A stretch of DNA of 64,000 nucleotides from Nitrosopumilus sp. (GCA_965219345.1 OZ244732.1:1408001-1472000); one strand, 5' to 3'; positions 1 through 64,000 are shown, numbered from the stretch's first letter. Notes: generated by a model from the letters alone, not told the origin. Numbers and translations: made by a program.

Positions 1-309
1 AATACCATTGAACTCATTTTCAGCAAACTCAGTGTGTGGAAAAGACAACAAAGCAGTTTTGATTTTATCATAAACACGATTTATTTCATCTTTAGTAGAT
101 TCAGCCTCAGCAAATTTCGTGATATCATCAAACGGTCTACACAGTACATGATAAATCTCCATTAAAACGAGTTGAGATACCACTAGGTGATATTCACCGG
201 TTTTAACTTTGTTAAACATATTTTGTGTTTCACGTCTAACTGTGGCAGGATCTTGAAATTTATTCAAATACAACATTGTATCAAAATAAACTTTAATGCC
301 GTCTGGCAT
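1..309 (-). CDS. PIN-domain protein (VapC-like toxin), partial, runs off the window
   Basis: Manual translation MPDGIKVYFDTMLYLNK...LVVSQLVLMEIYHVL has the PIN pattern (hydrophobic-DT ... S--V--E). Its start overlaps the stop of the upstream ORF. Confidence 0.7.
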   Translation of the reverse strand, partial: MPDGIKVYFDTMLYLNKFQDPATVRRETQNMFNKVKTGEYHLVVSQLVLMEIYHVLCRPFDDITKFAEAESTKDEINRVYDKIKTALLSFPHTEFAENEFNGI

Positions 310-1000
310 TTTCTAAAATTTCTTCCAAGTTTATTTTTTTAAAAAGAGAACTTTCTTGATCAATTATCCCAGTAGATTCGTCAATTACATCAGGAATTAT
401 TGAAGGTAATTTTTCCAAACCCATAGATTTCATCATTTTAATTCTAACATCTTGATCATTAAATTGAGGGGATAGAGGAATCCCATCTGGCGCACTAACA
501 GATTTTTCTAAAACAGTTTCAAAAGATTCTTCAAAACTAGGACTTAATTCAGAAAATAAATCAATAATTTTTTGATTTACTTTTGCTTTAATTACACTAT
601 TAGTTGTTGTCTCTGGATACAACTTGTATGAAATTGCAAGAATTTCATCCAAACTACATGGATTTAATGCATTAACCAATGAATTGATTTTTGGTTTCAT
701 TTCTTTTAAAATGGAATTTCCACATTCATAAGTTCTATCAATTAAAGACAAATCATTTCTTCTTTGAAAAATAGGTTTACTGATTCGAACATATCTATCA
801 CTTTCTAATTTTTGCAACAACGGTTCTAGTTCAGGTGAATTAACTCCATATCGATCAGGTTTAAAATTAAAAGGAGATTCTTTATTATTTTTTTCAAACA
901 ATTTGCAAACTAGATGAAGTATTTTTACAAACTTGGTTTTACCTTTTATGACATCAACTGAAGATAAGATTTCTAAAACTAATTCTTCTTTTTGATTCAT
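293..1000 (-). CDS. Putative Panacea/SocA (DUF4065-like) antitoxin
   Basis: IKGKTKFVKILHL...FNFKPDRYGVNSPEL resembles the GxTKLxKLxY / F-xxxx-YGP-S signature; translationally coupled to the PIN gene. Confidence 0.55.
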   Translation of the reverse strand: MNQKEELVLEILSSVDVIKGKTKFVKILHLVCKLFEKNNKESPFNFKPDRYGVNSPELEPLLQKLESDRYVRISKPIFQRRNDLSLIDRTYECGNSILKEMKPKINSLVNALNPCSLDEILAISYKLYPETTTNSVIKAKVNQKIIDLFSELSPSFEESFETVLEKSVSAPDGIPLSPQFNDQDVRIKMMKSMGLEKLPSIIPDVIDESTGIIDQESSLFKKINLEEILENARRH

Positions 1001-1280
1001 TTTGTATTACCTCTTAAAATGACGCCAATAAAATACAAATCAAAAATCCCCATGATTTTTGTCATTTACCTAAATGGCGAATTTAATTATTTAAGTTAAA
1101 CGAATCTTTTAACTCACTGTTTGATCGATTTGAAAAAAATTGTTAGATGCATCTTATGACTTATTCTTAAACTGAATTTACAAGTTTTTAGGCACAAAAC
1201 CACCTAAATTAATCTGAGGTTGACGGGCAGTCAATACAAATTAACCCGATTCGTTCCAGATGGAAAATGAAATTATATTT

Positions 1281-1568
1281 TTATTTTTCAGATTGTCCCT
1301 TTTGAATTAATTTCTTGCGAGATCTAGATTGAAGTAGACTAAACATTATCATTCCAACATTGATAATTGAGATTATTTCAATCAAGTCTACACCATACAA
1401 GAACCAATCAATTACTGGATGAATTCTAGATACAATTCCTGCTTCTAACATAATGTCGGCATTCCATATCATATGTGGAATTTGAATGAATTGTATTATT
1501 GCAATAATTACTATACTTCCTAGTATTTTATTCTCATACCATTGCCAAAATTTATTCCATGCATTCAT
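1281..1568 (-). CDS. Small membrane protein, hypothetical
   Basis: 95 aa with two hydrophobic segments. Confidence 0.65.
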   Translation of the reverse strand: MNAWNKFWQWYENKILGSIVIIAIIQFIQIPHMIWNADIMLEAGIVSRIHPVIDWFLYGVDLIEIISIINVGMIMFSLLQSRSRKKLIQKGQSEK

Positions 1569-1688
1569 GTATTGTATTAGTGAATAATTTTATTAAACAC
1601 TGTGAAAATTAGATACAACTAATTAGACTCTCCTAATTTTTTTGGACACAAAAATAGTTAGTACAGACTAATTAGTGTTAACTAATTT

Positions 1689-3077
1689 TTAATTTTCAGC
1701 TTTGATGTTTTCTTTTTTCATCCAGATTGTTCTTTCTTTGCGATCAATTAATTCAACATTCATCTCATTTAGTTTATCTCGAATTTTGTCTGCATCTTCA
1801 AATTGTTTTTCTTTTCTACATTTCTCTCTACTCTCAATTAGATTGCCTATTTCCTTTTTTTCACTTTCTGTCATTTCAGGAATACTTAATCCCAAAATCT
1901 CTAACATTCTTTGTAATTTTGTTTTGATAATCACTGCATCTTTTTTTCCAAGTTTTTCTTCAGCTGCTAATCTGTTTGTCTCTTTCACAAGTTGGAAAAA
2001 TGCAGACAATGCAAGATGTGTGTTAAAATCACTGTCTAGTGCATTGTCAAATTCAGTACTTGTCTTTTCAATTATTGGATTAATATCTTCATGATTTTTA
2101 CTATCTGCATGAATTAATTCATAGTAACACGTCTCAACTTGTCTCCATTTTGTGAGATTCTCATTTAGCAACTCTTCAGAATAATCAATTGGTTTTGAAT
2201 AATGTCCTGATAGACAGAATAGTCGTATGATGTTAGACCCCCAATTCTCTAAAACATGTTTAATTGATTTTATGTTTCCAAGAGATTTTGACATCTTTTC
2301 TCCATTAATTGTTACCATTCCTACATGCATCCAAATTTTTGCAAATGGAGAATCTGTATGGGATTCTGATTGTGCTATCTCATTTTCATGATGAGGAAAT
2401 ATCAAATCTCTTCCACCACCATGAATCTCAAAGTTTTCTCCAAGATACTTTATACTCATTGCCGAGCATTCTATGTGCCATCCCGGTCTACCTTTTCCCC
2501 ATGGACTATCCCATGTGGGTTCTACATCAGAGAATTTCCACACTGCAAAGTCTAGTGGATCTTTTTTTGCTTCGTCAACTTCAATTCTTGCTCCTGATTG
2601 AAGTTCATCAATTTTCTTTTTTGATAATTTTCCATATTCTGGAAATTTTGATATTGAGAAATAGACGCCATTTTTAGAAGTATATGCAATTTGGTTTTCA
2701 ATTAATTTTTCAATAAATTTGATTATGTCATCGATATGTTCAGTAGCTTTTGGATAGTTTGTTGCGCGTTTTACATTTAATCCATCAAAATCTTTGAAAT
2801 AATTTTTAATGTATTTGGTGCTAATTTCTTCTGCAGTAGTGTTTTCTGATTGTGCACGATTTATGATTTTATCATCTACATCTGTGAAGTTTTGAATAAA
2901 CTCAACCCATGTTCCTTTTCTCTCCACATATTTTCTTAGCACATCAAAAACTATGATGGTTCTTGCATGTCCAATGTGAGATTCATCATAAACAGTCATC
3001 CCACACAGGTAGATCCTAACTTTTTTTGAAATGTCTAACTCTTGTTCCGAATTTGACAATGTATCTTGAAGTTTCAT
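1689..3077 (-). CDS. cysS: Cysteinyl-tRNA synthetase
   Basis: CGMTVYD, HIGH, GRPGWHIEC and KMSKS motifs. Confidence 0.98.
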   Translation of the reverse strand: MKLQDTLSNSEQELDISKKVRIYLCGMTVYDESHIGHARTIIVFDVLRKYVERKGTWVEFIQNFTDVDDKIINRAQSENTTAEEISTKYIKNYFKDFDGLNVKRATNYPKATEHIDDIIKFIEKLIENQIAYTSKNGVYFSISKFPEYGKLSKKKIDELQSGARIEVDEAKKDPLDFAVWKFSDVEPTWDSPWGKGRPGWHIECSAMSIKYLGENFEIHGGGRDLIFPHHENEIAQSESHTDSPFAKIWMHVGMVTINGEKMSKSLGNIKSIKHVLENWGSNIIRLFCLSGHYSKPIDYSEELLNENLTKWRQVETCYYELIHADSKNHEDINPIIEKTSTEFDNALDSDFNTHLALSAFFQLVKETNRLAAEEKLGKKDAVIIKTKLQRMLEILGLSIPEMTESEKKEIGNLIESREKCRKEKQFEDADKIRDKLNEMNVELIDRKERTIWMKKENIKAEN

Positions 3078-3079
3078 TC

Positions 3080-3868
3080 TTATTCTCTATCTGGTTTTTG
3101 TGCCTGCAATCTTTTATGTTCGCTGTTTGTGTTCAATTCGTGGACTTTATCTACAATTGATTTTTCAATTTGAGTTATTTTCACTGTTTCATCGACTGAT
3201 AATTTTTTGTCACATAGGCAATACAGGATAGAATCTATTTCTTCATATGATGCACCTAGTTCTTCTTCTGCTTTGTGTTCTTTCCATAAATGTGGGCTAC
3301 TCTTTTTTGAAATGACTTTCTCTGGCACTCCAAGATACTTTGCAATTTCTCTTACTTGGAGTTTGTATAGTGAAATAATTGGAGTAATATCTGATGCCCC
3401 ATCTCCAAATTTTGTGAAATAACCAATTAGATACTCACTTTTGTCACTTGAACCTAAAACTAGATAGTTTTTGGAATTTGCATAGTAATACAAAATATTA
3501 GTTCTAATTCTTGCACGAAGATTTCCTTTAGATTTTTCATTTGGTTCAAGATACATAGAATATTCGTTTACAATTGGTTTGATGTCAATTAATTTGTGTT
3601 CAATTCCTGTTAATGCAATCATTTTGAGGGCATCTTCTGTTTCTGATGGTGTAATTGAAGTGTCTGGCATTATCATTGCCAATGTTTTTTCTTTTAGTTT
3701 TCTTTTGCAAATATAAGCTAAAACTGCTGAATCAATTCCTCCACTTAATCCTAGAATGATACCTTTTGAATGATTTTTTTCTATTTGGTCTGATAAGAAT
3801 TTTTCAATTGTTTCAGTAATTGAAGCATAGTCGTTATTTTTTATTTCATTTATGATATCTTGATTCAA
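3080..3868 (-). CDS. nadE: NH3-dependent NAD+ synthetase
   Basis: GLSGGIDS, GNLRARIR and GYFTKFGDG motifs. Confidence 0.97.
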   Translation of the reverse strand: MNQDIINEIKNNDYASITETIEKFLSDQIEKNHSKGIILGLSGGIDSAVLAYICKRKLKEKTLAMIMPDTSITPSETEDALKMIALTGIEHKLIDIKPIVNEYSMYLEPNEKSKGNLRARIRTNILYYYANSKNYLVLGSSDKSEYLIGYFTKFGDGASDITPIISLYKLQVREIAKYLGVPEKVISKKSSPHLWKEHKAEEELGASYEEIDSILYCLCDKKLSVDETVKITQIEKSIVDKVHELNTNSEHKRLQAQKPDRE

Positions 3869-4099
3869 TAACTAATTTGAAGAATATGTGAATAAAAATT
3901 GTGCCTAATATTGAATCTAAATAAGTTCATTTTGAACACACATTATTCCTTATACTAACTTGGTATTGTAAAATTACAGAATAATCTGTGCCCAACATAA
4001 CCCATACCTAGCATAAGGGAAGGGAAATTTGTCCCTTCTCTTTTTGTATTTAATATTTAGAATTTGTCTTGTTGTAAATTATCAAGAAATTTTTAACTT

Positions 4100-4402
4100 T
4101 TAGATATCTACATAGATGCCATCATCTCTTGACTCTACAGAATATGTTTCCAGTTTGACATCTTTTAGATAGTCATTAAGTTGGCCTGTTTTGATGTTAT
4201 AATGCCAAAAGTGTAATGGGCATTCTACAATATCCCCCTCTAATTTTCCAGGTGCAATTGAACCATCTTGATGAACACAAAGATCATCTAATGCATGATA
4301 TCCATCTTGATTAAATATTGCAATTTGTTTTCCATCAATTTTGAAAGCTTTACCTTTCCCTGTAGCAATTTCTCCCTTCTCAGCAATCTTCTTCCAAGTC
4401 AA
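4100..4402 (-). CDS. Rieske [2Fe-2S] ferredoxin
   Basis: CVH...CPLH Rieske ligands. Confidence 0.92.
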   Translation of the reverse strand: MTWKKIAEKGEIATGKGKAFKIDGKQIAIFNQDGYHALDDLCVHQDGSIAPGKLEGDIVECPLHFWHYNIKTGQLNDYLKDVKLETYSVESRDDGIYVDI

Positions 4403-4477
4403 TAATTCTGCGGCATACTTGTCATTTATTTACATTCGCATGATAGAATTTTATAGTATAATTTAAGAATCTGATCG

Positions 4478-5719
4478 TTGAGTAAAGTAAAGACTAGCCA
4501 AAAATTGATCAAAGAAGGCAAATTGTCTTATGAGTGGGCTAGATCACATATGCAAATTCTAGATAATACCATTAATCGCTTTAAAAAATCAAAACCACTA
4601 AAGGGTGTAACCCTTGGATTTTGTTTGCATATTACAAAAGAGACTTCAGTATTATTAATGGGTGCCAAAGAACTTGGGGCAAATGTTGCTTGTTGTGGCG
4701 GAAACCCGTTAACTACTCAAGATAGCATTGCCGCATTTTTGGCATCTAAAGGAATTCATGTTTATTCATGGCATGGACAATCTGTCAAAGAATATGATTG
4801 GTGTATTGATCAAGTATTGAAACACAAACCAACCATTCTAACTGATGATGGCGCTGACATGAATATCAAAGCTCACTTTGATAAGAGATTCAAGAACATG
4901 AAAATTCTTGGAGCGACTGAAGAAACTACTGCTGGTGTTACTCGAATCAGAGCAGTAGAAAACAAAGGCAAACTGCGTTATCCTGTAATTTTAGTTAATG
5001 AAGCATATACAAAACACATGTTTGATAATAGATATGGAACTGGACAAAGCACCATTGATGGTTATCTTCGTGCTATGAATTTGCTTTTGGCATCAAAACG
5101 TGTAGTAGTTGTTGGTTATGGTTGGGTTGGACGTGGTGTTGCATCAAGATGTCATGGAATGGGCTCCAAAGTTGTTGTTACTGAAATAGATCCTGTTAAA
5201 GCATTAGAAGCTCATATGGATGGATTTGAAGTAATGCCAATGGCACAAGCTGCAAAGATTGGTGAAATTTTTGTTACATGTACTGGTATGACTAGTGTGA
5301 TTAGAAAAGAACACATCTTACAAATGAGAGATGGTGCCATTATGGGTAATGTGGGACACTTTGATGTAGAAATTGATAGTGATTTCTTACTAAAGAAATC
5401 AAAATCTGTTAAAGAAGTAAGACCAAGTCTTGATGAATGTATTTTGAAAAATGGAAAAAGAGTTTATCTAATTGGGCAAGGACGTCTTGCAAACTTGGTT
5501 GCAGCAGAAGGCCATCCTCCAGAAGTAATGGCCCAGTCATTCTCAAATCAAATTCTGTCCGTTTTGTACATTCTCAAAAATCACAAAAAAATGGAAAATA
5601 AAATCATTAACGTCCCTGAAGAAATTGACAAACAAGTAGCAGTTGATGCTCTAAAGGCAATGAATGTTAAAATTGATAAACTTACTCCAGAACAAGTAAA
5701 ATATGCCAGCAGTTGGTAA
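4478..5719 (+). CDS. ahcY: S-adenosylhomocysteine hydrolase
   Basis: EETTAG, KHMFDNRYGTGQS, GYGWVGRG and GHPPEVM motifs. Confidence 0.98.
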   Translation: MSKVKTSQKLIKEGKLSYEWARSHMQILDNTINRFKKSKPLKGVTLGFCLHITKETSVLLMGAKELGANVACCGGNPLTTQDSIAAFLASKGIHVYSWHGQSVKEYDWCIDQVLKHKPTILTDDGADMNIKAHFDKRFKNMKILGATEETTAGVTRIRAVENKGKLRYPVILVNEAYTKHMFDNRYGTGQSTIDGYLRAMNLLLASKRVVVVGYGWVGRGVASRCHGMGSKVVVTEIDPVKALEAHMDGFEVMPMAQAAKIGEIFVTCTGMTSVIRKEHILQMRDGAIMGNVGHFDVEIDSDFLLKKSKSVKEVRPSLDECILKNGKRVYLIGQGRLANLVAAEGHPPEVMAQSFSNQILSVLYILKNHKKMENKIINVPEEIDKQVAVDALKAMNVKIDKLTPEQVKYASSW

Positions 5720-5910
5720 TTATCTGATCTAATCTTTTAGCAAATTAGCTAACCATTTCTTATATCTAATTTATTTTTAAAATATTTTATGTCAATTTGT
5801 GAATGTATTTTATCTGATAATACGCCGGAACACCTCAAAAATATTCAAAAAATACTCCAAATGGATGATTCTCTCTCAAATAGATCTGGTGTTGTAGAAT
5901 TATTGTTACG

Positions 5911-7051
5911 TAGTGAATTGGATTGATATTGGATCACAAAACAGCCAACATTATTCGACCGAAGGATCCAGATAACAGTACGCCTGACACGGCACATGAA
6001 AGACACCACAATATCAACGGGGAGCGACTTTCTTCCCAAGACCGGGGCGGGATACCTCAGGAAGATCCAGAAGACAGAGGTGGATCCAAAGGCAAGGACA
6101 AGGCTCCTCCTTGCGTACATCATGCGCAAGGAAGGCGTATCCATACGCCAGATAGGAAGGGCGCTCAACAGGCCGTACTCTACCGTACGGGGCTGGCTCA
6201 TGCGCGCCATGCAGATGGGCATACTGGGCAGGTACGACGAGATGAGGCCGGGCGCAATCCCGAAGATTGACACACTCCAGACCAAACAGCTTAGGGCAGA
6301 CCTGATAGCCGGCCCGGACAGGTGCGGATTCGAGTCGGGCCTGTGGACTGCACATCTCCTCGCAGAGCACATCCGGAAGAAGTTCGGCGTGCAGTACGCC
6401 ACGGTGAGCGTCTACGACATACTCCGCAGGATCGGGTTCACGTAGCAGACCCCGTGTCCGAGGCACCCCAAATCAGCCTCGGAACAAGAAGGTCGAATTT
6501 AAAAAAAAGCAGGGCGTACCGTCTCGTACTATTCCTCCCGCGGATACACCGTGGTTGCGTAGGACGAGGCATCCCACATAATCGGGCTGGTGCAGAAGAA
6601 GAAGAAGAAGACGTGGGCGCCTAGGGGCGCAGGTGCCACGGCGCCGTCGACTCTCTCAAGGCAGAGGTTCTACTCGTTTGGCGCGCTGCACCGTGATGGG
6701 TTCTGTTGCTCATTCTACGAGAAGGCAAACGGAGACAGCTTCTGCGACTTTCTAAAGGGACTCAAAAGAAAGTTTGGAAGGGTGCTCGTCTTTGCAGACA
6801 ACGCGGGCTACCACAAGTCCTCCCATGTCGGGGAGGAAGTCAGGAAGCTCGGGGGCGACGTTGTGCTCAGGTACTTTCCGGTGTACACGCCGGACCTCAA
6901 CCCCACAGAGTGGCAGTGGCGCAACACCAGGCTGCACACTGCCAACAGGCTGTACGAGTCGGCCGATGAGATGAAGAGATCAATAAGAACGATGCTGCGC
7001 ACGGGAGAGATCATGGTTGCCAAGATGAGCGATTATCTGACATAATCACTA
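5911..7051 (+). mobile_element. IS630-family insertion sequence (degenerate)
   Basis: GC-rich block bounded by TA-GTGAATT (5911) and AATCAC-TA (7051), i.e. short inverted ends with a TA duplication. It contains HTH and DDE ORFs. Confidence 0.8.
5996..7045 (+). pseudogene. IS630 transposase, interrupted
   Basis: HTH ORF 5996-6445 ends at TAG; A-run near 6501; a second TAG precedes the DEA motif; DDE ORF 6590-7045 has DNAGYH and YTPDLNPTE. Confidence 0.85.
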
Positions 7052-7361
7052 CGTGACATGAACCCTGTACGAGTGGTTCCGGAACGCCATATCCAGCACG
7101 CACAGCAAGGCGGCCGCGTCATCGGAGGCATCCTTCCATACGGTGGGGGATCAATCTCTTGAGTTTCTTGATCCTCGCCCTTATGGTCCTGCCCTCCTCC
7201 CTCCGCCTGCCCTCGTATGCCCTATAGTTGCGATACTTTCTGGCATTGGCGTTCCTGGCATGCCTGCGATACTGCCTGACATGGGCGTCGTACTGCGCGC
7301 CTGCCCTCCCACGCTTCTTTCTTTTCAAAGACATTAGATGTGTGCCATGCCCCGTGATCAA
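7052..7361 (-). pseudogene. GC-rich transposase-like 5' fragment, truncated by the IS630
   Basis: Arg-rich N-terminal ORF with a frameshifted continuation that ends at the IS630 border; its upstream sequence resembles 19360-19400. Confidence 0.35.
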
Positions 7362-7479
7362 AAAGCATTGCAGGATGATTCATGATCTATAAGCTTTTCG
7401 CGGATTTTTCCGGGAGGATTTGGACAGCACCGTAAAGTATAGTCACTTTTTTAACTTAGAACAATAGAATGTATCATAA

Positions 7480-8592
7480 ATGAATAAAATATTGCTTTTG
7501 ATACCTCTACTTTTTATTGTATCATCTTCTATGGCATTTTCTTCATCCATTGATAGTCCTAAACATCAATTAGAATCTGGAATTGCCCCTGAAAATATAA
7601 TCTGTAAAGAAAATCTGGTTTTAACCATTCGTACAAATGGACAACCTGCATGTGTTACTGAAAGAACCGCAGACAAATTAAATTGGAAGATAATGTCAAA
7701 TAACATACCTAAAGAATTTACCAAATCCATAACAAGTGAATCAGATACAACTACAGAACTTACAATACCCATAACAAATAAGATGAATGTATCAACAGAA
7801 ATATCTAAAGAACGTATTCTAACAAAATTTGAACGATCTGCTGAACTTTCTGCAATTAGAAGTAGCTGTATTAATTGGCCAGTTTTCTCAATTGATACAC
7901 CAAGTCAAGTAACAATTGGTACAGAATTTGATGTAATACTTGATTATACATTTGTTATTCCTGATATTGATGCGGGATATGAGGATCCCGATGCAATAAT
8001 GGGACAAGAACTTTTTACAGCTTGTAATATAGGTAACATTTACCTTATTTATCCAGAACATGCCGAGATTGTTGATGCTGGATATGTACACTATATCACA
8101 CGTATAGACGACAACTGGGATCCTCCTTTAGTTATAAATTCTGGAAAAATTGCTTATTCCTTTGATAATACAGCTCCTCAAAGCAAAACTATAACCATGA
8201 AAATAAATGAACCATCACCGTTTGATGATAAAAGCTTTTTTGATATTAGTATGGATGCGAATAATGTTCGAAGATACATCAGTATCAACGGCGATGTTGT
8301 AACATTAAGTGAAAATGTTCCTCCACAACCATTAAGCGCAATTTCTAGCTCTCTTAGCGTTGATACTAGTTTCACAAAAACTTGGGTTGGCGATTATGCA
8401 AACAAAACCGGAACTGTTAAATTAGTTAATCGAAACCAACTTCCACAAAATGAGCCGCCAGTAGAATTATTTGCTGATTTTCTAAAAGAATATTATCCTG
8501 ATAAAAATTATGAAGAATTTATACTTTCTTTCAATTTTACTGAATCTTATGTAGAGATTTTTTTTGAAGCTAATCCCGACATGAGAAATTAA
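7480..8592 (+). CDS. Secreted thaumarchaeal protein; partial paralog of the adjacent giant protein
   Basis: Signal peptide; SPKHQLESG..C..LV...NGQPACV motif typical of Nitrosopumilus exported proteins; C-terminal ~215 aa nearly identical to the next gene. Confidence 0.8.
   Translation: MNKILLLIPLLFIVSSSMAFSSSIDSPKHQLESGIAPENIICKENLVLTIRTNGQPACVTERTADKLNWKIMSNNIPKEFTKSITSESDTTTELTIPITNKMNVSTEISKERILTKFERSAELSAIRSSCINWPVFSIDTPSQVTIGTEFDVILDYTFVIPDIDAGYEDPDAIMGQELFTACNIGNIYLIYPEHAEIVDAGYVHYITRIDDNWDPPLVINSGKIAYSFDNTAPQSKTITMKINEPSPFDDKSFFDISMDANNVRRYISINGDVVTLSENVPPQPLSAISSSLSVDTSFTKTWVGDYANKTGTVKLVNRNQLPQNEPPVELFADFLKEYYPDKNYEEFILSFNFTESYVEIFFEANPDMRN
7873..8520 (+). repeat. ~650-bp near-identical direct repeat (second copy ~9070-9717)
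   Basis: AATTGGCCAGTTTTCTCAATTGATAC ... AAATTATGAAGAATTT occurs twice with few substitutions. Confidence 0.92.
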
Positions 8593-8838
8593 TACTCTTT
8601 CAAATTAATTGAGCCTGCATTCTCAATAAATTGCTTAGAATTTGGTGGAACATATGCTGAATCATCTTTTGGTGCCAAATCCTGAACTGTCAGGAGATAT
8701 GTCTTTTTTTTGATTGCTCTGTGAGGGATTGATTTACTTTTCTAAGATGAGACATTGAAATTCTCTTTAGGCCATACACCCACAATGATCACAGTGCTTT
8801 AATATTCTATAGTAAAAATTATCACGTTGATAAAATAA

Positions 8839-11800
8839 ATGCTAGAATTAGATAAACAAATTATTTTGAGCGTATTCTTATCTTTAATTTTGGTTATAGG
8901 AAGTACTTCATTATCATTTGCAGAATTCTCTACTAATTCAATTATTTTACAAAATACTGATACCATAAATCATGAGCACGCATTTTCTGAAAAATTTACA
9001 GACAAAAGAATTATTACAACATATGATCTGAAATCAAAACCATTTGGCGGTATTAATTCACAATGTAGTAATTGGCCAGTTTTCTCAATTGATACGCCAA
9101 GTCAAGTAACAATTGGTACAGAATTTGATGTAATACTTGATTATACATTTGTTATTCCTGATGTTGATGCGGGATATGAAGATCCTGATGCAATATTGGA
9201 ACAAGAACTTTTTACAGTTTGTAATATGGGTAGCATTTACCTTATTTATCCAGAACATGCTGAGATTGTTGATGCTGGATATGTACACTATATCACACGT
9301 ACAGACGACAACTGGGATCCTCCTTTAGTTATAAATTCTGGAAAAATTGCTTATTCCTTTGATAATACAGCTCCTCAAAGCAAAACTATAACCATGAAAA
9401 TAAATGAACCATCACCGTTTGATGATAGAAGCTTTTTTGATATTAGTATGGATGCGAATAATGTTCGAAGATACATCAGTATCAACGGCGATGTTGTAAC
9501 ATTAAGTGAAAATGTTCCTCCACAACCATTAAGCGCAATTTCTAGCTCTCTTAGCGTTGATACTAGTTCAACAAAAACTTGGGTTGGCGATTATGCAAAC
9601 AAAACCGGAACTGTTAAATTAGTTAATAGAAACCAACTTCCACAAAATGAGCCGCCAGTAGAATTATTTGCTGATTTTCTAAAAGAATATTATCCTGATG
9701 AAAATTATGAAGAATTTTTAAGTTCAATGAATTATTCTAATGAATATATTGATCAGTTAATGTATGATAGACCAGATCTAGATACACAGTCATTTACTTC
9801 TGTTTTTAATTTTACTTTACCTTCAATATTTAGTCAAGGACCTCCTCCATTTGGATTTGTTACTGGCACTGTGGAAAATTATGATTCAATTGGTGTACTA
9901 GAACCAGTAAATGGCGCAAAGGTTTGTGCTCTTGATTTTAATGTAGGAATAGGTTATAGTTCTGATGAATTATTCAATGGTTCAACACCTATTTGTGATA
10001 TTACTGATATTAATGGAGATTTTTCATTTGCAGTTCCATTAACTGATACTGAGGGAGATGGTACGACTCCAGATCTTATTATGAACATAAAAGCAGACAA
10101 TGGAAAATTTAACATTGGTCGTGATCTTGTAGATCGTGAAACTTCTGAAGAAATATTTACTACTTTTACTGGAGTTGATGACGATGTACAAATAGACATC
10201 ACTTCTGTCTATTTTGATTACGGTACTTTCACTATCAACCAAGGTAGTATTATTAGTGAAGTCATGTGGGTTCAAAACACATTACAGTCAACTTATGATT
10301 GGTATTTAGACACATTACAATATGATGTGCCTCCTGTCATCATTAATTGGGATCCATTTGCTTGTCAGGGAGTAGGTATTTTTCCTGGTACTGATGAGAT
10401 ATTCATAGATTCTAGTACAACCCGTATGGACACATATTGTGGTATTCCTAATTCCGTACTTGATCATCCTGACACGATTAGACATGAATATGCACATCAT
10501 ACTCATATTCAAATTTACCAAGATCTTGGTTCTGCATTTCCCTTACTTAATTGTCCTAACAATCATTCTGCTGTAACTCCTGGTGGAGATTCTGGGTGTG
10601 CATGGATAGAAGGATGGTCAAGTTTTGTTCCTTTAGCTATTGACAATGATCCAAATTATGAGGCAGCTGGAATTGTTGGAATCATTGACTATGAAAATCG
10701 TGTATTTCCACCTGATCCTAAATTTGAAGGATTGCCTTGGATTGATGGAATAAATGGAGAAGGTAGTGTAACTGCTGCATTATATGATCTTGTTGATACA
10801 AATAATGAAGGCGGTGATGATCGTTCTAATTTATTGCCTGATATCTGGGCAACTTTTACTGATCCACTAGAAGTTGGTTCTGAAACTATCATCGCTGAAA
10901 ATATTTTAGAATATGTAGAAGATTGGCAAGATTCCAATAGACCCGACTTACAAAGCACTTTTGAGCATAACACAATTTTAGATCCAATAATTGTTGTTCC
11001 ACCAGTACTAGGTACTCTAGATTCATTCTTAGATGATTTTGAAAGATCTGATGATAATTTTCCTGATTGGACAGAGATAGGTGAATGGGGTACTGACACA
11101 CCAGAAGAAAGAAATGGTGATCTACCCGCCAATAGTATTAGAGTAGCGCATATTCAAAACTGTATTCCTGATTGTAGTTTGACAATGAATGATGCAGTTA
11201 ATCTAAGTCAATATGATTCTGCAACATTATCGTTATACCGATGGCTTGAAAATTCTATTGATACAACAGATTTTCTTAAAGTTGAAGCATCAGGTGATGA
11301 TGGACAAAATTGGGATACACTAGTTACTTGGTCTGAAGAAAGTGACGATGAAATATGGCATTTTGAAACATTTGATTTGGCAAGTTATATTGATAGTACT
11401 GCATTTCAAGTTCGATTTGTCGTTAGCTCTTCCTTCACTGAAGAAGTTGAAATTGATCATGTATTAATTGAAGGAACATCTGCTGATACAACATCTCCCA
11501 ATATTACAATAAATTCCCCACAAAACGGTGCTATACTTACACAAAGTACTTTTACAGTTTCTGGTATAGCATCTGATTCTGAATCTGGCATCATACAAGT
11601 ACAAATATCCATAGATGGAGGTCCACAACAAACAGCAATAGGTACTACTTTATGGAGTATTATTGTTAGTGGTCTTTCTACGGGACAACATACAATTGTT
11701 ATGCGAGCAACAAACGGTGAAGGACTTGAAACCAATACTTCAATTCTAGTAACTGTATCTACAGTACCTGATCCTCCAACTAATCTATTAGCTAATGTAG

Positions 11801-14800
11801 TGTCTGCTAATGAAATAAGCTTAATTTGGTCTGCCCCTGTTAATGATGGTGACTCTCCTGTTACAGGTTATCAAATTGAACGAAATCTGAATAGTGCAGG
11901 ATTTTCAGTGTTAGTTTCTGATACTGGTTCTATTTCTACAGACTTTCTTGATACAACACTTAGTGGTGGAGATACCGCAGAATACAGAACAAGTGCAATT
12001 AACGTGATTGGAACTGGTTCTGCATCAAGCTCTGCTACAGCGACAACACCATTACTCAATGATACTCCTGTAGTAACTATATCATCACCATCTGATGGTT
12101 CTGCATTTGATGATGATATCCCTAGAATAACATTTACAGCTAGCGCCACAGATGATACGGATGGGAATATCTCAGATGAGATCTCTTGGTCATCTAGTAT
12201 AAATGGAATGATTGGTACAGGCCGCTCTGTTGATGCAACACTAAGCGTTGGCACTCACAACATCACTGCAACTATTTCTGACTCTGCAAACAACACTGCA
12301 ACTGATGCAATATCTGTTAGAGTTCAAAACATACAAGAAAATATTGATTCGGGTACCGGAACTGGAAGTACATCGTTTGCCACTAATCTTGGAGAGTTTG
12401 CAGCAGTATCTGCTGTTTTAGAATCAACCCTGCCAGAGGATGGCAAGCCAGATGTAACATTTCCTGATGGGCTCTTTTCATGGAATGTAACGGGATTAGA
12501 TGCAGGGCAGAGAATTATAGTTGGCATTACTTTGCCAAATGATATACCTGCAAACTCTCAGTACTGGAAGGTAATTAATGATTCATGGGTTAATGCAACT
12601 AGCATACTTGGCTCTAGTGATGATGGCGACAATTCTATAACACTTGCAATAACTGATGGCAGTTCTTTTGATGCAGATGGTTTGGCAAACGGCCGCATCT
12701 CAGATCCTGGAGGAATTGCCATAATATCAACTGCAAACAACCCACCTGTAGCAACTAATGATGTATTTGTAATATCAGAGGATAATACCCTAACTGTGAA
12801 TGCCACATATGGCATACTAAGTAATGATTTAGATGAAAATGGAGATACACTTGCATCAATTATTAGTACTAATGTAACTCATGGTACCATCCTGTTACAT
12901 ACAAACGGCAGTTTTGCATACACTCCTAGTCTCAACTTTTTTGGAGCAGACACATTTACGTATTATGCAAGTGACGGAATGGCAAACTCCAATAACGCTA
13001 CTGTATCCATCTCTGTAACACCAGTAAATGACCCACCTGTTGCCAGAAATGATACCATCACAACTAACGAGGACACACCAATAACTATCTCTGTGTTAAA
13101 TAATGATTCAGATGTTGATGGGGATACACTAATTGTAACTGAAGAATCGGATGATGAATCCTACACCCCTATATCTTTTGAAGACTCTGATGATTTCTGG
13201 TTGAATACTTTTAGTTTCACAACAATGTTTGCTCAATACACATCTGTAATTGAAAATATTTTTGAAAACATACTGTTAGCACTAGTTCCTCAAATCTCTG
13301 CTACTGCTCATGACATTCCAAGTGTAACTGCAGATAAGATAGAATCCATGGAATATACAACAGATATCAATGACCAGATATACCAGCAAAACAAAGATAA
13401 AGTAAACCAAGCAAGACAGCAGATAAAGCAACTCAAAGAGGACTATAAAGAGATAGATGGTTCTCTAAAAGACAAAAGTAACCAATACGACATACAACAG
13501 AAACTATTACTCACAGCACAGCAAGACTTTGAGGATAATACCATAACAAGACAAGAGCTTGAAAAGGCAAACCAATCATTTCAAGATATACAAGATTCCA
13601 TGAATGCAGTTATCATTAATCATACCTCAAAGCAGCTAGAGATATCTGCCGTACAGTCATCGCTAAAAATCTCACCGGACATAAAGAAACTAATTGATGG
13701 AACAGACACACTAGAAAAACTAGATGAGAGATTCAAGAACATATTCAAAGATAGAACCGCTGATGGTGATATAATTGCAGAGCCCAAAATTCCTGTATAC
13801 ATTAGTGGTATGACAAACTCGTCTGATTTGTCAGGATATGAGGTGACAGCCATAACAGATGATATCACGGTACTAAAACTTACTCCCTCACAAATACAGG
13901 AACTATCCTTGAATAATAACATTAAAGAGATAAGACTGCCTGAAATATCAGAGCCACTCTCACATGATACATCGCAGGGAGTCTCTCTGAGTTATGCCAA
14001 TTTATTGCACTCTCAAGGAATAACTGGAAACGGTACCACAATAGCAATAATTGATGATTCCTTTGTGATTAATAATCCCGAGATTACAAATAATATAATA
14101 TCTCATAATTTGTTTGACTCTGCAGGATTCTGCGGTGATATATCATGTCGTAAAACATTTGGCAACTCTCATGGCACTACAGTAGCTGAAATTATAGTTG
14201 ATATGGCCCCTGATGTCAATTTGGTATTATACACAATTGCAAATACAGTCGACTTTGTCAATGCCATAAATGACATAATCAGCAGGGGAGATGTTGATGC
14301 AATTAATGTCTCACTTGGATTTCCAACTGCTGGCGGTGATGGAACTACTGGATATTTCCGTGATGGAACAAGTATAGTTGCAAAGGCTGCAAACAAGGCA
14401 AGTGATGCCGGAATTCTGGTAACTGTAGCATCAGGCAATGATGCCCAAAGACACTGGATGGGATTATACAGTATCAGCAGTACCATATCACCTCAGATGC
14501 TTGGACTAACCAACCATCAAAGTGTGATGGAGTTCAGGCCAGCAGAGTCTGGACTATACAAGGCATGCCTGCCCATCAATCATGCAGGATGGACCGTATC
14601 TTCTTGGAATGCATGGAACTCTACTAATAATGACTATGATCTGTTTTTGTTTGATAGTGCCATGACTGGAATAGTTCGATATTCTGCTACAAACCAGCAG
14701 ACTATTCCCTCATCACCAATTGAGGTAATATCTGATGGTAGGGGATTTTCGGGATGTCTTGTGGTATCATCTGCAAACAGCACAGAAAACCATCTATTTC

Positions 14801-17800
14801 ACATTACTGCAGTAGGTGGCGGCATACCAAACAATTACATCAGCGCATCCAGTGTATCAACGCCTGCTGATGCTGCAGGTGCATTAACAGTCGGTGCCAT
14901 AAACCATAACACAAATACTTTGGAGTCATTTTCATCGCAGGGCCCAACTGATACTGGTACAACAAAGCCTGAGATATGCGGACCTGACGGTGTATCATCG
15001 CATCAATCTTTACTGAATCCCTTCCTTGGAACATCAGCATCTGCACCTCACATAGCAGGAGCTGCTGCTCTCATAAAACAAGCACAACCTAGTCTTTCAT
15101 TAACAGAGTTACAAAACAGACTTGCTCATAATACAGTATTTGATGAATCATATTCAGTTGATAATATCTGTGGTGCTAATTCCGGATTGGTATCTGTACG
15201 AGGAATAGAGATCATTCCTGGAGAAGATACTAGTGGCAGCAGCAGTAGTACTAGAAGTGGTACTGACCAAAGCACTGGAGAATCATTATCAATTCTAACA
15301 ATTACAAATCCCGTACATGGCACTGCCATTATCAATCTGAATAACACCATAACGTATTCTCCTGATACCAACTATTTTGGTGAAGACACATTTACCTATA
15401 CCTTATCTGATGGAAACGGTGGCGCAGACGCTGCAACAGTTACTGTAACTGTAACTCCAGTTAATGATGTACCTGTAGCGATTAGTAAATCAGTTATGAC
15501 CTCGCAGGATATGCCGCTACTAGTTACCCTTTCTGGTACTGATAATGATAATGACACACTGGTATTTAGTATAATGAATCCTGCAAACGGCACATTAGGT
15601 AGCAGTATGACAGCAGTTAATGCAACATCATCTACTGTTTTGTACACTCCAAATTCTGGATTCTCAGGGACTGATTCATTTACATTTGTAGTGTATGATG
15701 GAACCATCACATCACAGCATGGCACCATATCAATTACCATCATAACAGATGATACTGTACCATCTGTGATGCAGAAACTGGTTCCAGCAAATGCACTACC
15801 ATTTGATTCCTTTGGAGCATCTATCAGCATTTATGGGGATGCCCTAATAGTTGGCGCAGCACTTGATGGTGGAAATGGTCCAGGCTCTGTATATGTATTT
15901 GAGAATAATGGAACTGCATGGAATCAAAACACAACTCTTATCCAGAATAATCCAGTACGATTTGACAGGTTTGGAGAATCACTAGACATCTATAACCATA
16001 CATTATTTGTCGGATTTTCTGAAGATGACAACCAAAATGGCAGAAATGCCGGTTCTGCATATGTCTTTGAGAATAATGGAACTGCATGGAATAATATGGG
16101 TATATTGACCCCGGATGATGGATACTCCTATCAGAGATTTGGCAGTACAGTCTCTGTGTATAATGATACGGCAATACTTGGAGTTCCATATAGTGGTGTG
16201 TCTGGATATGGTTCTGGTGCAGCATATGTCTTTGAGCGAGACACTCAAGGAGGAATATGGCTCCAGACTGCAAAGATAATACCTGATATTGGGTATCGCC
16301 AGGAATACTTTGGATCCTCAGTTGCAATGTATGATGGAGTAATAGCAGTAGGCTCTCTGAGTGATAGAGGTACTAATTCAGGTTCTGTGAGAGTGTTTGA
16401 AAAAAACACTAATGGCACATGGAGCCAAACCCAGAAACTCTTCCCAGAAAATAACGATCGACGTCTTGGATACTCTATTAGCATGGATGCAGAAACACTA
16501 GTTGCATCATCGGAATTTTATGATTACAATTCAGATAGTATGGCAGGTACAATATACACATTTGAAAAGGGAATAAACAATGAATGGAGCAGAACAGACA
16601 GACTGCTTCCGGATGAGCATATTCCGGGAGACTCTTTTGGGTACTCTGTATCTTTATCTGGAGATAAGATGATAGTTGGCACTCCAAACTTTTTATCGTA
16701 TGGTTCTGCATCAAGTGGATTTGATTCTGCATATACCTTTGAGAATAATGGAACTGCATGGAATAACACTGCAAGAATTACTCCAAGTGATGGACTGCAT
16801 GATGACTTTGGCAAGGCAGTCTCCATGTATGGCAATACAGCACTAGTTGGCATTCCATATGATACAGTCAATGGTATACGTAGTGGCTCAGTCAATGTAT
16901 ACTCTGGGGAATTTGAGTCCTTTGATACATCTGAATCATCATCCAGTCGCGCTCAGTCATTATATAATTTGAATAATAATAATAATAATAATAATAATAC
17001 ATCATCATACCATATCCTTCCAAAAGAGTTTTCAGCAAGAATTAATGGCATATCCTTTGATTCAAACATATCTAGTATTTACTTGGATGATCAATATTCC
17101 AATAGATTCATCATAACTAACACACAAAGCATTGGGGCAGGAAATAACACTGCAACAATACTTGAGATTATGGATATTGGCGCATCAGATGCTATACTAC
17201 CAGAGAATATCACATTTGTCCTGATTAGTAATGATGATAACCCAGAAGAACTCTTTACTGTTCCACTAGATATCATAAATGAGAGACTATACTGTGGAAA
17301 TGCAATATCTCATTATAATTCCATAATGTATGGAACTGCACAAGATGACACCATAACTGGAAGCGTGTTATCTGATCTAATTTTGGGATATGGTGGCAGT
17401 GATACCATTGATGGTGCAATGGGTAATGATTGCATATATGGTGGACCAGGAGATGATGTTATTGATGGTGGAATGGGTGATGATGTAATTTATGGCGGCC
17501 CAGGAGATGACACCATTAATGGTGGACCAGGAGATGATAATTTGATCAGTAAACAAGGCAATGATATCATTCATGGTGCAATGGATGATGATAATATCTT
17601 TGGCAGTGCTGCGATACAAAATAATTATAACAACATTAATGGGGCAATCTCCTCCCATAATGGCACCTCATCTATTCTACCATACCAATCAATTGCAGAA
17701 GGTACAATAACAGATGATAACACATCAAATGATGCAATAACAGATGATACAATTACAGTAACTGATGCTGATTCTGCACTATCTGCAATTATTTACTCTG

Positions 17801-18924
17801 CGGTTAATGTAAATGCAACACTTGATTATAGTCGTCTGCTTGTAGGTGATACCATTACAACTAGTCACATCAACATAACTGCAACAGGCATTGTAGGAGG
17901 AGATGTATCAGTTATGTTTACAAATACAACTGCCATTACTGGACCTGCAGGATTTGATGGAATTATTAATCTGCCAAAAGACCTGGGGGTCAGATGTACA
18001 GATATTACCCCCACTCGTGGAACTCTGGTATCCTGTATTGATATTGGGCAAAGCGATACTGCATTGTTCTTGGATAAACCTGCACGAATATCATTGAGTG
18101 GACAATCAGGGAACATACCTTGGTTTGCACAAGATGGTACAACAAGTGAAATAACTGCAACATGTAATGCTGATTCCATATATGATATTACGACACAACT
18201 AATCTCAGCAAATAATAGTAATAGTATATCTGGTGAGTGCTTTATTGATGTGGGTGAGGATCTAGTTATTTGGACTGCTCACTTTACGGCATTTGGCTCT
18301 AGTGTATTGCCATCAGTTAATGGCGGCAGCTCTTCAGGTGAATCAACTCACATAACTCAGATATATGACGGCTATTCCTATATGCCATACACTGATGGAA
18401 TCACCATAAACACAGACACACCAAGATTCAGGGGAGAGTCCAGTGGATATGACTCTGTAACTCTGCAGGTCAGAGACTCTGAGGGAATCTTGACTCAGAT
18501 TGGTCAGGGTACCTCTGTAAGAGATGACGGCTCATTTCAGCGAGGCAGAACCGTGTTGGATGATGGCACATATGTGATTCTTGTAGGTACTCAAGAGCTT
18601 GGCACCATAATTATTGACAGCAATCATATTCCTGTATCAACTGCTCAGATAACTCAGATATATGACGGTACAAGATATGTTGCATTTGTTGACGGAATCG
18701 CCATAAACACAGACACACCAAAATTCAGGGGAGCAAGTTCTGGCATATCATCGGTTCAGGTTTTAATTAACGGCACACAGGTAGGCGGCAATGCAATCTT
18801 TGATGATGGTACTTTTAAAAAGGGATGGAGAAACGGCCCACTTGGTAATGGCATTTACTTGCTAACTATTAACAATGAAGGTATGGAATTGTTCTCATCT
18901 ACTATAACAATTGATATGCCGTGA
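8839..18924 (+). CDS. Giant (3361 aa) secreted multi-domain protein: HEXXH metallopeptidase, FN3/Ig, cadherin-like repeats, S8 subtilase, FG-GAP propeller, RTX-like Ca-binding repeats
   Basis: Signal peptide; HEYAH...WIEGW; PDPPTNL FN3; NxPPVAxND/F.YTP..NF.G.DTFTY cadherin-like units; S8 triad IIDDSF / SHGT / GTSASAPH; FGxSV..GA repeats; GGPGDD nonamers. Confidence 0.9.
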   Translation: MLELDKQIILSVFLSLILVIGSTSLSFAEFSTNSIILQNTDTINHEHAFSEKFTDKRIITTYDLKSKPFGGINSQCSNWPVFSIDTPSQVTIGTEFDVILDYTFVIPDVDAGYEDPDAILEQELFTVCNMGSIYLIYPEHAEIVDAGYVHYITRTDDNWDPPLVINSGKIAYSFDNTAPQSKTITMKINEPSPFDDRSFFDISMDANNVRRYISINGDVVTLSENVPPQPLSAISSSLSVDTSSTKTWVGDYANKTGTVKLVNRNQLPQNEPPVELFADFLKEYYPDENYEEFLSSMNYSNEYIDQLMYDRPDLDTQSFTSVFNFTLPSIFSQGPPPFGFVTGTVENYDSIGVLEPVNGAKVCALDFNVGIGYSSDELFNGSTPICDITDINGDFSFAVPLTDTEGDGTTPDLIMNIKADNGKFNIGRDLVDRETSEEIFTTFTGVDDDVQIDITSVYFDYGTFTINQGSIISEVMWVQNTLQSTYDWYLDTLQYDVPPVIINWDPFACQGVGIFPGTDEIFIDSSTTRMDTYCGIPNSVLDHPDTIRHEYAHHTHIQIYQDLGSAFPLLNCPNNHSAVTPGGDSGCAWIEGWSSFVPLAIDNDPNYEAAGIVGIIDYENRVFPPDPKFEGLPWIDGINGEGSVTAALYDLVDTNNEGGDDRSNLLPDIWATFTDPLEVGSETIIAENILEYVEDWQDSNRPDLQSTFEHNTILDPIIVVPPVLGTLDSFLDDFERSDDNFPDWTEIGEWGTDTPEERNGDLPANSIRVAHIQNCIPDCSLTMNDAVNLSQYDSATLSLYRWLENSIDTTDFLKVEASGDDGQNWDTLVTWSEESDDEIWHFETFDLASYIDSTAFQVRFVVSSSFTEEVEIDHVLIEGTSADTTSPNITINSPQNGAILTQSTFTVSGIASDSESGIIQVQISIDGGPQQTAIGTTLWSIIVSGLSTGQHTIVMRATNGEGLETNTSILVTVSTVPDPPTNLLANVVSANEISLIWSAPVNDGDSPVTGYQIERNLNSAGFSVLVSDTGSISTDFLDTTLSGGDTAEYRTSAINVIGTGSASSSATATTPLLNDTPVVTISSPSDGSAFDDDIPRITFTASATDDTDGNISDEISWSSSINGMIGTGRSVDATLSVGTHNITATISDSANNTATDAISVRVQNIQENIDSGTGTGSTSFATNLGEFAAVSAVLESTLPEDGKPDVTFPDGLFSWNVTGLDAGQRIIVGITLPNDIPANSQYWKVINDSWVNATSILGSSDDGDNSITLAITDGSSFDADGLANGRISDPGGIAIISTANNPPVATNDVFVISEDNTLTVNATYGILSNDLDENGDTLASIISTNVTHGTILLHTNGSFAYTPSLNFFGADTFTYYASDGMANSNNATVSISVTPVNDPPVARNDTITTNEDTPITISVLNNDSDVDGDTLIVTEESDDESYTPISFEDSDDFWLNTFSFTTMFAQYTSVIENIFENILLALVPQISATAHDIPSVTADKIESMEYTTDINDQIYQQNKDKVNQARQQIKQLKEDYKEIDGSLKDKSNQYDIQQKLLLTAQQDFEDNTITRQELEKANQSFQDIQDSMNAVIINHTSKQLEISAVQSSLKISPDIKKLIDGTDTLEKLDERFKNIFKDRTADGDIIAEPKIPVYISGMTNSSDLSGYEVTAITDDITVLKLTPSQIQELSLNNNIKEIRLPEISEPLSHDTSQGVSLSYANLLHSQGITGNGTTIAIIDDSFVINNPEITNNIISHNLFDSAGFCGDISCRKTFGNSHGTTVAEIIVDMAPDVNLVLYTIANTVDFVNAINDIISRGDVDAINVSLGFPTAGGDGTTGYFRDGTSIVAKAANKASDAGILVTVASGNDAQRHWMGLYSISSTISPQMLGLTNHQSVMEFRPAESGLYKACLPINHAGWTVSSWNAWNSTNNDYDLFLFDSAMTGIVRYSATNQQTIPSSPIEVISDGRGFSGCLVVSSANSTENHLFHITAVGGGIPNNYISASSVSTPADAAGALTVGAINHNTNTLESFSSQGPTDTGTTKPEICGPDGVSSHQSLLNPFLGTSASAPHIAGAAALIKQAQPSLSLTELQNRLAHNTVFDESYSVDNICGANSGLVSVRGIEIIPGEDTSGSSSSTRSGTDQSTGESLSILTITNPVHGTAIINLNNTITYSPDTNYFGEDTFTYTLSDGNGGADAATVTVTVTPVNDVPVAISKSVMTSQDMPLLVTLSGTDNDNDTLVFSIMNPANGTLGSSMTAVNATSSTVLYTPNSGFSGTDSFTFVVYDGTITSQHGTISITIITDDTVPSVMQKLVPANALPFDSFGASISIYGDALIVGAALDGGNGPGSVYVFENNGTAWNQNTTLIQNNPVRFDRFGESLDIYNHTLFVGFSEDDNQNGRNAGSAYVFENNGTAWNNMGILTPDDGYSYQRFGSTVSVYNDTAILGVPYSGVSGYGSGAAYVFERDTQGGIWLQTAKIIPDIGYRQEYFGSSVAMYDGVIAVGSLSDRGTNSGSVRVFEKNTNGTWSQTQKLFPENNDRRLGYSISMDAETLVASSEFYDYNSDSMAGTIYTFEKGINNEWSRTDRLLPDEHIPGDSFGYSVSLSGDKMIVGTPNFLSYGSASSGFDSAYTFENNGTAWNNTARITPSDGLHDDFGKAVSMYGNTALVGIPYDTVNGIRSGSVNVYSGEFESFDTSESSSSRAQSLYNLNNNNNNNNNTSSYHILPKEFSARINGISFDSNISSIYLDDQYSNRFIITNTQSIGAGNNTATILEIMDIGASDAILPENITFVLISNDDNPEELFTVPLDIINERLYCGNAISHYNSIMYGTAQDDTITGSVLSDLILGYGGSDTIDGAMGNDCIYGGPGDDVIDGGMGDDVIYGGPGDDTINGGPGDDNLISKQGNDIIHGAMDDDNIFGSAAIQNNYNNINGAISSHNGTSSILPYQSIAEGTITDDNTSNDAITDDTITVTDADSALSAIIYSAVNVNATLDYSRLLVGDTITTSHINITATGIVGGDVSVMFTNTTAITGPAGFDGIINLPKDLGVRCTDITPTRGTLVSCIDIGQSDTALFLDKPARISLSGQSGNIPWFAQDGTTSEITATCNADSIYDITTQLISANNSNSISGECFIDVGEDLVIWTAHFTAFGSSVLPSVNGGSSSGESTHITQIYDGYSYMPYTDGITINTDTPRFRGESSGYDSVTLQVRDSEGILTQIGQGTSVRDDGSFQRGRTVLDDGTYVILVGTQELGTIIIDSNHIPVSTAQITQIYDGTRYVAFVDGIAINTDTPKFRGASSGISSVQVLINGTQVGGNAIFDDGTFKKGWRNGPLGNGIYLLTINNEGMELFSSTITIDMP
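16972..16998 (+). repeat. (AAT)9 microsatellite encoding a poly-Asn linker
   Basis: Direct reading. Confidence 0.9.
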
Positions 18925-19044
18925 CTGTTTTCCAATTTCTCATTTAGGGCCAAAGATCACAAAAATATAGAATAGAGATTATGCATAATCCCTCCAAACC
19001 CCACGCCGATAAGTTAGATCAGACACGATCATACCACATGTCAA

Positions 19045-19140
19045 ATGCCAGATTCATCTGATCAAACCATACGCCAGCTGCAACAGGAGATCAAAAAACT
19101 AAAGAAGACTCTGGGGCAGAAAGGCAAGGAGCTGGATCTT
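19045..19140 (+). pseudogene. Transposase N-terminal fragment (possibly IS66-like coiled coil)
   Basis: MPDSSDQTIRQLQQEIKKLKKTL leader that breaks off at the opposing IS630 fragment. Confidence 0.35.
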
Positions 19141-19351
19141 GAGCGCGGCCTGCAAGACCCTCCTCGTCATAGCGCTGCAGCCAGCTCGTTACTGTGTGCG
19201 GGTCGCAGTAGCACAGCTCTGCTGTCTGCGTTGGCGTCAGTCCGCTGACCTTGACCATGCACACGATGTGGATCCTTTCCTTTACGCCGACTCACTTCTC
19301 CTTTTTGTAGGCCCGTACCAACAGGTCTTGTTCTTCTTGGTCCATGGACAT
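19140..19351 (-). pseudogene. IS630 transposase HTH fragment
   Basis: Manual translation MDQEEQDLLVRAYKKEK*VGVKERIHIVCMV...TAELCYCDPHTVTSWLQRYDEEGL. Confidence 0.7.
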
Positions 19352-19513
19352 GGCACTGCGCGGTGATCAAAGAGCATTGCGGTCAAGAAAATTCATGCAA
19401 AAGACTTTTACTCGTCAGTGTAAGCTAACAGAGCCGATAAAAAAATTGATTTAAACTGGATGTTTGGTAAACTTAAAACTTCTTAACCTCAATACTGTTC
19501 ATGACATTTACTA

Positions 19514-21169
19514 ATGAGCAAAAAAGCTATCATTACAAGTGCTTTACCTTATGCAAACGGGGAAATCCACTTAGGACATGTTGCATCAACTTATCTTCCT
19601 GCAGATGTTACAACTAGATTCTTAAAACTAAATGGAGTAGAGGCTTACTATGTTTGTGCATCCGATGATTTTGGAACCCCAATCCTAATTCAATCAGAAA
19701 AAGAAGGAAAAACACCTGCTGAATACGTTGCACACTGGAATAAGCGTGATTACGATGATTTTTCTGCATTTAACATTGAATTTGATTATTTTTACAAGAC
19801 TAGTTCTACTGAAAATATTGCATTTGTTCAAGAAGTTTTCAAAAAACTAAATGATGCTGGTCATATCTATGAACAAGAAATTATTCAATTCTATTGCAAT
19901 AATGACAAGAAATTCTTACCTGACAGATATGTTAAAGGTACCTGTCCTTATTGCCAAGCAGAAGACCAATATTCTGATCTTTGTGAACGTTGTGGCCGAG
20001 TTCCTGAAGAAATTACTAATCCAAAATGTTCTCTTTGTGGTCAACCACCAACTAAAGAAAAAACAAAACACTACTTTTTCAAACTCAAAAACTTTGCTGA
20101 TTCATTATCTAAATGGCTAGATGAAAATCAAAACCTTCAAAAAGATGTCAAAAAATATGTTCAAAACTGGATTAAGTCTGGTTTAATTGATTGGGATATC
20201 ACTCGAGATATTTCGTGGGGTGTTCCTGTACCACTTGATAATGCAAAAGACAAGGTCTTCTATGGTTGGTTTGATAACCATTTGGCATACATATCAACTG
20301 CAATAAAATTTCTAAACGATAAAGGACTTGACGGAAAAGAATTTTGGAATTCAGCTGATATTTATCATTTTATTGGAAAAGACATTGTGTATCATCATTT
20401 TCTTTTCTTACCTGCAATGAGATTAGGAATGAACAGTGAGTACAAATTGCCTGATTACATTCCTACTAGAGGTCATCTAACACTACAATCAAAGAAAATT
20501 TCTAAAAGTAGAAATTGGTACATCAGTCTAAAAGAATTCTTGAATTATTATCCTGCCGACTATCTTAGATATTATTTGGTATCGATTAATCCGTATTCTC
20601 AAGATGACTTGAATTTTGATTGGAATGATTTTATTACACGGATTAATTCGGAACTAATTGGAAATCTTGGAAATTTTGTTAACCGTGCTCTAGGATTTGC
20701 TCAAAAAGCATTTGATGGAAAAGTTCCTGAAGTAGAATCATTTGATGAAAAAGATTCTGAGGCAGAACAAAAAATCAAAAATCTTGCAACTGATATAGGC
20801 TCACTTATGGAGCAGAATCATCTTGATAGATCTTTGAAGAAAATAATGGAATTTTCATCATTTTTTAATCAATATTTTCAGCATAAAGAGCCTTGGAAAA
20901 ATGGACCTGGTACTACAAATTGTGTATTCCTTTCAGCTAATGCTGTTCGAAGTTTAGCAATTGCTGTGTTTCCATTTATTCCAGAATCTGCTCAAAAAAT
21001 TTGGCAACAATTAGGATTTGATGGGAATGTTAATGATTCCTCTTGGGGTGATATCTCTGTTTTAGGAATCCCTTCTGGACATACTTTGGGTGAGGCTTCT
21101 CCATTGTTTGCAAAAGTCGAGGATTCTGACATTGAACAGTATAAAAAACAACTAGGTCCATCTGAATGA
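19514..21169 (+). CDS. metG: Methionyl-tRNA synthetase
   Basis: TSALPYANG, HLGH, Zn-knuckle CxxC pairs, KISKS. Confidence 0.98.
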   Translation: MSKKAIITSALPYANGEIHLGHVASTYLPADVTTRFLKLNGVEAYYVCASDDFGTPILIQSEKEGKTPAEYVAHWNKRDYDDFSAFNIEFDYFYKTSSTENIAFVQEVFKKLNDAGHIYEQEIIQFYCNNDKKFLPDRYVKGTCPYCQAEDQYSDLCERCGRVPEEITNPKCSLCGQPPTKEKTKHYFFKLKNFADSLSKWLDENQNLQKDVKKYVQNWIKSGLIDWDITRDISWGVPVPLDNAKDKVFYGWFDNHLAYISTAIKFLNDKGLDGKEFWNSADIYHFIGKDIVYHHFLFLPAMRLGMNSEYKLPDYIPTRGHLTLQSKKISKSRNWYISLKEFLNYYPADYLRYYLVSINPYSQDDLNFDWNDFITRINSELIGNLGNFVNRALGFAQKAFDGKVPEVESFDEKDSEAEQKIKNLATDIGSLMEQNHLDRSLKKIMEFSSFFNQYFQHKEPWKNGPGTTNCVFLSANAVRSLAIAVFPFIPESAQKIWQQLGFDGNVNDSSWGDISVLGIPSGHTLGEASPLFAKVEDSDIEQYKKQLGPSE

Positions 21170-21924
21170 AAATGAAACCTGTTAGTCGAATTTCTACTAG
21201 AGGATATTATGATCTAACTACTGGAAAAACCATTAAAACCACTTCTTATCATCTATATCCGAAAAAAGATTTTGAAAAATTAATTGGATCAAAAGAACTT
21301 GTAATAATGATTCATGGTTTGCAAAATGATAATGCAGGGGCAGTTGCCAAAATCGTCTTAGCAAAAAATCGGTTACATAGATTAGAATATCGTCATCCTG
21401 TAATTGGTTTTAGCTATGATTCAAACACTACAGGTGCTCATTTAATCACACGTGCAAAACATGCACTTGCAGTTGGTCAAATAATTGCAAAGAAAAATGG
21501 ACGTAATCTTGGAAAATTCATTGAAGATTTCAAAACCACTAGCCCAAAAACAAAGATTCGGTTAATGGGACATTCTTTGGGCTCTCAAGTAATATTGAGT
21601 ACTGTTGAATATCTTGCAAAAAAGAAACAAAATTTGGGAATTATTGATAGTGTCTATTTTTTTGGTGCATCCATCACTGAAAATATTCCATCTTCAAAAA
21701 AATACGGTAAAATCTTACAATCTATTATCAATAAAAAAATCATAAATTACTATGCACCAACAGATGAGATTCTTTATTGGGCTGATAAGGCAAATTATGT
21801 CCCTGAACCACTCGGTCTTAAAGGTGCAATTGGGATACCAGTCAGTAAATATCGTCAAAAACTAGTAAAACCACGAAATCATAGATTTGCCAGTTATGCT
21901 GCAGTATTAAACTCGTTTCCATAG
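21166..21924 (+). CDS. Alpha/beta hydrolase (DUF726/DUF900-like)
   Basis: IMIHG and GHSLG nucleophile elbow. Confidence 0.8.
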   Translation: MKMKPVSRISTRGYYDLTTGKTIKTTSYHLYPKKDFEKLIGSKELVIMIHGLQNDNAGAVAKIVLAKNRLHRLEYRHPVIGFSYDSNTTGAHLITRAKHALAVGQIIAKKNGRNLGKFIEDFKTTSPKTKIRLMGHSLGSQVILSTVEYLAKKKQNLGIIDSVYFFGASITENIPSSKKYGKILQSIINKKIINYYAPTDEILYWADKANYVPEPLGLKGAIGIPVSKYRQKLVKPRNHRFASYAAVLNSFP

Positions 21925-22159
21925 ACTATGAGTGTAGTACAAGTCATACGTCAGTCTTTTATAGAATGATGAAGTTCATACTTTATTATGAAATCTAGAA
22001 TGTGTGCTTCATGTAGTAGTAAATCTATATTGTATCATCTACACATTTTAGATGAAACATCTGAAGTTTATGTAGATCTTTCAGAATACCCTTGTTAGTT
22101 TTTTTTGGTTTTTAATTTTAATAAAAATATTTAGTCATAATTGCTAGATTTTTTATATC

Positions 22160-22620
22160 TTATATTGTATTATTTAATACAGTGCCCTCTCCTTTTTCCC
22201 AAGATAGATCAAATAATGAACTCATCATATCTACTAATGTCTCAGAGTTTGACCACCATGCAAAGATTTGTCTTGATGGATGTGTTGCATTTCGCACAAA
22301 GATGAGAACCTCTTTTTTGTCATTAATAATGAAACACTTGTTTTCTGCATTTGATAGAATTACTTTAATCTTGTCTGAATCAAGGTCTGATAAAAATTCC
22401 GGAGTTTTGTTTAATGGTGAAACAATCATTTTGAGATTTGTTGGGGGAACTTTCTATCCAATCAAGTACATCTGAATGATACATTCTTAGTAAATCTACT
22501 ACGCTACCGTAAATTCTGAAATCCTCAGAGCTTGTACTCACTTCAATCTTGTGACAAGCCACTATAACATCACTGCATTAAACCACCAAGTGCAGTATGC
22601 ACTTTCTAATTTTTATATAT
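22160..22620 (-). pseudogene. TrmB-family regulator C-terminal remnant, truncated at the island border
   Basis: CFIINDKKEVLIF...AWWSNSETLVDMMSSLFDLSW resembles the TrmB effector domain; frameshifted, and the 5' part is replaced by the IS6 end at 22634. Confidence 0.6.
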
Positions 22621-22633
22621 TTTTTCTAAAAAA

Positions 22634-23135
22634 GGTTCTGTGAAGTTATCGGGTGTTATTCCGCAGCCTTGTCTAATGAGGCATAAAAGTACAATGGGGC
22701 CTCGATCTGACATTCAACCTTCTTGCAAGTTCTCATACCATGATCCAGACCTTTCGGAATTTGGTTCTGTCGGGTTGTCGGGGGAGGGGGAGGGGGGACA
22801 GGTCAGGGCTGGTTTCTCCATTCATCCTTGTCCGAAGCCGTCATCTGTTTAGAAGATACATTTCTGCTTGGTGAAGGCAACATAGCTAATAACTTCTTCA
22901 AGTGAGACAGGGTTACAAGCACTGTAGGGCAGCAGATCCAGACCAATGGTCTTTGATGCCAGGAATCCCCGCTGCGGTTTTTCATCCAATGGAGATATCA
23001 TCACTGTACTGTGTGGCAGTAGTAGTAGCAGCAGCAGCGAAGGCCAATGCATTATGATACCAAAGACAATGGCTACGCGGCCGGCATCTCTTTTGATTCA
23101 TAGTGACGGATTTTTACAAAAGAAAAAAGAAAGGC
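22634..23135 (+). repeat. IS6 end plus decayed exported-protein ORF; diverged copy at 40345-40835
   Basis: Co-linear similarity from GGTTCTGTG through GACGGATTTTTACAAAA...AGAAAGGCTAG. Confidence 0.85.
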
Positions 23136-24478
23136 TAGCTGCAGGTTGCAGTCGTAGTTATGGTCTGTCTCAGCTGACCTGTAAAGTCTTGACTGATGTC
23201 ACCAATTTGAACCTGCAGATAGTAGAAAGTAACAAAGGGAGGTTTCAAATTACTTACAACAATAACGTCTGTTTCAGACATTGGGGTTCTGTCCACGTAT
23301 AAAGTGTTTGTAATACTAGAGTGCCTTGTCTGCCCTACACCCATGATTGGCTCATCATTACTGTTCATCCAGTCCGTTGCAGATATGTCCACATCAACAG
23401 CGGAATTGCCACTATTGTTTATTGTAAGTGCCTTTGCATCCGAAGTGTCGCCGTATGCCAGACTGCCAAAGTCCAGATCACCGGTTACGCTGGCCGAGCA
23501 TACGGGAGCATCGGCGTTGGAGGCATCCAGCGTGACGTCAATTGTTTTTGATGCAATCTCGTTTAGGGACCCTACGATAGTGCCGTTTGCAGCAACGGTA
23601 CCGTAAGGCAGACTGACAGTCGTATCGTATGCAAAGGTGTCATCACTAAACACGCCTCTGATGACATAATTTCTAGTACCATTTTCCAAGGTTACGGGAG
23701 TTATGATTGATCCGCCAGATGTGAAAAAAGGAAGGTCATACCCAACTGTAAAACTGCCCTGAAAGTCGGAAATGGCGGGAAGCGGAAAGAAGAAGTCACC
23801 GAAGACGTCACTAACAGTTTCAAGACCCCCCAGGTCATCACGGTCAAGCACGACTACGCCAGAACCGTTGGAGAACTTTGTAAAGTCATCCCTGAACGTT
23901 ACGGATGGCTTTTCACCTACCGTAATCTCCACGGGTATGGTCTTGGTTGCCCCGGTAGTAGTACAGGTCGCATTCCCGGCATTACCGGTATAGGTGAACT
24001 CTTTTATGACAATGTCAAACGTATCGATGCCCGTATATGTAGCACCGGGGATGTAGTCAAATTCGGCAAGCATTGTGGGGTCGTGGCCAAAGTCATTCGT
24101 ATTACAGGTTATGGCAAGTTCGGGACTATTGCCATCACTGTAATCGTATGGTTTTATGGGATCTCCAGATGCCACAAGGCTGCCGCCCTCTTCAGTGGTC
24201 AGGGGGTCGGGAAATACGGCAATCCAGGGATTTCCAGTGACATTGTAACCAATAGCATTATGAAGTATAGGAGTAAAGTTAGGTCGTTCTGTTACCAGGG
24301 ACAGATCATGGGCAATTGTACCATATCCGACATCGTATCTCAGTGTTGGAACAATATCCACAGTACCATCAGTGTCTGACTGGCCATACGCATAGTAGCC
24401 TCCTGCAGTCATTGTTGCTGTTATCGCTACCGCCATCAGGATCGCCGCAACAGTGCCGTCTCTCTCTTTTAGTGCCAA
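23135..24478 (-). CDS. Secreted surface-protein family, paralog 1
   Basis: Signal peptide; FDYIPGATYTGIDTF cadherin/Ig-like strand; C-terminal Cys-bounded beta-rich domain (LDFGSL...TTATC). Confidence 0.85.
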   Translation of the reverse strand: MALKERDGTVAAILMAVAITATMTAGGYYAYGQSDTDGTVDIVPTLRYDVGYGTIAHDLSLVTERPNFTPILHNAIGYNVTGNPWIAVFPDPLTTEEGGSLVASGDPIKPYDYSDGNSPELAITCNTNDFGHDPTMLAEFDYIPGATYTGIDTFDIVIKEFTYTGNAGNATCTTTGATKTIPVEITVGEKPSVTFRDDFTKFSNGSGVVVLDRDDLGGLETVSDVFGDFFFPLPAISDFQGSFTVGYDLPFFTSGGSIITPVTLENGTRNYVIRGVFSDDTFAYDTTVSLPYGTVAANGTIVGSLNEIASKTIDVTLDASNADAPVCSASVTGDLDFGSLAYGDTSDAKALTINNSGNSAVDVDISATDWMNSNDEPIMGVGQTRHSSITNTLYVDRTPMSETDVIVVSNLKPPFVTFYYLQVQIGDISQDFTGQLRQTITTTATCS

Positions 24479-24479
24479 T

Positions 24480-24517
24480 GACTGTATACGGGGGGGGGGG
24501 TTAAATAACTATATCGA
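24480..24517 (-). promoter_or_regulatory. Putative promoter with C11 tract, paralog 1
   Basis: Minus strand TCGATATAG-TTATTTAA-C11-GTATACAGTCA-TTG. Confidence 0.65.
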
Positions 24518-24748
24518 AGGATACTGTTAACAATTCGTGACATGGGCATGACTGCACCCCCAGGGGATCATCTTTGTGTCAAAGGTACAATCATGAGGCC
24601 ATCTGATCCCTCATTGACGGGTATTTCCTTCATGCATTCATCATGGCTGCCCTTCCTGCAAAACCAGCATATGCGTGATTCCATCATCATTCTTCTGACG
24701 GGCAAAACCCCACTGTAAACTTATCTGGAGGACTCTGGTATGTACTAG

Positions 24749-24926
24749 CAATGTCTGACATTGCAGACAACAAGTTCCAGATCCATCATTTCAAATATTT
24801 TGAGAACCTTTTCCCTGCTAACAATGTCTGACATTGCAGACAACAAGTTCCAGATCCATCATTTCAAATATTTTGAGAACCTTTTCCCTGCTAACAATGT
24901 CTGACATTGCAGACAACAAGTTCCAG
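24749..24926 (+). repeat. 73-bp tandem repeat, ~2.4 units, at the IS6 transposase break point
   Basis: CAATGTCTGACATTGCAGACAACAAGTTCCAG at 24749, 24822 and 24895 with identical intervening sequence. Confidence 0.9.
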
Positions 24927-25324
24927 CATAATGCCGATAACCTGCTGAGAATGGCAAAACAGCAGTCTGGCAAGTCACCTAGAAACTTCATTACAGACGG
25001 GCTGCCAGCTTATGCCAAATCCTCAAAAAAAGTATTTGGGAAAGACACGAATCATGTAAAGCACATACATCTCGCTGGGAAGCGTGACCGTGACAATAAC
25101 AACAAGATGGAGAGATTGAACGGGAAAATCAGGGATCATGAGAAGGTATTAAGGGGATTGAAAAAGATGGATACGGCAATCCTTGACGGCATGAGGGTGT
25201 ATTATAACTTCACAAAAGAACACTCTGCACTTGGCGGTAGAACGCCAGCAGAGCCTCAATGATAAGGTTGAGGGTTCTAACAAATGGAAGACGATAATCC
25301 AAAACGCCTCACTGAGCAGAACTA
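24895..25324 (+). pseudogene. IS6-family transposase, C-terminal remnant
   Basis: ITDGLPAY, NNKMERLNG, YYNF..H.ALGGRTPA; homologous to 42626-43252. Confidence 0.85.
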
Positions 25325-25594
25325 TTCAGTAGATATTATGCGTATTGCCTTTGATTTTGCGTCATGAACTCGTTTATGCATTTTCCTTAAGTTGGAATTG
25401 TATGTATCACAGCAGTCAGGATTGCAATCTATTCCGGTTGTTTTGAAACCAGCTGCTTCAAGACCCAACGAAAGCCCGCCAGCTCCGGAGTAGATGTCAA
25501 GTGCTACATATTTTGAACGTTTTGTTGGTCGTAATATTTTTTCTATTTCAAAAGGGTAATTTTTCTTGAGTGCATGTATGTCAGGAAGTTTCAT
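25322..25594 (-). pseudogene. C5-cytosine DNA methyltransferase, N-terminal fragment
   Basis: ALDIYSGAGGLSLGLEAAGF is motif I; the ORF is truncated. Confidence 0.75.
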
Positions 25595-26000
25595 TACATA
25601 TCATCAAAAATATATTTGCTAAAAACCTTCTGCAGTGGCAGGTTGCAGTCGGACATGATTTTGGATCCCAAAAGAGATGTTATGGCTTGCAATGTTTACA
25701 GTACCTGCTCTTGTTTTTTGCCAAAAACTTCCTTTCACTTTTTCTTATGATGTAATACTTGCTGTTCTTTGTGTCTCTCATCTGCGATGGCATCGTTAAG
25801 GAACTGCATGATGGGTTGTGAATTATGTCCTTTTGATTCAGAGTTGTCGTGTTTGTCACATCCGAATGCAGTTGTGTACGCAGTACAAGAACATCTTTTG
25901 ATGCTTTGAATTTCTTGATTTTGTTTGAGGGAATTCTTTCCAATACTGGCGTGTGCCATGTCATTGAAATTAAATGTTTATTTAGTGCGTTCGTAGTGCA

Positions 26001-27098
26001 TGTTAAATTTTGATGAACCGATCACCAACCTCTATTGTACGGAAATTATGTCGCGCGCCAAGAGTCCGGCGTACTGCCCAAGAGTATTTTACACTACACA
26101 AGTCCAGGCACCCCATGCCAATACGCCTGACCGACAAGGCCATCCGATACGCCGTCAGGCAGCTGGAGAAGGGCAAAGACACCAAGACGGTCGCAGAAGA
26201 GATCAACGTCACCCAGAGGCATGTGCAGCGGCTGTGGGCCGAATTCAACAGGACCGGTTCGATCCACGTCCAGCAGCCTGCAGGACGGCCGGCAGATCTC
26301 CCACCGCCCGACGAGGAAACCAATATGGTATTAGACGTTCACGGACGCAAGCCGGAGGGTGTGCTACGGACAGCCAAGAGGCTTCGGAAGGAGGGACACG
26401 ATATAAGCTACTCCCGCGTATACCAGATAATGAAGTCCAACGGCCTGGTCATCGACTCCCCGGCAAAGTCGAGGAAGCGCAAGTGGGTCAGGTACGAGCG
26501 CCTGTACTCGAATGCCATGTGGCATACTGACTGGCATGTGATGAAGGATCCGCGCATGAAGGATCTGAACCTGATCACGTATCTTGATGATGCCTCCAGG
26601 TGCGTTACGGGCGCGGCATTGTTCAGGGAGGCCACCTCAGAGAACGCGGTGGCGGTGCTCCGGCAGGCAGTCGGCAGGTTCGACGTGCCGGCGACCATCC
26701 TGTCCGACAACGGCTCGTGCTTCGTCGGCAGGGGCGGCCGCAAGAGGCAGACAGGCACCTGGACTCCGACCCTCTTTGAGAACGAGCTGCTGGACCACAA
26801 CATAGGGCTGATCAATTCAAGACCGTATCACCCGCAGACCAACGGAAAACTGGAGAGGTTCCACAGGAGCATCGAGGAGGAAATATGGCACTATGACGGG
26901 CTGGACGACTATGTCGAGTACTACAACACGGACAGGCTGCACTTTTCACTGGACATCGACAACTACGAGACGCCGCTGATGGCGTTCCGCAACAAGAGGG
27001 CTACCGACGAGATAAGACAGCAGAATTCCAGATGGATGGAGGCAGATATCAATGACTGACGACCCAGACAGGGGGCGACATGATTTTCATATATTACA
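26001..27098 (+). mobile_element. IS481-family insertion sequence
   Basis: TGT...ACA ends; GC-rich; single transposase ORF; abuts an IS6 N-terminal gene; no clear TSD. Confidence 0.8.
26010..27059 (+). CDS. IS481-family transposase (true start possibly ~26115)
   Basis: MWHTDW, LDDASR, LSDNGSCF, HPQTNGKLERFH (rve core). Confidence 0.92.
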   Translation: MMNRSPTSIVRKLCRAPRVRRTAQEYFTLHKSRHPMPIRLTDKAIRYAVRQLEKGKDTKTVAEEINVTQRHVQRLWAEFNRTGSIHVQQPAGRPADLPPPDEETNMVLDVHGRKPEGVLRTAKRLRKEGHDISYSRVYQIMKSNGLVIDSPAKSRKRKWVRYERLYSNAMWHTDWHVMKDPRMKDLNLITYLDDASRCVTGAALFREATSENAVAVLRQAVGRFDVPATILSDNGSCFVGRGGRKRQTGTWTPTLFENELLDHNIGLINSRPYHPQTNGKLERFHRSIEEEIWHYDGLDDYVEYYNTDRLHFSLDIDNYETPLMAFRNKRATDEIRQQNSRWMEADIND

Positions 27099-27473
27099 GC
27101 AATTATTGCATGTGTAACGTTGTCTTTTGGTTCCATTCTTTAGTTTTCTGAATCCTTGTTTTACTATCTCAGTTGAATAACATTTTGAACAAATCTTAGG
27201 ACGTTCTGTTTTCTCTATCTTGCTTTGTGATGTAATGGAATCCATTAAGATAATACAAGATTTGATATGCTTGCAATGTTTATCATCTAACTTTCTTAAT
27301 CTAAAATGAAAATCCTTGCACTCACAAGTCCATACATCGACTTTTGGTAGTTTTCTAATGTTGTAAGTTGTATCTGAGTTTTGTGATTCCACAGCATAAT
27401 GATTCTTTGTAATTTTTCTAATTGAATTAGTTTTTGAGAAAATTTGTGTTGCTTTTAGTTTTCTTTGATTCAT
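27099..27473 (-). pseudogene. IS6-type transposase N-terminus (SWIM and Zn-ribbon), cut by IS481
   Basis: WTCECKDF...CKH SWIM; CSKC...VKQG.R...QRYTCNNC Zn ribbon. Confidence 0.7.
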
Positions 27474-27546
27474 ACTACTAATAGTATTATAGTATTATTA
27501 ATAGTTATACTATAAGAAATAAATACTAATTATAATATTGATTAAC

Positions 27547-27684
27547 ATGGGTAAGAAATTAGTAACATCTGTTAAAATTGATGAAGATGTTTGGAAAGAA
27601 GCCAAAATCACAGCTATCAAACGAGGAACTACGGTAACAGATCTTTTGAATACGGCATTAGAAGAAGAATTAAAAAAACAGTGA
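27547..27684 (+). CDS. Small ribbon-helix-helix/CopG-like protein (45 aa)
   Basis: Manual translation MGKKLVTSVKIDEDVWKEAKITAIKRGTTVTDLLNTALEEELKKQ; divergent from the transposase. Confidence 0.7.
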   Translation: MGKKLVTSVKIDEDVWKEAKITAIKRGTTVTDLLNTALEEELKKQ

Positions 27685-27797
27685 ATAGATAACGTATAGT
27701 ACGGTACTTCTTTCAAAACACAAATTCGCCCTATTAAATTACAATAAACCTTATAAGTAACTTTTACTTCCATTAAAGTAATTGGTGATTTTCTTTA

Positions 27798-29003
27798 ATG
27801 TTTAGTAAGTCTGTTATAGATGAGTATAACGATCCATTATGGGACTCGAGTAAGTTTACTAAACCTAATGGAAAATTTGAAAGTAATGACCAAAACCAAC
27901 AAACATTTGTTCCCAATGTATTACCCCCTTCAATTTCATACGATAATGAATTAGTAATGTTACTTGCACAAGCCGAAAGAAAAGTTGGTGAGTTAAAAGG
28001 AAAAGGCAGTGAATTAAAAAACCCACATATTTTAATTCGAGCATATCTAAAACGTGAAGCAGTATTAAGTTCAAAAATTGAAGGAACCTTAGCTTCTCTA
28101 GAAGATTTGAACAAACATGAAGCTATCGGCAATATTGGACAAAATGTAGCTGAAAACTTGAGATTACGAGAAGTTGTGAATTATGTTAGAGCATTAGAAG
28201 AATCTTTAAAAAAAATAGAAGAACCAAATCAACTTGTTGATTTGAATATTATAAAAACAGCTCATAAAACATTAATGAGTGGAGTTAGAGATCAAGATAA
28301 AAATCCTGGAGAATTTAGGACAACACAAAATTGGATCGTAAAAACTCAAGGAACCAAAAAGACAATTATCTATACACCACCGTCTCCAAAAAAAATATTA
28401 GATTTACTTACAAATCTTGAAAAATTTTTCCAAACAGATCATAATCAAATTTCTACATTAATTCAATGTGCTATCATCCATTATCAATTTGAAGCTATAC
28501 ATCCGTTCCTTGATGGGAATGGGAGAATCGGAAGATTATTTCTTCCATTGATATTATACAAAAAAGGTTTGTTGCCAGAACCATTATTATATTTAAGTGC
28601 TTATTTTGATAAATATCAAGAAGAATATTATAATGGATTGTTAGCAGTGAGTCAAAAAGGCAAATGGAGGGAATGGATGAAATTTTTCCTTAAAGCTTTT
28701 GCAGAACAAGCTGATGAAACAATAAAAAATATTCAAAAATTAGTAGATTTGGAAAAAAAATATAAAAATATACTTAGACAAAAAAATACCAGTAGTAATG
28801 TTGTTCTTTTAATGGAACATATGTTTTCAAATCCATACGTTACAATTCCACAAGCTAGTAAATTTCTTGAAGTTACATATCCATCAGCAAAAAATGCAGT
28901 TATGACATTAGTAGATGTAGGAATAATACAACAAACAGACATATTCTATAATAGTAAAGTTTTTCTTGCAGAAGAAATAGAAGCAACTCTGAATATAGAT
29001 TAA
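27798..29003 (+). CDS. Fic-family protein (Fic_N, Fic, C-terminal HTH)
   Basis: EAVLSSKIEGT inhibitory motif and HPFLDGNGRIGR. Confidence 0.93.
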   Translation: MFSKSVIDEYNDPLWDSSKFTKPNGKFESNDQNQQTFVPNVLPPSISYDNELVMLLAQAERKVGELKGKGSELKNPHILIRAYLKREAVLSSKIEGTLASLEDLNKHEAIGNIGQNVAENLRLREVVNYVRALEESLKKIEEPNQLVDLNIIKTAHKTLMSGVRDQDKNPGEFRTTQNWIVKTQGTKKTIIYTPPSPKKILDLLTNLEKFFQTDHNQISTLIQCAIIHYQFEAIHPFLDGNGRIGRLFLPLILYKKGLLPEPLLYLSAYFDKYQEEYYNGLLAVSQKGKWREWMKFFLKAFAEQADETIKNIQKLVDLEKKYKNILRQKNTSSNVVLLMEHMFSNPYVTIPQASKFLEVTYPSAKNAVMTLVDVGIIQQTDIFYNSKVFLAEEIEATLNID

Positions 29004-29255
29004 AAAGGATTTTAAAAATTCTTGATAATTAGAGATTTTATTAATTTCTTCATGTCCCGAATTGAACAGTAATCTCAAATGACCCGAGTTTTGAACAGTG
29101 TACATAATCTCAGCACCCGAAGATTACACAGAACCATATTCCAACACTTTTAATAACTTCCCACAATTCCTGCAGCAGTCAATTCGCACAATTTATGACA
29201 TATGATGTTATTTTATAATTCTTTAACTAATATTCATAAAAAAAGATAAGGGTAT

Positions 29256-29825
29256 CTATCTTAATAGATCAGATATTCTCTCTTTTACGTCGTCTTTGTT
29301 GCCTGTTCTATCATCTAGTTTGTTTATTGCTTGACCATCTTCAATTTTGTAAATAGATTTTGAGATAGATATTGGGTTGTATGTGTCCCCAAATATACTA
29401 TGGATGTCTTTTCCAAGTAATAAAATTACTTGTTCTCCCACAGTTAGATCTACTGACTCTGTTCTAGAAATTATTCCATCTAAATCACCACCACCCACTA
29501 CAAATGTGATAGTTTGAGAATTTATATCACCTTTGATGACATCATCTACTTTAACAGTAAATTCGGTGTAAATTCTAGGTGGTTTATCATTATGGATAAT
29601 CTTCCAGTATGGTTTGGCTTCTAGTATAGTTCCTTCAACAATAAGAGATGCTCTGTTGATCTCTTGCTCTTCTGTTAAAGCCTCTTCTAAAGTACTAACA
29701 CCAATAGATATACCTGGGTTATCAACTGCAAATTGTTTCCCTATTGTATCAGCATCTGGTTGACTAAATACAAGAACAGGAATTACCACAAGTACCAAAA
29801 GAGGTAGTAATAGTTTTTTATTCAT
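29256..29825 (-). CDS. Exported hypothetical protein
   Basis: Signal peptide MNKKLLLPLLVLVV; ASLIVEGTI...IYTEFTVKVDDVIKG OB-like pattern. Confidence 0.7.
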   Translation of the reverse strand: MNKKLLLPLLVLVVIPVLVFSQPDADTIGKQFAVDNPGISIGVSTLEEALTEEQEINRASLIVEGTILEAKPYWKIIHNDKPPRIYTEFTVKVDDVIKGDINSQTITFVVGGGDLDGIISRTESVDLTVGEQVILLLGKDIHSIFGDTYNPISISKSIYKIEDGQAINKLDDRTGNKDDVKERISDLLR

Positions 29826-30042
29826 CTTGATACATCCCCCTAATTGTTGCTTTATCATGGCTGTTCAATGTTCTATCTACAGTATTGACTGAAATTGAAG
29901 CTATCATAGGTGAGCTTGATGTTGTTGTATGATCATGGATACCAGCAACATGTCCGATTTCATGGATGGCAACAGTTTCATAGTCATAAGACATCCATCC
30001 TTGAGATACATTTACATCTCTAAAATCTTTAGCACTGTTAAA
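29818..30042 (-). pseudogene. Matrixin/M10-like zinc metalloprotease C-terminus, truncated by an IS6 end
   Basis: Manual translation ...YDYETVAIHEIGHVAGIHDH...SPM...LNSHDKATIRGMY; the 5' end stops at the IR at 30043. Confidence 0.7.
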
Positions 30043-30221
30043 GGTTCTGTGTAATCTTCGGGTGCTGAATCTTTAGGCTAATAATATTCTTATATATGGT
30101 ATATAATATTATGATGTTACAAGCTTGTTGTGTGTGTTCTGTCGGTTTACCCGATTAGAATAAGCATACCTCCTGTTGGACTGGGCACAGTTCGTCGGAA
30201 AGCAGGAGGCAATTTATTTTT

Positions 30222-30293
30222 GGTTGTATGGTCTAGTGGTATGATGTATGGATTCCGACCCATACGACGTGGGTTCAATTCCCACTACCATCA
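30222..30293 (+). tRNA. tRNA-like gene or pseudo-tRNA (probably Gly-TCC; atypical 8-nt anticodon loop)
   Basis: GGTTGTA-TG-GTCTAGTGGTATGAT-G-TATGG-ATTCCGAC-CCATA-CGAC-GTGGG-TTCAATT-CCCAC-TACCATC-A; good D and T arms, one acceptor-stem mismatch. Confidence 0.65.
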
Positions 30294-30301
30294 CAATTCT
30301 A

Positions 30302-30420
30302 TTAGACTGAATTTTGCTTGTGCAATGAAGCGTTTTCTATAATTGTTTTCCAACGATTTATTCCGTCAACCGTGATTTTAGCTGATTCTGCTGGAGTTTG
30401 TCCTTTGAGTGCATCGAGAT
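30302..30420 (-). pseudogene. IS6 transposase extreme C-terminus
   Basis: ALKGQTPAESAKITVDGINRWKTIIENASL matches the end of 42626-43252. Confidence 0.8.
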
Positions 30421-31597
30421 TGCAGAGATCAACGAATCCTTGTATTCGATTATAGGAACTGCTGGCAAAGTAGGAGGAAAATCTACAATGTCGTATCTGA
30501 TATACATGGCAATTAGGATTTTGGAGATGCATAGAATTCTAAAATCAACAGGTTCGTTGTACCTGCACTGCGACACCACAATGAGCCATTATCTCAAGCT
30601 GGTACTGGATTCAATATTTGGTGGGGAATCATTCCGAAACGACATAACGTGGAAACGAACCAGTTCTCACAATGACAGCAAGAGATACGGGAAGATTTCT
30701 GACCAGATACTGTTTTACTCCAAGACCAGAGACTACACATGGAATGATGTCTATCTTCCATACTCGGAGGAATACAAAAAGAAAAATTTCAAGAACAAGG
30801 ATGATCGTGGATATTATAGCCATGAACAATTAACTGCTAAAAGTCTGTCAGGCGGAGGGTACGAGTATGAATACAAGGGGCATATGAGAATCTGGAAGAG
30901 AGCGTTAGAATCTATGTTGGAGTTAGAAAAAAATGATATGTTGCATTACCCAAAGAAAAAAGGTGGACTTCCACGTTATAAGATATATCTTGATGATGCA
31001 AAGGGACTGCCTTTGTAGAACATCTGGACTGACATATCTGGTGTCAAGGGTTCAGAAAGGCTTGGCCACCATACGCAAAAACCACTTGCACTTTTGGAAC
31101 GAATCATAAAAGCCAGCAGTTACACTGGTGGAATGGTGTTTGACCCCTTTTGTGGCTGTGCCACAGATTGTCTTGCAGCAGAGAAACAGGGCAGAAAATG
31201 GATAGGGTGCGATATATCAGAAAGAGCCTATTCGTTGATTGAACAAAGACTCAAGAAAGATGCAGGAATTGCCAAGTTCATTACTAGCACAGGACAAGTT
31301 ATACAAAGAACGGATATACCAAAAAGAAAGGGTAGGCGATCCAAGGATGTCAAGCATACGTTATACGGAATCCAACATGGGTACTGCAACGGTTGTAAAT
31401 ACCATTATCTATTCAAGGATTTGGAGGTAGATCACATCATACCAAAAGCAAAGGGTGGTCAGGATGATGACAAAAACCTTCAACTACTTTGTGGTAACTG
31501 CAACAGACGGAAGGGCGGAAAGCTTACCATGACTGAACTTAATGCCGTGCTGGTTGCAGAGGGCATGAAGTTCGGTAAGGGTAAGACAGAACTATGA
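30420..31597 (+). pseudogene. N6/N4 DNA methyltransferase-HNH endonuclease fusion, 5'-truncated with an internal stop
   Basis: LKSTGSLYLHCD, TQKP..LLERII, DPFCG, and C-terminal CxxC...VDHIIPKAKGG..D..NLQLLCxxCN; TAG at 31016-31018. Confidence 0.85.
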
Positions 31598-31954
31598 AAT
31601 CACCATAAAACTACTGACAATTAACAACAGGGTTTAACCCCTGACATCTATTCCATATCCCCATTATTAGACAGAACCGACAGAACCCCTCACCCCTCGA
31701 CAGTTAACAGGAAGAATTAAGCGACGATAAGTTAACAGAACCCTGTATTAGAAAAGTTAAAAGAATACTATGGATAATGATGATTGTTATGGTCAGAACA
31801 GAAAGAACCGCTGGTTTTACAGATACTCTGGATACAGTATACGAGTATGAGAACGAGGATGATATAATACCATCCAAAATTCTACACGTGGTGTCTAAAT
31901 CACAATCATCTACCGACCCTTAACAGCAAGAATTATCTACCATGAACTTAACAG

Positions 31955-32654
31955 CCCCATATTGATAGTACTCTTACAAGACTCAGAACGGGAACCATTA
32001 ACTCTAAAGTCAAATCTCTTCTGAAAAAGATGCGTTCTGACAATCATTCTTTGTATTTGGTTTCCGGAAGATCACTTACAAGAATAATGGCAGATATGAA
32101 AATTTTAGAGCATGTAGAAGATTATGCAATAGCTGAAAACGGGGGAATAATTCTGCGAGGATTTGCACCAAATACAGAACAAAGATTAGGAGACAAAGAA
32201 GAACCAAAAAAGGTATGGGACTCTACAAGATAATCATACCGATATAAAACAAGACAAATCTCAAGGAATACGATTAACTGAGATAATTATTCTCAAATCA
32301 CCTACACTTACACAAAAAAATATGGAATATGTAATAACTAAAACAAACGCAGATGCTCAAGTTTTATCAAGTAAAACATCATATCATATTTCAAAAAAGG
32401 GCATCGACAAAGGAGCTGCTATTGAAGAATTAGCCAATTATCTGAGTCTAGGTAATGAATTAACTGTGGCAGTAGGGGATAGCGAATTGGACATTCCCAT
32501 GCTTGATGTAACTGATCTAGGTTTTGCCCCGCATAACGCATCATCTGAAATTAAGGCAATGACGAAAAAAAGACCCACAATAATGTCAAAGTCATGCCAT
32601 GATGGCATAATAGAAATGTACAAAAATTTTTTTCTTAAAAGAAATGACTCCTAA
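31955..32654 (+). pseudogene. HAD-IIB phosphatase (phosphoglycolate phosphatase-like), frameshifted
   Basis: IDSTLT, VSGRS, IAENGG, DKG and AVGDSELDIPM spread over two frames. Confidence 0.75.
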
Positions 32655-33511
32655 AAAAGAAAAGAAAGAACTGGTTTTTGAGAAAGGTAATCTTCCAGAA
32701 GGGTTTCAGGCACTCCCTCTTTCTTTATCTCTTCTTGAATGTCATTAAAGCTTGGCATCTCCTCAAGAGTTTGTGCTTAATCTCAAACAATTGACATCTA
32801 TGTCTTCTTCGTCCTCGTCATGTCTTTGGCAAATCCTTGTGATATTTTGATAATTTTTCAGTTCAAACTCTTTCAATAATTCACGTACAGAAGAATCCAT
32901 GATATAGATAAGGCAACAAGATACAATAAGAATCTTGTTGCAAATGTTGACTGGAAAAAAAATTATTTTATTGACTCATTTATCAGATCATCCATAGAAT
33001 CATCCGTAAGGTATCCGTCAGGCAGTACTGCAGGCAGCAGACTGTTAGGACTGACACTATTATCGATAATGTAAATGGTTGCATGATCACGTGTCTCCAA
33101 ATCATTTATTTCCACGGTCTTTGTCTCGCTGAATTTCTTGACGGATCTGCGATTGTCGTCAAAATACATTATGCTCTTCATCTCAGTCCTCACCTAGTTT
33201 TTTTTATCTCTGACTCTTTTTCAGTAAACATTAGTTGTATGGCCTGTGTTTGATTTGATACAGGATCAAAACGAGGATTTTTAGGATTGATGAGAATATC
33301 TGAAAGAGATATGAATTTTCTAGAAAATTTTTTCATATTTTAAAAATAATTGTTGAATTTAAATCACTTTTGGTTCTTCCATACAAAATCTCCTCCGTCT
33401 ATTGTTGTCACTGTCAATATTTTTTCTGCCTAGATTCTGCTTCAAAACATCTAAACCTCTCAAAAATGTAACCAAGTACCAAATTAAATACCAGATCAGA
33501 TTATTCATGTC

Positions 33512-34107
33512 ATGTATGATATTTTTGAGGATGCCAAACGAATCAATTTTTTTGGCAAAATTTTAATAATTATTTCAAATAATAAAATTGTCTTTAAGGA
33601 TCTTAATGAGCCAAACACACATCATACAATTATGTTTTTAGACAATGGTGTGATTGACATTCATAAAACTAAGGAAGGAAAATTAAAGGAATATGAATCC
33701 ATATCACAATTTAATTTTGGAAATGTCATGAAAGAAATGCTAAATGTGTTTGATAATAAAGAAGAAAATATCTTTAATGATATGCTTCAAGAGTTAAAAC
33801 CGGTGAATTTTACTGAAAAAGAATTTGAAAACTACCATATTATTCTAAATAACACTAAGCAAGAATTTGCAAAAATTATTCAACATACTAAGAGAAAAAT
33901 AGCGATTCCTGAAGAAAGGCATTTCTGAAATTGACGAATCAAATGCATGGATAAAATGGAATATCAGGTTTGGTTTATGATGATGAAAAATTGATGGGGT
34001 GTATCATTGAGAATGAAGACAAACATGCATATTTTCCTTTGATGGCCTTGGAAAATTCAAACATGATGAAGGTGCTGGCTAAACTGATATCAGATAATTC
34101 TGCTTGA
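33512..34107 (+). pseudogene. Hypothetical protein, probably frameshifted
   Basis: 138-aa AT-rich ORF with a coding-like continuation; no recognisable motif. Confidence 0.4.
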
Positions 34108-34179
34108 TTCTGACTTCTTGCTCGCAAAATATGCACAAATGTCAATACTTGAGTAAAGTCATCTTTGATAATAAGGCCT

Positions 34180-34453
34180 CAGTAGAACCTCAGCGACTCC
34201 ACGTCCCTAAGAAAGGAAAGGTGTCAGACATGCCTTAGTTCCGACTCGCATCTTCTTATGTTCCTTTCAAGCTCTGATTTTTTGCGTTTAAGATGCTTTA
34301 GCTCCAGAGTTACCGCCTTTTTGCGCGATTGTGGATGCTTGATGTTGCCGCAAATGGCATCCGCTCTTTTTCCGTTCTCTTGATATCTATGATAATGATA
34401 TTCGTTGCCACAGACATTCATAATTATGATTGGCATTATATGTTATCTCAAAG
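34180..34453 (+). repeat. ~274-bp near-identical repeat (copy 40071-40344) containing a 70-aa ORF
   Basis: CAGTAGAACCTCAGCGACTCC...TATGTTATCTCAAAG twice. Confidence 0.92.
34224..34436 (-). CDS. Small basic hypothetical protein (beta hairpin and coiled coil), copy 1
   Basis: Nearly identical to 40115-40327. Confidence 0.55.
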   Translation of the reverse strand: MPIIIMNVCGNEYHYHRYQENGKRADAICGNIKHPQSRKKAVTLELKHLKRKKSELERNIRRCESELRHV

Positions 34454-34586
34454 ACCGGCCGAGGTCTCATTGATGCCTCCCTCTGTTTCTTCCATATCAA
34501 ATACAAGACCCGACAGTGTTGCAAACACCCCATGTCTTACACGTTCTGACAGTCCGAACCTCCTACGGTGTGATTTCAGGCTAGGG

Positions 34587-35966
34587 CTAGATACTGCAGG
34601 TTGCAGTCGTAGTTATGGTCTGCGTCAGCTGACCTGTAAAGTCTTGACTGATGTTATCAATTTGAACCTGCAGATATTGGAAAGCAAAATTGCCAGGTGG
34701 GAAAACATCTACCGCCCTACCGTCTGTTTCAGACATTGGGGTTCTGTTCTCGTATACATGGTTCGAACTATTAATACCGTACCTTGTCTGCCCTACATCC
34801 ATGATTGGCTCATCATTACTGTTCATCCAGTCAGTTGCAGATATGTCCACATAAATATAGGCAGTGCCAGTATTCTCAATTACCATTAACTTTGCATCCG
34901 AAGTATCTCCATATGCCAGACTGCCAAAGTCCAGATCACCGGATACGCTGGCCGAGCATACGGGAGCATCGGCGCCAGAGGCATCCAGCGTGACGTTAAT
35001 CATCTTTCTTGCAATCTCGTTTTGGGACTCTACGATGGCGCCATCTACAACGGTACCGTAGGGCAGGCCGACAGTCATATTGTATAAAAAGAAGTCGTCA
35101 CTAAACACGCCCCTGATGTTGTACTCGGTGCCGTATAATAAAAATGATAGATTATCCAGATTCCCATCCTGATCCTCGTTTAATGTTATGGGCAGTCCGC
35201 CATCTGTCGTCTCAGGAAGGTCAAGTCCGACTCTTGCATTACTTACAAAGGGCTCAAAGGAGGGAAATGGAAAGAGGAAATTCGGAGGTTGCTTACCATA
35301 CAGGTCTTCAGTTTCATAAAGCACGACTACGCCGGAACTGTTGGAGGACTTTGTAAAGTCATCCCTGAACGTTACGGATGGCTTTTCACCTACCGTAATC
35401 TCCACGGGTATGGTCTTGGTTGCCCCGGTAGTAGTACAGGTCGCATTCCCGGCATTACCGGTATAGGTGAACTCTTTTATGACAATGTCAAACGTATCGA
35501 TGCCCGTATATGTGGCACCGGGGATGTAGTCAAATTCGGCAAGCATTGTGGGGTCGTGGCCAAAGTCATTCGTATTACAGGTTATGGCAAGTCTAGTGCC
35601 ATTATTAAAATCGTACGGTTTTATGGGATCTCCGGATGCCACAAGACTGCCGCCCTCTTCAGTGGTCAGGGGGTCGGGAAACACGGCAATCCAGGGACTT
35701 CCAGTGACATTATAACCAATAGCATTATGAACAAGTCTAGATGAGTCTGGTAACGAGGATGGTGTGCTTAACAGTACTCTTGTCAGTTCCAAGTCATGGG
35801 CAATCGTACCATATCCGACATCGTATCTCAGTGTTGGAACAATATCCACAGTACCATCAGTGTCTGACTGGCCATACGCATAGTAGCCTCCTGCAGTCAT
35901 TGTTGCTGTTATCGCTACCGCCATCAGGATCGCCGCAACAGTGCCGTCTCTCTTCTTTAGTGCCAA
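34587..35966 (-). CDS. Secreted surface-protein family, paralog 2
   Basis: Homologous to 23135-24478. Confidence 0.85.
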   Translation of the reverse strand: MALKKRDGTVAAILMAVAITATMTAGGYYAYGQSDTDGTVDIVPTLRYDVGYGTIAHDLELTRVLLSTPSSLPDSSRLVHNAIGYNVTGSPWIAVFPDPLTTEEGGSLVASGDPIKPYDFNNGTRLAITCNTNDFGHDPTMLAEFDYIPGATYTGIDTFDIVIKEFTYTGNAGNATCTTTGATKTIPVEITVGEKPSVTFRDDFTKSSNSSGVVVLYETEDLYGKQPPNFLFPFPSFEPFVSNARVGLDLPETTDGGLPITLNEDQDGNLDNLSFLLYGTEYNIRGVFSDDFFLYNMTVGLPYGTVVDGAIVESQNEIARKMINVTLDASGADAPVCSASVSGDLDFGSLAYGDTSDAKLMVIENTGTAYIYVDISATDWMNSNDEPIMDVGQTRYGINSSNHVYENRTPMSETDGRAVDVFPPGNFAFQYLQVQIDNISQDFTGQLTQTITTTATCSI

Positions 35967-36007
35967 TGACTGTATACGGGGGGGGGGGGGGTAAATAACT
36001 ATATCGA
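35967..36007 (-). promoter_or_regulatory. Putative promoter with C14 tract, paralog 2
   Basis: G14 at 35978-35991 followed by TAAATAACTATATCG. Confidence 0.65.
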
Positions 36008-36104
36008 AGGGTGGTTCTGTTGCATCTTGGTGACCTAAAATAAAGGAACTGGTTATCGGTAGATAATTCTACTTGGAGACGGTGTTTGAGAGGTGGTGTA
36101 GTTT

Positions 36105-36747
36105 TTAATCTTCCAGCAAGTCTTTTCCTGCTAATAATTTACGTACAAATGGACCGCCGGTCCAGCTATCTCTGACTTGATAATTAACATTATAAGCCTC
36201 AGCAATATTTTCCAACTGCCCGTCTGTAAAATCAGAATATGCAGATAGTTCACGTGATATTGTATTAGCTTCACTAAATGAACCTGCATACCTAAGTTCT
36301 AAAATTATTTCATCGATTTCTCTAAGAGTTCCGTCTACAACACGTCTGAATAATTCTGAAAGTCGTATTGTTTCTTTATCAATATTTTTAATGTTAAATT
36401 TGGAACTTTGGTATTTGGACATGAATCCATAAGGCATTGTGCCGTCAATTGAGATTGGGAAAATTTTCTTTTTAAGATATATGGCAATTCCTACCTCTTG
36501 ATTTGTATAATCCGCATTTCGGAATTTAGATGATAAAAGAACTACAAACAATTCACATTCTTCTATTCTTTTTTTTTAGTGTGTCTTCCCAATCAGAACC
36601 AGTTTCAATATCCCTATGTGCTAGAAATATATCAAAATGACTTTCTTTCAACTTTTTTGCAATACTCTCAGCAGTGATTTTATCCTCATCTGCATGACTT
36701 AAAAATGTAAGAATCCGTGTCATTGTTGATTTGTAATTAACTACCAT
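36105..36747 (-). pseudogene. TIR-domain protein split at an A9 run
   Basis: FLSHADEDK...DIETGSDW | FVVLLS..F..ADYTNQEVG; deleting one A at 36569-36577 fuses the two ORFs. Confidence 0.85.
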
Positions 36748-36789
36748 ATCAGTGTTAGTTCGATCTCAGTTCTATGTTTTCAAAACAAG

Positions 36790-36836
36790 GGTTCTGGTAG
36801 AAAATGGTGATCTGATCACTGTTTTGCACCAGAACC
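36790..36836. mobile_element. 47-bp palindromic mini-IS6 / MITE-like element
   Basis: GGTTCTGGT-AG-AAAATGGTGATC-T-GATCACTGTTTT-GC-ACCAGAACC. Confidence 0.6.
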
Positions 36837-36975
36837 GAAATATGTAGTATAGTTGCACCAGATCAAGAAGCATTTGCAATTTTAGGATTCCCATTAGTAT
36901 TTCAATTTGAATTTCACTAAACAATTCCCACATGTCACCTTTGTGATACACATTACTAAAGAGAAATATTTTTGA

Positions 36976-37254
36976 TTAATTAGAGTCGTTTTGATAAGAT
37001 GCTTCTATGCATATCAAAAATATTTTTTGTTCATCATGATCTACATGATACGTCAAAGGAAAAGGTTTGCTCTCAACTTCTGAACTCTCATATTCATCTA
37101 TGATATCATATTCAGGTTTTGAATCCAAATCAAGAACATTTCTGAGAAATCTCATTGATTGTAAAACATAGGTTTGTTTTGTCTCATCTAAATTCAAAAA
37201 TTGTATGAAAAAAGTTTTAGTGATTAAAAGCTTCCACAATTTGTCCTGCTCCAT
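36976..37254 (-). CDS. Hypothetical protein (possibly RelE-like fold)
   Basis: 92 aa; WKLLITKTF... and LTYHVDHDEQKIFLICI loosely resemble RelE/ParE. Confidence 0.4.
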   Translation of the reverse strand: MEQDKLWKLLITKTFFIQFLNLDETKQTYVLQSMRFLRNVLDLDSKPEYDIIDEYESSEVESKPFPLTYHVDHDEQKIFLICIEASYQNDSN

Positions 37255-37538
37255 TTAAAAAAGACATGCCTTCCAGTATTGTTCCCTCAAACGCAAAATC
37301 TACATTTCCTTTTTCCAAGTCTTCTTTAAATTGACTGATCTGTTGCATCTGCTTTTTTGTAAAACAGAATGGTGAAAATTGTGTGGTTTGCATGATAACT
37401 GAGATGCTAAGTTGATATTAAAAGTTTTACTATCCATATATGACCACATAATGAATAAAATTTGTCATTTTCTCTTTTGATAAGATTTCAAGCCAATATG
37501 ACTGATGTAATCATGTATTACATTCCTTTTTTACTGTA

Positions 37539-39061
37539 TCAGAATATCTTGACAGGCATCGGATTATCTAAGTTAATGTGTGGATGGATTTTGTCAACAA
37601 GTAATGCCACAGCGTATTTGAGACAGCGATCGGCATCATCTTTTGTTACTTGCTTCCCATTATGGTAGAACTTGTTACGCTTTCTTTTCAGATCAATTAA
37701 AAGATCCTAAGAATCTTCATCAATTTTATCTTGAAGACTAAGAACTTCCAAGACATAGTCAATCGTCCATTGGGTGGGATTGTTTAGTTTGGATAAGCGC
37801 TCATGATCAATATCTTTCTGGGAGAGTAACGTGTGCCAAAGATCAGAGTAGTGTCTTTCTATCACACTCCAACCTAGGATAAAAGATGGAGCAAACTCTG
37901 AGTTGACAAGATGAGTCAGTCCATCATTGAGCAATCTCATGTCTTCTGATAATTTTTCATGTACAAGTAATTTTTCAGTGTTTGACAGAATTTTCTGCAT
38001 GGTCTCTAATTTCATCTCGGTTTTTGTAACGAACCTGTTGTGTTTGAAATTAAAGGAGTCCTCAATGAGATGTGCTCGTCTAGTTTCAGAATTCCATTGC
38101 ATGTCAGTTATAGTCAAATTTTGTTTGTCATAATTGGCCATAACCAATTCATGCTCACGAACAGCATGCAGAGAAAATCCATAAAATGCCCAAATGACAT
38201 TATCAGGTTTAGAATTTTTAATGCATCTTCTTTACTTCTGCTTTCAACAAAGATAAACCCATCCTTGTTGACGATGATTTGATTATTGCCAATCATTCTG
38301 TCAAATACTTTAGAATTAATCAAACGATTGAATGTGTTGTGGACCAATTCCCCTATACTACGCTTTTGTTCTGCACCTATTACAATTGGAGGAAACAAAT
38401 GCACTCCAAATCCCGCATATCTGTAATTTGCAAGTGATGATGGTTGTTGCAATATTGATGTTCTATCTTGTTTGCCCTTGGCTTCTTGTTTGATTTTTTG
38501 AATTGTCTTGTTAATTTCTTGTATGTGATCAATCTCTCCAATATTTCCTGCATGAATCCCGGTCCAGGTATCTTCAAGTGCCATCCCAATTAATGCATGA
38601 TGATCTCTTCTTTGTGGCATAAAGGCATCGCTCTTGATCATCTCAATAAATTTGGAAATCTCTGAGGCCATTTTCTCCCCCAATGTATTGAATTGCTCAT
38701 ATTCTGCTGGCAGTTTCTGCTTGGTTTTTCGTATCCATCTTTTATCTTCCAGTATTGTAACCACTTTGGAATAAAATTCATGTCGTTTGTATGGTCCATT
38801 TACTGTGATTTCCTTGTCCGGCCTGTCGTTAAAATTAGATTGTATTATTAGTTGGTAATCCGGATCAGCAATCCAAAAAATTTCAATCTGGCATGGGTTT
38901 AAAAAATTATTTGTGTTGTTCACACCTTTTTTTTCATCGGCAGATAATTTTTCGTATTCTTCTCGAAAATAGTCAATATAGTTTAGATACCATTGTGTTA
39001 ACGATTCTCGTTTACTGGTTTGTTCCAACATACGGCTTAGATATGTTGGATATATTAACAC
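37539..39061 (-). pseudogene. HEPN-domain protein with a frameshift and a premature stop
   Basis: ORFs 38114-39061 and 37707-38147 overlap; reading past the TAG at 37707 gives DLKRKRNKFYHNG (RxxxxH). Confidence 0.65.
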
Positions 39062-39182
39062 AGATAATTTCTTACATTGATCGAAACGAGGAAAAATCTC
39101 CCATTAACTTAAATTCCGTTGAATCATGAAAATAGTGAAGAATTTCATAGTAAGGATTTTCTAATCTGAAACCTAAACATGC

Positions 39183-39662
39183 ATGATGGAAGTCATTCTG
39201 ATGATTGGAATTCAAGGTAGTGGAAAGACAATGCTTACCCAAATTGCATTTCCAAACCATCGCCATATATCCTTAGATAAAATCAAAGAATTTTCATCAA
39301 GGAAAAAACATGATCTGTTAAAACAATACACAATAAGTAATGCACAACTGTTGCATGATCAACGTTTGAGCAAAGAAAGAAAAATTGAATATGTTATAAT
39401 AGATAACTGCCTAAAAAATGGCAAAAATGTTGTTGTTGATGATACTAATGTTACAAAACATATACGTAAACACCATATTCATCTTGCTCAAAAATATGAT
39501 GCTACAGTAAACGCAATATTTTTTCAGAACATCCAAAAAGCGTATGAGCAAAACAGAAATCGCAAGAAACCATTGGATAAAAAAATATTGGATAAATTTC
39601 ATAGTGATTTAGAAATTCCCCACATGGAAGAAGGATTTGGATTTATCCAAGTCATGTGTTGA
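39183..39662 (+). CDS. AAA_33 / polynucleotide-kinase-like P-loop protein
   Basis: MIGIQGSGKT, VVVDDTN, and P..EEGF C-terminus. Confidence 0.85.
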   Translation: MMEVILMIGIQGSGKTMLTQIAFPNHRHISLDKIKEFSSRKKHDLLKQYTISNAQLLHDQRLSKERKIEYVIIDNCLKNGKNVVVDDTNVTKHIRKHHIHLAQKYDATVNAIFFQNIQKAYEQNRNRKKPLDKKILDKFHSDLEIPHMEEGFGFIQVMC

Positions 39663-39794
39663 TATTCTAACGTAGCAATACAACACCTGAATGTAGTACT
39701 AATTTAAAATGATAGAAAATGATATCAATGTATAACAACAGAATGATCTAAAATATTTATAATAAAAACCAATGTATGAATTCACCCATCCCTT

Positions 39795-40067
39795 ATATCA
39801 GTCGGGTAACCTCCTCTTCTGCCACGCTCTTGCCGTGATTCTGCCATGTTAGGACACAGCTTACAAAATCTTCAAGGCGCTTTATGGCCTTGCTGCCGCC
39901 CTTGGTCTGCCGCTTATCTTCTGGAACACCACTAGATAACGCAGTGCCCTCTCCGATGCATTGTTAGTCGGCTCCATCCCCAGATACCCCACAAACGTGT
40001 ACAGGTTCTCTGCGGCGTTCTCAAGGGTCGTGCCAAATCCGATACCGAGATTCTTGTATTCCCACAT
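39795..40067 (-). pseudogene. IS66-family transposase C-terminal remnant
   Basis: LYTFV...MEPTNNASERALR.LVV..KISG. Confidence 0.8.
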
Positions 40068-40114
40068 GGTCAGTAGAACCTCAGCGACTCCACGTCCCTA
40101 AGAAAGGAAAGGCG

Positions 40115-40327
40115 TCAGACATGCCTTAGTTCCAACTCGCATCTTCTTATGTTCCTTTCAAGCTCTGATTTTTTGCGTTTAAGATGCTTTAGCTCCAGAG
40201 TTACCGCCTTTTTGCGCGATTGTGGATGCTTGATGTTGCCGCAAATGGCATCCGCTCTTTTTCCATTCTCTTGATATCTATGATAATAGTATTCGTTGCC
40301 ACAGACATTCATAATTATGATTGGCAT
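40115..40327 (-). CDS. Small basic hypothetical protein, copy 2
   Basis: Duplicate of 34224-34436. Confidence 0.55.
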   Translation of the reverse strand: MPIIIMNVCGNEYYYHRYQENGKRADAICGNIKHPQSRKKAVTLELKHLKRKKSELERNIRRCELELRHV

Positions 40328-40887
40328 TATATGTTATCTCAAAGGGTTCTGTGTAACCTTCGGGTGTTATTCTGTAGCCTTGTTTAGTGAGACATAAAAG
40401 CGCAACGGGGACTCGGTCTGACATTCAACCTTCTTGCAAGTTCTCATACTATGATCTAGACCTTTCGGAATTTGGTTCTGTCAGGTTGTCGAGGGGGACA
40501 AGTCAGGACTGGTTTCTCCATTCATCCTTGTCCAAAGCCGTCATCTGTTTAGAAGATACATTCCCACTTGGTGAAGGCAACATAGCTAGCTTCTTCAAGT
40601 GGGATAGAGTCACAAGCATTGCAAGTCAGCAATCCATGCCAATAGTCTTTGATGCCGGGAATCCCCGCTGCGGCCTTCATCCAATGGAAAATCACCACTG
40701 TACCGTGTGGCAGCAGCAGCAGCAACAGCAGCAGTAGCGAAGGCCGATACATAATGATGCCAGAGACAATGGCTACGCAGCCGGCATCCCTTTTAATTCA
40801 CAATGACGGATTTTTACAAAATAAATAAGAAAGGCTAGGGACAGAACACAGATACAGTCACAGTCTGTGGATGACAGCCAATGAGTG

Positions 40888-42270
40888 CTACTGCAGCAGA
40901 TAAGGACAGGACACAGATATAGTCACAGTCTGTGTAATCTGACCTGTAAAGTCTGGACTGATGTCGCCACCAATTTGAACTTGCAGCCAGTTGACATTTT
41001 CCCCGTCAGGAGGGATAAAAGCGGTAAACACTCTGTCTGTTTCAGATATTAAGTGTATATTCTCGTATGCAATGCGCCGGTCATCAGAGTACCTTGTCTG
41101 CCCCACATCCATGATTGGGGTACCATGACTGTCCAGCCAGTCAGTGCCAGATATTGACATACCACCATAAGTAGTGCCAGTATTCTTGGTTGCAAGTCTC
41201 TTTTTATCCGAAATATCGCCATATGCCAGACTGCCAAAGTCCAGATCAGCGGATACCCTGACTGAGCATATAGGAACATCAGTAGCGCCAGAGGCATCCA
41301 GCGTGACGTCAATTGTTTTTGATGCAATCTCGTTTAGGGACCCTACGATAGTGCCGTTTGCAGCAACGGTACCGTAAGGCAGACTGGCAGTCGCATTGTA
41401 TGAAAAAGAGTCATTACTAAACACGCCTCTGATGACATAATATTTGGTACCATTTTCCAAGGTTACGGGAGTTATGACTGATCCGTCATCTGTCGTCTCA
41501 GGAAGGTCAAGTCCGACTATTGCATTACTTACAGGGAGATCAAAGGAGGGAAATGGAACCGCGAAGTCGAAGAAGCCATCACCGGGAGGTTGCAAACCAA
41601 TCAGGTCATCATCACGGTCAAGCACGACTACGCCGGAACTGTTGGAGAACTTTGTAAAGTCATCCCTGAACGTTACGGATGGCTTTTCACCTACCGTAAT
41701 CTCCACGGGTATGGTCTTGGTTGCCCCGGTAGTAGTACAGGTCGCATTCCCGGCATTACCGGTATAGGTGAACTCTTTTATGACAATGTCAAACGTATCG
41801 ATGCCCGTATATGTAGCACCGGGGATGTAGTCAAATTCGGCAAGCATTGTGGGGTCGTGGCCAAAGTCATCCGTAGCACAGGTTATGGCAGGTACCTGAT
41901 TGCCAAGATCATGATAGTCGTATGGTAATATGGGATCTCCGGATGCCACAAGGCTGCCGCCCTCTTCAGTGGTCAGGGGGTCGGGAAACACGGCAATCCA
42001 GGGATTGTCACTGCCGGGTTGTCTAAGGTTGATGGCATTATGATATGTGGGATGAACACGATCCTCTGTTACCAGGGACAGATCATGGGCAATCGTACCA
42101 TATCCGACATCGTATCTCAGTGTTGGAAGAATCTCCACGTCAGCATCATTGACTGACTGGCCATACGCATGGCCTGCAGTCACTGCTACTGCTGCTACTG
42201 CTGCTACCACTGTTATCGCTGCAGCCATCAGGATCGCCGCAACAGTGCCGTCCCTCTTCTTTAGTGTCAC
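40888..42270 (-). CDS. Secreted surface-protein family, paralog 3
   Basis: Homologous to paralogs 1, 2 and 4; most divergent C-terminal domain. Confidence 0.85.
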   Translation of the reverse strand: MTLKKRDGTVAAILMAAAITVVAAVAAVAVTAGHAYGQSVNDADVEILPTLRYDVGYGTIAHDLSLVTEDRVHPTYHNAINLRQPGSDNPWIAVFPDPLTTEEGGSLVASGDPILPYDYHDLGNQVPAITCATDDFGHDPTMLAEFDYIPGATYTGIDTFDIVIKEFTYTGNAGNATCTTTGATKTIPVEITVGEKPSVTFRDDFTKFSNSSGVVVLDRDDDLIGLQPPGDGFFDFAVPFPSFDLPVSNAIVGLDLPETTDDGSVITPVTLENGTKYYVIRGVFSNDSFSYNATASLPYGTVAANGTIVGSLNEIASKTIDVTLDASGATDVPICSVRVSADLDFGSLAYGDISDKKRLATKNTGTTYGGMSISGTDWLDSHGTPIMDVGQTRYSDDRRIAYENIHLISETDRVFTAFIPPDGENVNWLQVQIGGDISPDFTGQITQTVTISVSCPYLLQ

Positions 42271-42311
42271 TGACTGTATACGGGGGGGGGGGGGGGTAAA
42301 TAACTATATCG
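42271..42311 (-). promoter_or_regulatory. Putative promoter with C15 tract, paralog 3
   Basis: G15 at 42282-42296 followed by TAAATAACTATATCG. Confidence 0.65.
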
Positions 42312-42317
42312 GAGGGT

Positions 42318-43300
42318 GGTTCTGTGTAATCTTCGGGACTTGAGAAATATGGAAAAATGATTTTTTTGATCAATTTTTAGATTTGTCTTACATCATAAAG
42401 ATCAAATGTAATATTTTTAGTTCCTAAAACAGCTTGAAACACAATGTTATCGTCTACAGCTATTTGCATTACATTGTCTGTTAGAAAACCACCGCCTAAT
42501 TCTTGTACTTCTAAATTGATTTGTCTAAAATGAGCAATCATATTGTTTATGTTGCCTTGTATAACTGGATGTAGAGGAGAAAAGAGAGCATTGTATCTTT
42601 CCGTAAATCTGTCAACCATTATGAGATGATGGGAATTGATGTATCTTTTAAAACCATATACAACTGGGTATCAAAGTGCTCTGAAATGACCTCGATCTAT
42701 CTCAATGGCATAGTTCCAAGAACTAAAGGTCTAATGTTCAGGGCAGATGAGGTATGGATTAAAGTAAATGGCAAACAATGTTATCTGTTTGCTGGTATGG
42801 ATGATGATTCTAGATTTTGGCTAGCTTCTGATGTTGCAGATAACAAGTTTCATCACAATGCAGACAGCCTCTTAGAATTCACAAAAAGACAGGCTGGAAA
42901 ATCACCTAGAAATTTTGTTACTGACGGTCTACCAGCATACATGAAATCATCAAAGAAAATATTTGGAAAAAAGACAAATCACATCAGACATATTCACATC
43001 CAAAAAGATGTGAACAACAACAAGATGGAGCGTTTAAACGGAGAGATCAGAGACCGAGAGAAAGCCTTTAGGGGTCTCAAAAGAATAGACACGCCAGTAA
43101 TTGAAGGCATGAAAGTGTATTACAATTTCACAAAAAAACATGGAGCTTTGAAAGGCAAGACACCAGCTCAAGCCTCACTAATTGAAGTGGACGGTAAGAA
43201 CAAATGGAAGACGATCATACAAAATGCCTCACTAAACAAGGCTACTGAATGAATCCTTAGAAGATCCATATTTCTCAAGTCCCGAAGATTACACAGAACC
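42318..43300 (+). mobile_element. Internally deleted IS6-family element with 36-bp perfect terminal IRs
   Basis: GGTTCTGTGTAATCTTCGGGACTTGAGAAATATGGA at 42318-42353 and its reverse complement at 43265-43300. Confidence 0.9.
42626..43252 (+). CDS. IS6-family DDE transposase (5'-truncated)
   Basis: TIYNWV, ADEVWIKVNG..YLF..MD, VTDGLPAY, NNKMERLN. Confidence 0.88.
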   Translation: MMGIDVSFKTIYNWVSKCSEMTSIYLNGIVPRTKGLMFRADEVWIKVNGKQCYLFAGMDDDSRFWLASDVADNKFHHNADSLLEFTKRQAGKSPRNFVTDGLPAYMKSSKKIFGKKTNHIRHIHIQKDVNNNKMERLNGEIRDREKAFRGLKRIDTPVIEGMKVYYNFTKKHGALKGKTPAQASLIEVDGKNKWKTIIQNASLNKATE

Positions 43301-43441
43301 TCTCAAAGACCGGCCGAGGTCTCATTGATGCCTCCCTCTGTTTCTTCCATATCAAATACAAGACCCGACAGTGTTGCAAACACCCCATGTCTTACACGTT
43401 CTGACAGTCCGAACCTCCTACGGTGTGATTTCAGGCTAGGG

Positions 43442-44821
43442 CTAGATACTGCAGGTTGCAGTCGTAGTTATGGTCTGCGTCAGCTGACCTGTAAAGGTAT
43501 TAGAGATCTCACCAATTTTAACCTGCAGATATTGGAAAAATAAATTAAAGCCAGGTGACAAATTATCTGCAAAATCAGCGTCAATTTCAGACATTGGGAT
43601 TTTGTCCTCGTATGCAAAGTTTACAATATGAGAGTACCTTGTCTGCCCTACATCCATGATTGGCTCATCATTACTGTTCATCCAGTCAGTTGCAGATACG
43701 TCCACATCAACAACACCGGTGCCAGTATTGTTTATTTGAAGTGGCTTTGCATCCGAAGTATCGCCATATGCCAGGCTGCCAAAGTCCAGATCACCGGATA
43801 CGCTGGCCGAGCATACTGGAACATCGGCGCCAGAGGCATCCAGCGTGACGTTAATCATCTTTCTTGCAATCTCGTTTTGGGACTCTACGATGACGCCATC
43901 TACAACGGTACCGTAGGGCAGGCCGACAGTCATATTGTATAAAAAGAAGTCGTTACTAAACACGCCCCTGATGTTGTACTCGGTGCCATATAATGCAAAT
44001 GATGTATTATCCAGATTCCCATCCTGATCCGCGTTTAATGTTATGGGCAGTCCGCTATCTGTCGTCTCAGGAAGGTCAAGTCCGACTCTTGCATTACTTA
44101 CAAAGGGCTCAAAGGAGGGAAATGGAAAGGAGAAATTCGGAGGTTGCTTACCATACAGGTCTTCAATTTTATAAAGCACGACTACGCCGGAACTGTTGGA
44201 GAACTTTGTAAAGTCATCCCTGAACGTTACGGATGGCTTTTCACCTACCGTAATATCTACGGGTATGGTTCTAGTTTCTCCGGTAACAAGACAGGCCGCA
44301 GATCTGGCATCACCGGTATAGGTGAACTCTTTTATGACAATGTCAAACGTATCGGTACCGGTATACGTGGCACCAGGGATGTAGTCAAACTCTGCAAGCA
44401 TTGTGGGGTCGTGGCCAAAGTCGTTCGTATCACAGGTTATGGCAAGTCTAGTGCCATTATTAAAATCGTACGGTCTCATAGGTTCTCCGGATGCCACAAG
44501 ACTGCCGCCCTGTATGGTATTCAAAGAGTCAGGAAACACGGCAATCCAGGGACTTCCAGTGACATTATAACCAATAGCATTATGAACAAGTCTAGATTGG
44601 TCTGGTAACGTGGATGGTGTGCTTAACAGTACTCTTGTCAGTTCCAAGTCATGGGCAATCGTACCATATTCGACATCGTATCTCAGCGTTGGAACAACCA
44701 CCACATCGGCATCGGTGCCTGACTGGCCATACGCATAGTAGCCTCCTGCAGTCATTGTTGCTGTTATCGCTACCGCCATCAGGATCGCCGCAACAGTGCC
44801 GTCTCTCTTCTTTAGTGTCAC
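43442..44821 (-). CDS. Secreted surface-protein family, paralog 4
   Basis: Closest to paralog 2; shares downstream 43301-43490 with 34446-34635. Confidence 0.85.
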   Translation of the reverse strand: MTLKKRDGTVAAILMAVAITATMTAGGYYAYGQSGTDADVVVVPTLRYDVEYGTIAHDLELTRVLLSTPSTLPDQSRLVHNAIGYNVTGSPWIAVFPDSLNTIQGGSLVASGEPMRPYDFNNGTRLAITCDTNDFGHDPTMLAEFDYIPGATYTGTDTFDIVIKEFTYTGDARSAACLVTGETRTIPVDITVGEKPSVTFRDDFTKFSNSSGVVVLYKIEDLYGKQPPNFSFPFPSFEPFVSNARVGLDLPETTDSGLPITLNADQDGNLDNTSFALYGTEYNIRGVFSNDFFLYNMTVGLPYGTVVDGVIVESQNEIARKMINVTLDASGADVPVCSASVSGDLDFGSLAYGDTSDAKPLQINNTGTGVVDVDVSATDWMNSNDEPIMDVGQTRYSHIVNFAYEDKIPMSEIDADFADNLSPGFNLFFQYLQVKIGEISNTFTGQLTQTITTTATCSI

Positions 44822-44860
44822 TGACTGTATACGGGGGGGGGGGGTAAATAACTATATCGA
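44822..44860 (-). promoter_or_regulatory. Putative promoter with C12 tract, paralog 4
   Basis: G12 at 44833-44844 followed by TAAATAACTATATCG. Confidence 0.65.
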
Positions 44861-44887
44861 TCAAGGGTTATGTAACGTTATCGATAC

Positions 44888-45212
44888 CTAGCAAGAGTGG
44901 GTCTTGCCGTTAAGGGTGCAAAACCTGAAGAAGTTGGACGTGGTGATGTAATTTCTGCAGAGGGAATGGTAGATATCAAAACAGAGATTGAACTTGATTT
45001 TCAAGAGTCCATTTTACAAGAGTGAAATTGCAGAAAATCGAGGCTGTTTGGTCAATATAGGATTACAAGTTAAAGCTGCAAAATTCTCATCAATCTCTCT
45101 ACTAAAACTAACATTTGAAAAACCAATTGTATGTAAAAAAGGTCAAATTGCGGTAATCCTAAAACCCGAATCTACAACGATTAGAATTCTTGGAAGCGAT
45201 TCAATCCAATAG
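44888..45212 (+). pseudogene. SelB/EF-Tu-like GTPase C-terminal remnant, truncated by the island
   Basis: SRVGLAVKGAKPEEVGRGDVI (EF-Tu domain II end) then a frameshifted ...LKLTFEKPI...IRILG. Confidence 0.65.
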
Positions 45213-45248
45213 ACTAATTTAATAAAATCAAAAATAGTTTCTAAATAC

Positions 45249-45368
45249 ATGGAGCCAGTACGTGCTTGTCCTATTTGTCCTGAATGTGGTTCAAAGGGAT
45301 TTGTTAGATTACCTGGTGATAGAGTATCTGTAAAATGTCGTTCTTGCAATAAAATAATCGAAATCTAA
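45249..45368 (+). CDS. Small zinc-ribbon protein (39 aa)
   Basis: Manual translation MEPVRACPICPECGSKGFVRLPGDRVSVKCRSCNKIIEI. Confidence 0.6.
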   Translation: MEPVRACPICPECGSKGFVRLPGDRVSVKCRSCNKIIEI

Positions 45369-45406
45369 ATTCCATAGTTAATATTTGCATTATTCTTGCC
45401 AAAGTT

Positions 45407-46405
45407 ATGGCAAAAACATGGAAAGATAACGATATCAGTCTTGACCCAATTAAGGATCAAACTATTGCTGTAATTGGTTATGGAATTCAAGGTGATGCAC
45501 AAGCTAACAACATAAAAGACTCTGGTCTGAATGTAATAATTGGTCTTAAAGAAGGCGGTAACAGCTGGAAAAAGGCAGAAGCTGATGGTCACAAAGTGAT
45601 GTCAGTTGCAGATGCGACAAAACAAGCAGACATTATTCACATACTGATTCCAGATATGATTCAAGGTCAAGTATACAAAGATGAAATCGGACCAAATCTT
45701 TCTGAAGGAAAAACATTGTCATTTTCTCATGCAGCTGCAATCTATTGGAAATGGATTGAGGCACCAAGCAATGTTGATCTTATTATGGCTGCTCCAAAGG
45801 GACCTGGCTCCAAAGTTCGAGAAACATATCTTGGTAATTTTGGAATTCCATCTATTGTTGCAGTTGAGCAAGACTTTACAGGAAAAGCCTGGGATAGAAC
45901 ATTAGGAATTGCAAAAGCAATCGGAAGTGCTAGAGCCGGATTAATTAAAACTACATTCAAAGAAGAAGTGGAAACTGATTGGTTTGGTGAGCAAGCAGAC
46001 CTGTGTGGCGGTGCAGCTTCTATGGTGACTAATGCATTTGAAACTCTAGTTGAAGCAGGATATCAACCAGAAATTGCTTACTTTGAAGTTTTACATGAAC
46101 TCAAACTCATTGTAGATATGATTCAGAGATATGGAATCAATGGAATGTGGAGACGTGTTAGTGAAACTGCAAGATATGGTGGTCTAACTCGCGGACCAAT
46201 GGTAATGGACTCTGCAAGCAAAGAAAAAATGAAAAATGTTCTTACTATGATTCAAGATGGTACATTCAACAAAGAGTGGATTTCTGAATATCAGAAAAGT
46301 GGTAAAGACGCATTTGACAAATATATGAAACAATATGACGAACACCAAATTGAAAAAGTCGGTAAAGAAATGCGTAAAATGATGTGGCCTGATTCTACAG
46401 AATAA
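45407..46405 (+). CDS. ilvC: Ketol-acid reductoisomerase
   Basis: VIGYGIQG, APKGPG, ETDWFGEQ, AYFEVLHE. Confidence 0.97.
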   Translation: MAKTWKDNDISLDPIKDQTIAVIGYGIQGDAQANNIKDSGLNVIIGLKEGGNSWKKAEADGHKVMSVADATKQADIIHILIPDMIQGQVYKDEIGPNLSEGKTLSFSHAAAIYWKWIEAPSNVDLIMAAPKGPGSKVRETYLGNFGIPSIVAVEQDFTGKAWDRTLGIAKAIGSARAGLIKTTFKEEVETDWFGEQADLCGGAASMVTNAFETLVEAGYQPEIAYFEVLHELKLIVDMIQRYGINGMWRRVSETARYGGLTRGPMVMDSASKEKMKNVLTMIQDGTFNKEWISEYQKSGKDAFDKYMKQYDEHQIEKVGKEMRKMMWPDSTE

Positions 46406-46412
46406 TCTTTTC

Positions 46413-46835
46413 TTATATTTTTCTTAATTTAGAAACGCCAATGGTAATATGATCAATGATTGTTGGTAGTGGTGTACCTGGACCAAACACATGATTCATT
46501 CCTGATTTGATCAAATCTTTGTGATCAATATCTGGAATTACTCCTCCCCCGACAATAAGAACATCGTTGATTCCTTTCTTTTTTATTGCTTTTACTACTC
46601 TGGGAAAAAGTGTTCCATGTGCGCCGTTAAGCAAACTCATTGCAACTGCATCAACATCTTCGTCTTCTGCAATCTGTGCAATTCTTTCTGGAGTTGCAAA
46701 AAGTCCTGAATAAATTACCTCCATCCCTGCATCTCTAAATGCTCTACATAACACTAGGGCTCCTCTATCGTGACCATCAAGACCTAGTTTGGCAACTAAA
46801 ATTTTGATGCTTCGTGATGCAGTCTTTTGCTTCAT
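46413..46835 (-). CDS. Methylmalonyl-CoA mutase small (B12-binding) subunit
   Basis: KLGLDGHDRG B12-binding motif; lies in the mutase cluster. Confidence 0.95.
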   Translation of the reverse strand: MKQKTASRSIKILVAKLGLDGHDRGALVLCRAFRDAGMEVIYSGLFATPERIAQIAEDEDVDAVAMSLLNGAHGTLFPRVVKAIKKKGINDVLIVGGGVIPDIDHKDLIKSGMNHVFGPGTPLPTIIDHITIGVSKLRKI

Positions 46836-46951
46836 AATTGTAATTGAATATTATGTATTTTAAAACTTTATTTGATTTTCCAATTTGTAGCAATAATCTA
46901 TTATTTCAAAAATAGAAAATCTACTTAAAGCGTAACTAAAGTACCTCAGAC

Positions 46952-49453
46952 GTGGATACTACTCCAATTAATTATGAATTAACTTTTGAGCCTGATCTTA
47001 AAAAATTTACCTTTAATGGAACAGAATTAATTTCAGTAGTTTGCAAAAAACCTACCAATATAATTACAATGCATTGCGCTGAATTAAAGATAAAATCATG
47101 TAAAGTGAAATCTACAGGAAAACTCATCAAATCTACTCTAAAAACAAATGAGAAAAAAGAAGAATTACAAATCAAACTAGGTTCAAAAATTAAAGGCAAA
47201 GCAACAATCAACTTGGAGTTTCAAGGAATTTTAAATGACAGACTGCTTGGATTTTATCGTAGTCAGTACAAACAAGGTGGAAAAACAAAGTATCTTGCTA
47301 CAACACAATTTGAGGCAGCAGATGCCAGACGTGCATTTCCTTGTTGGGATGAACCCCAAACAAAGGCAACATTTGAAATTTCAATTATTACAGAGAACAA
47401 ATACACTGCAATTTCAAATATGCCAATAAAGTCAAAGAAAAAAATTGGAAGTAAAACTATTTACAAATTTTACAAGACTCCGACAGTTTCAACCTATTTG
47501 ATCTATCTTGGTGTTGGTGAATTTGAATATCTAACTGGTAAGGCTGGTAAAATCCAGATTAGAGTAATAACTACTAAAGGAAATAAATCAAAAGGCAAAT
47601 TCTCATTAGAATTAGGTAAAAAACTTCTTACATCTTACGAAAAATATTTTGGAATAAAATATCCTTTACCCAAACTTGACTTGATTGCAATTCCCGACTT
47701 TGCAGCTGGTGCAATGGAAAATTGGGGTGCAATAACTTTTAGAGAAACCATTCTACTTTATGATCCAAAAACATCATCCACTAGAACCAAACAATTCATT
47801 GCTGAAGTAATCTCCCATGAGATTGCACATATGTGGTTTGGAAATCTAGTTACAATGAAATGGTGGAATGATTTGTGGCTAAATGAAAGCTTTGCAACTT
47901 TTATGGCGACAAAGTTTGTTGATAAATTCTATCCTGAATGGGATTTGTGGAATCAGTTTGTTGAGGATGCCATGAATACTGCAATGGGTCTTGATTCTTT
48001 AAAGACAACACATCCAATTGATGTTAAAGTAAACTCTCCAGCTGAAGTTCGAGAAATCTTTGATGCTATTTCTTATGATAAGGGTGGGTGTGTATTGAGA
48101 ATGCTTGAGCATTATGTGGGTGAACCAAACTTCCGCAAAGGACTCAAAAAATATCTCTCTGATTTCAAATACAAAAATGCTGAAGGTGTAGATTTGTGGA
48201 ATGCAATTGGCAAAGCATCAAGGATGCCTGTTACTTCTATGATAAATACATGGCTCAAACAACCCGGGTTTCCATTAGTTGAGATTAACCAGGATGGTAA
48301 TACATTGAAACTCAAACAAAAGAGATACCTACTTGAATCTGATAAAAAATTCAGTAAAGGTCTATGGTCTATCCCCTTATCACTAGGTCTGGAAAGTGAA
48401 ATTTCTAAAAAATTATTTTCAAAAAAATCAATGTCAATAAAAATTCCAAATAATACAATAGGCTTTGTTGCAAACTATGGACGACAAGGATTTTATCGTG
48501 TAAAGTATGATAAAGGAATTTTACTTGATTTGAAAATGTTAGTGGATGAAAAACGTATTCCTGCCATTGATAGATGGGCAATTCAAAATGATTTATTTTC
48601 ACTTTGTGTTTCAGGTGATGAAGATGTAAGAAATTACCTTGACTTTTCTGATGCATATTTTGATGAAGACAGATATCTTGCATCAGTTAATGTGGCACAC
48701 AATTTAGCTTCGTTGTACTTTCGTGCATTTAATGAAAAATTTGTAGAAGAAATTCGTGGATATGCGGTAAATTATTTTAGAAAAATTTTATTTAATGTGG
48801 GATGGGACTCTAAAAAATCGGACAAACATACTGATGCACTACTTCGTTCATTTGCAATCTTTACATTGGGAAAAATGGATGATGAAGACGTTACAGAAGA
48901 GGCACTTGGACGATATAAAAAATTCTTAAAATCTCCTAGTTCTTTATCGCCAGATTTAGTAGAACCTATATGCTCAATTGCAGCATGGAATGGAAATGCA
49001 AAAACTCATGCTGAACTAACAAAACTATACAAAAATGCAAAAACCATGGAAGAAAAACTTCGTTTCTTAGGTGCAATGTGTGGGTTTAAAGATACAAAAT
49101 TACTCTTAAAATCCCTTAACTTTTCTCAAACATCTGATGTTCGTTCTCAAAATATGCAGTTACCGATTATGAAAGTTGCTGCAAATCCGTATGGTGATAA
49201 AGTATTGTGGTCGTGGTTAAAGAAAAATTGGAAAAAATTAAACAAAAAAGTTGGACATGGAAACCCATTGTTTAATCGAATTGTAGCTAGTATCACTTCT
49301 GTAGCTGATGATTCTATGGAAAAAGAAATAATACGATTTTTCAAAAAGAATCCAACTCCTGGTACGGAACGAACTCAAACTCAAACCCTTGAAAGAATAC
49401 GAATAAACTCAAAATTCCTTAGAAGTATGAGAAAAGAGTTCAAAGATGTCTAG
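46952..49453 (+). CDS. M1 family aminopeptidase
   Basis: GAMEN and HEIAH...NE motifs. Confidence 0.96.
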   Translation: MDTTPINYELTFEPDLKKFTFNGTELISVVCKKPTNIITMHCAELKIKSCKVKSTGKLIKSTLKTNEKKEELQIKLGSKIKGKATINLEFQGILNDRLLGFYRSQYKQGGKTKYLATTQFEAADARRAFPCWDEPQTKATFEISIITENKYTAISNMPIKSKKKIGSKTIYKFYKTPTVSTYLIYLGVGEFEYLTGKAGKIQIRVITTKGNKSKGKFSLELGKKLLTSYEKYFGIKYPLPKLDLIAIPDFAAGAMENWGAITFRETILLYDPKTSSTRTKQFIAEVISHEIAHMWFGNLVTMKWWNDLWLNESFATFMATKFVDKFYPEWDLWNQFVEDAMNTAMGLDSLKTTHPIDVKVNSPAEVREIFDAISYDKGGCVLRMLEHYVGEPNFRKGLKKYLSDFKYKNAEGVDLWNAIGKASRMPVTSMINTWLKQPGFPLVEINQDGNTLKLKQKRYLLESDKKFSKGLWSIPLSLGLESEISKKLFSKKSMSIKIPNNTIGFVANYGRQGFYRVKYDKGILLDLKMLVDEKRIPAIDRWAIQNDLFSLCVSGDEDVRNYLDFSDAYFDEDRYLASVNVAHNLASLYFRAFNEKFVEEIRGYAVNYFRKILFNVGWDSKKSDKHTDALLRSFAIFTLGKMDDEDVTEEALGRYKKFLKSPSSLSPDLVEPICSIAAWNGNAKTHAELTKLYKNAKTMEEKLRFLGAMCGFKDTKLLLKSLNFSQTSDVRSQNMQLPIMKVAANPYGDKVLWSWLKKNWKKLNKKVGHGNPLFNRIVASITSVADDSMEKEIIRFFKKNPTPGTERTQTQTLERIRINSKFLRSMRKEFKDV

Positions 49454-49853
49454 AAGAATCTGGGCTCCTATCTTTCTTGGTATAATCACTGTTTTAGCTA
49501 TAATCTTTCTAGCAGGTGGTGGAACTGATGACAAAGATATTCTTCGTCAAACATTTCAGATAGATGCAGTATACTATGATTCAGGTTATGTTGAGATTTC
49601 TTATTTTGATAAATCTGATAAAACAAACTCTATTGTTATGGAAATTCTTGGAATGGAGGAATCTTTTCAAAGAACGTTTTCTGACTCTGAGTTTATTGAA
49701 ATTGTTCCATTTTCAAATATACCAAAATATGGTTGGCCAATTCATCCCATAGTTTTGGAGATTGATCATAAAGAGTTTGGTCACATTCAACTAAAAACTG
49801 AAATTCGTCCACTTGGTGAACCTGTTCCCCATGTAATCTATTCTAGACCGTAG
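49446..49853 (+). CDS. Conserved hypothetical membrane-anchored protein
   Basis: N-terminal TM segment; overlaps the aminopeptidase stop. Confidence 0.75.
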   Translation: MSRRIWAPIFLGIITVLAIIFLAGGGTDDKDILRQTFQIDAVYYDSGYVEISYFDKSDKTNSIVMEILGMEESFQRTFSDSEFIEIVPFSNIPKYGWPIHPIVLEIDHKEFGHIQLKTEIRPLGEPVPHVIYSRP

Positions 49854-49897
49854 ATCGAACACAAGATTTTATTGCACCTCTGAAAACTTACTGTATA

Positions 49898-50815
49898 TTG
49901 GATTTACTTGTGGATCTAAAAAAAGGGAAACGTAGTGCAATTGCAAAAGCAATCTCTATAGTTGAAAATAACCCAAAAGAAGCAAAAAAACTCGTAAAGA
50001 AAATTTTTAAAGATTCTGGCAACTCTACTGTGATAGGAATTACCGGACCTGCAGGTTCTGGAAAAAGTTCTTTGATTAACAAAACTGTAATTGCTATGAA
50101 AAAATTAGGCACAAAACCAGCTGTATTGGCAATTGATCCAACTAGTCATATTACTGGCGGTGCTATATTGGGAGATAGAGTTAGAATGACTGAATCTACT
50201 GATTCGGGTACATACATTCGAAGTATTGCATCACGTGGAGCATCTGGTGCCATTTCCAATTCACTGCGAAACAGTATTCGCATTTTAGAATACTCTGGGT
50301 TTGATCCAATAATTATTGAAAGTGTTGGAGCTGGACAAACTGAAGTTGAAATTTCAAACATTGCAGACATTACAGTTGTAGTCTTTAATCCTAACACTGG
50401 TGATAGTATTCAAACAATCAAAGCTGGTCTGACTGAAATTGGTGATATATATCTTGTAAACAAAAGTGATCTTAGTGGGACAAACCAACTATTTGATGCA
50501 GTATTGGACTATATTGGAGGTACAGAACGAAATCCAATAATTTCAAAAACATCTGTAAAAAAGAATTCTGGAATTACAGTATTCGCAAAGACTCTCAAAG
50601 ACATGATGAAATCCAAAAAGAAATTCAAGCAAGATAAAAACCAAGAACGACTTGAAGCAGAATTAAAAGATATTGTCTTAAATAACTTTAAAGAAAAGAT
50701 TGATGGCATGCTGGATTCTGATAAAATATTTTCAAAATATCTTAAAAAATTACAATCTAAAAATATTGATCCTTTTGAAGCTGGAGATAAAATTACAAAA
50801 TCTTTGTTAAAGTGA
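49898..50815 (+). CDS. meaB: Methylmalonyl-CoA mutase-associated GTPase
   Basis: GITGPAGSGKS, GAILGDRVRM, ESVGAGQ, VNKSD. Confidence 0.95.
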   Translation: MDLLVDLKKGKRSAIAKAISIVENNPKEAKKLVKKIFKDSGNSTVIGITGPAGSGKSSLINKTVIAMKKLGTKPAVLAIDPTSHITGGAILGDRVRMTESTDSGTYIRSIASRGASGAISNSLRNSIRILEYSGFDPIIIESVGAGQTEVEISNIADITVVVFNPNTGDSIQTIKAGLTEIGDIYLVNKSDLSGTNQLFDAVLDYIGGTERNPIISKTSVKKNSGITVFAKTLKDMMKSKKKFKQDKNQERLEAELKDIVLNNFKEKIDGMLDSDKIFSKYLKKLQSKNIDPFEAGDKITKSLLK

Positions 50816-50819
50816 TAAT

Positions 50820-52412
50820 ATGGTAACAAAAAAATCAAAACCACCTGAAAAGAAAATATTTACAGACTCTACTTTTCTAGTAAAGAGAATCTACCAAAAA
50901 TCTTCTAAAAAGAGACCGACAGAAGATGCAGGAACATATCCGTTCACAAGAGGAATTCATCCTGGGATGTTTCGTGAAAGATATTGGACCATGCGACAGT
51001 ACTCTGGATTTGGTGATGCAAAACTCACCAATGAACGATTCAAATTCATGCTCGAAAAGGGTCAAACAGGTCTTAGCATGGCATTTGATTTGCCAACTCA
51101 AATTGGTTATGATTCAGATTCACCACAAGCGGAAGGTGAAGTAGGAAAAGTCGGCGTCTCCATCACCTCAATTAAAGATATGATGACTGCCTTTGATGGT
51201 ATTCCACTTGGAAAGGTTAGCTCTTCGATGACAATCAACTCTACTGCATCAACACTTCTTGCATACTATATCGCAGTTGGCGAATCTCAGGGATTCAAAA
51301 GTCATGAACTTCGTGGTACCACTCAAAATGATATTTTAAAAGAATACATTGCAAGAAATACCTACATCTATCCTCCTCAACCATCAATGCGATTAATTGG
51401 TGACATGATAGAGTACTGTGCAGAAAAAGTACCATCTTGGTATCCTGTTTCAATATCTGGCTATCACATGAGAGAAGCTGGCTGTACTGCAACACAAGAA
51501 GTTGCATTTACATTGGCAAATGCTATTGCATATATCCAAACTTGTTTGGATAAGGGGTTAAATATTGATGATTTTGCACCCCGTCTTTCATTCTTCTTTT
51601 GTTGCACTATTGAATTCTTTGAAGAAGTTGCAAAGTTCAGAGTTGCACGTAAAGTTTACGCTAAAATCATGAAAGAAATGTTTCATGCAAAAAATCCACG
51701 TTCACTACAATTGAAATTTCATACTCAAACTAGTGGTGAATCACTAACTGCTCAACAACCAAATAACAACATTGTTCGTGTTGCAATTCAAACTATGGCA
51801 GCAGTTGCTGGAGGTACTCAATCCCTTCACACAAATTCTAGAGATGAGGCCCTTGCTCTTCCTACACAAGAATCTGCAAAAATTGCTCTTAGAACCCAGC
51901 AAATTGTAGCACATGAAAGTGGCATTACAAAGACTGCGGATCCATTGGCAGGTTCTTACTATCTAGAAGAACTTTGTGATCAAATTGAGGACGGTGTATG
52001 GAAGTATCTCAAAAAAATTCAAAAAATGGGTGGCTCTGTTAAAGCAATCGAGAAAGGATTCTTCCAATCAGAAATCAGACAAAATGCCTATCGTCTAAAA
52101 AAAGAAGTGGATGATGGTGGGAGAGTTCTAGTTGGTGTAAACAAGTACTCTGAAGAAGAAGAACAACCAGACTTGCTTCGAGTTGGTGACGAAGTTGAGA
52201 TTCAGCAGAAAAAGGCTCTCAAAAAATTACGTGTATCTAGAGACAAAAAGAAATGGGAAAAAGCACTTTCTGCAATGAAAAGTGCTGCAGAGACAGAAGA
52301 AAATCTTATCCCTTACATTGTTACAGCTGCAAAAGCATTTGCCACAACTGGTGAAATCAGCAATACATTCAGAGAAGTATTTGGCGAGTATCGTCCTAAA
52401 GAAGTCTTTTGA
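50820..52412 (+). CDS. Methylmalonyl-CoA mutase large subunit (3HP/4HB cycle)
   Basis: YPFTRG, WTMRQYSGF, QNDILKEY, SISGYH, GGTQSLHTN. Confidence 0.97.
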   Translation: MVTKKSKPPEKKIFTDSTFLVKRIYQKSSKKRPTEDAGTYPFTRGIHPGMFRERYWTMRQYSGFGDAKLTNERFKFMLEKGQTGLSMAFDLPTQIGYDSDSPQAEGEVGKVGVSITSIKDMMTAFDGIPLGKVSSSMTINSTASTLLAYYIAVGESQGFKSHELRGTTQNDILKEYIARNTYIYPPQPSMRLIGDMIEYCAEKVPSWYPVSISGYHMREAGCTATQEVAFTLANAIAYIQTCLDKGLNIDDFAPRLSFFFCCTIEFFEEVAKFRVARKVYAKIMKEMFHAKNPRSLQLKFHTQTSGESLTAQQPNNNIVRVAIQTMAAVAGGTQSLHTNSRDEALALPTQESAKIALRTQQIVAHESGITKTADPLAGSYYLEELCDQIEDGVWKYLKKIQKMGGSVKAIEKGFFQSEIRQNAYRLKKEVDDGGRVLVGVNKYSEEEEQPDLLRVGDEVEIQQKKALKKLRVSRDKKKWEKALSAMKSAAETEENLIPYIVTAAKAFATTGEISNTFREVFGEYRPKEVF

Positions 52413-52575
52413 TCTTAAAGTAAAATTCCTATTGAACAAATTTGGAGCATCATTTTAGTACTATAAGAACATATGAAATATGATAAATAAAATCTATAAA
52501 TGTTCTAGTTGTTCTGAGAAATTTCCCGTAAAGGAATTAGAACATCAGTTTATAGATTATCATATGTGGAATTAA

Positions 52576-53898
52576 CTATAGAGCTTTCATGTGTTTGAAT
52601 AGAGCATAAATTATCACCATAAATGATAATGGCTCTATTGAATTACTAGGTGGCAGGAACGCCAGAATGATGTCTCCCCCGTATGACTCTACGAACTTGA
52701 TGACGTCTCCTGATGCATCATCGTAAAATAAGGCGTATTCAGAGATTATGACTTCGCCTCCTTTTGCCATGCCCCATATTAATACGGTATATGCCCCTGA
52801 ACCATGCTCTGAGAGTATGGTCGAGATGTCAGATGTCACGCTCAGGTTATTTTGGGATGACTCCCATCTGTCGGCAACGAGGAACGGGACTGTCCATACA
52901 GACGTGTTGTCTGTCCTCTGGCTGTTCTTCAGGGCCTGTCGGTGAGCCGCAATCGAGTCCTCGACGGATTTAGGCTCTGGGGTGTCGGGGGAGACATGGT
53001 ATGGATCTGGGCATTTTGAGGAGGAGCGTTCCTGATACGAGTCGTCACTGTAGTATGAACCCGGAGGAGGAGGGGACACTATTGCAGCTACCGGAAATCC
53101 GTAATCATAGCAGTAGGTGTTGGCAAGTTGGCCCTGTGTGAGTCCGTGTGGGGGTGGGTCATACAGTATCTGTACCGAAGAATCACCCGAAATCATGGCG
53201 CCGTTTTTTGTGGTGACAGAAAAGGATAGAATTTCATCGTCTATGGACGGCTTTTTGGAAAATAGCACGTAATCGTACTCAAAATGCTGGACCACCATCA
53301 TGTTATAATCGTTCCATGCCAAGCCGATGTTTACCCAAGAATGATGCGGATCAAGAATGTTATCACGGTGTCCAAGGCTTGACATGAGATCTGCCATGGA
53401 CTCTGACACTACTGCCTTGGGCTGTGTGGTGGCATAGTTGTCCCACGGCTTTATGCAGTAGTTTAGTCCGGAGATGTTTTCCGCGTTGTACTGGTAACCC
53501 CCAGCAAGCGAGTATCTCATGTAAGGTTTGAGGCCGTTAGTACCCCAATGCGCAGAGGAGCAGCTTCCAAGCATGTCGTTTGCGTGGGACTGCGCTGCCG
53601 TGTTTTTTCCAAGTTTGAGGGGTTCAAGCCCAACTGCGGCGCGTTCTGCATTGATTAGATCTAGCATGTCCGTCCTTAATTCAGCAACACTGACTGCCGC
53701 ATGGAGTGATTTGTCTTCTACGGATTCATATGTCCCACGTGCCGGTTCTAACGGTTCTGACAGCGACCAGTTGTTATATGTAAATATGCCGATGGTCAAA
53801 ATAGAAATGGTTGCCAAAGCTACAATGGTAGCCATTCTACGGCCTCTTCTGTGGGGTCTGCCATGTTTTTTGTATCGATACGGCTTGTATTGTCTCAT
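52576..53898 (-). CDS. CAP/SCP-domain membrane-anchored protein
   Basis: LINAER..GL.PL...AAQSHA.DM, AENI, S.GHR.NIL; higher GC than its neighbours. Confidence 0.88.
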   Translation of the reverse strand: MRQYKPYRYKKHGRPHRRGRRMATIVALATISILTIGIFTYNNWSLSEPLEPARGTYESVEDKSLHAAVSVAELRTDMLDLINAERAAVGLEPLKLGKNTAAQSHANDMLGSCSSAHWGTNGLKPYMRYSLAGGYQYNAENISGLNYCIKPWDNYATTQPKAVVSESMADLMSSLGHRDNILDPHHSWVNIGLAWNDYNMMVVQHFEYDYVLFSKKPSIDDEILSFSVTTKNGAMISGDSSVQILYDPPPHGLTQGQLANTYCYDYGFPVAAIVSPPPPGSYYSDDSYQERSSSKCPDPYHVSPDTPEPKSVEDSIAAHRQALKNSQRTDNTSVWTVPFLVADRWESSQNNLSVTSDISTILSEHGSGAYTVLIWGMAKGGEVIISEYALFYDDASGDVIKFVESYGGDIILAFLPPSNSIEPLSFMVIIYALFKHMKAL

Positions 53899-54685
53899 TT
53901 TGGCTCAGCATACAGGTTTCTAGGCCGTACTGTTGTGACGCCATGCCCTACCAGATACGTGAAAACTGGTGCTTTATTATAATACAAAACCAGCTCTGGA
54001 GTGATATCGTCATGTTCTAGTTCGGACGATTTAAGACGCTTGTTTATTGTCTTGAATGTATCTCCTGTGCGGCCAATCGCTAGAGTTATGTGAAACTTGA
54101 AACCGTTCTTGCTATCACGATCGTATTGCGTTGCTTGGGAGTGTAACAACAGCAACTGTGTAATGTCGTACCTTAACTGTTTTAGCAATTCGTTAGGTTT
54201 TACTTTGGCAAATATGATGCCACTGCCCTGCTTGAACCATTTGAGCCATCCACTTTGGTCAAAAGATGAAAACCCCCCCCCGTTGAAAATCTTGCTTCCG
54301 GGTATTTTTTGCTCATGGTTATTATCGTGCTTATTAGTTGCTGTCTTCTCATGCGCGTTGAGAATGGACCGAACAGGGTTATGTGTGGGAAACGTCTTCG
54401 CCTGTCAAAACCATGCTGAACATCGTTCATATAATTCCATACATCTGACCGCAGGTCACCACGCAGTCTAATACCAATTAGCCATGGTGTCCGTGATTTT
54501 ATTGTTCGTGCTGGCCTAGATCTCATCTGGTTAGGATTTCGCCTTCTAGGGTTCTTAGTCTGTGTATTTCTCTGCCTCCTGCCTGCTTTGCCATGTGCTT
54601 CTGATCGACTTTGCCAAGTTTTACGCTGTGTTTTTGCTTGCCGGTTTGTTTCATCATAAATCCGGCGTTGTTCCTGCCTGGTCAT
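53895..54685 (-). pseudogene. 2H phosphoesterase (2'-5' RNA ligase-like), split at a G9 tract
   Basis: PHITLFGPF in ORF 54200-54685 and FHITLA in ORF 53895-54188; the frame break is at C9 (54273-54281). Confidence 0.75.
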
Positions 54686-54725
54686 CGTATTCTAGTTTAT
54701 TAGTATTACGTCCATGTTTTTCAAC

Positions 54726-55915
54726 TGTGGGATCCTGAAAGTAGTATACCCCCTATCTGACATCGTATTCCTCTCCCGTTTGTTCGTCAATAACTGTTTG
54801 TCCTGGGGATGGCATCTTTCTGGTGAATGCCCGCGCCGGTGTCTCTAGGTTGTCCAGATCAAGTGACATGTGTGGCCGGTCGTGGTTGAACCATTCCACA
54901 AACCGCTCCACGGGATCCGTCTTTGGTTTCGTGTTGAACGGTCCGCCCACACGGTCCGTCTCGGATCCTGCTGAACGCACCGTTCTGTAGGCCGACTCCT
55001 CCTCGAAGAGGTGCAGTTTGCGCTGGAGTTCACCGTGAACCCTCTCGAGCTTGCCGTTTGTCTGCGGGTGTCTTACACGCGCCAGGATCTGCCTGATGCC
55101 CAGCGACACCAGCTCCCGCTCAAATTCGGAGGCGCCTTTCTTCTTGTACTGCCCCTCGTTGGCGTAGAACTGGCTGCCGTGGTCAGTCAGAATGGACGCG
55201 GGTTTGCCGTGCGCCTCCATTGCTGCCCTGAGAACCTCGATTGCGTGCCTGGAGGTGGCCTGATCAAAGACGCCGTATCCGACAATAAACCTGGAGGCGT
55301 CATCCAGATAGGCGATAAACCACCTTCCGTCATCCAGCTGCTTGTAGTCTGTGTGCCACATCGAGTTGGAGTAGGTGCGCTCAAAGCGGATCCACTTGCG
55401 CCTCTTGCTCTTCTTGGGCTGCCTTGCCGACAGGTTGTTGTCCCTCATTATGCCGTGTACGGCATTGTGAGGGATATGTATTCCCTCTTCCTCCTCGATC
55501 AGTCGCTCCGTGCGGACGGCCCCCTGGCGGTGCCTGCAGTGTGCAGAGAGGACCGCAGTGTTCCCTGCGACCCGGAAGACCATTCTCGGGCCTGCCCATG
55601 CTAGCCGGGTAGACTATCCTGTCAGGTTCCACACCCTTGTACCTGGCCCACAGTTTCTTTACCCAGATCTCGGAGATGCCCATGGTATCTGCAATCTGTC
55701 TGTTGGTCGTTTTGCCGGCCTTCTTCTGCAGGATTATCCACTTTACCTTTGACTCGTCAAGTTTTCTCATGACCCTGATGCGGCGCCTTCCGATATGTCT
55801 CCACCTCTGTGTGCGCTTTAGGAACCCACGCACCATCATCTCAATTCTGCGTCTTGCTTCAGTCAGTATGCGTCCCTCCTATTTTGAGGGGGTATACTAC
55901 TTTCTGGACTATACA
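54726..55915 (-). mobile_element. IS481-family insertion sequence with 15-bp TSD
   Basis: IRs TGT...GAAAGTAGTATACCCC at both ends; TCCATGTTTTTCAAC at 54711-54725 and 55916-55930. Confidence 0.92.
54753..55770 (-). pseudogene. IS481 transposase, frameshifted near 55560
   Basis: HTH ORF plus MWHTDY, LDDASR, LTDHGSQF, HPQTNGKLER. Confidence 0.88.
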
Positions 55916-56108
55916 TCCATGTTTTTCAACATATCGTGACTTGTGTTTAGTAGAAATTTGCTTAAAACGCTTGGTTTTGTCTTGGACGTTACGTCTATTC
56001 TCTTTGGCATGTTTCAATTTTTTCCTGTTTTTCTGATATGAGTTGGTTTTGGGTATGTCTTGCTCATAGGCAGGTACCAGAGCAGGATTGATGAGGCATA
56101 AGTGTAAG

Positions 56109-56362
56109 GGCGACCTTGGATGCTGTCGGATCAGAAATTTGAACAGCAGGGTCGCCAGCTCACTTTCGGACGGCAGGGCGATACAGGTCACTACCTTTGG
56201 ACAGCTAGGGATCAGTAATTTGAACAGCAGGGTCGCCGACTCACTTTCGGACGGCAGGACAGGATCTTGGGTTTTGGTGAAAATGCACAGAGTCGAATCC
56301 GGAGAAGATCTTAAAACACACTTTCGGACGGCAGACACCGGAGATCACCTAATTTGAACAGA
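56109..56362. repeat. Imperfect ~81-bp tandem repeat with hairpin potential
   Basis: AATTTGAACAGCAGGGTCGCC..CTCACTTTCGGACGGCAGG at 56136 and 56217, with partial copies at ~56319 and ~56351. Confidence 0.75.
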
Positions 56363-56724
56363 GCCTCAATTTTGGTGATCCAGTATTCCAAAATCGTGTG
56401 TCTAATCTATCTATTCCTAACACTAGGCAGGTTAGCAGAGTCAATTTACCTACCTGTATTTTGAGTACTTTGAGGATGGAACTACCAGGCAGAAGTACTG
56501 CGGGCCGGAAGGAACCAAGAAAGCTAAGCATCTCACGATTTTGGAATATAGTTTGAACATAAATAGCGATTCTGCAAGAATATAGAGTGGAAGCAGAAAC
56601 TGAGAGTTCGGATTGCATATTTAAAAAAATACATAGATGGTAGAAATCAAAGTCAAAAGAGGAAAGAAGCAGCATCATAAATCTTGTCGTTACGCTATAC
56701 TCCATACCTGCCGTAGGCATACTC

Positions 56725-57033
56725 TTGCTGCTGTTCCTGACTGGAAACCTCACCGATGATAAGAATGCATTCTCATGGAAGAATTTGTGGTCTTTTGCAA
56801 GTTTCTTTTATTGGGCAGAAATATCTGAGCATTATAAGTCTAGTTCTAGATCTGATATTGGATTTTTAAAAAATCTATTCCACCATAATGGGGGATATCA
56901 CTACATTCATCGTATGTATCCGACAATTCCTTGGTACAAGTTGCGAGAAGCTCATAAATCATTAACTCCAGATGATACTGATATCTCAACTGGATTTATT
57001 GATACATATCGTCAAATGAAGAAAAATCAATAG
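56725..57033 (+). pseudogene. Fatty-acid-desaturase-like C-terminal fragment
   Basis: YHYIHRMYPTIPWYKL resembles the third His box; the other boxes are degenerate or absent. Confidence 0.6.
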
Positions 57034-57088
57034 CATATTTTTAAAAAATTAATCAATTTAAAATAGGCATAAAGTTATCCTATTTTAG

Positions 57089-57484
57089 ATGAAAATTGAT
57101 CATATTGCAATTGCAGTGAATGATGTAGAGGAATCCGCCAAAATATACCAACAAGCACTAGGTGTTGATAGTGTAGAATTTGAAACAGTAAAAACTGAAG
57201 GTGTCAAAGTTGCAATCCTTCATTTAGAAAATGGGCGAATCGAATTAATGCAGCCAACAAATGATACTAGTCCAATCAAAAAATTCTTGGAGAAAAAAGG
57301 ACAAGGCCTACATCATCTAGCGTTAGAGACTGATAACATTGAAGGTGAAGTAGAACGAATGGAAGGTTGTGGAATACAGTTCTTAGGTAAAATACGACCT
57401 GGTTCTGCAGGAACTAAAGTTACTTTTATTCACCCAAAATCCCTTTACGGTGTATTGACAGAGCTTTGCTCTCATCCTAAATAA
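57089..57484 (+). CDS. mce: Methylmalonyl-CoA epimerase
   Basis: IDHIAIAV, IELMQP, GLHHLA, FIHPK..GVL.E. Confidence 0.95.
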   Translation: MKIDHIAIAVNDVEESAKIYQQALGVDSVEFETVKTEGVKVAILHLENGRIELMQPTNDTSPIKKFLEKKGQGLHHLALETDNIEGEVERMEGCGIQFLGKIRPGSAGTKVTFIHPKSLYGVLTELCSHPK

Positions 57485-58042
57485 TTATTCCATCATCTTC
57501 AAAGTATCAGAAGCTGTGATGATTCCTACAATTTTTGATTTCTTTGAAACCAGAATACACTTTGAATATCTGATTAAAGGTACAAGAACATTTGCTGGAG
57601 TATCATAGTCTACTATTGGTGGAACAGGATCCATTGTATCGGCAAGTTTAGCTTTTTTCAATTCTATCTCTCCTATGTCTGCTAGGTGTTTTACAATCCC
57701 TTCTTCAGATATTACCCCAACAATCTCCGAATTACTAAAAACAGGAATCTGGCTGATTGATAATTGATGCATCTTTTTGATTGCATCATGAAGTGTATTT
57801 ATTGGCTTTAGTTTTACAATATCTTTACTACAAAAATCACCAGCAGTATGAGAAGATGACTCTCCTTCTAGTTTTGCAAGATTCTCAAAAATTTTCTTTG
57901 CTGTCTCATAACTAGGTTGACTTCTTCCAGATTCTATCTGGTTAATCATTGAGGTACTAATCCCTGTCATAGTGGCAAGTTTTTTCTGAGTGATGCCTAT
58001 TTTCTGTCTTATCTGCTTGATAGAGTCTATTCTAGGTAACAA
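57485..58042 (-). CDS. HTH-XRE / CBS-pair transcriptional regulator
   Basis: GITQKKLA...INQIESGR HTH plus two CBS domains. Confidence 0.93.
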   Translation of the reverse strand: MLPRIDSIKQIRQKIGITQKKLATMTGISTSMINQIESGRSQPSYETAKKIFENLAKLEGESSSHTAGDFCSKDIVKLKPINTLHDAIKKMHQLSISQIPVFSNSEIVGVISEEGIVKHLADIGEIELKKAKLADTMDPVPPIVDYDTPANVLVPLIRYSKCILVSKKSKIVGIITASDTLKMME

Positions 58043-58079
58043 TTCGTTTAGAAATAGTTCTAATTGGTTTTAAAATGTA

Positions 58080-60761
58080 TTATTTTTTCTTTGATCTTGT
58101 CTTTTTTGGTTGTTCAATTGCTGCTTGGGCTGCTGCAACAATTGCAATTGGAATTCTATGTGGTGATGCACTTACATAACTAAGACCTTCGCCATGGCAG
58201 AACTTTATAGAGTTTGGGTCTCCACCGTGTTCTCCACATATTCCAATCTCCATGTTTGGTCTAACTTTACGTCCCATGCCAATACCAATTTTCATTAAAC
58301 TGCCAACCCCATTCACATCAATTGACTGGAATGGATTTCTTTCAAGCAACTCTTTTTCCATATATTCTGGAAGAAATTTTCCTTCAACATCTTCTCTACT
58401 GAAACTAAATGTTCCCTGCGTCAAGTCATTTGTACCAAAACTAAAGAATTCAGCCGTATCTACAAGCTCATTTGCAGTCAATGCTGCTCTCACTACTTCG
58501 ATCATAGTTCCAAAGTTAGCTGCTAATTTCATTTTGTGTTTGGTTTCCATCTCTTTTTTGATGGAATCATAAATTTTCTTGATGTGATTTAATTCAGCAA
58601 TACTACTAATTTGTGGAATCATAATTTGTGGATGAGCTTTTACTTTCTTCTTTGTTAATTCCACTAGTGCTTCAAAGACTGCACGAATTTGCATCTCATA
58701 AATTTCTGGATATGTAATTCCAACCCTTACTCCTCTATGCCCCATCATTGGATTAACTTCTGCAAGTTCTCTTGCTCTTTTTAGAATAATCTTTGCTTCT
58801 TTAATCTCACTTGTTGCTTTCTTTAATTCTAATTTGTGAATCTTTTCTGCCAGTTCTTCTGGATTTGGTAAGAATTCATGTAATGGTGGATCTAGTAATC
58901 TGATTGTAACCTCATACCCTTCCATTTCCTTTAAAATTTCAATAAAGTCGCTCTTTTGTAGCTGGCCTAATTTTTTGAGAACTTTAGTTCGCTCCTCTAT
59001 GTTTTCGGCCATTATCATATCCACAAACAAACCAATTCTATCACTTCCATTGAACATTCTCTCTGTTCTGCACAGGCCAATTCCTTGACCTCCAAACTTT
59101 CTTCCAAGTTTTGCACCTTCTGGTGTATCTGCATTTGCTCTAATTCCTATCTTCTTTGCTTTTTGTGCCCATTCTAAAATTTGTGTAAAGTCTGAAGTGA
59201 TTTTGGGTTCTATAGTTGGAATATCTCCCATGTACACAATACCTGAACTACCATCAATTGTGATAGCATCTCCCTCTCGAACTATTTTCCCGTTGGCACT
59301 ACACTGTTTATTTTCATAATCAAATTTCAAATCAGCACATCCGACAATACATGGCTTCCCCATTCCCCTAGCAACAACTGCAGCATGAGATGTTTTACCT
59401 CCTCTACTGGTTAGAATTCCTACCGATTCAAAGAATGCCGGAACGTCTTCAGGCTTTGTCTCTTCTCTAATTAGAATTACATTAGCGCCATTCTCTCCCA
59501 TCGCAGTTGCTCTTTTAACATCAAATACAGCAATTCCACTTGCTGCACCTGGAGACGCTGCAATTCCTTTTGCTATCTGTGTATAATTCTTGACGGCTTT
59601 AGGATCCATTGTTTTGTGAAGTAATTGCTCTAGTTGTTCAGCCTGAAGTCTTGTTAATGCATGGTTTTTGTTAATTAATTTTTCTTTAACCATATCAACT
59701 GATGTCTTTACCATAGCTACTGCATTCATCTTTGCATTTCTTGTTTGAAGTAAATAGAATTTTCCTTCTTCAATTGTAAATTCGATATCTTGTGGTTCTT
59801 TGTAGTGTTTTTCTAGTCTTTCACATGTCTCTGCTAATTGCTTGTATGATTCTGGGAGTTCTTTTTTCATTCCATCTACTTGTTTTCCTGTTCTCACACC
59901 CGCAACTACATCTTCACCTTGGGCATTAACTAAATATTCACCATAAATATGACGTGTTCCATCTTCTGGACTTCTTGTGAATACAACACCTGTTGCACTA
60001 CTATCTCCCATATTTCCAAATATCATGGACACAATATTTACTGCAGTGCCATCGGCAATATCTTTTGTAATGTTGTTTTTCTCTCTGTACACTATTGCTC
60101 TTTCTCCCATCCAACTTCCAAACACTGCTTTAATTGCAAGCTCGACTTGTTCTGTAGGATCTGTTGGAAATTTTTTCCCTGTATGCTTATCACAAATTTT
60201 CTTGTATTGTTCTACTATTGCTTCTAGAGATTTTTCGTTTAAATCACTGTCCATCTCTACATTTTGTCTCTTCTTTGCAGCATCTAAGACCTCATCAAAT
60301 CTCTTATCATCTACTCCGAACACAACTTTTCCAAACAGCTGAATGAATCTTCTATAGGAATCCCATGCAAATCTTGAATTACTGCTCTTTTCAGCTAGTC
60401 CAATTACTGTCTGATCATTTAGTCCCAAATTCAAGATGGTATCCATCATCCCAGGCATAGAAATTGCTGCACCTGATCTTACTGACACTAGTAAAGGATT
60501 TGATTTAGAGTTCCATTTTTTCCCTGTCTTTCTTTCAATTTTAGCAATATTCTTTTTTACATCTGCCATGAGTGTTTTTGGCAGTTCATTGTTATTTTCA
60601 TAATATTTTTTGCAAACTTCAGTTGTAATTGTAAATCCGGGCGGTACTGGCAACTTTAGTCTAGTCATCTCACACAGGCCAGCTCCTTTTCCACCTAGGA
60701 GTTTCTTGTTTTTACCGTCTCCCTCATCATAAAAGTAAACTAGTTTCATTTTTACAATCAA
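58080..60761 (-). CDS. ppdK: Pyruvate phosphate dikinase
   Basis: LLGGKGAGL, SVRSGA.SMPGMMDT, TSHAAVVARG, FSFGTNDLTQ. Confidence 0.98.
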   Translation of the reverse strand: MIVKMKLVYFYDEGDGKNKKLLGGKGAGLCEMTRLKLPVPPGFTITTEVCKKYYENNNELPKTLMADVKKNIAKIERKTGKKWNSKSNPLLVSVRSGAAISMPGMMDTILNLGLNDQTVIGLAEKSSNSRFAWDSYRRFIQLFGKVVFGVDDKRFDEVLDAAKKRQNVEMDSDLNEKSLEAIVEQYKKICDKHTGKKFPTDPTEQVELAIKAVFGSWMGERAIVYREKNNITKDIADGTAVNIVSMIFGNMGDSSATGVVFTRSPEDGTRHIYGEYLVNAQGEDVVAGVRTGKQVDGMKKELPESYKQLAETCERLEKHYKEPQDIEFTIEEGKFYLLQTRNAKMNAVAMVKTSVDMVKEKLINKNHALTRLQAEQLEQLLHKTMDPKAVKNYTQIAKGIAASPGAASGIAVFDVKRATAMGENGANVILIREETKPEDVPAFFESVGILTSRGGKTSHAAVVARGMGKPCIVGCADLKFDYENKQCSANGKIVREGDAITIDGSSGIVYMGDIPTIEPKITSDFTQILEWAQKAKKIGIRANADTPEGAKLGRKFGGQGIGLCRTERMFNGSDRIGLFVDMIMAENIEERTKVLKKLGQLQKSDFIEILKEMEGYEVTIRLLDPPLHEFLPNPEELAEKIHKLELKKATSEIKEAKIILKRARELAEVNPMMGHRGVRVGITYPEIYEMQIRAVFEALVELTKKKVKAHPQIMIPQISSIAELNHIKKIYDSIKKEMETKHKMKLAANFGTMIEVVRAALTANELVDTAEFFSFGTNDLTQGTFSFSREDVEGKFLPEYMEKELLERNPFQSIDVNGVGSLMKIGIGMGRKVRPNMEIGICGEHGGDPNSIKFCHGEGLSYVSASPHRIPIAIVAAAQAAIEQPKKTRSKKK

Positions 60762-60781
60762 CCAATCCCAAAAAGGGGGTA

Positions 60782-61459
60782 TTAAACCATTGACTTTGCA
60801 AATTCAGTTATTACCTTGTTCCAGTCCTTTGCTTTGATAATTCCGCTTGCAACAAGAATTCCTTTAGAGCCTAACTCTATTGCTTTTGTTACGTCTTCTC
60901 CAGAAACAATTCCTGCACCACAAAGTAGCTTGGTATTGTTTTTTGCACTCTTTACTGCCTCTGCAGCTTTTGTAATTAATCTAGGTTTTTCTTTAGAAAC
61001 TGCCTTTCCTGAACCAATTAGTTCCGGTGGCTCTATTGCAATATAATTTGGATTGAGTTTTGCATATTTTCTTGCTTCTGATACATTCTTGACACATAAT
61101 ACTGAAATCATTTTTAGTTTTTTTAATTTTAAAACAAGTTTCGCAATTTCTTTGCTTGAAATTCTATGTTCACTATGATTGATTAATGATCCTTTTACTT
61201 TTGATTTTTTTAGTAATTCTGGAATTACAAAACCTGTGGTACTTCCTACTTTAGAATTATCAATATGTTGAGCTAAAATTGGAATTGAACTATTTGCAAC
61301 TAATGCAATGAGATGTTGCGGTGGCGCAATTGCAATTTTTACTTTGAATTTTTTAGATACTTTTTCTGCTATTTTTACAAATTTTATGATTTTGTCTCCT
61401 GAAATCTCTTCATAATTTTTACAATTTATCACAAACATCTTCTTTGAACCTTTTTTCAT
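60782..61459 (-). CDS. tpiA: Triosephosphate isomerase (archaeal type)
   Basis: INCKNY, INHSE, IEPPELIG, CGAGI. Confidence 0.96.
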   Translation of the reverse strand: MKKGSKKMFVINCKNYEEISGDKIIKFVKIAEKVSKKFKVKIAIAPPQHLIALVANSSIPILAQHIDNSKVGSTTGFVIPELLKKSKVKGSLINHSEHRISSKEIAKLVLKLKKLKMISVLCVKNVSEARKYAKLNPNYIAIEPPELIGSGKAVSKEKPRLITKAAEAVKSAKNNTKLLCGAGIVSGEDVTKAIELGSKGILVASGIIKAKDWNKVITEFAKSMV

Positions 61460-61765
61460 TTATTTAATCTTTGATTGGGCTTGGGTTGTTTTTGATATCT
61501 TATCATATCTTTTCTTCATTGCTAGAACTATCATCATCAGAACTATTGCTGCAAGATTTGTGCCCATGATAAACACATCTGATACTATGATTCCATAAAT
61601 TAACCACAAAATTGCCCCAGCAGAGATAAAGATCATTAGAAATTTTGAAACGTCTTTGAGACTCTTTGTTTTGTATCCTTTGTAAATTTGTTCTACCCAT
61701 CCAATAAGAATCAAAATTCCCGCTACAGTTCCAAGTAAAGTCAGTAGAACTCCATCAATTTCCAT
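61460..61765 (-). CDS. SemiSWEET/PQ-loop membrane protein
   Basis: Three TM segments; QIYK.YKTKS.KDVS...LWLIYG. Confidence 0.8.
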   Translation of the reverse strand: MEIDGVLLTLLGTVAGILILIGWVEQIYKGYKTKSLKDVSKFLMIFISAGAILWLIYGIIVSDVFIMGTNLAAIVLMMIVLAMKKRYDKISKTTQAQSKIK

Positions 61766-61773
61766 ACTTTACA

Positions 61774-64000
61774 CTAACTCCAAAAGAATTCGTCTAAGCC
61801 TGTTTGTTTTGGCTTTCCCAAAATTGTATCAAAGTCCAAGTCCATAGATGAAGTTATCTGCTCTAGTGTTGATTCCAAAAACTCCATGTACTTTTTAGAA
61901 TCAATCTCTTCTTTTTTTGCCATCTCTGCTGGCTTTACTCCTGGTTTATTTAGAATTTTGATATATGAAATAATATCTCCTTTCTTAACTTCTCTAATTG
62001 TTTCTAACTGCTTTGCCGCTCTAATGTGTTGAGGAATTGTCTTTGTATATTCAGATACAGCTTTGTTAAGCATTATATTGAATGTTAGATCTTCTATTGG
62101 TATTTCTTTTGCTTCTACTTTTTTACCACAGATTGCAATCTTATCTGAGATTTCTGTTTTTGCATTATTGAAATCCTCCATTGTTTGAACTTTGGATAGC
62201 ACATCAAGCAAGTCATAAAACAATTTTTTGATAAATGGTGGGGTGTGTGACTTTTTCCCCGTAAGTCCTTTAACATCTACTTTTCCTTCCTTTGTTACGC
62301 CAAGATAGTTTTTCTTCCTATTGCTTAATACACAATACCTGTATGTTTTTTCAATCTCTAAATCTACTCCGTGGTCTTTCTTTGCCTGCACTATTACTTG
62401 TTGAATCTGTTCTTTAGTTGGTTTTTTGATAAATAACGAATCTGTATCTCCATACAGAACTTCAATTCCTGTTTCCTCACATTTTTTGATTGTCTCTAAA
62501 ATTGTATGTCTACCAATTGCAGTTGTTGCCTCTGCTGCTGGAAGAAAATATAATGGAAAAATCTCTGCGCCCATAACCCCATAACTTGCATTTAGAATCA
62601 CCTTGAGTGCTTGGCTTACTACTGTATATTGCTGTCTTTGTTCCTCAGTTAATGTCTCTTTTTTGGACAGACTCTTGTAGTAATTTACTCGCAAGTCCCT
62701 TAGTGAACCAATAATCATTGATGTTAGTCCATTTTTCTTTGAGCATGCCCAATGATTTGTTTGTGGAATTGTATTTTTCTTACATTCCTCATGAGAGCAT
62801 CTTACTGTTTCATATGATATGTTTCTAACTTTGATAATGCTTGGATACAGACTTGCAAAATCCATTACAACTACGTCAAAATGAATTCCTTCCTTGGGTT
62901 CAATGACAAGTCCTCCTCTGAATTTTTTATCTTTTATTACTGCGTCTGATAGAACTCCTTCAGATCTTCTTTCAAGCTCTTCTCTTTTTGGAATTAAACA
63001 ATTTCTTTTTCTGTGTTCATAATACAACAAACTTCTAATCCATTGTGATACCCCCATTCTTGCAATATCATCAATTGGCATTCTTCCAATCCTTGCAATA
63101 ATCACAAGCAAGTCCATTAACACATTATTATTGAAACTTGTAAGCTCGTATGTCAGAAGAGCATCATTATAACAATAATTTGCAGTTTGGTAGAGGGTTA
63201 ACTGATCAAATTCTAATCCATAATCAACCTTCTCTTTACCAAGCAAAGCCTTTGAAACACTATTTAGCGAAAAGTTTGTGTATTTTTGACTGAATGCATA
63301 GATTTGAAATGAACGATTTGAAAAAGTTCTATACAAATCAATATGAACTCCTTTTTTTAGCGTCGCAGAATTTCTCATCATATAAAGTGGGTTATTTACA
63401 TTTTTGATTCCAAGTCTCTCTGCTCTGTTGTAAAGATATGGCAAATCAAATTCATCTCCATTATATGTGACAACAAATGGAAACTCTTGGATAATATCAA
63501 ATGCATCTTGTATCATCTCTTTTTCTTTATCTAAATCATAGAGTGTAATCTTGATATTTTGACCTAATTCGTTTGTTCCTTCTTCTGTTCCCTCTGTTTT
63601 GAGCACAAAAATCTGGTCAAACTCATCAGAACCTTTGAGTCCAATTGCAGTTACTTTTTTCTCTGCAATTTTAGGATCTGGAATCCTTCCAACTTCTGCT
63701 TCTACTTCAATGTCAACACTAAGTCTTTTTATTTTTGGAATTGGTTGGTTTAGTAAATCGGCCCACTCAGAAACAAATTTCTTGAATTGTTCGGCATCAA
63801 CCATACTTTCGCTATCTACTTTATCCCACAACAAACTCTTCAATGCAAGTTTAACTTCATCAGAAATTTCTAAATCATGTTGTTTTATTTTTCCATCTTT
63901 AACTTCATAATATTTTCCAACGATTAATTTTCTGTCATAAAGATAGTTTTCATAATATTTGATGTCAGATTCCCAAGTTTCAATTATGTTTCTAATACTT
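61774..64000 (-). CDS. polB: Family B DNA polymerase, 5' end outside the window
   Basis: DIE, YNGD.FD, DFASLYPS, K...NASYG, YGDTDS; the frame stays open to the window edge. Confidence 0.96.
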   Translation of the reverse strand, partial: SIRNIIETWESDIKYYENYLYDRKLIVGKYYEVKDGKIKQHDLEISDEVKLALKSLLWDKVDSESMVDAEQFKKFVSEWADLLNQPIPKIKRLSVDIEVEAEVGRIPDPKIAEKKVTAIGLKGSDEFDQIFVLKTEGTEEGTNELGQNIKITLYDLDKEKEMIQDAFDIIQEFPFVVTYNGDEFDLPYLYNRAERLGIKNVNNPLYMMRNSATLKKGVHIDLYRTFSNRSFQIYAFSQKYTNFSLNSVSKALLGKEKVDYGLEFDQLTLYQTANYCYNDALLTYELTSFNNNVLMDLLVIIARIGRMPIDDIARMGVSQWIRSLLYYEHRKRNCLIPKREELERRSEGVLSDAVIKDKKFRGGLVIEPKEGIHFDVVVMDFASLYPSIIKVRNISYETVRCSHEECKKNTIPQTNHWACSKKNGLTSMIIGSLRDLRVNYYKSLSKKETLTEEQRQQYTVVSQALKVILNASYGVMGAEIFPLYFLPAAEATTAIGRHTILETIKKCEETGIEVLYGDTDSLFIKKPTKEQIQQVIVQAKKDHGVDLEIEKTYRYCVLSNRKKNYLGVTKEGKVDVKGLTGKKSHTPPFIKKLFYDLLDVLSKVQTMEDFNNAKTEISDKIAICGKKVEAKEIPIEDLTFNIMLNKAVSEYTKTIPQHIRAAKQLETIREVKKGDIISYIKILNKPGVKPAEMAKKEEIDSKKYMEFLESTLEQITSSMDLDFDTILGKPKQTGLDEFFWS

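Follow-up and report, generated by a model that had tools for sequence, protein, structure and literature searches.

The window analyzed here, a 64,000-nt stretch of a Nitrosopumilus genome, contains an island of ∼23.5 kb (21925..45406) between genes for an alpha/beta hydrolase (21166–21924) and a ketol-acid reductoisomerase (45407–46405). Of 63 relatives whose 2-kb flank is complete, 25 have the hydrolase no more than 2 kb from the reductoisomerase. Within the island, four genes had been described in a first-pass annotation as co-oriented and intact, and their ORFs are indeed uninterrupted, all on the minus strand: W1 (23135..24478; 447 aa, TTG start, secreted-protein-like N-terminus), W2 (34587..35966; 459 aa, TTG start), W3 (40888..42270; 460 aa, GTG start) and W4 (43442..44821; 459 aa, GTG start). 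When the four proteins are aligned, W2–W4 show 69–76% identity to W1, and mean column identity is 79%. Read by eye, the N-termini resemble signal peptides, with (V/L)(T/A)LK(K/E)RDG followed by a hydrophobic run and AYG-QS.

The genes were also said to share an upstream element containing a homopolymer of different length in each case, and this holds for W1–W4, where CGATATAGTTATTTA is followed by poly(C), GTATACAGTCA and the TTG or GTG codon. Upstream of W1, the 11-nt spacer GTATACAGTCA (24479..24489, minus strand) separates the start codon from a C11 tract (24490..24500, minus strand; G on the plus strand), beyond which lies the GATATAGTTATTTA element (24502..24515, minus strand), with a TATA-like TTATTT starting at –30 from the TTG. 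The other three loci follow the same plan on the minus strand: W2 has C14 (35978..35991), the GATATAGTTATTTA element at 35992..36005 and the TATA-like hexamer at –32; W3 has C15 (42282..42296), the element at 42297..42310 and the hexamer at –33; and W4 has C12 (44833..44844), the element at 44845..44858 and the hexamer at –30.

The island had been proposed to be IS6-built, with IS6 ends moving genes within it. An intact IS6-like element is present (42318..43300, plus strand; 983 bp, 36-bp perfect terminal inverted repeats) and encodes a 208-aa DDE_Tnp_IS240 transposase (42626–43252; PF13610, E = 2.3e-15); a DDE transposase in an element of ∼0.8–1 kb with terminal inverted repeats is what characterizes IS6 (IS26-like) elements. 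A truncated IS6-family transposase gene (DDE_Tnp_IS240; 24834..25262, plus strand) sits upstream of W1 in divergent orientation, and solo inverted repeats lie at 29122, 30043, 31665, 36013 and 40345, with the one at 36013..36026 (GGTTCTGTTGCATC, plus strand) abutting the W2 promoter. The 20-nt IS end is found at nine places in the genome, and every copy of the gene family has an IS6-end-like sequence 6–8 nt before its promoter element. The intact IS, the truncated transposase and the solo repeats partly confirm the proposal. No 8-bp target-site duplication is seen at the intact element (flanks CGGAGGGT versus TCTCAAAG), a result compatible with recombination between IS copies after transposition. 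Most other cargo had been called decayed. That description fits an N6_N4 DNA methylase + HNH gene split into two ORFs (30398..31597, plus strand), a C-terminal HAD fragment, the truncated transposase and an odd tRNA-like sequence, but not the Fic, rve integrase and AAA_33 genes, which look whole.

The count of four copies is correct for the window but too small in scope, as the genome holds ten paralogs. Each of the ten has a full-length ORF, a promoter element and a start codon of its own. They occupy distinct unique flanks over 1.25 Mb of a 1.87-Mb contig and differ by 6–25% in nucleotide sequence, and two long forms carry an extra ∼300-aa domain. In nine of the ten, an uninterrupted tract of C11–C15 separates the TATA-like box from the start codon; in the tenth, the tract is interrupted (C5TC6T). 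Eight paralogs have an 11-nt spacer between tract and start, and the two long forms have one of 12 nt. The C-terminal domain is Ig-like, and in a protein family search the N-terminal ∼330 aa matched no family. A search of relatives did not find the family in 150 other species of the genus. By sequence, then, these paralogs are a ten-member, species-restricted family of predicted secreted proteins.

A recombination test bears out the mosaic nature of the coding sequences, which had been noted on first inspection: PHI is 0.335, compared to a permutation mean of 0.475 (z = –33), and none of 1000 permutations gave a value as low. The nearest paralog switches along the genes, and some blocks are 100% identical, including blocks common to copies >1 Mb apart. 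These patterns show gene conversion among the paralogs as a past process. Such segmental conversion is a feature of cassette-type antigenic variation (pilE/pilS, vlsE type); we rejected assignment to that class, as silent promoterless partial cassettes are absent and all ten copies are full-length with promoters. Per-segment dN/dS values are 0.1–0.3 for residues 88–177 and 1.3–2.1 for residues 357–447, which correspond to the C-terminal Ig-like domain, and the latter values suggest that this domain is under diversifying pressure. Predicted variable residues are located on beta-strands of one domain more often than in loops, which departs from the expectation that the variable blocks would form surface loops.

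To place the promoter element in context, we considered the position of TATA-like hexamers across the genome. For 760 ATG-start ORFs, counts reach 51 at –29 and 48 at –28, over a background of ∼8, and the range of TATA positions relative to the start is –33 to –26. Because these hexamers peak 28–29 nt before start codons, leaderless mRNAs look common in this organism. Candidate GTG and TTG starts have a TATA at –31 to –27 in 6.2% (versus 4.2%) and 7.2% (versus 3.5%) of cases, respectively. The conserved block of the family contains a single TATA-like hexamer (TTATTT; box TTATTTA), and the tract fills the spacer between it and the start codon. The hexamer is at –30 when n = 12, or when n = 11 and the tract is preceded by an extra A; at –32 when n = 14, and also in paralog p331k (n = 11 after an extra CCA); and at –33 when n = 15, so that tract length shifts the TATA between –30 and –33. 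No tract length seen moves the TATA out of the –33 to –26 interval, so a change in length may have a graded effect or none at all. Gene callers placed the start at the ATG of codon 15; this codon is V in paralog p1582k, and hence the GTG/TTG start is favored. TTG, the predicted leaderless start of W1 and W2, may be inefficient in that role.

Long G/C homopolymers are overrepresented in this genome. There are 31 C/G runs of ≥10 nt, whereas the decay of shorter runs predicts 0.11 (∼280-fold excess), and run lengths are bimodal, with a second mode at 10–15 nt. In the window, C9 has 21 overlapping matches versus 0.09 expected, and none of 100 shuffles reaches 21. Base composition cannot explain these homopolymers. 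Beyond the family, four giant secreted proteins have poly(G)11–14 ∼20 nt before the ATG, and an unrelated 215-aa membrane protein has the identical geometry of tract, 11 nt and start. At another place in the genome, a C12 tract lies 55 nt upstream of the gene for an intact 445-aa homologue of the methylase-HNH protein, and tracts fall within the ORFs of MBOAT, sulfotransferase and two GT2 (glycosyltransferase) genes and of a beta-propeller (LVIVD)/CARDB protein. Other Nitrosopumilus genomes contain different multi-copy secreted families, with long tracts directly following the start codon or the signal peptide. Thus both repeat excess and promoter placement, by which simple-sequence-repeat contingency loci are recognized, are found here.

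Could the tracts be real and mutable but neutral, carried as passengers of a module copied by IS6 and gene conversion, with promoter output independent of length? The normal TATA position at every tract length would fit such an explanation, as would the intactness of the ten ORFs irrespective of tract length. Moreover, an IS6 end accompanies every copy, which implies that promoter and gene are inherited as a unit. However, the excess and bimodality of the long runs, and their recurrence, in this genome and in sister species, at the 5′ ends of unrelated secreted families and at glycan and methylase genes, are hard to explain without selection for long tracts. On balance, we consider neutrality unlikely.

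Another alternative is a translational switch. Translation of the paralogs might begin 8 nt ahead of the tract, at a codon that is ATG in some copies and ATA in six; the tract would then be read as a proline run and would shift the frame as its length changed. In sister species G209, ATG is followed by 9–11 nt, poly(G) and the signal peptide. In the paralogs, the ATG is present, within GATATGG, in four of the ten copies; both long forms read in frame from the ATG across the tract, no stop intervening; and gene callers began p1582k at the GATATGG ATG and p485k at an in-frame ATG seven codons further upstream. Yet all four window copies have ATA instead of ATG, W1 contains an in-frame TAA, and the p331k spacer contains two stops. 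No TATA-like hexamer lies 27–31 nt upstream of the ATG/ATA codon in any copy, and the number of copies in frame (5/10) is about that expected by chance. These data make translational switching of the paralogs quite improbable.

For a homopolymer to act as a switch, its length should vary. We compared tract lengths among contigs assembled from four public runs (assembled contigs, not reads), and all three of the tracts examined differ by 1–2 nt among samples. As a control, A/T runs of 7–9 nt in the same contigs were scored, and only 1 of 18 changes length. Six indels were reported over 19.9 kb of contigs, and three of them are at the three tracts. The W2 tract is one base shorter in the contigs of X1, X3 and X5; the W3 tract is two bases shorter (13 nt) in the X6 contig, which is anchored in unique upstream flank; and the W4 tract is 12 nt in the X1 contig (depth 43) and 11 nt in the X3 contig (depth 122), both anchored in unique flank. 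Long G/C homopolymers are prone to error in sequencing and assembly, and one could argue that each locus has a fixed length and that the differences among paralogs and samples are noise. The lengths do come from assembled contigs of runs with no recorded library type. Flanking k-mers common to the paralogs also cause contigs to break at the tracts, and as a result some length calls are not assignable to one locus. Nonetheless, anchored contigs give different lengths in different samples (the high-depth contigs at W4, and the X6 contig at W3), the paralogs span 11–15 nt within one assembly, and the tract of one copy is interrupted, which leaves noise a small but real chance of being the explanation. 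That the paralogs are strain haplotypes mis-assembled into one contig is extremely improbable: nothing specific points to it beyond the general risk posed by repeats in metagenome assemblies, and it conflicts with the ten distinct flanks, the nucleotide divergence, the extra domain in two copies, and independent-run contigs that reproduce the unique-flank junctions.

The best reading of the paralogs and their tracts, in our view, is an archaeal homopolymer contingency system, to which we give slightly better than even chances, the switching itself being conjectural. In each copy, a probably slippage-prone poly(C) tract fills the gap between TTATTTA and the 11–12-nt AT-rich stretch ending in GTG or TTG. 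Replication slippage would add or remove C residues, and, because start codons generally lie ∼28–29 nt after the start of the TATA-like hexamer, each gain or loss would change where transcription begins with respect to the start codon. In this way, each paralog may be turned up, down or off independently. Gene conversion has shuffled sequence blocks among paralogs. Together, these processes would yield a stochastically switchable, diversifying repertoire of surface proteins, and the IS6 elements beside the promoters probably spread the promoter–gene module. A switchable repertoire of this kind had been proposed for the window; its anatomy is present there and beyond, while tract-dependent expression and an adhesin or receptor role stand as suppositions. 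The tracts of the paralogs are part of the larger set of ∼31 long G/C tracts, also located at giant secreted proteins, surface-glycan enzymes and a DNA methylase. More tentatively, and with the chances falling somewhat short of even, Nitrosopumilus may have a multi-locus ‘phasome’ that covers secreted families, giant adhesin-like proteins, surface-glycan enzymes and a DNA methylase, and that in this genome works by an archaeal-specific mechanism, namely poly(C) slippage in the TATA-to-start spacer of leaderless mRNAs.

Bet-hedging by repeat-mediated phase variation is textbook knowledge for host-adapted bacteria, and our literature search found no equivalent system in archaea. Several bacterial systems offer partial parallels. 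In Mycoplasma hyorhinis, the promoter of the vlp genes is of the sigma-70 type, and poly(A) separates –35 from –10. Like the family described here, vlp is a multi-copy surface/secreted family with a homopolymer in the core-promoter spacer of each copy and with diversification by recombination; vlp copies switch independently, as we infer for the paralogs. However, the promoter here is of the archaeal TATA/TFB type, poly(C) lies between the TATA and a probably leaderless start, and the proteins are unrelated. In Neisseria meningitidis, the length of a poly-G/C tract in the core promoter sets the level of transcription of porA, opc and nadA, which encode outer-surface proteins. A G/C homopolymer within the core promoter is common to both cases, but these Neisseria genes are mostly single-copy and belong, with their bacterial promoters, to a host-restricted pathogen, whereas the organism here is a chemolithoautotrophic archaeon with ten paralogs. 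We did not assign the family to the bacterial promoter-spacer switches (porA, opc, vlp type), as the organism is archaeal and the tract, instead of separating –35 from –10, separates a TATA-like box from the start codon/TSS region; the family may work like these switches but is not a member of the class. In Neisseria opa genes, a CTCTT pentamer inside the signal-peptide coding region serves as a translational switch. These too form a multi-copy mosaic surface-protein family with inter-copy recombination, and opa copies switch independently via their repeats, as the present copies may; the opa layout is closer to that of sister genomes G195 and G209 than to the promoter layout in the window. 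At the genome level, the poly-G phasomes of Campylobacter jejuni and Helicobacter pylori are similar in that a small AT-rich genome contains ∼30 G/C tracts, far above expectation, in genes for glycosyltransferases, acyl-/sulfotransferases, surface proteins and a restriction-modification-type methylase. They differ in that the genome here is archaeal and many of its tracts are promoter-proximal, not in ORFs.

Passages of a 2025 review (PMC11868660) state that phase-variable loci function predominantly in surface structures and RM systems, leave open whether multi-locus phase-variable genomes are restricted to pathogens, and call for surveys across archaeal phylogenies. If the phasome reading is true, Archaea would have their first multi-locus contingency system, and would have it in an abundant marine nitrifier, not in a pathogen. 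If the tracts switch expression, the strategy exists in Archaea and works on TATA/leaderless promoters, and the tracts would provide a natural system in which to study how TATA-to-start spacing controls archaeal transcription and leaderless translation. The strategy would also operate in ammonia oxidisers of global biogeochemical importance, probably as a response to viruses, grazers or hosts.

Four secreted-protein paralogs in the window (W1–W4, in coordinate order) lie on the minus strand, at 23135–24478, 34587–35966, 40888–42270 and 43442–44821. All four ORFs are uninterrupted, and their products (447–460 aa) show 69–76% identity to that of W1, in line with the intact, co-oriented paralogs described in the first-pass annotation. 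The N-termini follow the pattern (V/L)(T/A)LK(K/E)RDG, then a hydrophobic stretch, then AYG-QS, which we read by inspection as a putative Sec-type signal peptide. Upstream, the genes have in common the order CGATATAGTTATTTA, poly(C), GTATACAGTCA and a TTG or GTG start, with similarity among them ending ~30 nt before the poly(C) run. That the homopolymer within this shared element is of unequal length, as had been claimed, is also the case: C11 in W1 (24490–24500), C14 in W2 (35978–35991), C15 in W3 (42282–42296) and C12 in W4 (44833–44844). The window contains exactly four instances of the 14-nt promoter motif. Overlapping C9 matches number 21, compared to 0.09 expected, and none of 100 shuffles contained as many. 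A fifth, shorter run (C9, 54273–54281) lies within a stretch of 50% GC with strong AT skew; the GC-rich window stretches 6001–8000 and 54001–56000 are without Rfam match, and hence hold no rRNA.

The paralog family is real, but the initial count of four is too low. Tblastn gives ten loci in the genome (1.91 Mb, two contigs, 36% GC), all of them intact ORFs. Nine carry a pure C11–C15 tract, and in the family member at position 1363062 of the large contig (C1) the tract is interrupted (C5TC6T). In two copies, the long forms (737 and 834 aa), a beta-propeller-like repeat region is inserted. Coding GC of all ten is 46–50%, versus 36% for the genome, a difference that may stem from amino-acid composition or from a foreign origin. 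To put the tracts in context, the number of C/G runs in the genome declines geometrically with length, from 13354 at 3 nt to 4 at 8 nt, and then climbs again. Lengths 10, 11, 12, 13, 14 and 15 are represented by 7, 10, 4, 2, 5 and 3 runs, so that 31 runs of at least 10 nt are observed versus 0.11 expected. Nine of the genome's tracts belong to the ten-member family.

Tract lengths were compared in assembled contigs of public sequencing runs, rather than in reads. Six indel sites were reported across 19.9 kb, and three of them are the three tracts compared. The W2 tract is one base shorter in contigs of three runs (X1, X3 and X5), and the W3 tract is two bases shorter in a contig of a fourth (X6) that is anchored in unique flank. 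At W4, the X3 contig (depth 122) is one base shorter while the X1 contig (depth 43) equals the reference, both being anchored in unique flank. Only 1 of 18 A/T runs of 7–9 nt in the same stretch differs. Contigs break at the tracts, because the flanking words are common to several paralogs. These differences fit hypermutable poly(C) tracts, with the caveat that long homopolymers are error-prone, which limits contig-derived tract lengths and makes the comparison suggestive rather than proof.

Where the tracts lie relative to the promoter bears on what such changes would do. Upstream of 760 ATG-start ORFs of at least 150 aa, TATA-like hexamers peak sharply at −29 (51) and −28 (48), over a background of about 8 and within a range of −33 to −26. 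This peak indicates that many genes of this genome are probably leaderless or nearly so. The same pattern, although weaker, is seen at GTG and TTG candidate starts. A literature search for Nitrosopumilus transcription start sites or leaderless transcripts returned nothing usable. Within the family's conserved block, TTATTT is the sole TATA-like hexamer, starting at −30 in W1 and W4, at −32 in W2 and in p402k and p331k (paralogs elsewhere in the genome), and at −33 in W3 and another such paralog, p1250k. Given these positions, the poly(C) tract occupies the TATA-to-start spacer. An 11–12-nt AT-richer stretch would be located at the site of promoter melting, and slippage in the poly(C) run would alter the TATA-to-start distance in one-base steps.

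These positions depend on the choice of start codon. The ATG at codon 15, which gene callers take as the start, is not conserved in the long form p1582k, making GTG/TTG the likelier start of the family. For the two long forms (p485k and p1582k), it is possible that translation begins instead at an ATG that precedes the tract by 8 nt. However, this layout fails at W1–W4, which have ATA at that position (with an in-frame TAA in W1 as well), and no copy contains a TATA suitably placed for it. Returning to GTG/TTG initiation with the tract in the promoter spacer, tract length would be predicted to affect expression.

The coding sequences had been described as block-wise shuffled, and a recombination analysis supports this. 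Across 1293 ungapped codon-aligned columns with 390 informative sites, PHI was 0.335 compared to a permutation mean of 0.475 (z = −33), and none of 1000 permutations gave a value so low. The nearest neighbour also changes along the genes. W3, for example, matches p1250k (100%), then p331k (100%), then p402k (99%), and these copies are more than 1 Mb apart. In a sliding-window Nei-Gojobori analysis, dN/dS was 0.1–0.3 at residues 88–177, about 1 at residues 208–281 and 1.3–2.1 at residues 357–447; this profile is descriptive, with no correction for recombination. The first-pass annotation had suggested checking whether the variable blocks are surface loops. In the modelled C-terminal domain, variable positions are concentrated on four predicted strands and one loop instead of on loops generally, and entropy is higher in predicted strands than elsewhere (1.14 versus 0.81, P = 0.04), leaving the idea of variable loops unsupported as stated.

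AlphaFold2, using a 77-row alignment, was confident only for this C-terminal domain (residues ~335–459; mean pLDDT 54.5 overall), a predicted beta-sandwich with conserved Cys337 and Cys457. Foldseek returned weak matches to TasA, Fim-type pilins and an archaeal bundling pilin (best E = 1.2e-4, target TM-score 0.38–0.49), which we treated as generic beta-sandwich resemblance. Atlas look-alikes of the C-terminal part were unnamed archaeal proteins (score 0.95); those of the N-terminal part included nothing useful (score 0.76). A search of 1.84 billion representatives gave 94 proteins at E ≤ 1e-3, all but three of which match residues ~300–458 only, mostly at their own extreme C-terminus. Partner domains in 40 scanned proteins include GSDH, NHL, CBM96, Big and cadherin-like domains. 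The ~125-aa beta-sandwich, with its two conserved cysteines and one tryptophan, ends about 90 otherwise unrelated secreted proteins (P0013–P0103); it also stands alone in proteins of ~145–165 aa and is without a Pfam model. In Nitrosopumilaceae it may serve as a surface-anchoring or pilin-like module.

Full-length relatives were found in none of 150 other species of the genus and none of 200 genomes of the family Nitrosopumilaceae, with the C-terminal ~115–140 aa alone matched in 2 and 6 of these, respectively. Scans of genome and metagenome contigs likewise gave no relatives, and a search of 5.8 billion proteins returned this genome's proteins, one 99.1%-identical protein from another assembly and nothing else. 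The short forms have no significant Pfam or NCBIfam match, and DUF4854 is the sole family match of the long forms. Within the databases and genomes searched, the family is restricted to this genome.

The four window genes sit in a ~23.5-kb island between an alpha/beta hydrolase (21166–21924) and a ketol-acid reductoisomerase (45407–46405), the latter with relatives titled Nitrosopumilus at 91–96% identity. Among 63 relatives whose 2-kb flank is complete, 25 have the hydrolase no more than 2 kb from the reductoisomerase, which argues that the island is an insertion. Its cargo includes an intact IS6-like element (42318–43300; 36-bp inverted repeats, a 208-aa DDE_Tnp_IS240 transposase, no target duplication), a truncated IS6 transposase (24834–25262), several solo IS6 ends, an rve integrase, a Fic gene, a HAD fragment and a split, apparently decayed methylase/HNH gene (30398–31597). 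The only inverted-repeat pair in 18000–50000 is an IS6 end. A 73-bp direct tandem duplication (99% identical, 24745–24890) sits between the promoter of W1 and the truncated transposase. A tRNA-like sequence (30222–30294; Rfam tRNA, 48.6 bits) adjoins an IS6 end at 30043; it has an abnormal anticodon loop, for which ARAGORN reads a four-base anticodon (tccg) without assigning an amino acid, and may be an integration-site remnant. In all family members, an IS6-end-like sequence (ACAGAACC and variants) lies 6–8 nt upstream of the promoter element, and W3 and p402k have an identical junction with a full IS6. From these features, spread of the promoter-gene module by IS6 is a reasonable inference.

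Across the genome, poly(C/G) tracts are associated with IS6 elements. Of 33 runs of at least 9 nt, ten have an IS6 transposase match no more than 1 kb away, versus 1.3 expected (random maximum 6 in 2000 trials), with the caveat that the copies are non-independent. At 1717690, a tract falls within the gene of an IS6-like transposase. Poly(G) tracts of G11–G14 on C1 (92299–92312, 201598–201608, 908813–908826 and 1487802–1487814) precede giant secreted proteins of 4925, 5203, 1801 and 4746 aa, all beginning MERISFVILIS and with SWM_repeat and beta-propeller matches in their first 1000 aa. Here, the order is poly(G)11–14, a variable (TG)4–5 and aaaataaagag, ~20 nt ahead of the ATG, with an IS6-end-like sequence on the far side of all four tracts and IS6 transposase fragments at two (908813 and 1487802). 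A G15 run after ctaaaata is 11 nt ahead of the ATG of a 215-aa membrane protein and, in the other direction, 72 nt from a 2305-aa LVIVD-repeat protein. A C12 run lies 55 nt upstream of an intact 445-aa N6_N4 methylase-HNH gene (C1 1233227–1234631), the same kind of gene as the split one in the window's island. Tracts within ORFs were found in an MBOAT acyltransferase, a sulfotransferase, two GT2 glycosyltransferases and a beta-propeller/CARDB protein. The tracts in the MBOAT, the sulfotransferase, a GT2 and the beta-propeller/CARDB protein are among seven poly(C) tracts within 57 kb (C1, about 402000–460000), a region resembling a surface-glycan island that would hold several candidate frameshift switches. 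These assignments cover all but about ten of the genome's tracts. The gene classes agree with surface structures and RM systems, which a review (PMC11868660) names as the predominant functions of phase-variable loci.

At least one run of C11 or longer is present in 17 of 40 other Nitrosopumilus genomes, with ten or more in several larger ones. In one sister genome (G195, L113–L130), 10 of 18 tracts fall in two multi-copy families, where the poly(G) is found either directly behind the signal-peptide segments or, if these are duplicated, between them. In another (G209, L143–L151), family members read ATG, 9–11 nt, poly(G) and signal peptide, the classical frameshift layout of contingency genes. 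In the secreted families of the two, poly(G) directly follows the start codon, a signal peptide resembling a lipobox type, or a signal-peptide segment that is duplicated, and some copies, as assembled, are not in frame with the ATG upstream.

The first-pass annotation knew of no such system in archaea, and our literature search (main texts) for phase variation, contingency loci or homopolymers in archaea, Thaumarchaeota or Nitrosopumilus likewise found none described. One paper calls contingency loci known in archaea, citing a 1987 paper on simple repeats, and Orsi et al. 2010 is concerned with short runs of poly(A/T) within the coding genes of 18 archaeal genomes. At the sequence level, the observation is solid, and it widens to a pattern seen across the genome. 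Most likely, it represents an archaeal homopolymer contingency system that would act at leaderless genes, through their TATA-to-start spacer, together with gene conversion between the paralogs.

Follow-up and report, generated by a model that had tools for sequence, protein, structure and literature searches.

Four genes in a stretch of Nitrosopumilus sp. DNA open with the same short cassette, in which a run of cytosines of varying length separates a TATA-like box from the start codon, and the question is whether the length of this run could switch or tune the genes behind it. Archaeal RNA polymerase initiates downstream of the TATA box, and the interval between the two is roughly constant. 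Under this constraint, a change of one C would bring the transcription start one base nearer to or farther from the start codon and initiator. The original prediction, made on the 64,000-nucleotide stretch that was analysed (the window), had proposed such a ruler as distinct from bacterial −35/−10 spacing. We lean, by a modest measure, towards a contingency switch, with the distance from TATA box to start governed by the length of the tract; in this reading, the transcription start, the effect of the tract length n on expression, the identity of the ON lengths and the switching rate are inferred.

The minus-strand arrangement CGATATAGTTATTTA(A), C11, C14, C15 or C12, GTATACAGTCA and (T/G)TG was recovered in four copies, with the G-runs at the predicted positions (Table 1), and the first T of TTATTTA lies 30, 32, 33 and 30 nt before the start codon, in agreement with the earlier description. 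The flanks are almost invariant, but the accompanying claim that only n changes was too strict: copy 1 carries an extra A, and copies 1 and 2 read TTG GCA where GTG ACA is found elsewhere. The 15-mer box matched four times in the window with no mismatches, compared with 0.26 matches expected by chance, and a count of four was attained in none of 100 shuffles. Runs of at least nine C gave 21 overlapping matches versus 0.09 expected, which comprise the four cassette tracts and one C9 at 54273-54281 on the plus strand. Each cassette opens a paralogous secreted-protein ORF, and the N-terminus of P0001, with the basic n-region LALKERD followed by a hydrophobic helix, reads as a signal peptide.

Table 1. 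Cassette features and associated reading frames, in positions of the window
Feature	Position	Strand	Remark
Copy 1, BRE-like GATATAG and TATA-like TTATTTA box (CGATATAGTTATTTA)	24502..24516	-	followed by an extra A at 24501
Copy 1, poly-C tract, n=11 (G run on the + strand)	24490..24500	-	
Copy 1, 11-nt AT-rich spacer GTATACAGTCA, proposed initiation region, without Shine-Dalgarno	24479..24489	-	
Copy 1, ORF P0001, 447 aa, TTG start	23135..24478	-	
Copy 2, BRE/TATA-like box	35992..36006	-	
Copy 2, poly-C tract, n=14	35978..35991	-	
Copy 2, 11-nt spacer GTATACAGTCA	35967..35977	-	
Copy 2, ORF P0002, 459 aa, TTG start	34587..35966	-	
Copy 3, BRE/TATA-like box	42297..42311	-	
Copy 3, poly-C tract, n=15	42282..42296	-	
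Copy 3, 11-nt spacer	42271..42281	-	
Copy 3, ORF P0003, 460 aa, GTG start	40888..42270	-	
Copy 4, BRE/TATA-like box	44845..44859	-	
Copy 4, poly-C tract, n=12	44833..44844	-	
Copy 4, 11-nt spacer	44822..44832	-	
Copy 4, ORF P0004, 459 aa, GTG start	43442..44821	-	

Across the genome, nine of the ten paralogs of this family (family A) carry the tract after the TATA-like box and ahead of the start codon, with n = 11, 14, 12, 15, 11, 14, 15, 12 and 11, and the tract of the tenth is interrupted (CCCCCTCCCCCCT). The order of elements is conserved, with a purine-rich BRE-like GATATRG, the TATA-like TTATTTA, C(n), an AT-rich region of 11-12 nt and GTG or TTG. The first T of the box stands 29-33 nt before the start codon throughout, and the same spacing, D=32, is arrived at by three routes with different total sequences. 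The family A proteins combine a signal-peptide-like N-terminus with an ASH-like C-terminal domain; in P0004 the last ~120 aa form a widespread domain, distantly ASH-like and of the Ig fold. An AlphaFold2 model of P0004 based on a nine-paralog alignment had a mean pLDDT of 37.9, with only residues ~335-459 attaining 60-74, and a Pfam search of the four window proteins returned no family at E<=0.1. A search of 150 other species of the genus did not recover the cassette pattern, a comparison of P0004 with 60 relatives gave only one weak match (E=6e-14, C-terminal part), and a metagenome search with the tract, spacer and start pattern yielded 0 stretches.

The promoter of these genes must lie in the cassette, because the upstream sequences of the copies are unrelated past about 30-35 nt, and the AT-rich box is the sole promoter candidate within the conserved part. 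The host is an ammonia-oxidising archaeon, as judged from its archaeal SSU and LSU rRNA and its archaeal amoA, so the cassette does not belong to the bacterial −35/−10 spacer switches, even if it may work like one. Hexamer position histograms from 995 long ORFs of this genome showed that TTTAWA starts peak at about −31 to −27 from the ATG (11, 11, 16, 10 and 6 occurrences, compared with 0-5 elsewhere), accompanied by an A-rich stretch at −35 to −32. This TATA-like peak marks the leaderless class of genes in this genome, and the cassette boxes, at 29-33 nt before the start, are placed as a TATA-like element of an archaeal promoter is expected to be (~26-30 nt). Two runs of EM motif discovery for a BRE/TATA matrix gave generic A-rich motifs only. 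Since the spacers of ordinary leaderless-type promoters in this genome are AT-rich (29% GC), and 52 of 54 are free of any C/G run longer than 3, the poly-C tract is an added feature. The spacer GTATACAGTCA contains no Shine-Dalgarno sequence, as it does not match the complement of ...GGATCACCTCCT at the 3′ end of the 16S rRNA, and its combination with a GTG or TTG start would imply an mRNA with little or no leader that codes for a signal peptide. Neither codon is a usual leaderless start, TTG least of all, which counts against the favoured switch. Which lengths would be ON depends on the box register, which is ambiguous (TTATTT or TTTA), and since the observed distances of 29-33 nt fall within or close to the natural promoter range, the effect of n could be graded or nil instead of ON/OFF.

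As assembled, the tract length differs both between copies and between sequencing runs. An alignment of 1000 columns around the tract shows the duplicates at C1:402806 and C1:1450282 to be identical in 998, and their sole indel is one C, with n=15 in copy 3 and n=14 in its duplicate at C1:402806. In contigs of four public runs, four of the eight indel rows over 20 kb fall at the three tracts compared; as the contigs are assembled, cross-mapped paralogs and homopolymer errors may contribute to these differences. For copy 3, a clean 325-nt contig of run X6, from another study, has n=13 instead of 15 and is otherwise identical. Copy 2 is one base shorter, at 35978, in contigs of runs X1, X2 and X5, those of X1 and X2 being possibly paralog-derived (identical short flanks), and copy 4 has two extra bases at 44832 in one contig of run X2, for which paralog cross-mapping is also possible. 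An apparent insertion of A at 44832 was discarded, as the contig carried 26 other differences and represents another paralog.

The cassettes form part of a larger set of tracts. C/G runs in the genome are bimodal in length, with 539, 66, 15, 4 and 2 runs of 5, 6, 7, 8 and 9 nt followed by 31 runs of 10-15 nt, where an extrapolation from lengths 5-7 predicts about 0.15. Based on Pfam, tracts outside the cassettes lie in or adjoin two GT2 glycosyltransferases, a sulfotransferase, an MBOAT gene, three N6_N4_Mtase genes and giant surface-protein genes of the SWM/LVIVD/cadherin-like type; several others adjoin no obvious gene. These genes belong to the typical phase-variable classes of surface structures, glycan modification and DNA methylases. 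Together with a repeat longer than composition predicts and a placement where a change of length would alter expression, these are features expected of a contingency locus. Six of the seven clearly intragenic tracts are in frame, and the tract lengths of the assembly are therefore credible. All 31 tracts of at least 10 nt obey one strand rule, and 108 tracts in five relatives show the same pattern of strand blocks. No match to MutS_V, DNA_mis_repair or NucS_C, and no MutS, MutL or NucS gene, was found in this 99.5% complete genome. An origin of the tracts by transposon or terminal addition was rejected, as their flanks are too diverse.

A second family of this design was found in another species of the genus, G090, where nine copies of a secreted-protein gene begin with CAAAAACTTTATTAGCCA-C(11-16)-TTCACTTTA-ATG, encoding MKTLLFTIVSLAALASFVALPAVYA... 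(the box is also given as TTTATTAGCCA, ahead of C11-16-TTCACTTTA-ATG). These proteins are unrelated to family A (BLASTP E=1.2), and the ATG with the whole signal peptide comes 9 nt after the tract. The same species additionally carries ATTAATATAG-C13-GTCATT-ATG ahead of an SdrD-like secreted protein. The G090 design of box, C(n), 9 nt and ATG is convergent with that of family A. Of the predicted ruler, the geometry is supported by the archaeal host, the genome-wide TATA-to-ATG peak, a spacer without Shine-Dalgarno and a box inside the cassette, as well as by the independent G090 family and by values of n that differ between duplicates and runs; a shift in transcription start and a dependence of expression on n would be its predicted consequences.

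Other readings of the cassette were weighed against these data. The true start might be the ATG of Met15, with the promoter at GTATAC or elsewhere, so that the tract would lie upstream of the TATA box or in a leader of ~50 nt, and we regard this as unlikely. Public gene calls do use this internal ATG (445-aa forms; one copy starts upstream of the tract), GTATAC is AT-rich, and GGCGATCC, 2 nt upstream of the ATG, resembles the SD-complement GGTGATCC and matches the complement of the 16S 3′ end at 7 of 8 positions. However, the Met15 position is GTG in copy C1:1582614, the 14 upstream codons differ among the copies by synonymous third-position changes and by a 3-nt indel that keeps the frame, and they encode the basic n-region (KKRD/KERD) expected for a signal peptide. 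Moreover, the region 25-30 nt upstream of the tract is devoid of TATA-like sequence, and the 9 nt between tract and ATG in the G090 family leave no room for this geometry. In such an arrangement, the tract would vary how far away an upstream factor site lies, on the precedent of Bordetella fim, or act at the RNA level, on that of H. pylori RepG and the tlpB G-repeat (PMC8295292), which we likewise hold to be improbable. It is very doubtful that the ATG contained in some boxes (GATATG) initiates translation, with the tract read as poly-proline and frameshifts toggling the protein. Four of the ten copies have this ATG (C1:331712, 485134, 1250973 and 1582614), it is in frame in copy 485134, where the database gene call P0009 reads MGEPLTDMIIYPPPPVYPLVTLKERD..., and true 5′-proximal coding tracts occur elsewhere in the genome, such as ATG ACC C14 at C1:632223. 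ATA nevertheless takes the place of ATG in the interrupted copy, in copy 402806 and in all four copies of the window, all frames from the ATG of copy 331712 hit a stop ahead of the ORF, and a proline-rich extension ahead of a signal peptide is implausible.

The tracts could also be a mutational by-product, in which strand-specific slippage or expansion without mismatch repair inflates C runs that are then inherited with the cassette at neutral lengths, a reading to which we assign a low probability. The strict replication-strand polarity indicates that a mutational process shapes the tracts, and this process could yield tracts without function. In favour of a by-product are the single strand rule, with its switches at orc1/cdc6 and the opposite GC-skew extreme, its recurrence in the five relatives, the missing MutS, MutL and NucS and the tracts without an obvious gene nearby. 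On the other hand, the box-to-start position is fixed in nine of ten copies and again in the unrelated family of another species, the tracts occur preferentially in genes of the surface, glycan and methylase classes, six of seven intragenic ones are kept in frame, and normal promoters avoid C/G runs in this very spacer. Finally, homopolymers of 11-15 nt are error-prone on every platform, and the tracts might be real while errors of sequencing or assembly account for the variation of n among copies and runs. The Logan contigs of X1 and X2 break in or near the tracts and may include cross-mapped paralogs; yet this account is quite improbable, as random ±1 errors would leave at least six of the seven intragenic tracts in frame with p of about 0.007, the spacing D=32 recurs by three routes, and the clean 325-nt contig differs by 2 nt at the tract only.

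In the contingency switch that we favour, the tract would be a hypermutable poly(C·G) spacer within the core promoter of a gene for a secreted or surface protein. Replication slippage would add or remove one C and would go uncorrected in this genome because no mismatch-repair genes were found. Each of the nine paralogs may be switched or tuned in this way, heritably and reversibly, and family A would constitute one arm of a genome-wide set of 31 contingency loci. A joint reading of all the data, which we put forward tentatively and consider possible though short of probable, is that multi-locus phase variation operates in this free-living ammonia oxidiser, and in a subclade of the genus to which it belongs. 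It would include a poly-C ruler to a leaderless start that evolved at least twice, in gene families unrelated to each other, archaeal phasevarions and glycan enzymes, and tracts that can persist at 10 nt or more only in one fork orientation, tying the repertoire to replication.

Repeat-driven phase variation is textbook biology of bacterial pathogens. Poly-G/C lies between −35 and −10 in Neisseria porA/opc, (TA)n occupies the same interval in Haemophilus hifA/B, and Mycoplasma hyorhinis vlp genes combine poly-A with a conserved promoter and signal-peptide cassette. As in these loci, a slippery core-promoter repeat sets the distance between two promoter elements here, in a surface multigene family with a common 5′ cassette and repeat lengths that differ among copies. 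Unlike in those bacterial loci, the elements are an archaeal BRE/TATA-like box and the start of an apparently leaderless mRNA instead of a sigma-70 −35/−10 pair, and the proposed read-out is the position of the transcription start relative to the start codon together with promoter strength. The Treponema pallidum tpr genes, with poly-G shortly before the site where transcription begins (PMC7864442), are similar in having a variable homopolymeric G/C tract in the promoters of paralogous putative surface proteins; there the promoter is bacterial and the organism a host-restricted pathogen, whereas the present tract abuts a TATA-like box in a free-living nitrifier. Multi-locus poly-G/C phasomes and phasevarions are described for Campylobacter, Helicobacter and Neisseria (PMC8355987, PMC5084427, PMC13076061). 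They share with this genome dozens of G/C tracts, both intragenic and intergenic, in glycosyltransferase, surface-protein and DNA-methylase genes and the lack of functional mismatch repair, but the present host is a chemolithoautotroph of the domain Archaea and is not host-associated. According to a 2025 review, multi-locus phase-variable genomes are apparently restricted to pathogens and archaeal distribution is assigned to future work (PMC11868660), and our literature search found no description of multi-locus repeat-driven phase variation in Archaea or free-living nitrifiers. In C. elegans, poly-G/C tracts are maintained by DOG-1 (PMC2211496), with a similar genome-wide excess of long G/C homopolymers of replication-dependent stability; that system is eukaryotic, no gene-family promoter role is claimed for it there, and the single-origin strand rule is specific to the present archaeon.

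If the tracts switch genes, they would create heritable surface, glycan and methylome diversity inside clonal populations of ammonia-oxidising archaea, with consequences for the dynamics of viruses and their hosts, for the microdiversity of strains in soils and waters and for the reading of enrichment cultures and metagenome bins. The lengths n = 11-16 would also provide a natural allelic series to test how strictly archaeal and, by extension, Pol II-like machinery measures the TATA-to-start distance, and the same series would probe the tolerance of leaderless translation to shifts of the 5′ end. Through the replication-strand rule, the stability of G/C tracts becomes approachable in an organism without known mismatch repair. 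The points at which the strand polarity of the tracts reverses coincide exactly with the orc1/cdc6 gene and the extremes of GC skew.

Four copies of a minus-strand cassette, comprising CGATATAGTTATTTA, a cytosine tract C(n), GTATACAGTCA, and a start codon, were found in the window, with an extra A between CGATATAGTTATTTA and C(n) in copy 1 only. The original prediction had described these four elements, and the window sequence bore out their positions and tract lengths of 11, 14, 15, and 12. Re-measurement from the first T of the BRE/TATA-like box (TTATTTA) to the start codon returned the same 30, 32, 33, and 30 nt for copies 1 to 4, and each of the predicted TTG or GTG codons opens an ORF of 447–460 aa. 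The 15-mer box occurred exactly four times in the window, compared with 0.26 expected; a count of four was reached in 0 of 100 shuffles. C runs of at least 9 nt gave 21 overlapping hits against 0.09 expected, corresponding to the four tracts and one C9. The poly-C cassette is a real and non-random feature, and it is far broader than the earlier finding.

Coordinates of tracts and associated features (C1, host contig containing the window; family A, paralogous secreted-protein ORFs with the cassette; X1–X6, public sequencing runs; L-numbers, tract loci in relatives; G009 and G036, other species of the genus; G000, host genome)
Feature	Position	Strand	Details
Copy 1 tract	window 24490-24500	-	n=11; start TTG, ORF 447 aa
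Copy 2 tract	window 35978-35991	-	n=14; start TTG, ORF 459 aa
Copy 3 tract	window 42282-42296	-	n=15; start GTG, ORF 460 aa
Copy 4 tract	window 44833-44844	-	n=12; start GTG, ORF 459 aa
C9 run	window 54273-54281 (C1:1462273)	+	not one of the four cassette tracts
Further family-A tract	C1:331712		C11
Further family-A tract	C1:402806		C14
Further family-A tract	C1:485134		C12
Further family-A tract	C1:1250973		C15
Further family-A tract	C1:1582614		C11
Tenth family-A paralog	C1:1363100		interrupted tract at C1:1363076-1363088
Public-run difference, -1	window 35978		contigs of X1, X2, X5
Public-run difference, -2	window 42282		X6, 325-nt contig, otherwise identical
Public-run difference, +2	window 44832		contig of X2
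Public-run A insertion	window 44832		belongs to paralog contig
Polarity block	92-485 kb	+	C on this strand, 12/12 tracts
Polarity block	632-1488 kb	+	G on this strand, 13/13 tracts
Polarity block	1583-1726 kb	+	C on this strand, 6/6 tracts
C/G runs of 8-9 nt	C1:21052, 61880, 74613, 477909, 1035098, 1462273
Tract-linked N6/N4 DNA-methylase genes	C1:745276-747535, C1:1034264-1035106, C1:1233227-1234666		three genes
Second cassette	C1:92299, 201598, 908813, 1487802
Element GAATCCGTCATATCC...TTTTTTGG	L081 (G009); L149, L152-L154, L157 (G036); C1:405776 (G000)

Genome-wide, nine copies of the tract-bearing cassette were identified, four in the window and five elsewhere. In a tenth paralog the tract is interrupted and non-slippery (CCCCCTCCCCCCT), the ORF is intact, and the box lies 31 nt from the start codon; this paralog is also the sole family-A copy in the opposite orientation, its C strand having the 'wrong' replication polarity. 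Since the copies are unrelated past about 30–35 nt upstream of the tract, a common promoter must be located inside the cassette, whose sole AT-rich element is GATATRGTTATTTA. The family-A proteins had no match in Pfam, and their N-terminus reads as a putative signal peptide, with (V/L)(T/A)LK(K/E)RDG preceding a hydrophobic stretch and then AYGQS. AlphaFold2 placed a helix at residues 9–22 in a model that was poor overall (mean pLDDT 37.9). In the hydrophobic core of this putative signal peptide, a GTAGCAGCA-type repeat, (VAA)n, differed by an 18-nt indel between window ~42100-42270 (-) and its near-identical duplicate at C1:402806. When 1.84 billion representatives were searched with a profile, only three full-length clusters fell below 1e-30, and the C-terminal ~120 residues matched 274 proteins; ASH hits were obtained in 2 of 11 Pfam-scanned proteins matching this C-terminal part, one of them weak (E = 0.0069). 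The cassette pattern did not detect family A in 150 further species of the genus, and a protein search of 60 relatives yielded only one weak C-terminal match.

The natural promoter spacing of this genome was derived from 995 long ORFs in which no more than 60 nt separate the first ATG from the upstream stop. These were A-rich from −35 to −32 and A/T-rich from −30 to −23, and TTTAWA started at −31, −30, −29, −28, and −27 in 11, 11, 16, 10, and 6 genes, compared with 0–5 elsewhere. A wider set of TATA-like hexamers peaked from −31 to −26 (20, 22, 33, 26, 24, and 16 genes), and this peak near the ATG therefore indicates a sizeable leaderless-type class. Among 54 leaderless-type promoters, the TATA-to-ATG spacer had 29% GC, and 52 had no C/G run longer than 3. 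The family-A spacer GTATACAGTCA did not match the anti-SD at the 16S 3′ end. The box-to-start distances in the ten copies were 29, 30, 30, 31 (interrupted copy), 32, 32, 32, 32, 33, and 33 nt, bracketing the natural promoter range, and the value of 32 was reached via three sequence routes (C14+11, CCA+C11+11, and T+C12+12). If TTATTT sets the register, the natural range includes the short alleles and also the interrupted copy, whose ORF is intact; if the register is TTTA, n = 14 falls on the mode.

Archaeal polymerase initiates a roughly constant number of nucleotides from the TATA box. In the proposed mechanism, the tract is a spacer prone to slippage, with the BRE/TATA-like box on one side and, on the other, the initiation region of an mRNA that would be leaderless or nearly so. 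Because of the roughly fixed start distance, each ±1 C should reposition the mRNA 5′ end with respect to the initiator and the start codon, which may switch or tune that paralog. We somewhat favor this slippage-prone TATA-to-start spacer, with its length switching or tuning the paralogs; on the likeliest reading, the cassettes would be promoter-spacer contingency switches of an archaeon, belonging to a putative multi-locus repertoire of phase variation.

Two alternatives depend on where translation starts. The public gene calls disagree on the start codon, and five of them place it at an internal ATG (Met15, giving for example 445 aa). We consider such an internal start, with the tract located upstream of the promoter or in a leader, improbable. 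The GTG or TTG following GTATACAGTCA is favored as the start, because the 14 codons preceding Met15 supply the putative signal peptide with its basic n-region and vary between copies by synonymous third-position changes and an in-frame 3-nt indel, because Met15 is GTG in the copy at C1:1582614, and because a G-to-T change in two copies still leaves a start codon. One further public call starts upstream and translates the tract as PPPP, as a translational poly-proline switch from an in-box ATG would require; such an ATG is present in only 4 of the 10 copies and in 0 of the 4 window copies, and this switch appears very unlikely.

The other two alternatives concern the tracts themselves, which might differ in length through sequencing error, a rather remote prospect, or have arisen neutrally from a strand-specific process of mutation, which is unlikely. 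The duplicates at C1:402806 and window copy 3 (C1:1450282) agreed at 998 of the 1000 alignment columns surrounding the tract, and the sole indel in these columns was one C (14 vs. 15); these near-identical duplicates also share ~900 nt of identical upstream sequence including an IS240-type transposase gene. As a control of the assembly, six of seven clearly intragenic tracts were in frame (p ~0.007 under random ±1 errors, our own calculation). Logan assembled contigs of public runs were compared over 20 kb covering three of the tracts, and four of the eight indel rows fell at these three tracts, with paralog cross-mapping or homopolymer error as possible sources of the length differences; the contigs of X1 and X2 terminate inside or near tracts. 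As for a mutational origin, all 31 tracts of at least 10 nt in the genome obeyed a single strand rule, with at most two polarity switches on the circle (chance about 4e-7). The switch points fell at the extremes of cumulative GC skew (maximum at 0.58 Mb, minimum at 1.54 Mb), the single orc1/cdc6 match at 573.9 kb coincided with a polarity switch, and polarity was independent of gene orientation. Polarity blocks were also present in five of five relatives (108 tracts). Five of the six C/G runs of 8–9 nt had the opposite polarity to the long tracts, which suggests that tract growth past about 9 nt depends on orientation.

The family-A tracts belong to a larger set in the host genome, where C/G homopolymers of 5, 6, 7, 8, and 9 nt numbered 539, 66, 15, 4, and 2, followed by 31 of 10–15 nt. 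Besides family A, intragenic tracts were located in genes for an MBOAT acyltransferase, a sulfotransferase, two GT2 glycosyltransferases, and a beta-propeller/CARDB-like protein. Six tracts within MBOAT, sulfotransferase, GT2, and beta-propeller/CARDB-like genes were clustered in 55 kb (C1:405776-459147), a region that resembles a surface-glycan modification island whose putative switches are intragenic. Among the three tract-linked methylase genes, one was split at a G11 into 437-aa and 374-aa frames, the second had a G9 5 nt after an ATG that is out of frame by one, and the third (methylase-HNH) had a G12 55 nt upstream of its ATG, making all three candidate archaeal phasevarions. Giant ORFs (1802–5204 aa) with SWM and LVIVD repeats also had tracts, ~21 nt ahead of their ATG. 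Here a second cassette, ...TTTATTTTCA(CA)n-C(11-14)-GTTATTCTGTTGATG, was observed in the G sense, with a neighboring (CA)n that varies too and a geometry unlike that of family A. MutS_V, DNA_mis_repair (MutL), and NucS_C were not found in the host genome in searches whose controls did match. This repertoire of tract genes mirrors bacterial phasomes.

C tracts of at least 11 nt were present in 39 of 101 scanned genomes of the genus, some counts in fragmented bins being contig-end artefacts. Five near-complete relatives had 13–31 tracts of at least 10 nt each, and all 108 were inspected. One species of the genus (G090) carries nine copies of ...CAAAAACTTTATTAGCCA-C(n)-TTCACTTTA-ATG with products starting MKTLLFTIVSLAALASFVALPAVYAQ..., tract lengths of 13, 16, 15, 14, 11, 12, 15, and 14 plus a variant box with C16, and box-to-ATG distances of 31–36 nt. 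This family, one member of which is Ig/cadherin-like, is unrelated to family A (BLASTP E = 1.2). The same species has ATTAATATAG-C13-GTCATT-ATG ahead of an SdrD-B-like secreted protein, and other relatives have their own multi-copy tract-bearing cassettes. Thus, the design of an AT-rich box, a C tract, a short AT-rich spacer, a start codon, and a signal peptide arose in unrelated genes. A separate element, GAATCCGTCATATCC...TTTYAT-C(10-12)-TTTTTTGG, was conserved in three species with a tract in each copy.

In a full-text search of the main text of openly accessible articles, no description was found of repeat-mediated phase variation in ammonia-oxidising archaea or of a TATA-to-start repeat switch in Archaea; a prior description may exist elsewhere. 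A 2010 survey of 18 archaeal genomes covers only coding-region tracts and reports that poly(C)/(G) was not biased toward the 5′ end (PMC2831843). According to a 2025 review, multi-locus phase-variable genomes are apparently restricted to pathogens, and their archaeal distribution is named as future work (PMC11868660).

The host genome (1.91 Mb, 36% GC, two contigs, rated 99.5% complete; the window is C1:1408001-1472000) contains archaeal SSU and LSU rRNA and archaeal amoA, and mcrA was not found in it; the host is an ammonia-oxidising archaeon. The four window copies sit in an island bounded by the methionyl-tRNA synthetase gene and ilvC, which also contains IS transposases (rve, IS240), a Fic gene, and a split methylase-HNH gene, and which adjoins a 3361-aa cadherin/Ig-like ORF. 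The methylase-HNH gene, of the same type as the tract-linked one, is split into 206-aa and 167-aa ORFs between family-A copies (window 30398-31597, +), and no long homopolymer was seen at their junction. At window 25.6-27.1 kb and 41-42.3 kb, the contig depth in public runs was 5–20x that of the flanks, consistent with multi-copy IS (rve integrase) and with paralogous sequence. Distant parts of the island are connected by several junction contigs of the public runs, suggesting rearranged or alternative island arrangements in the sequenced populations.
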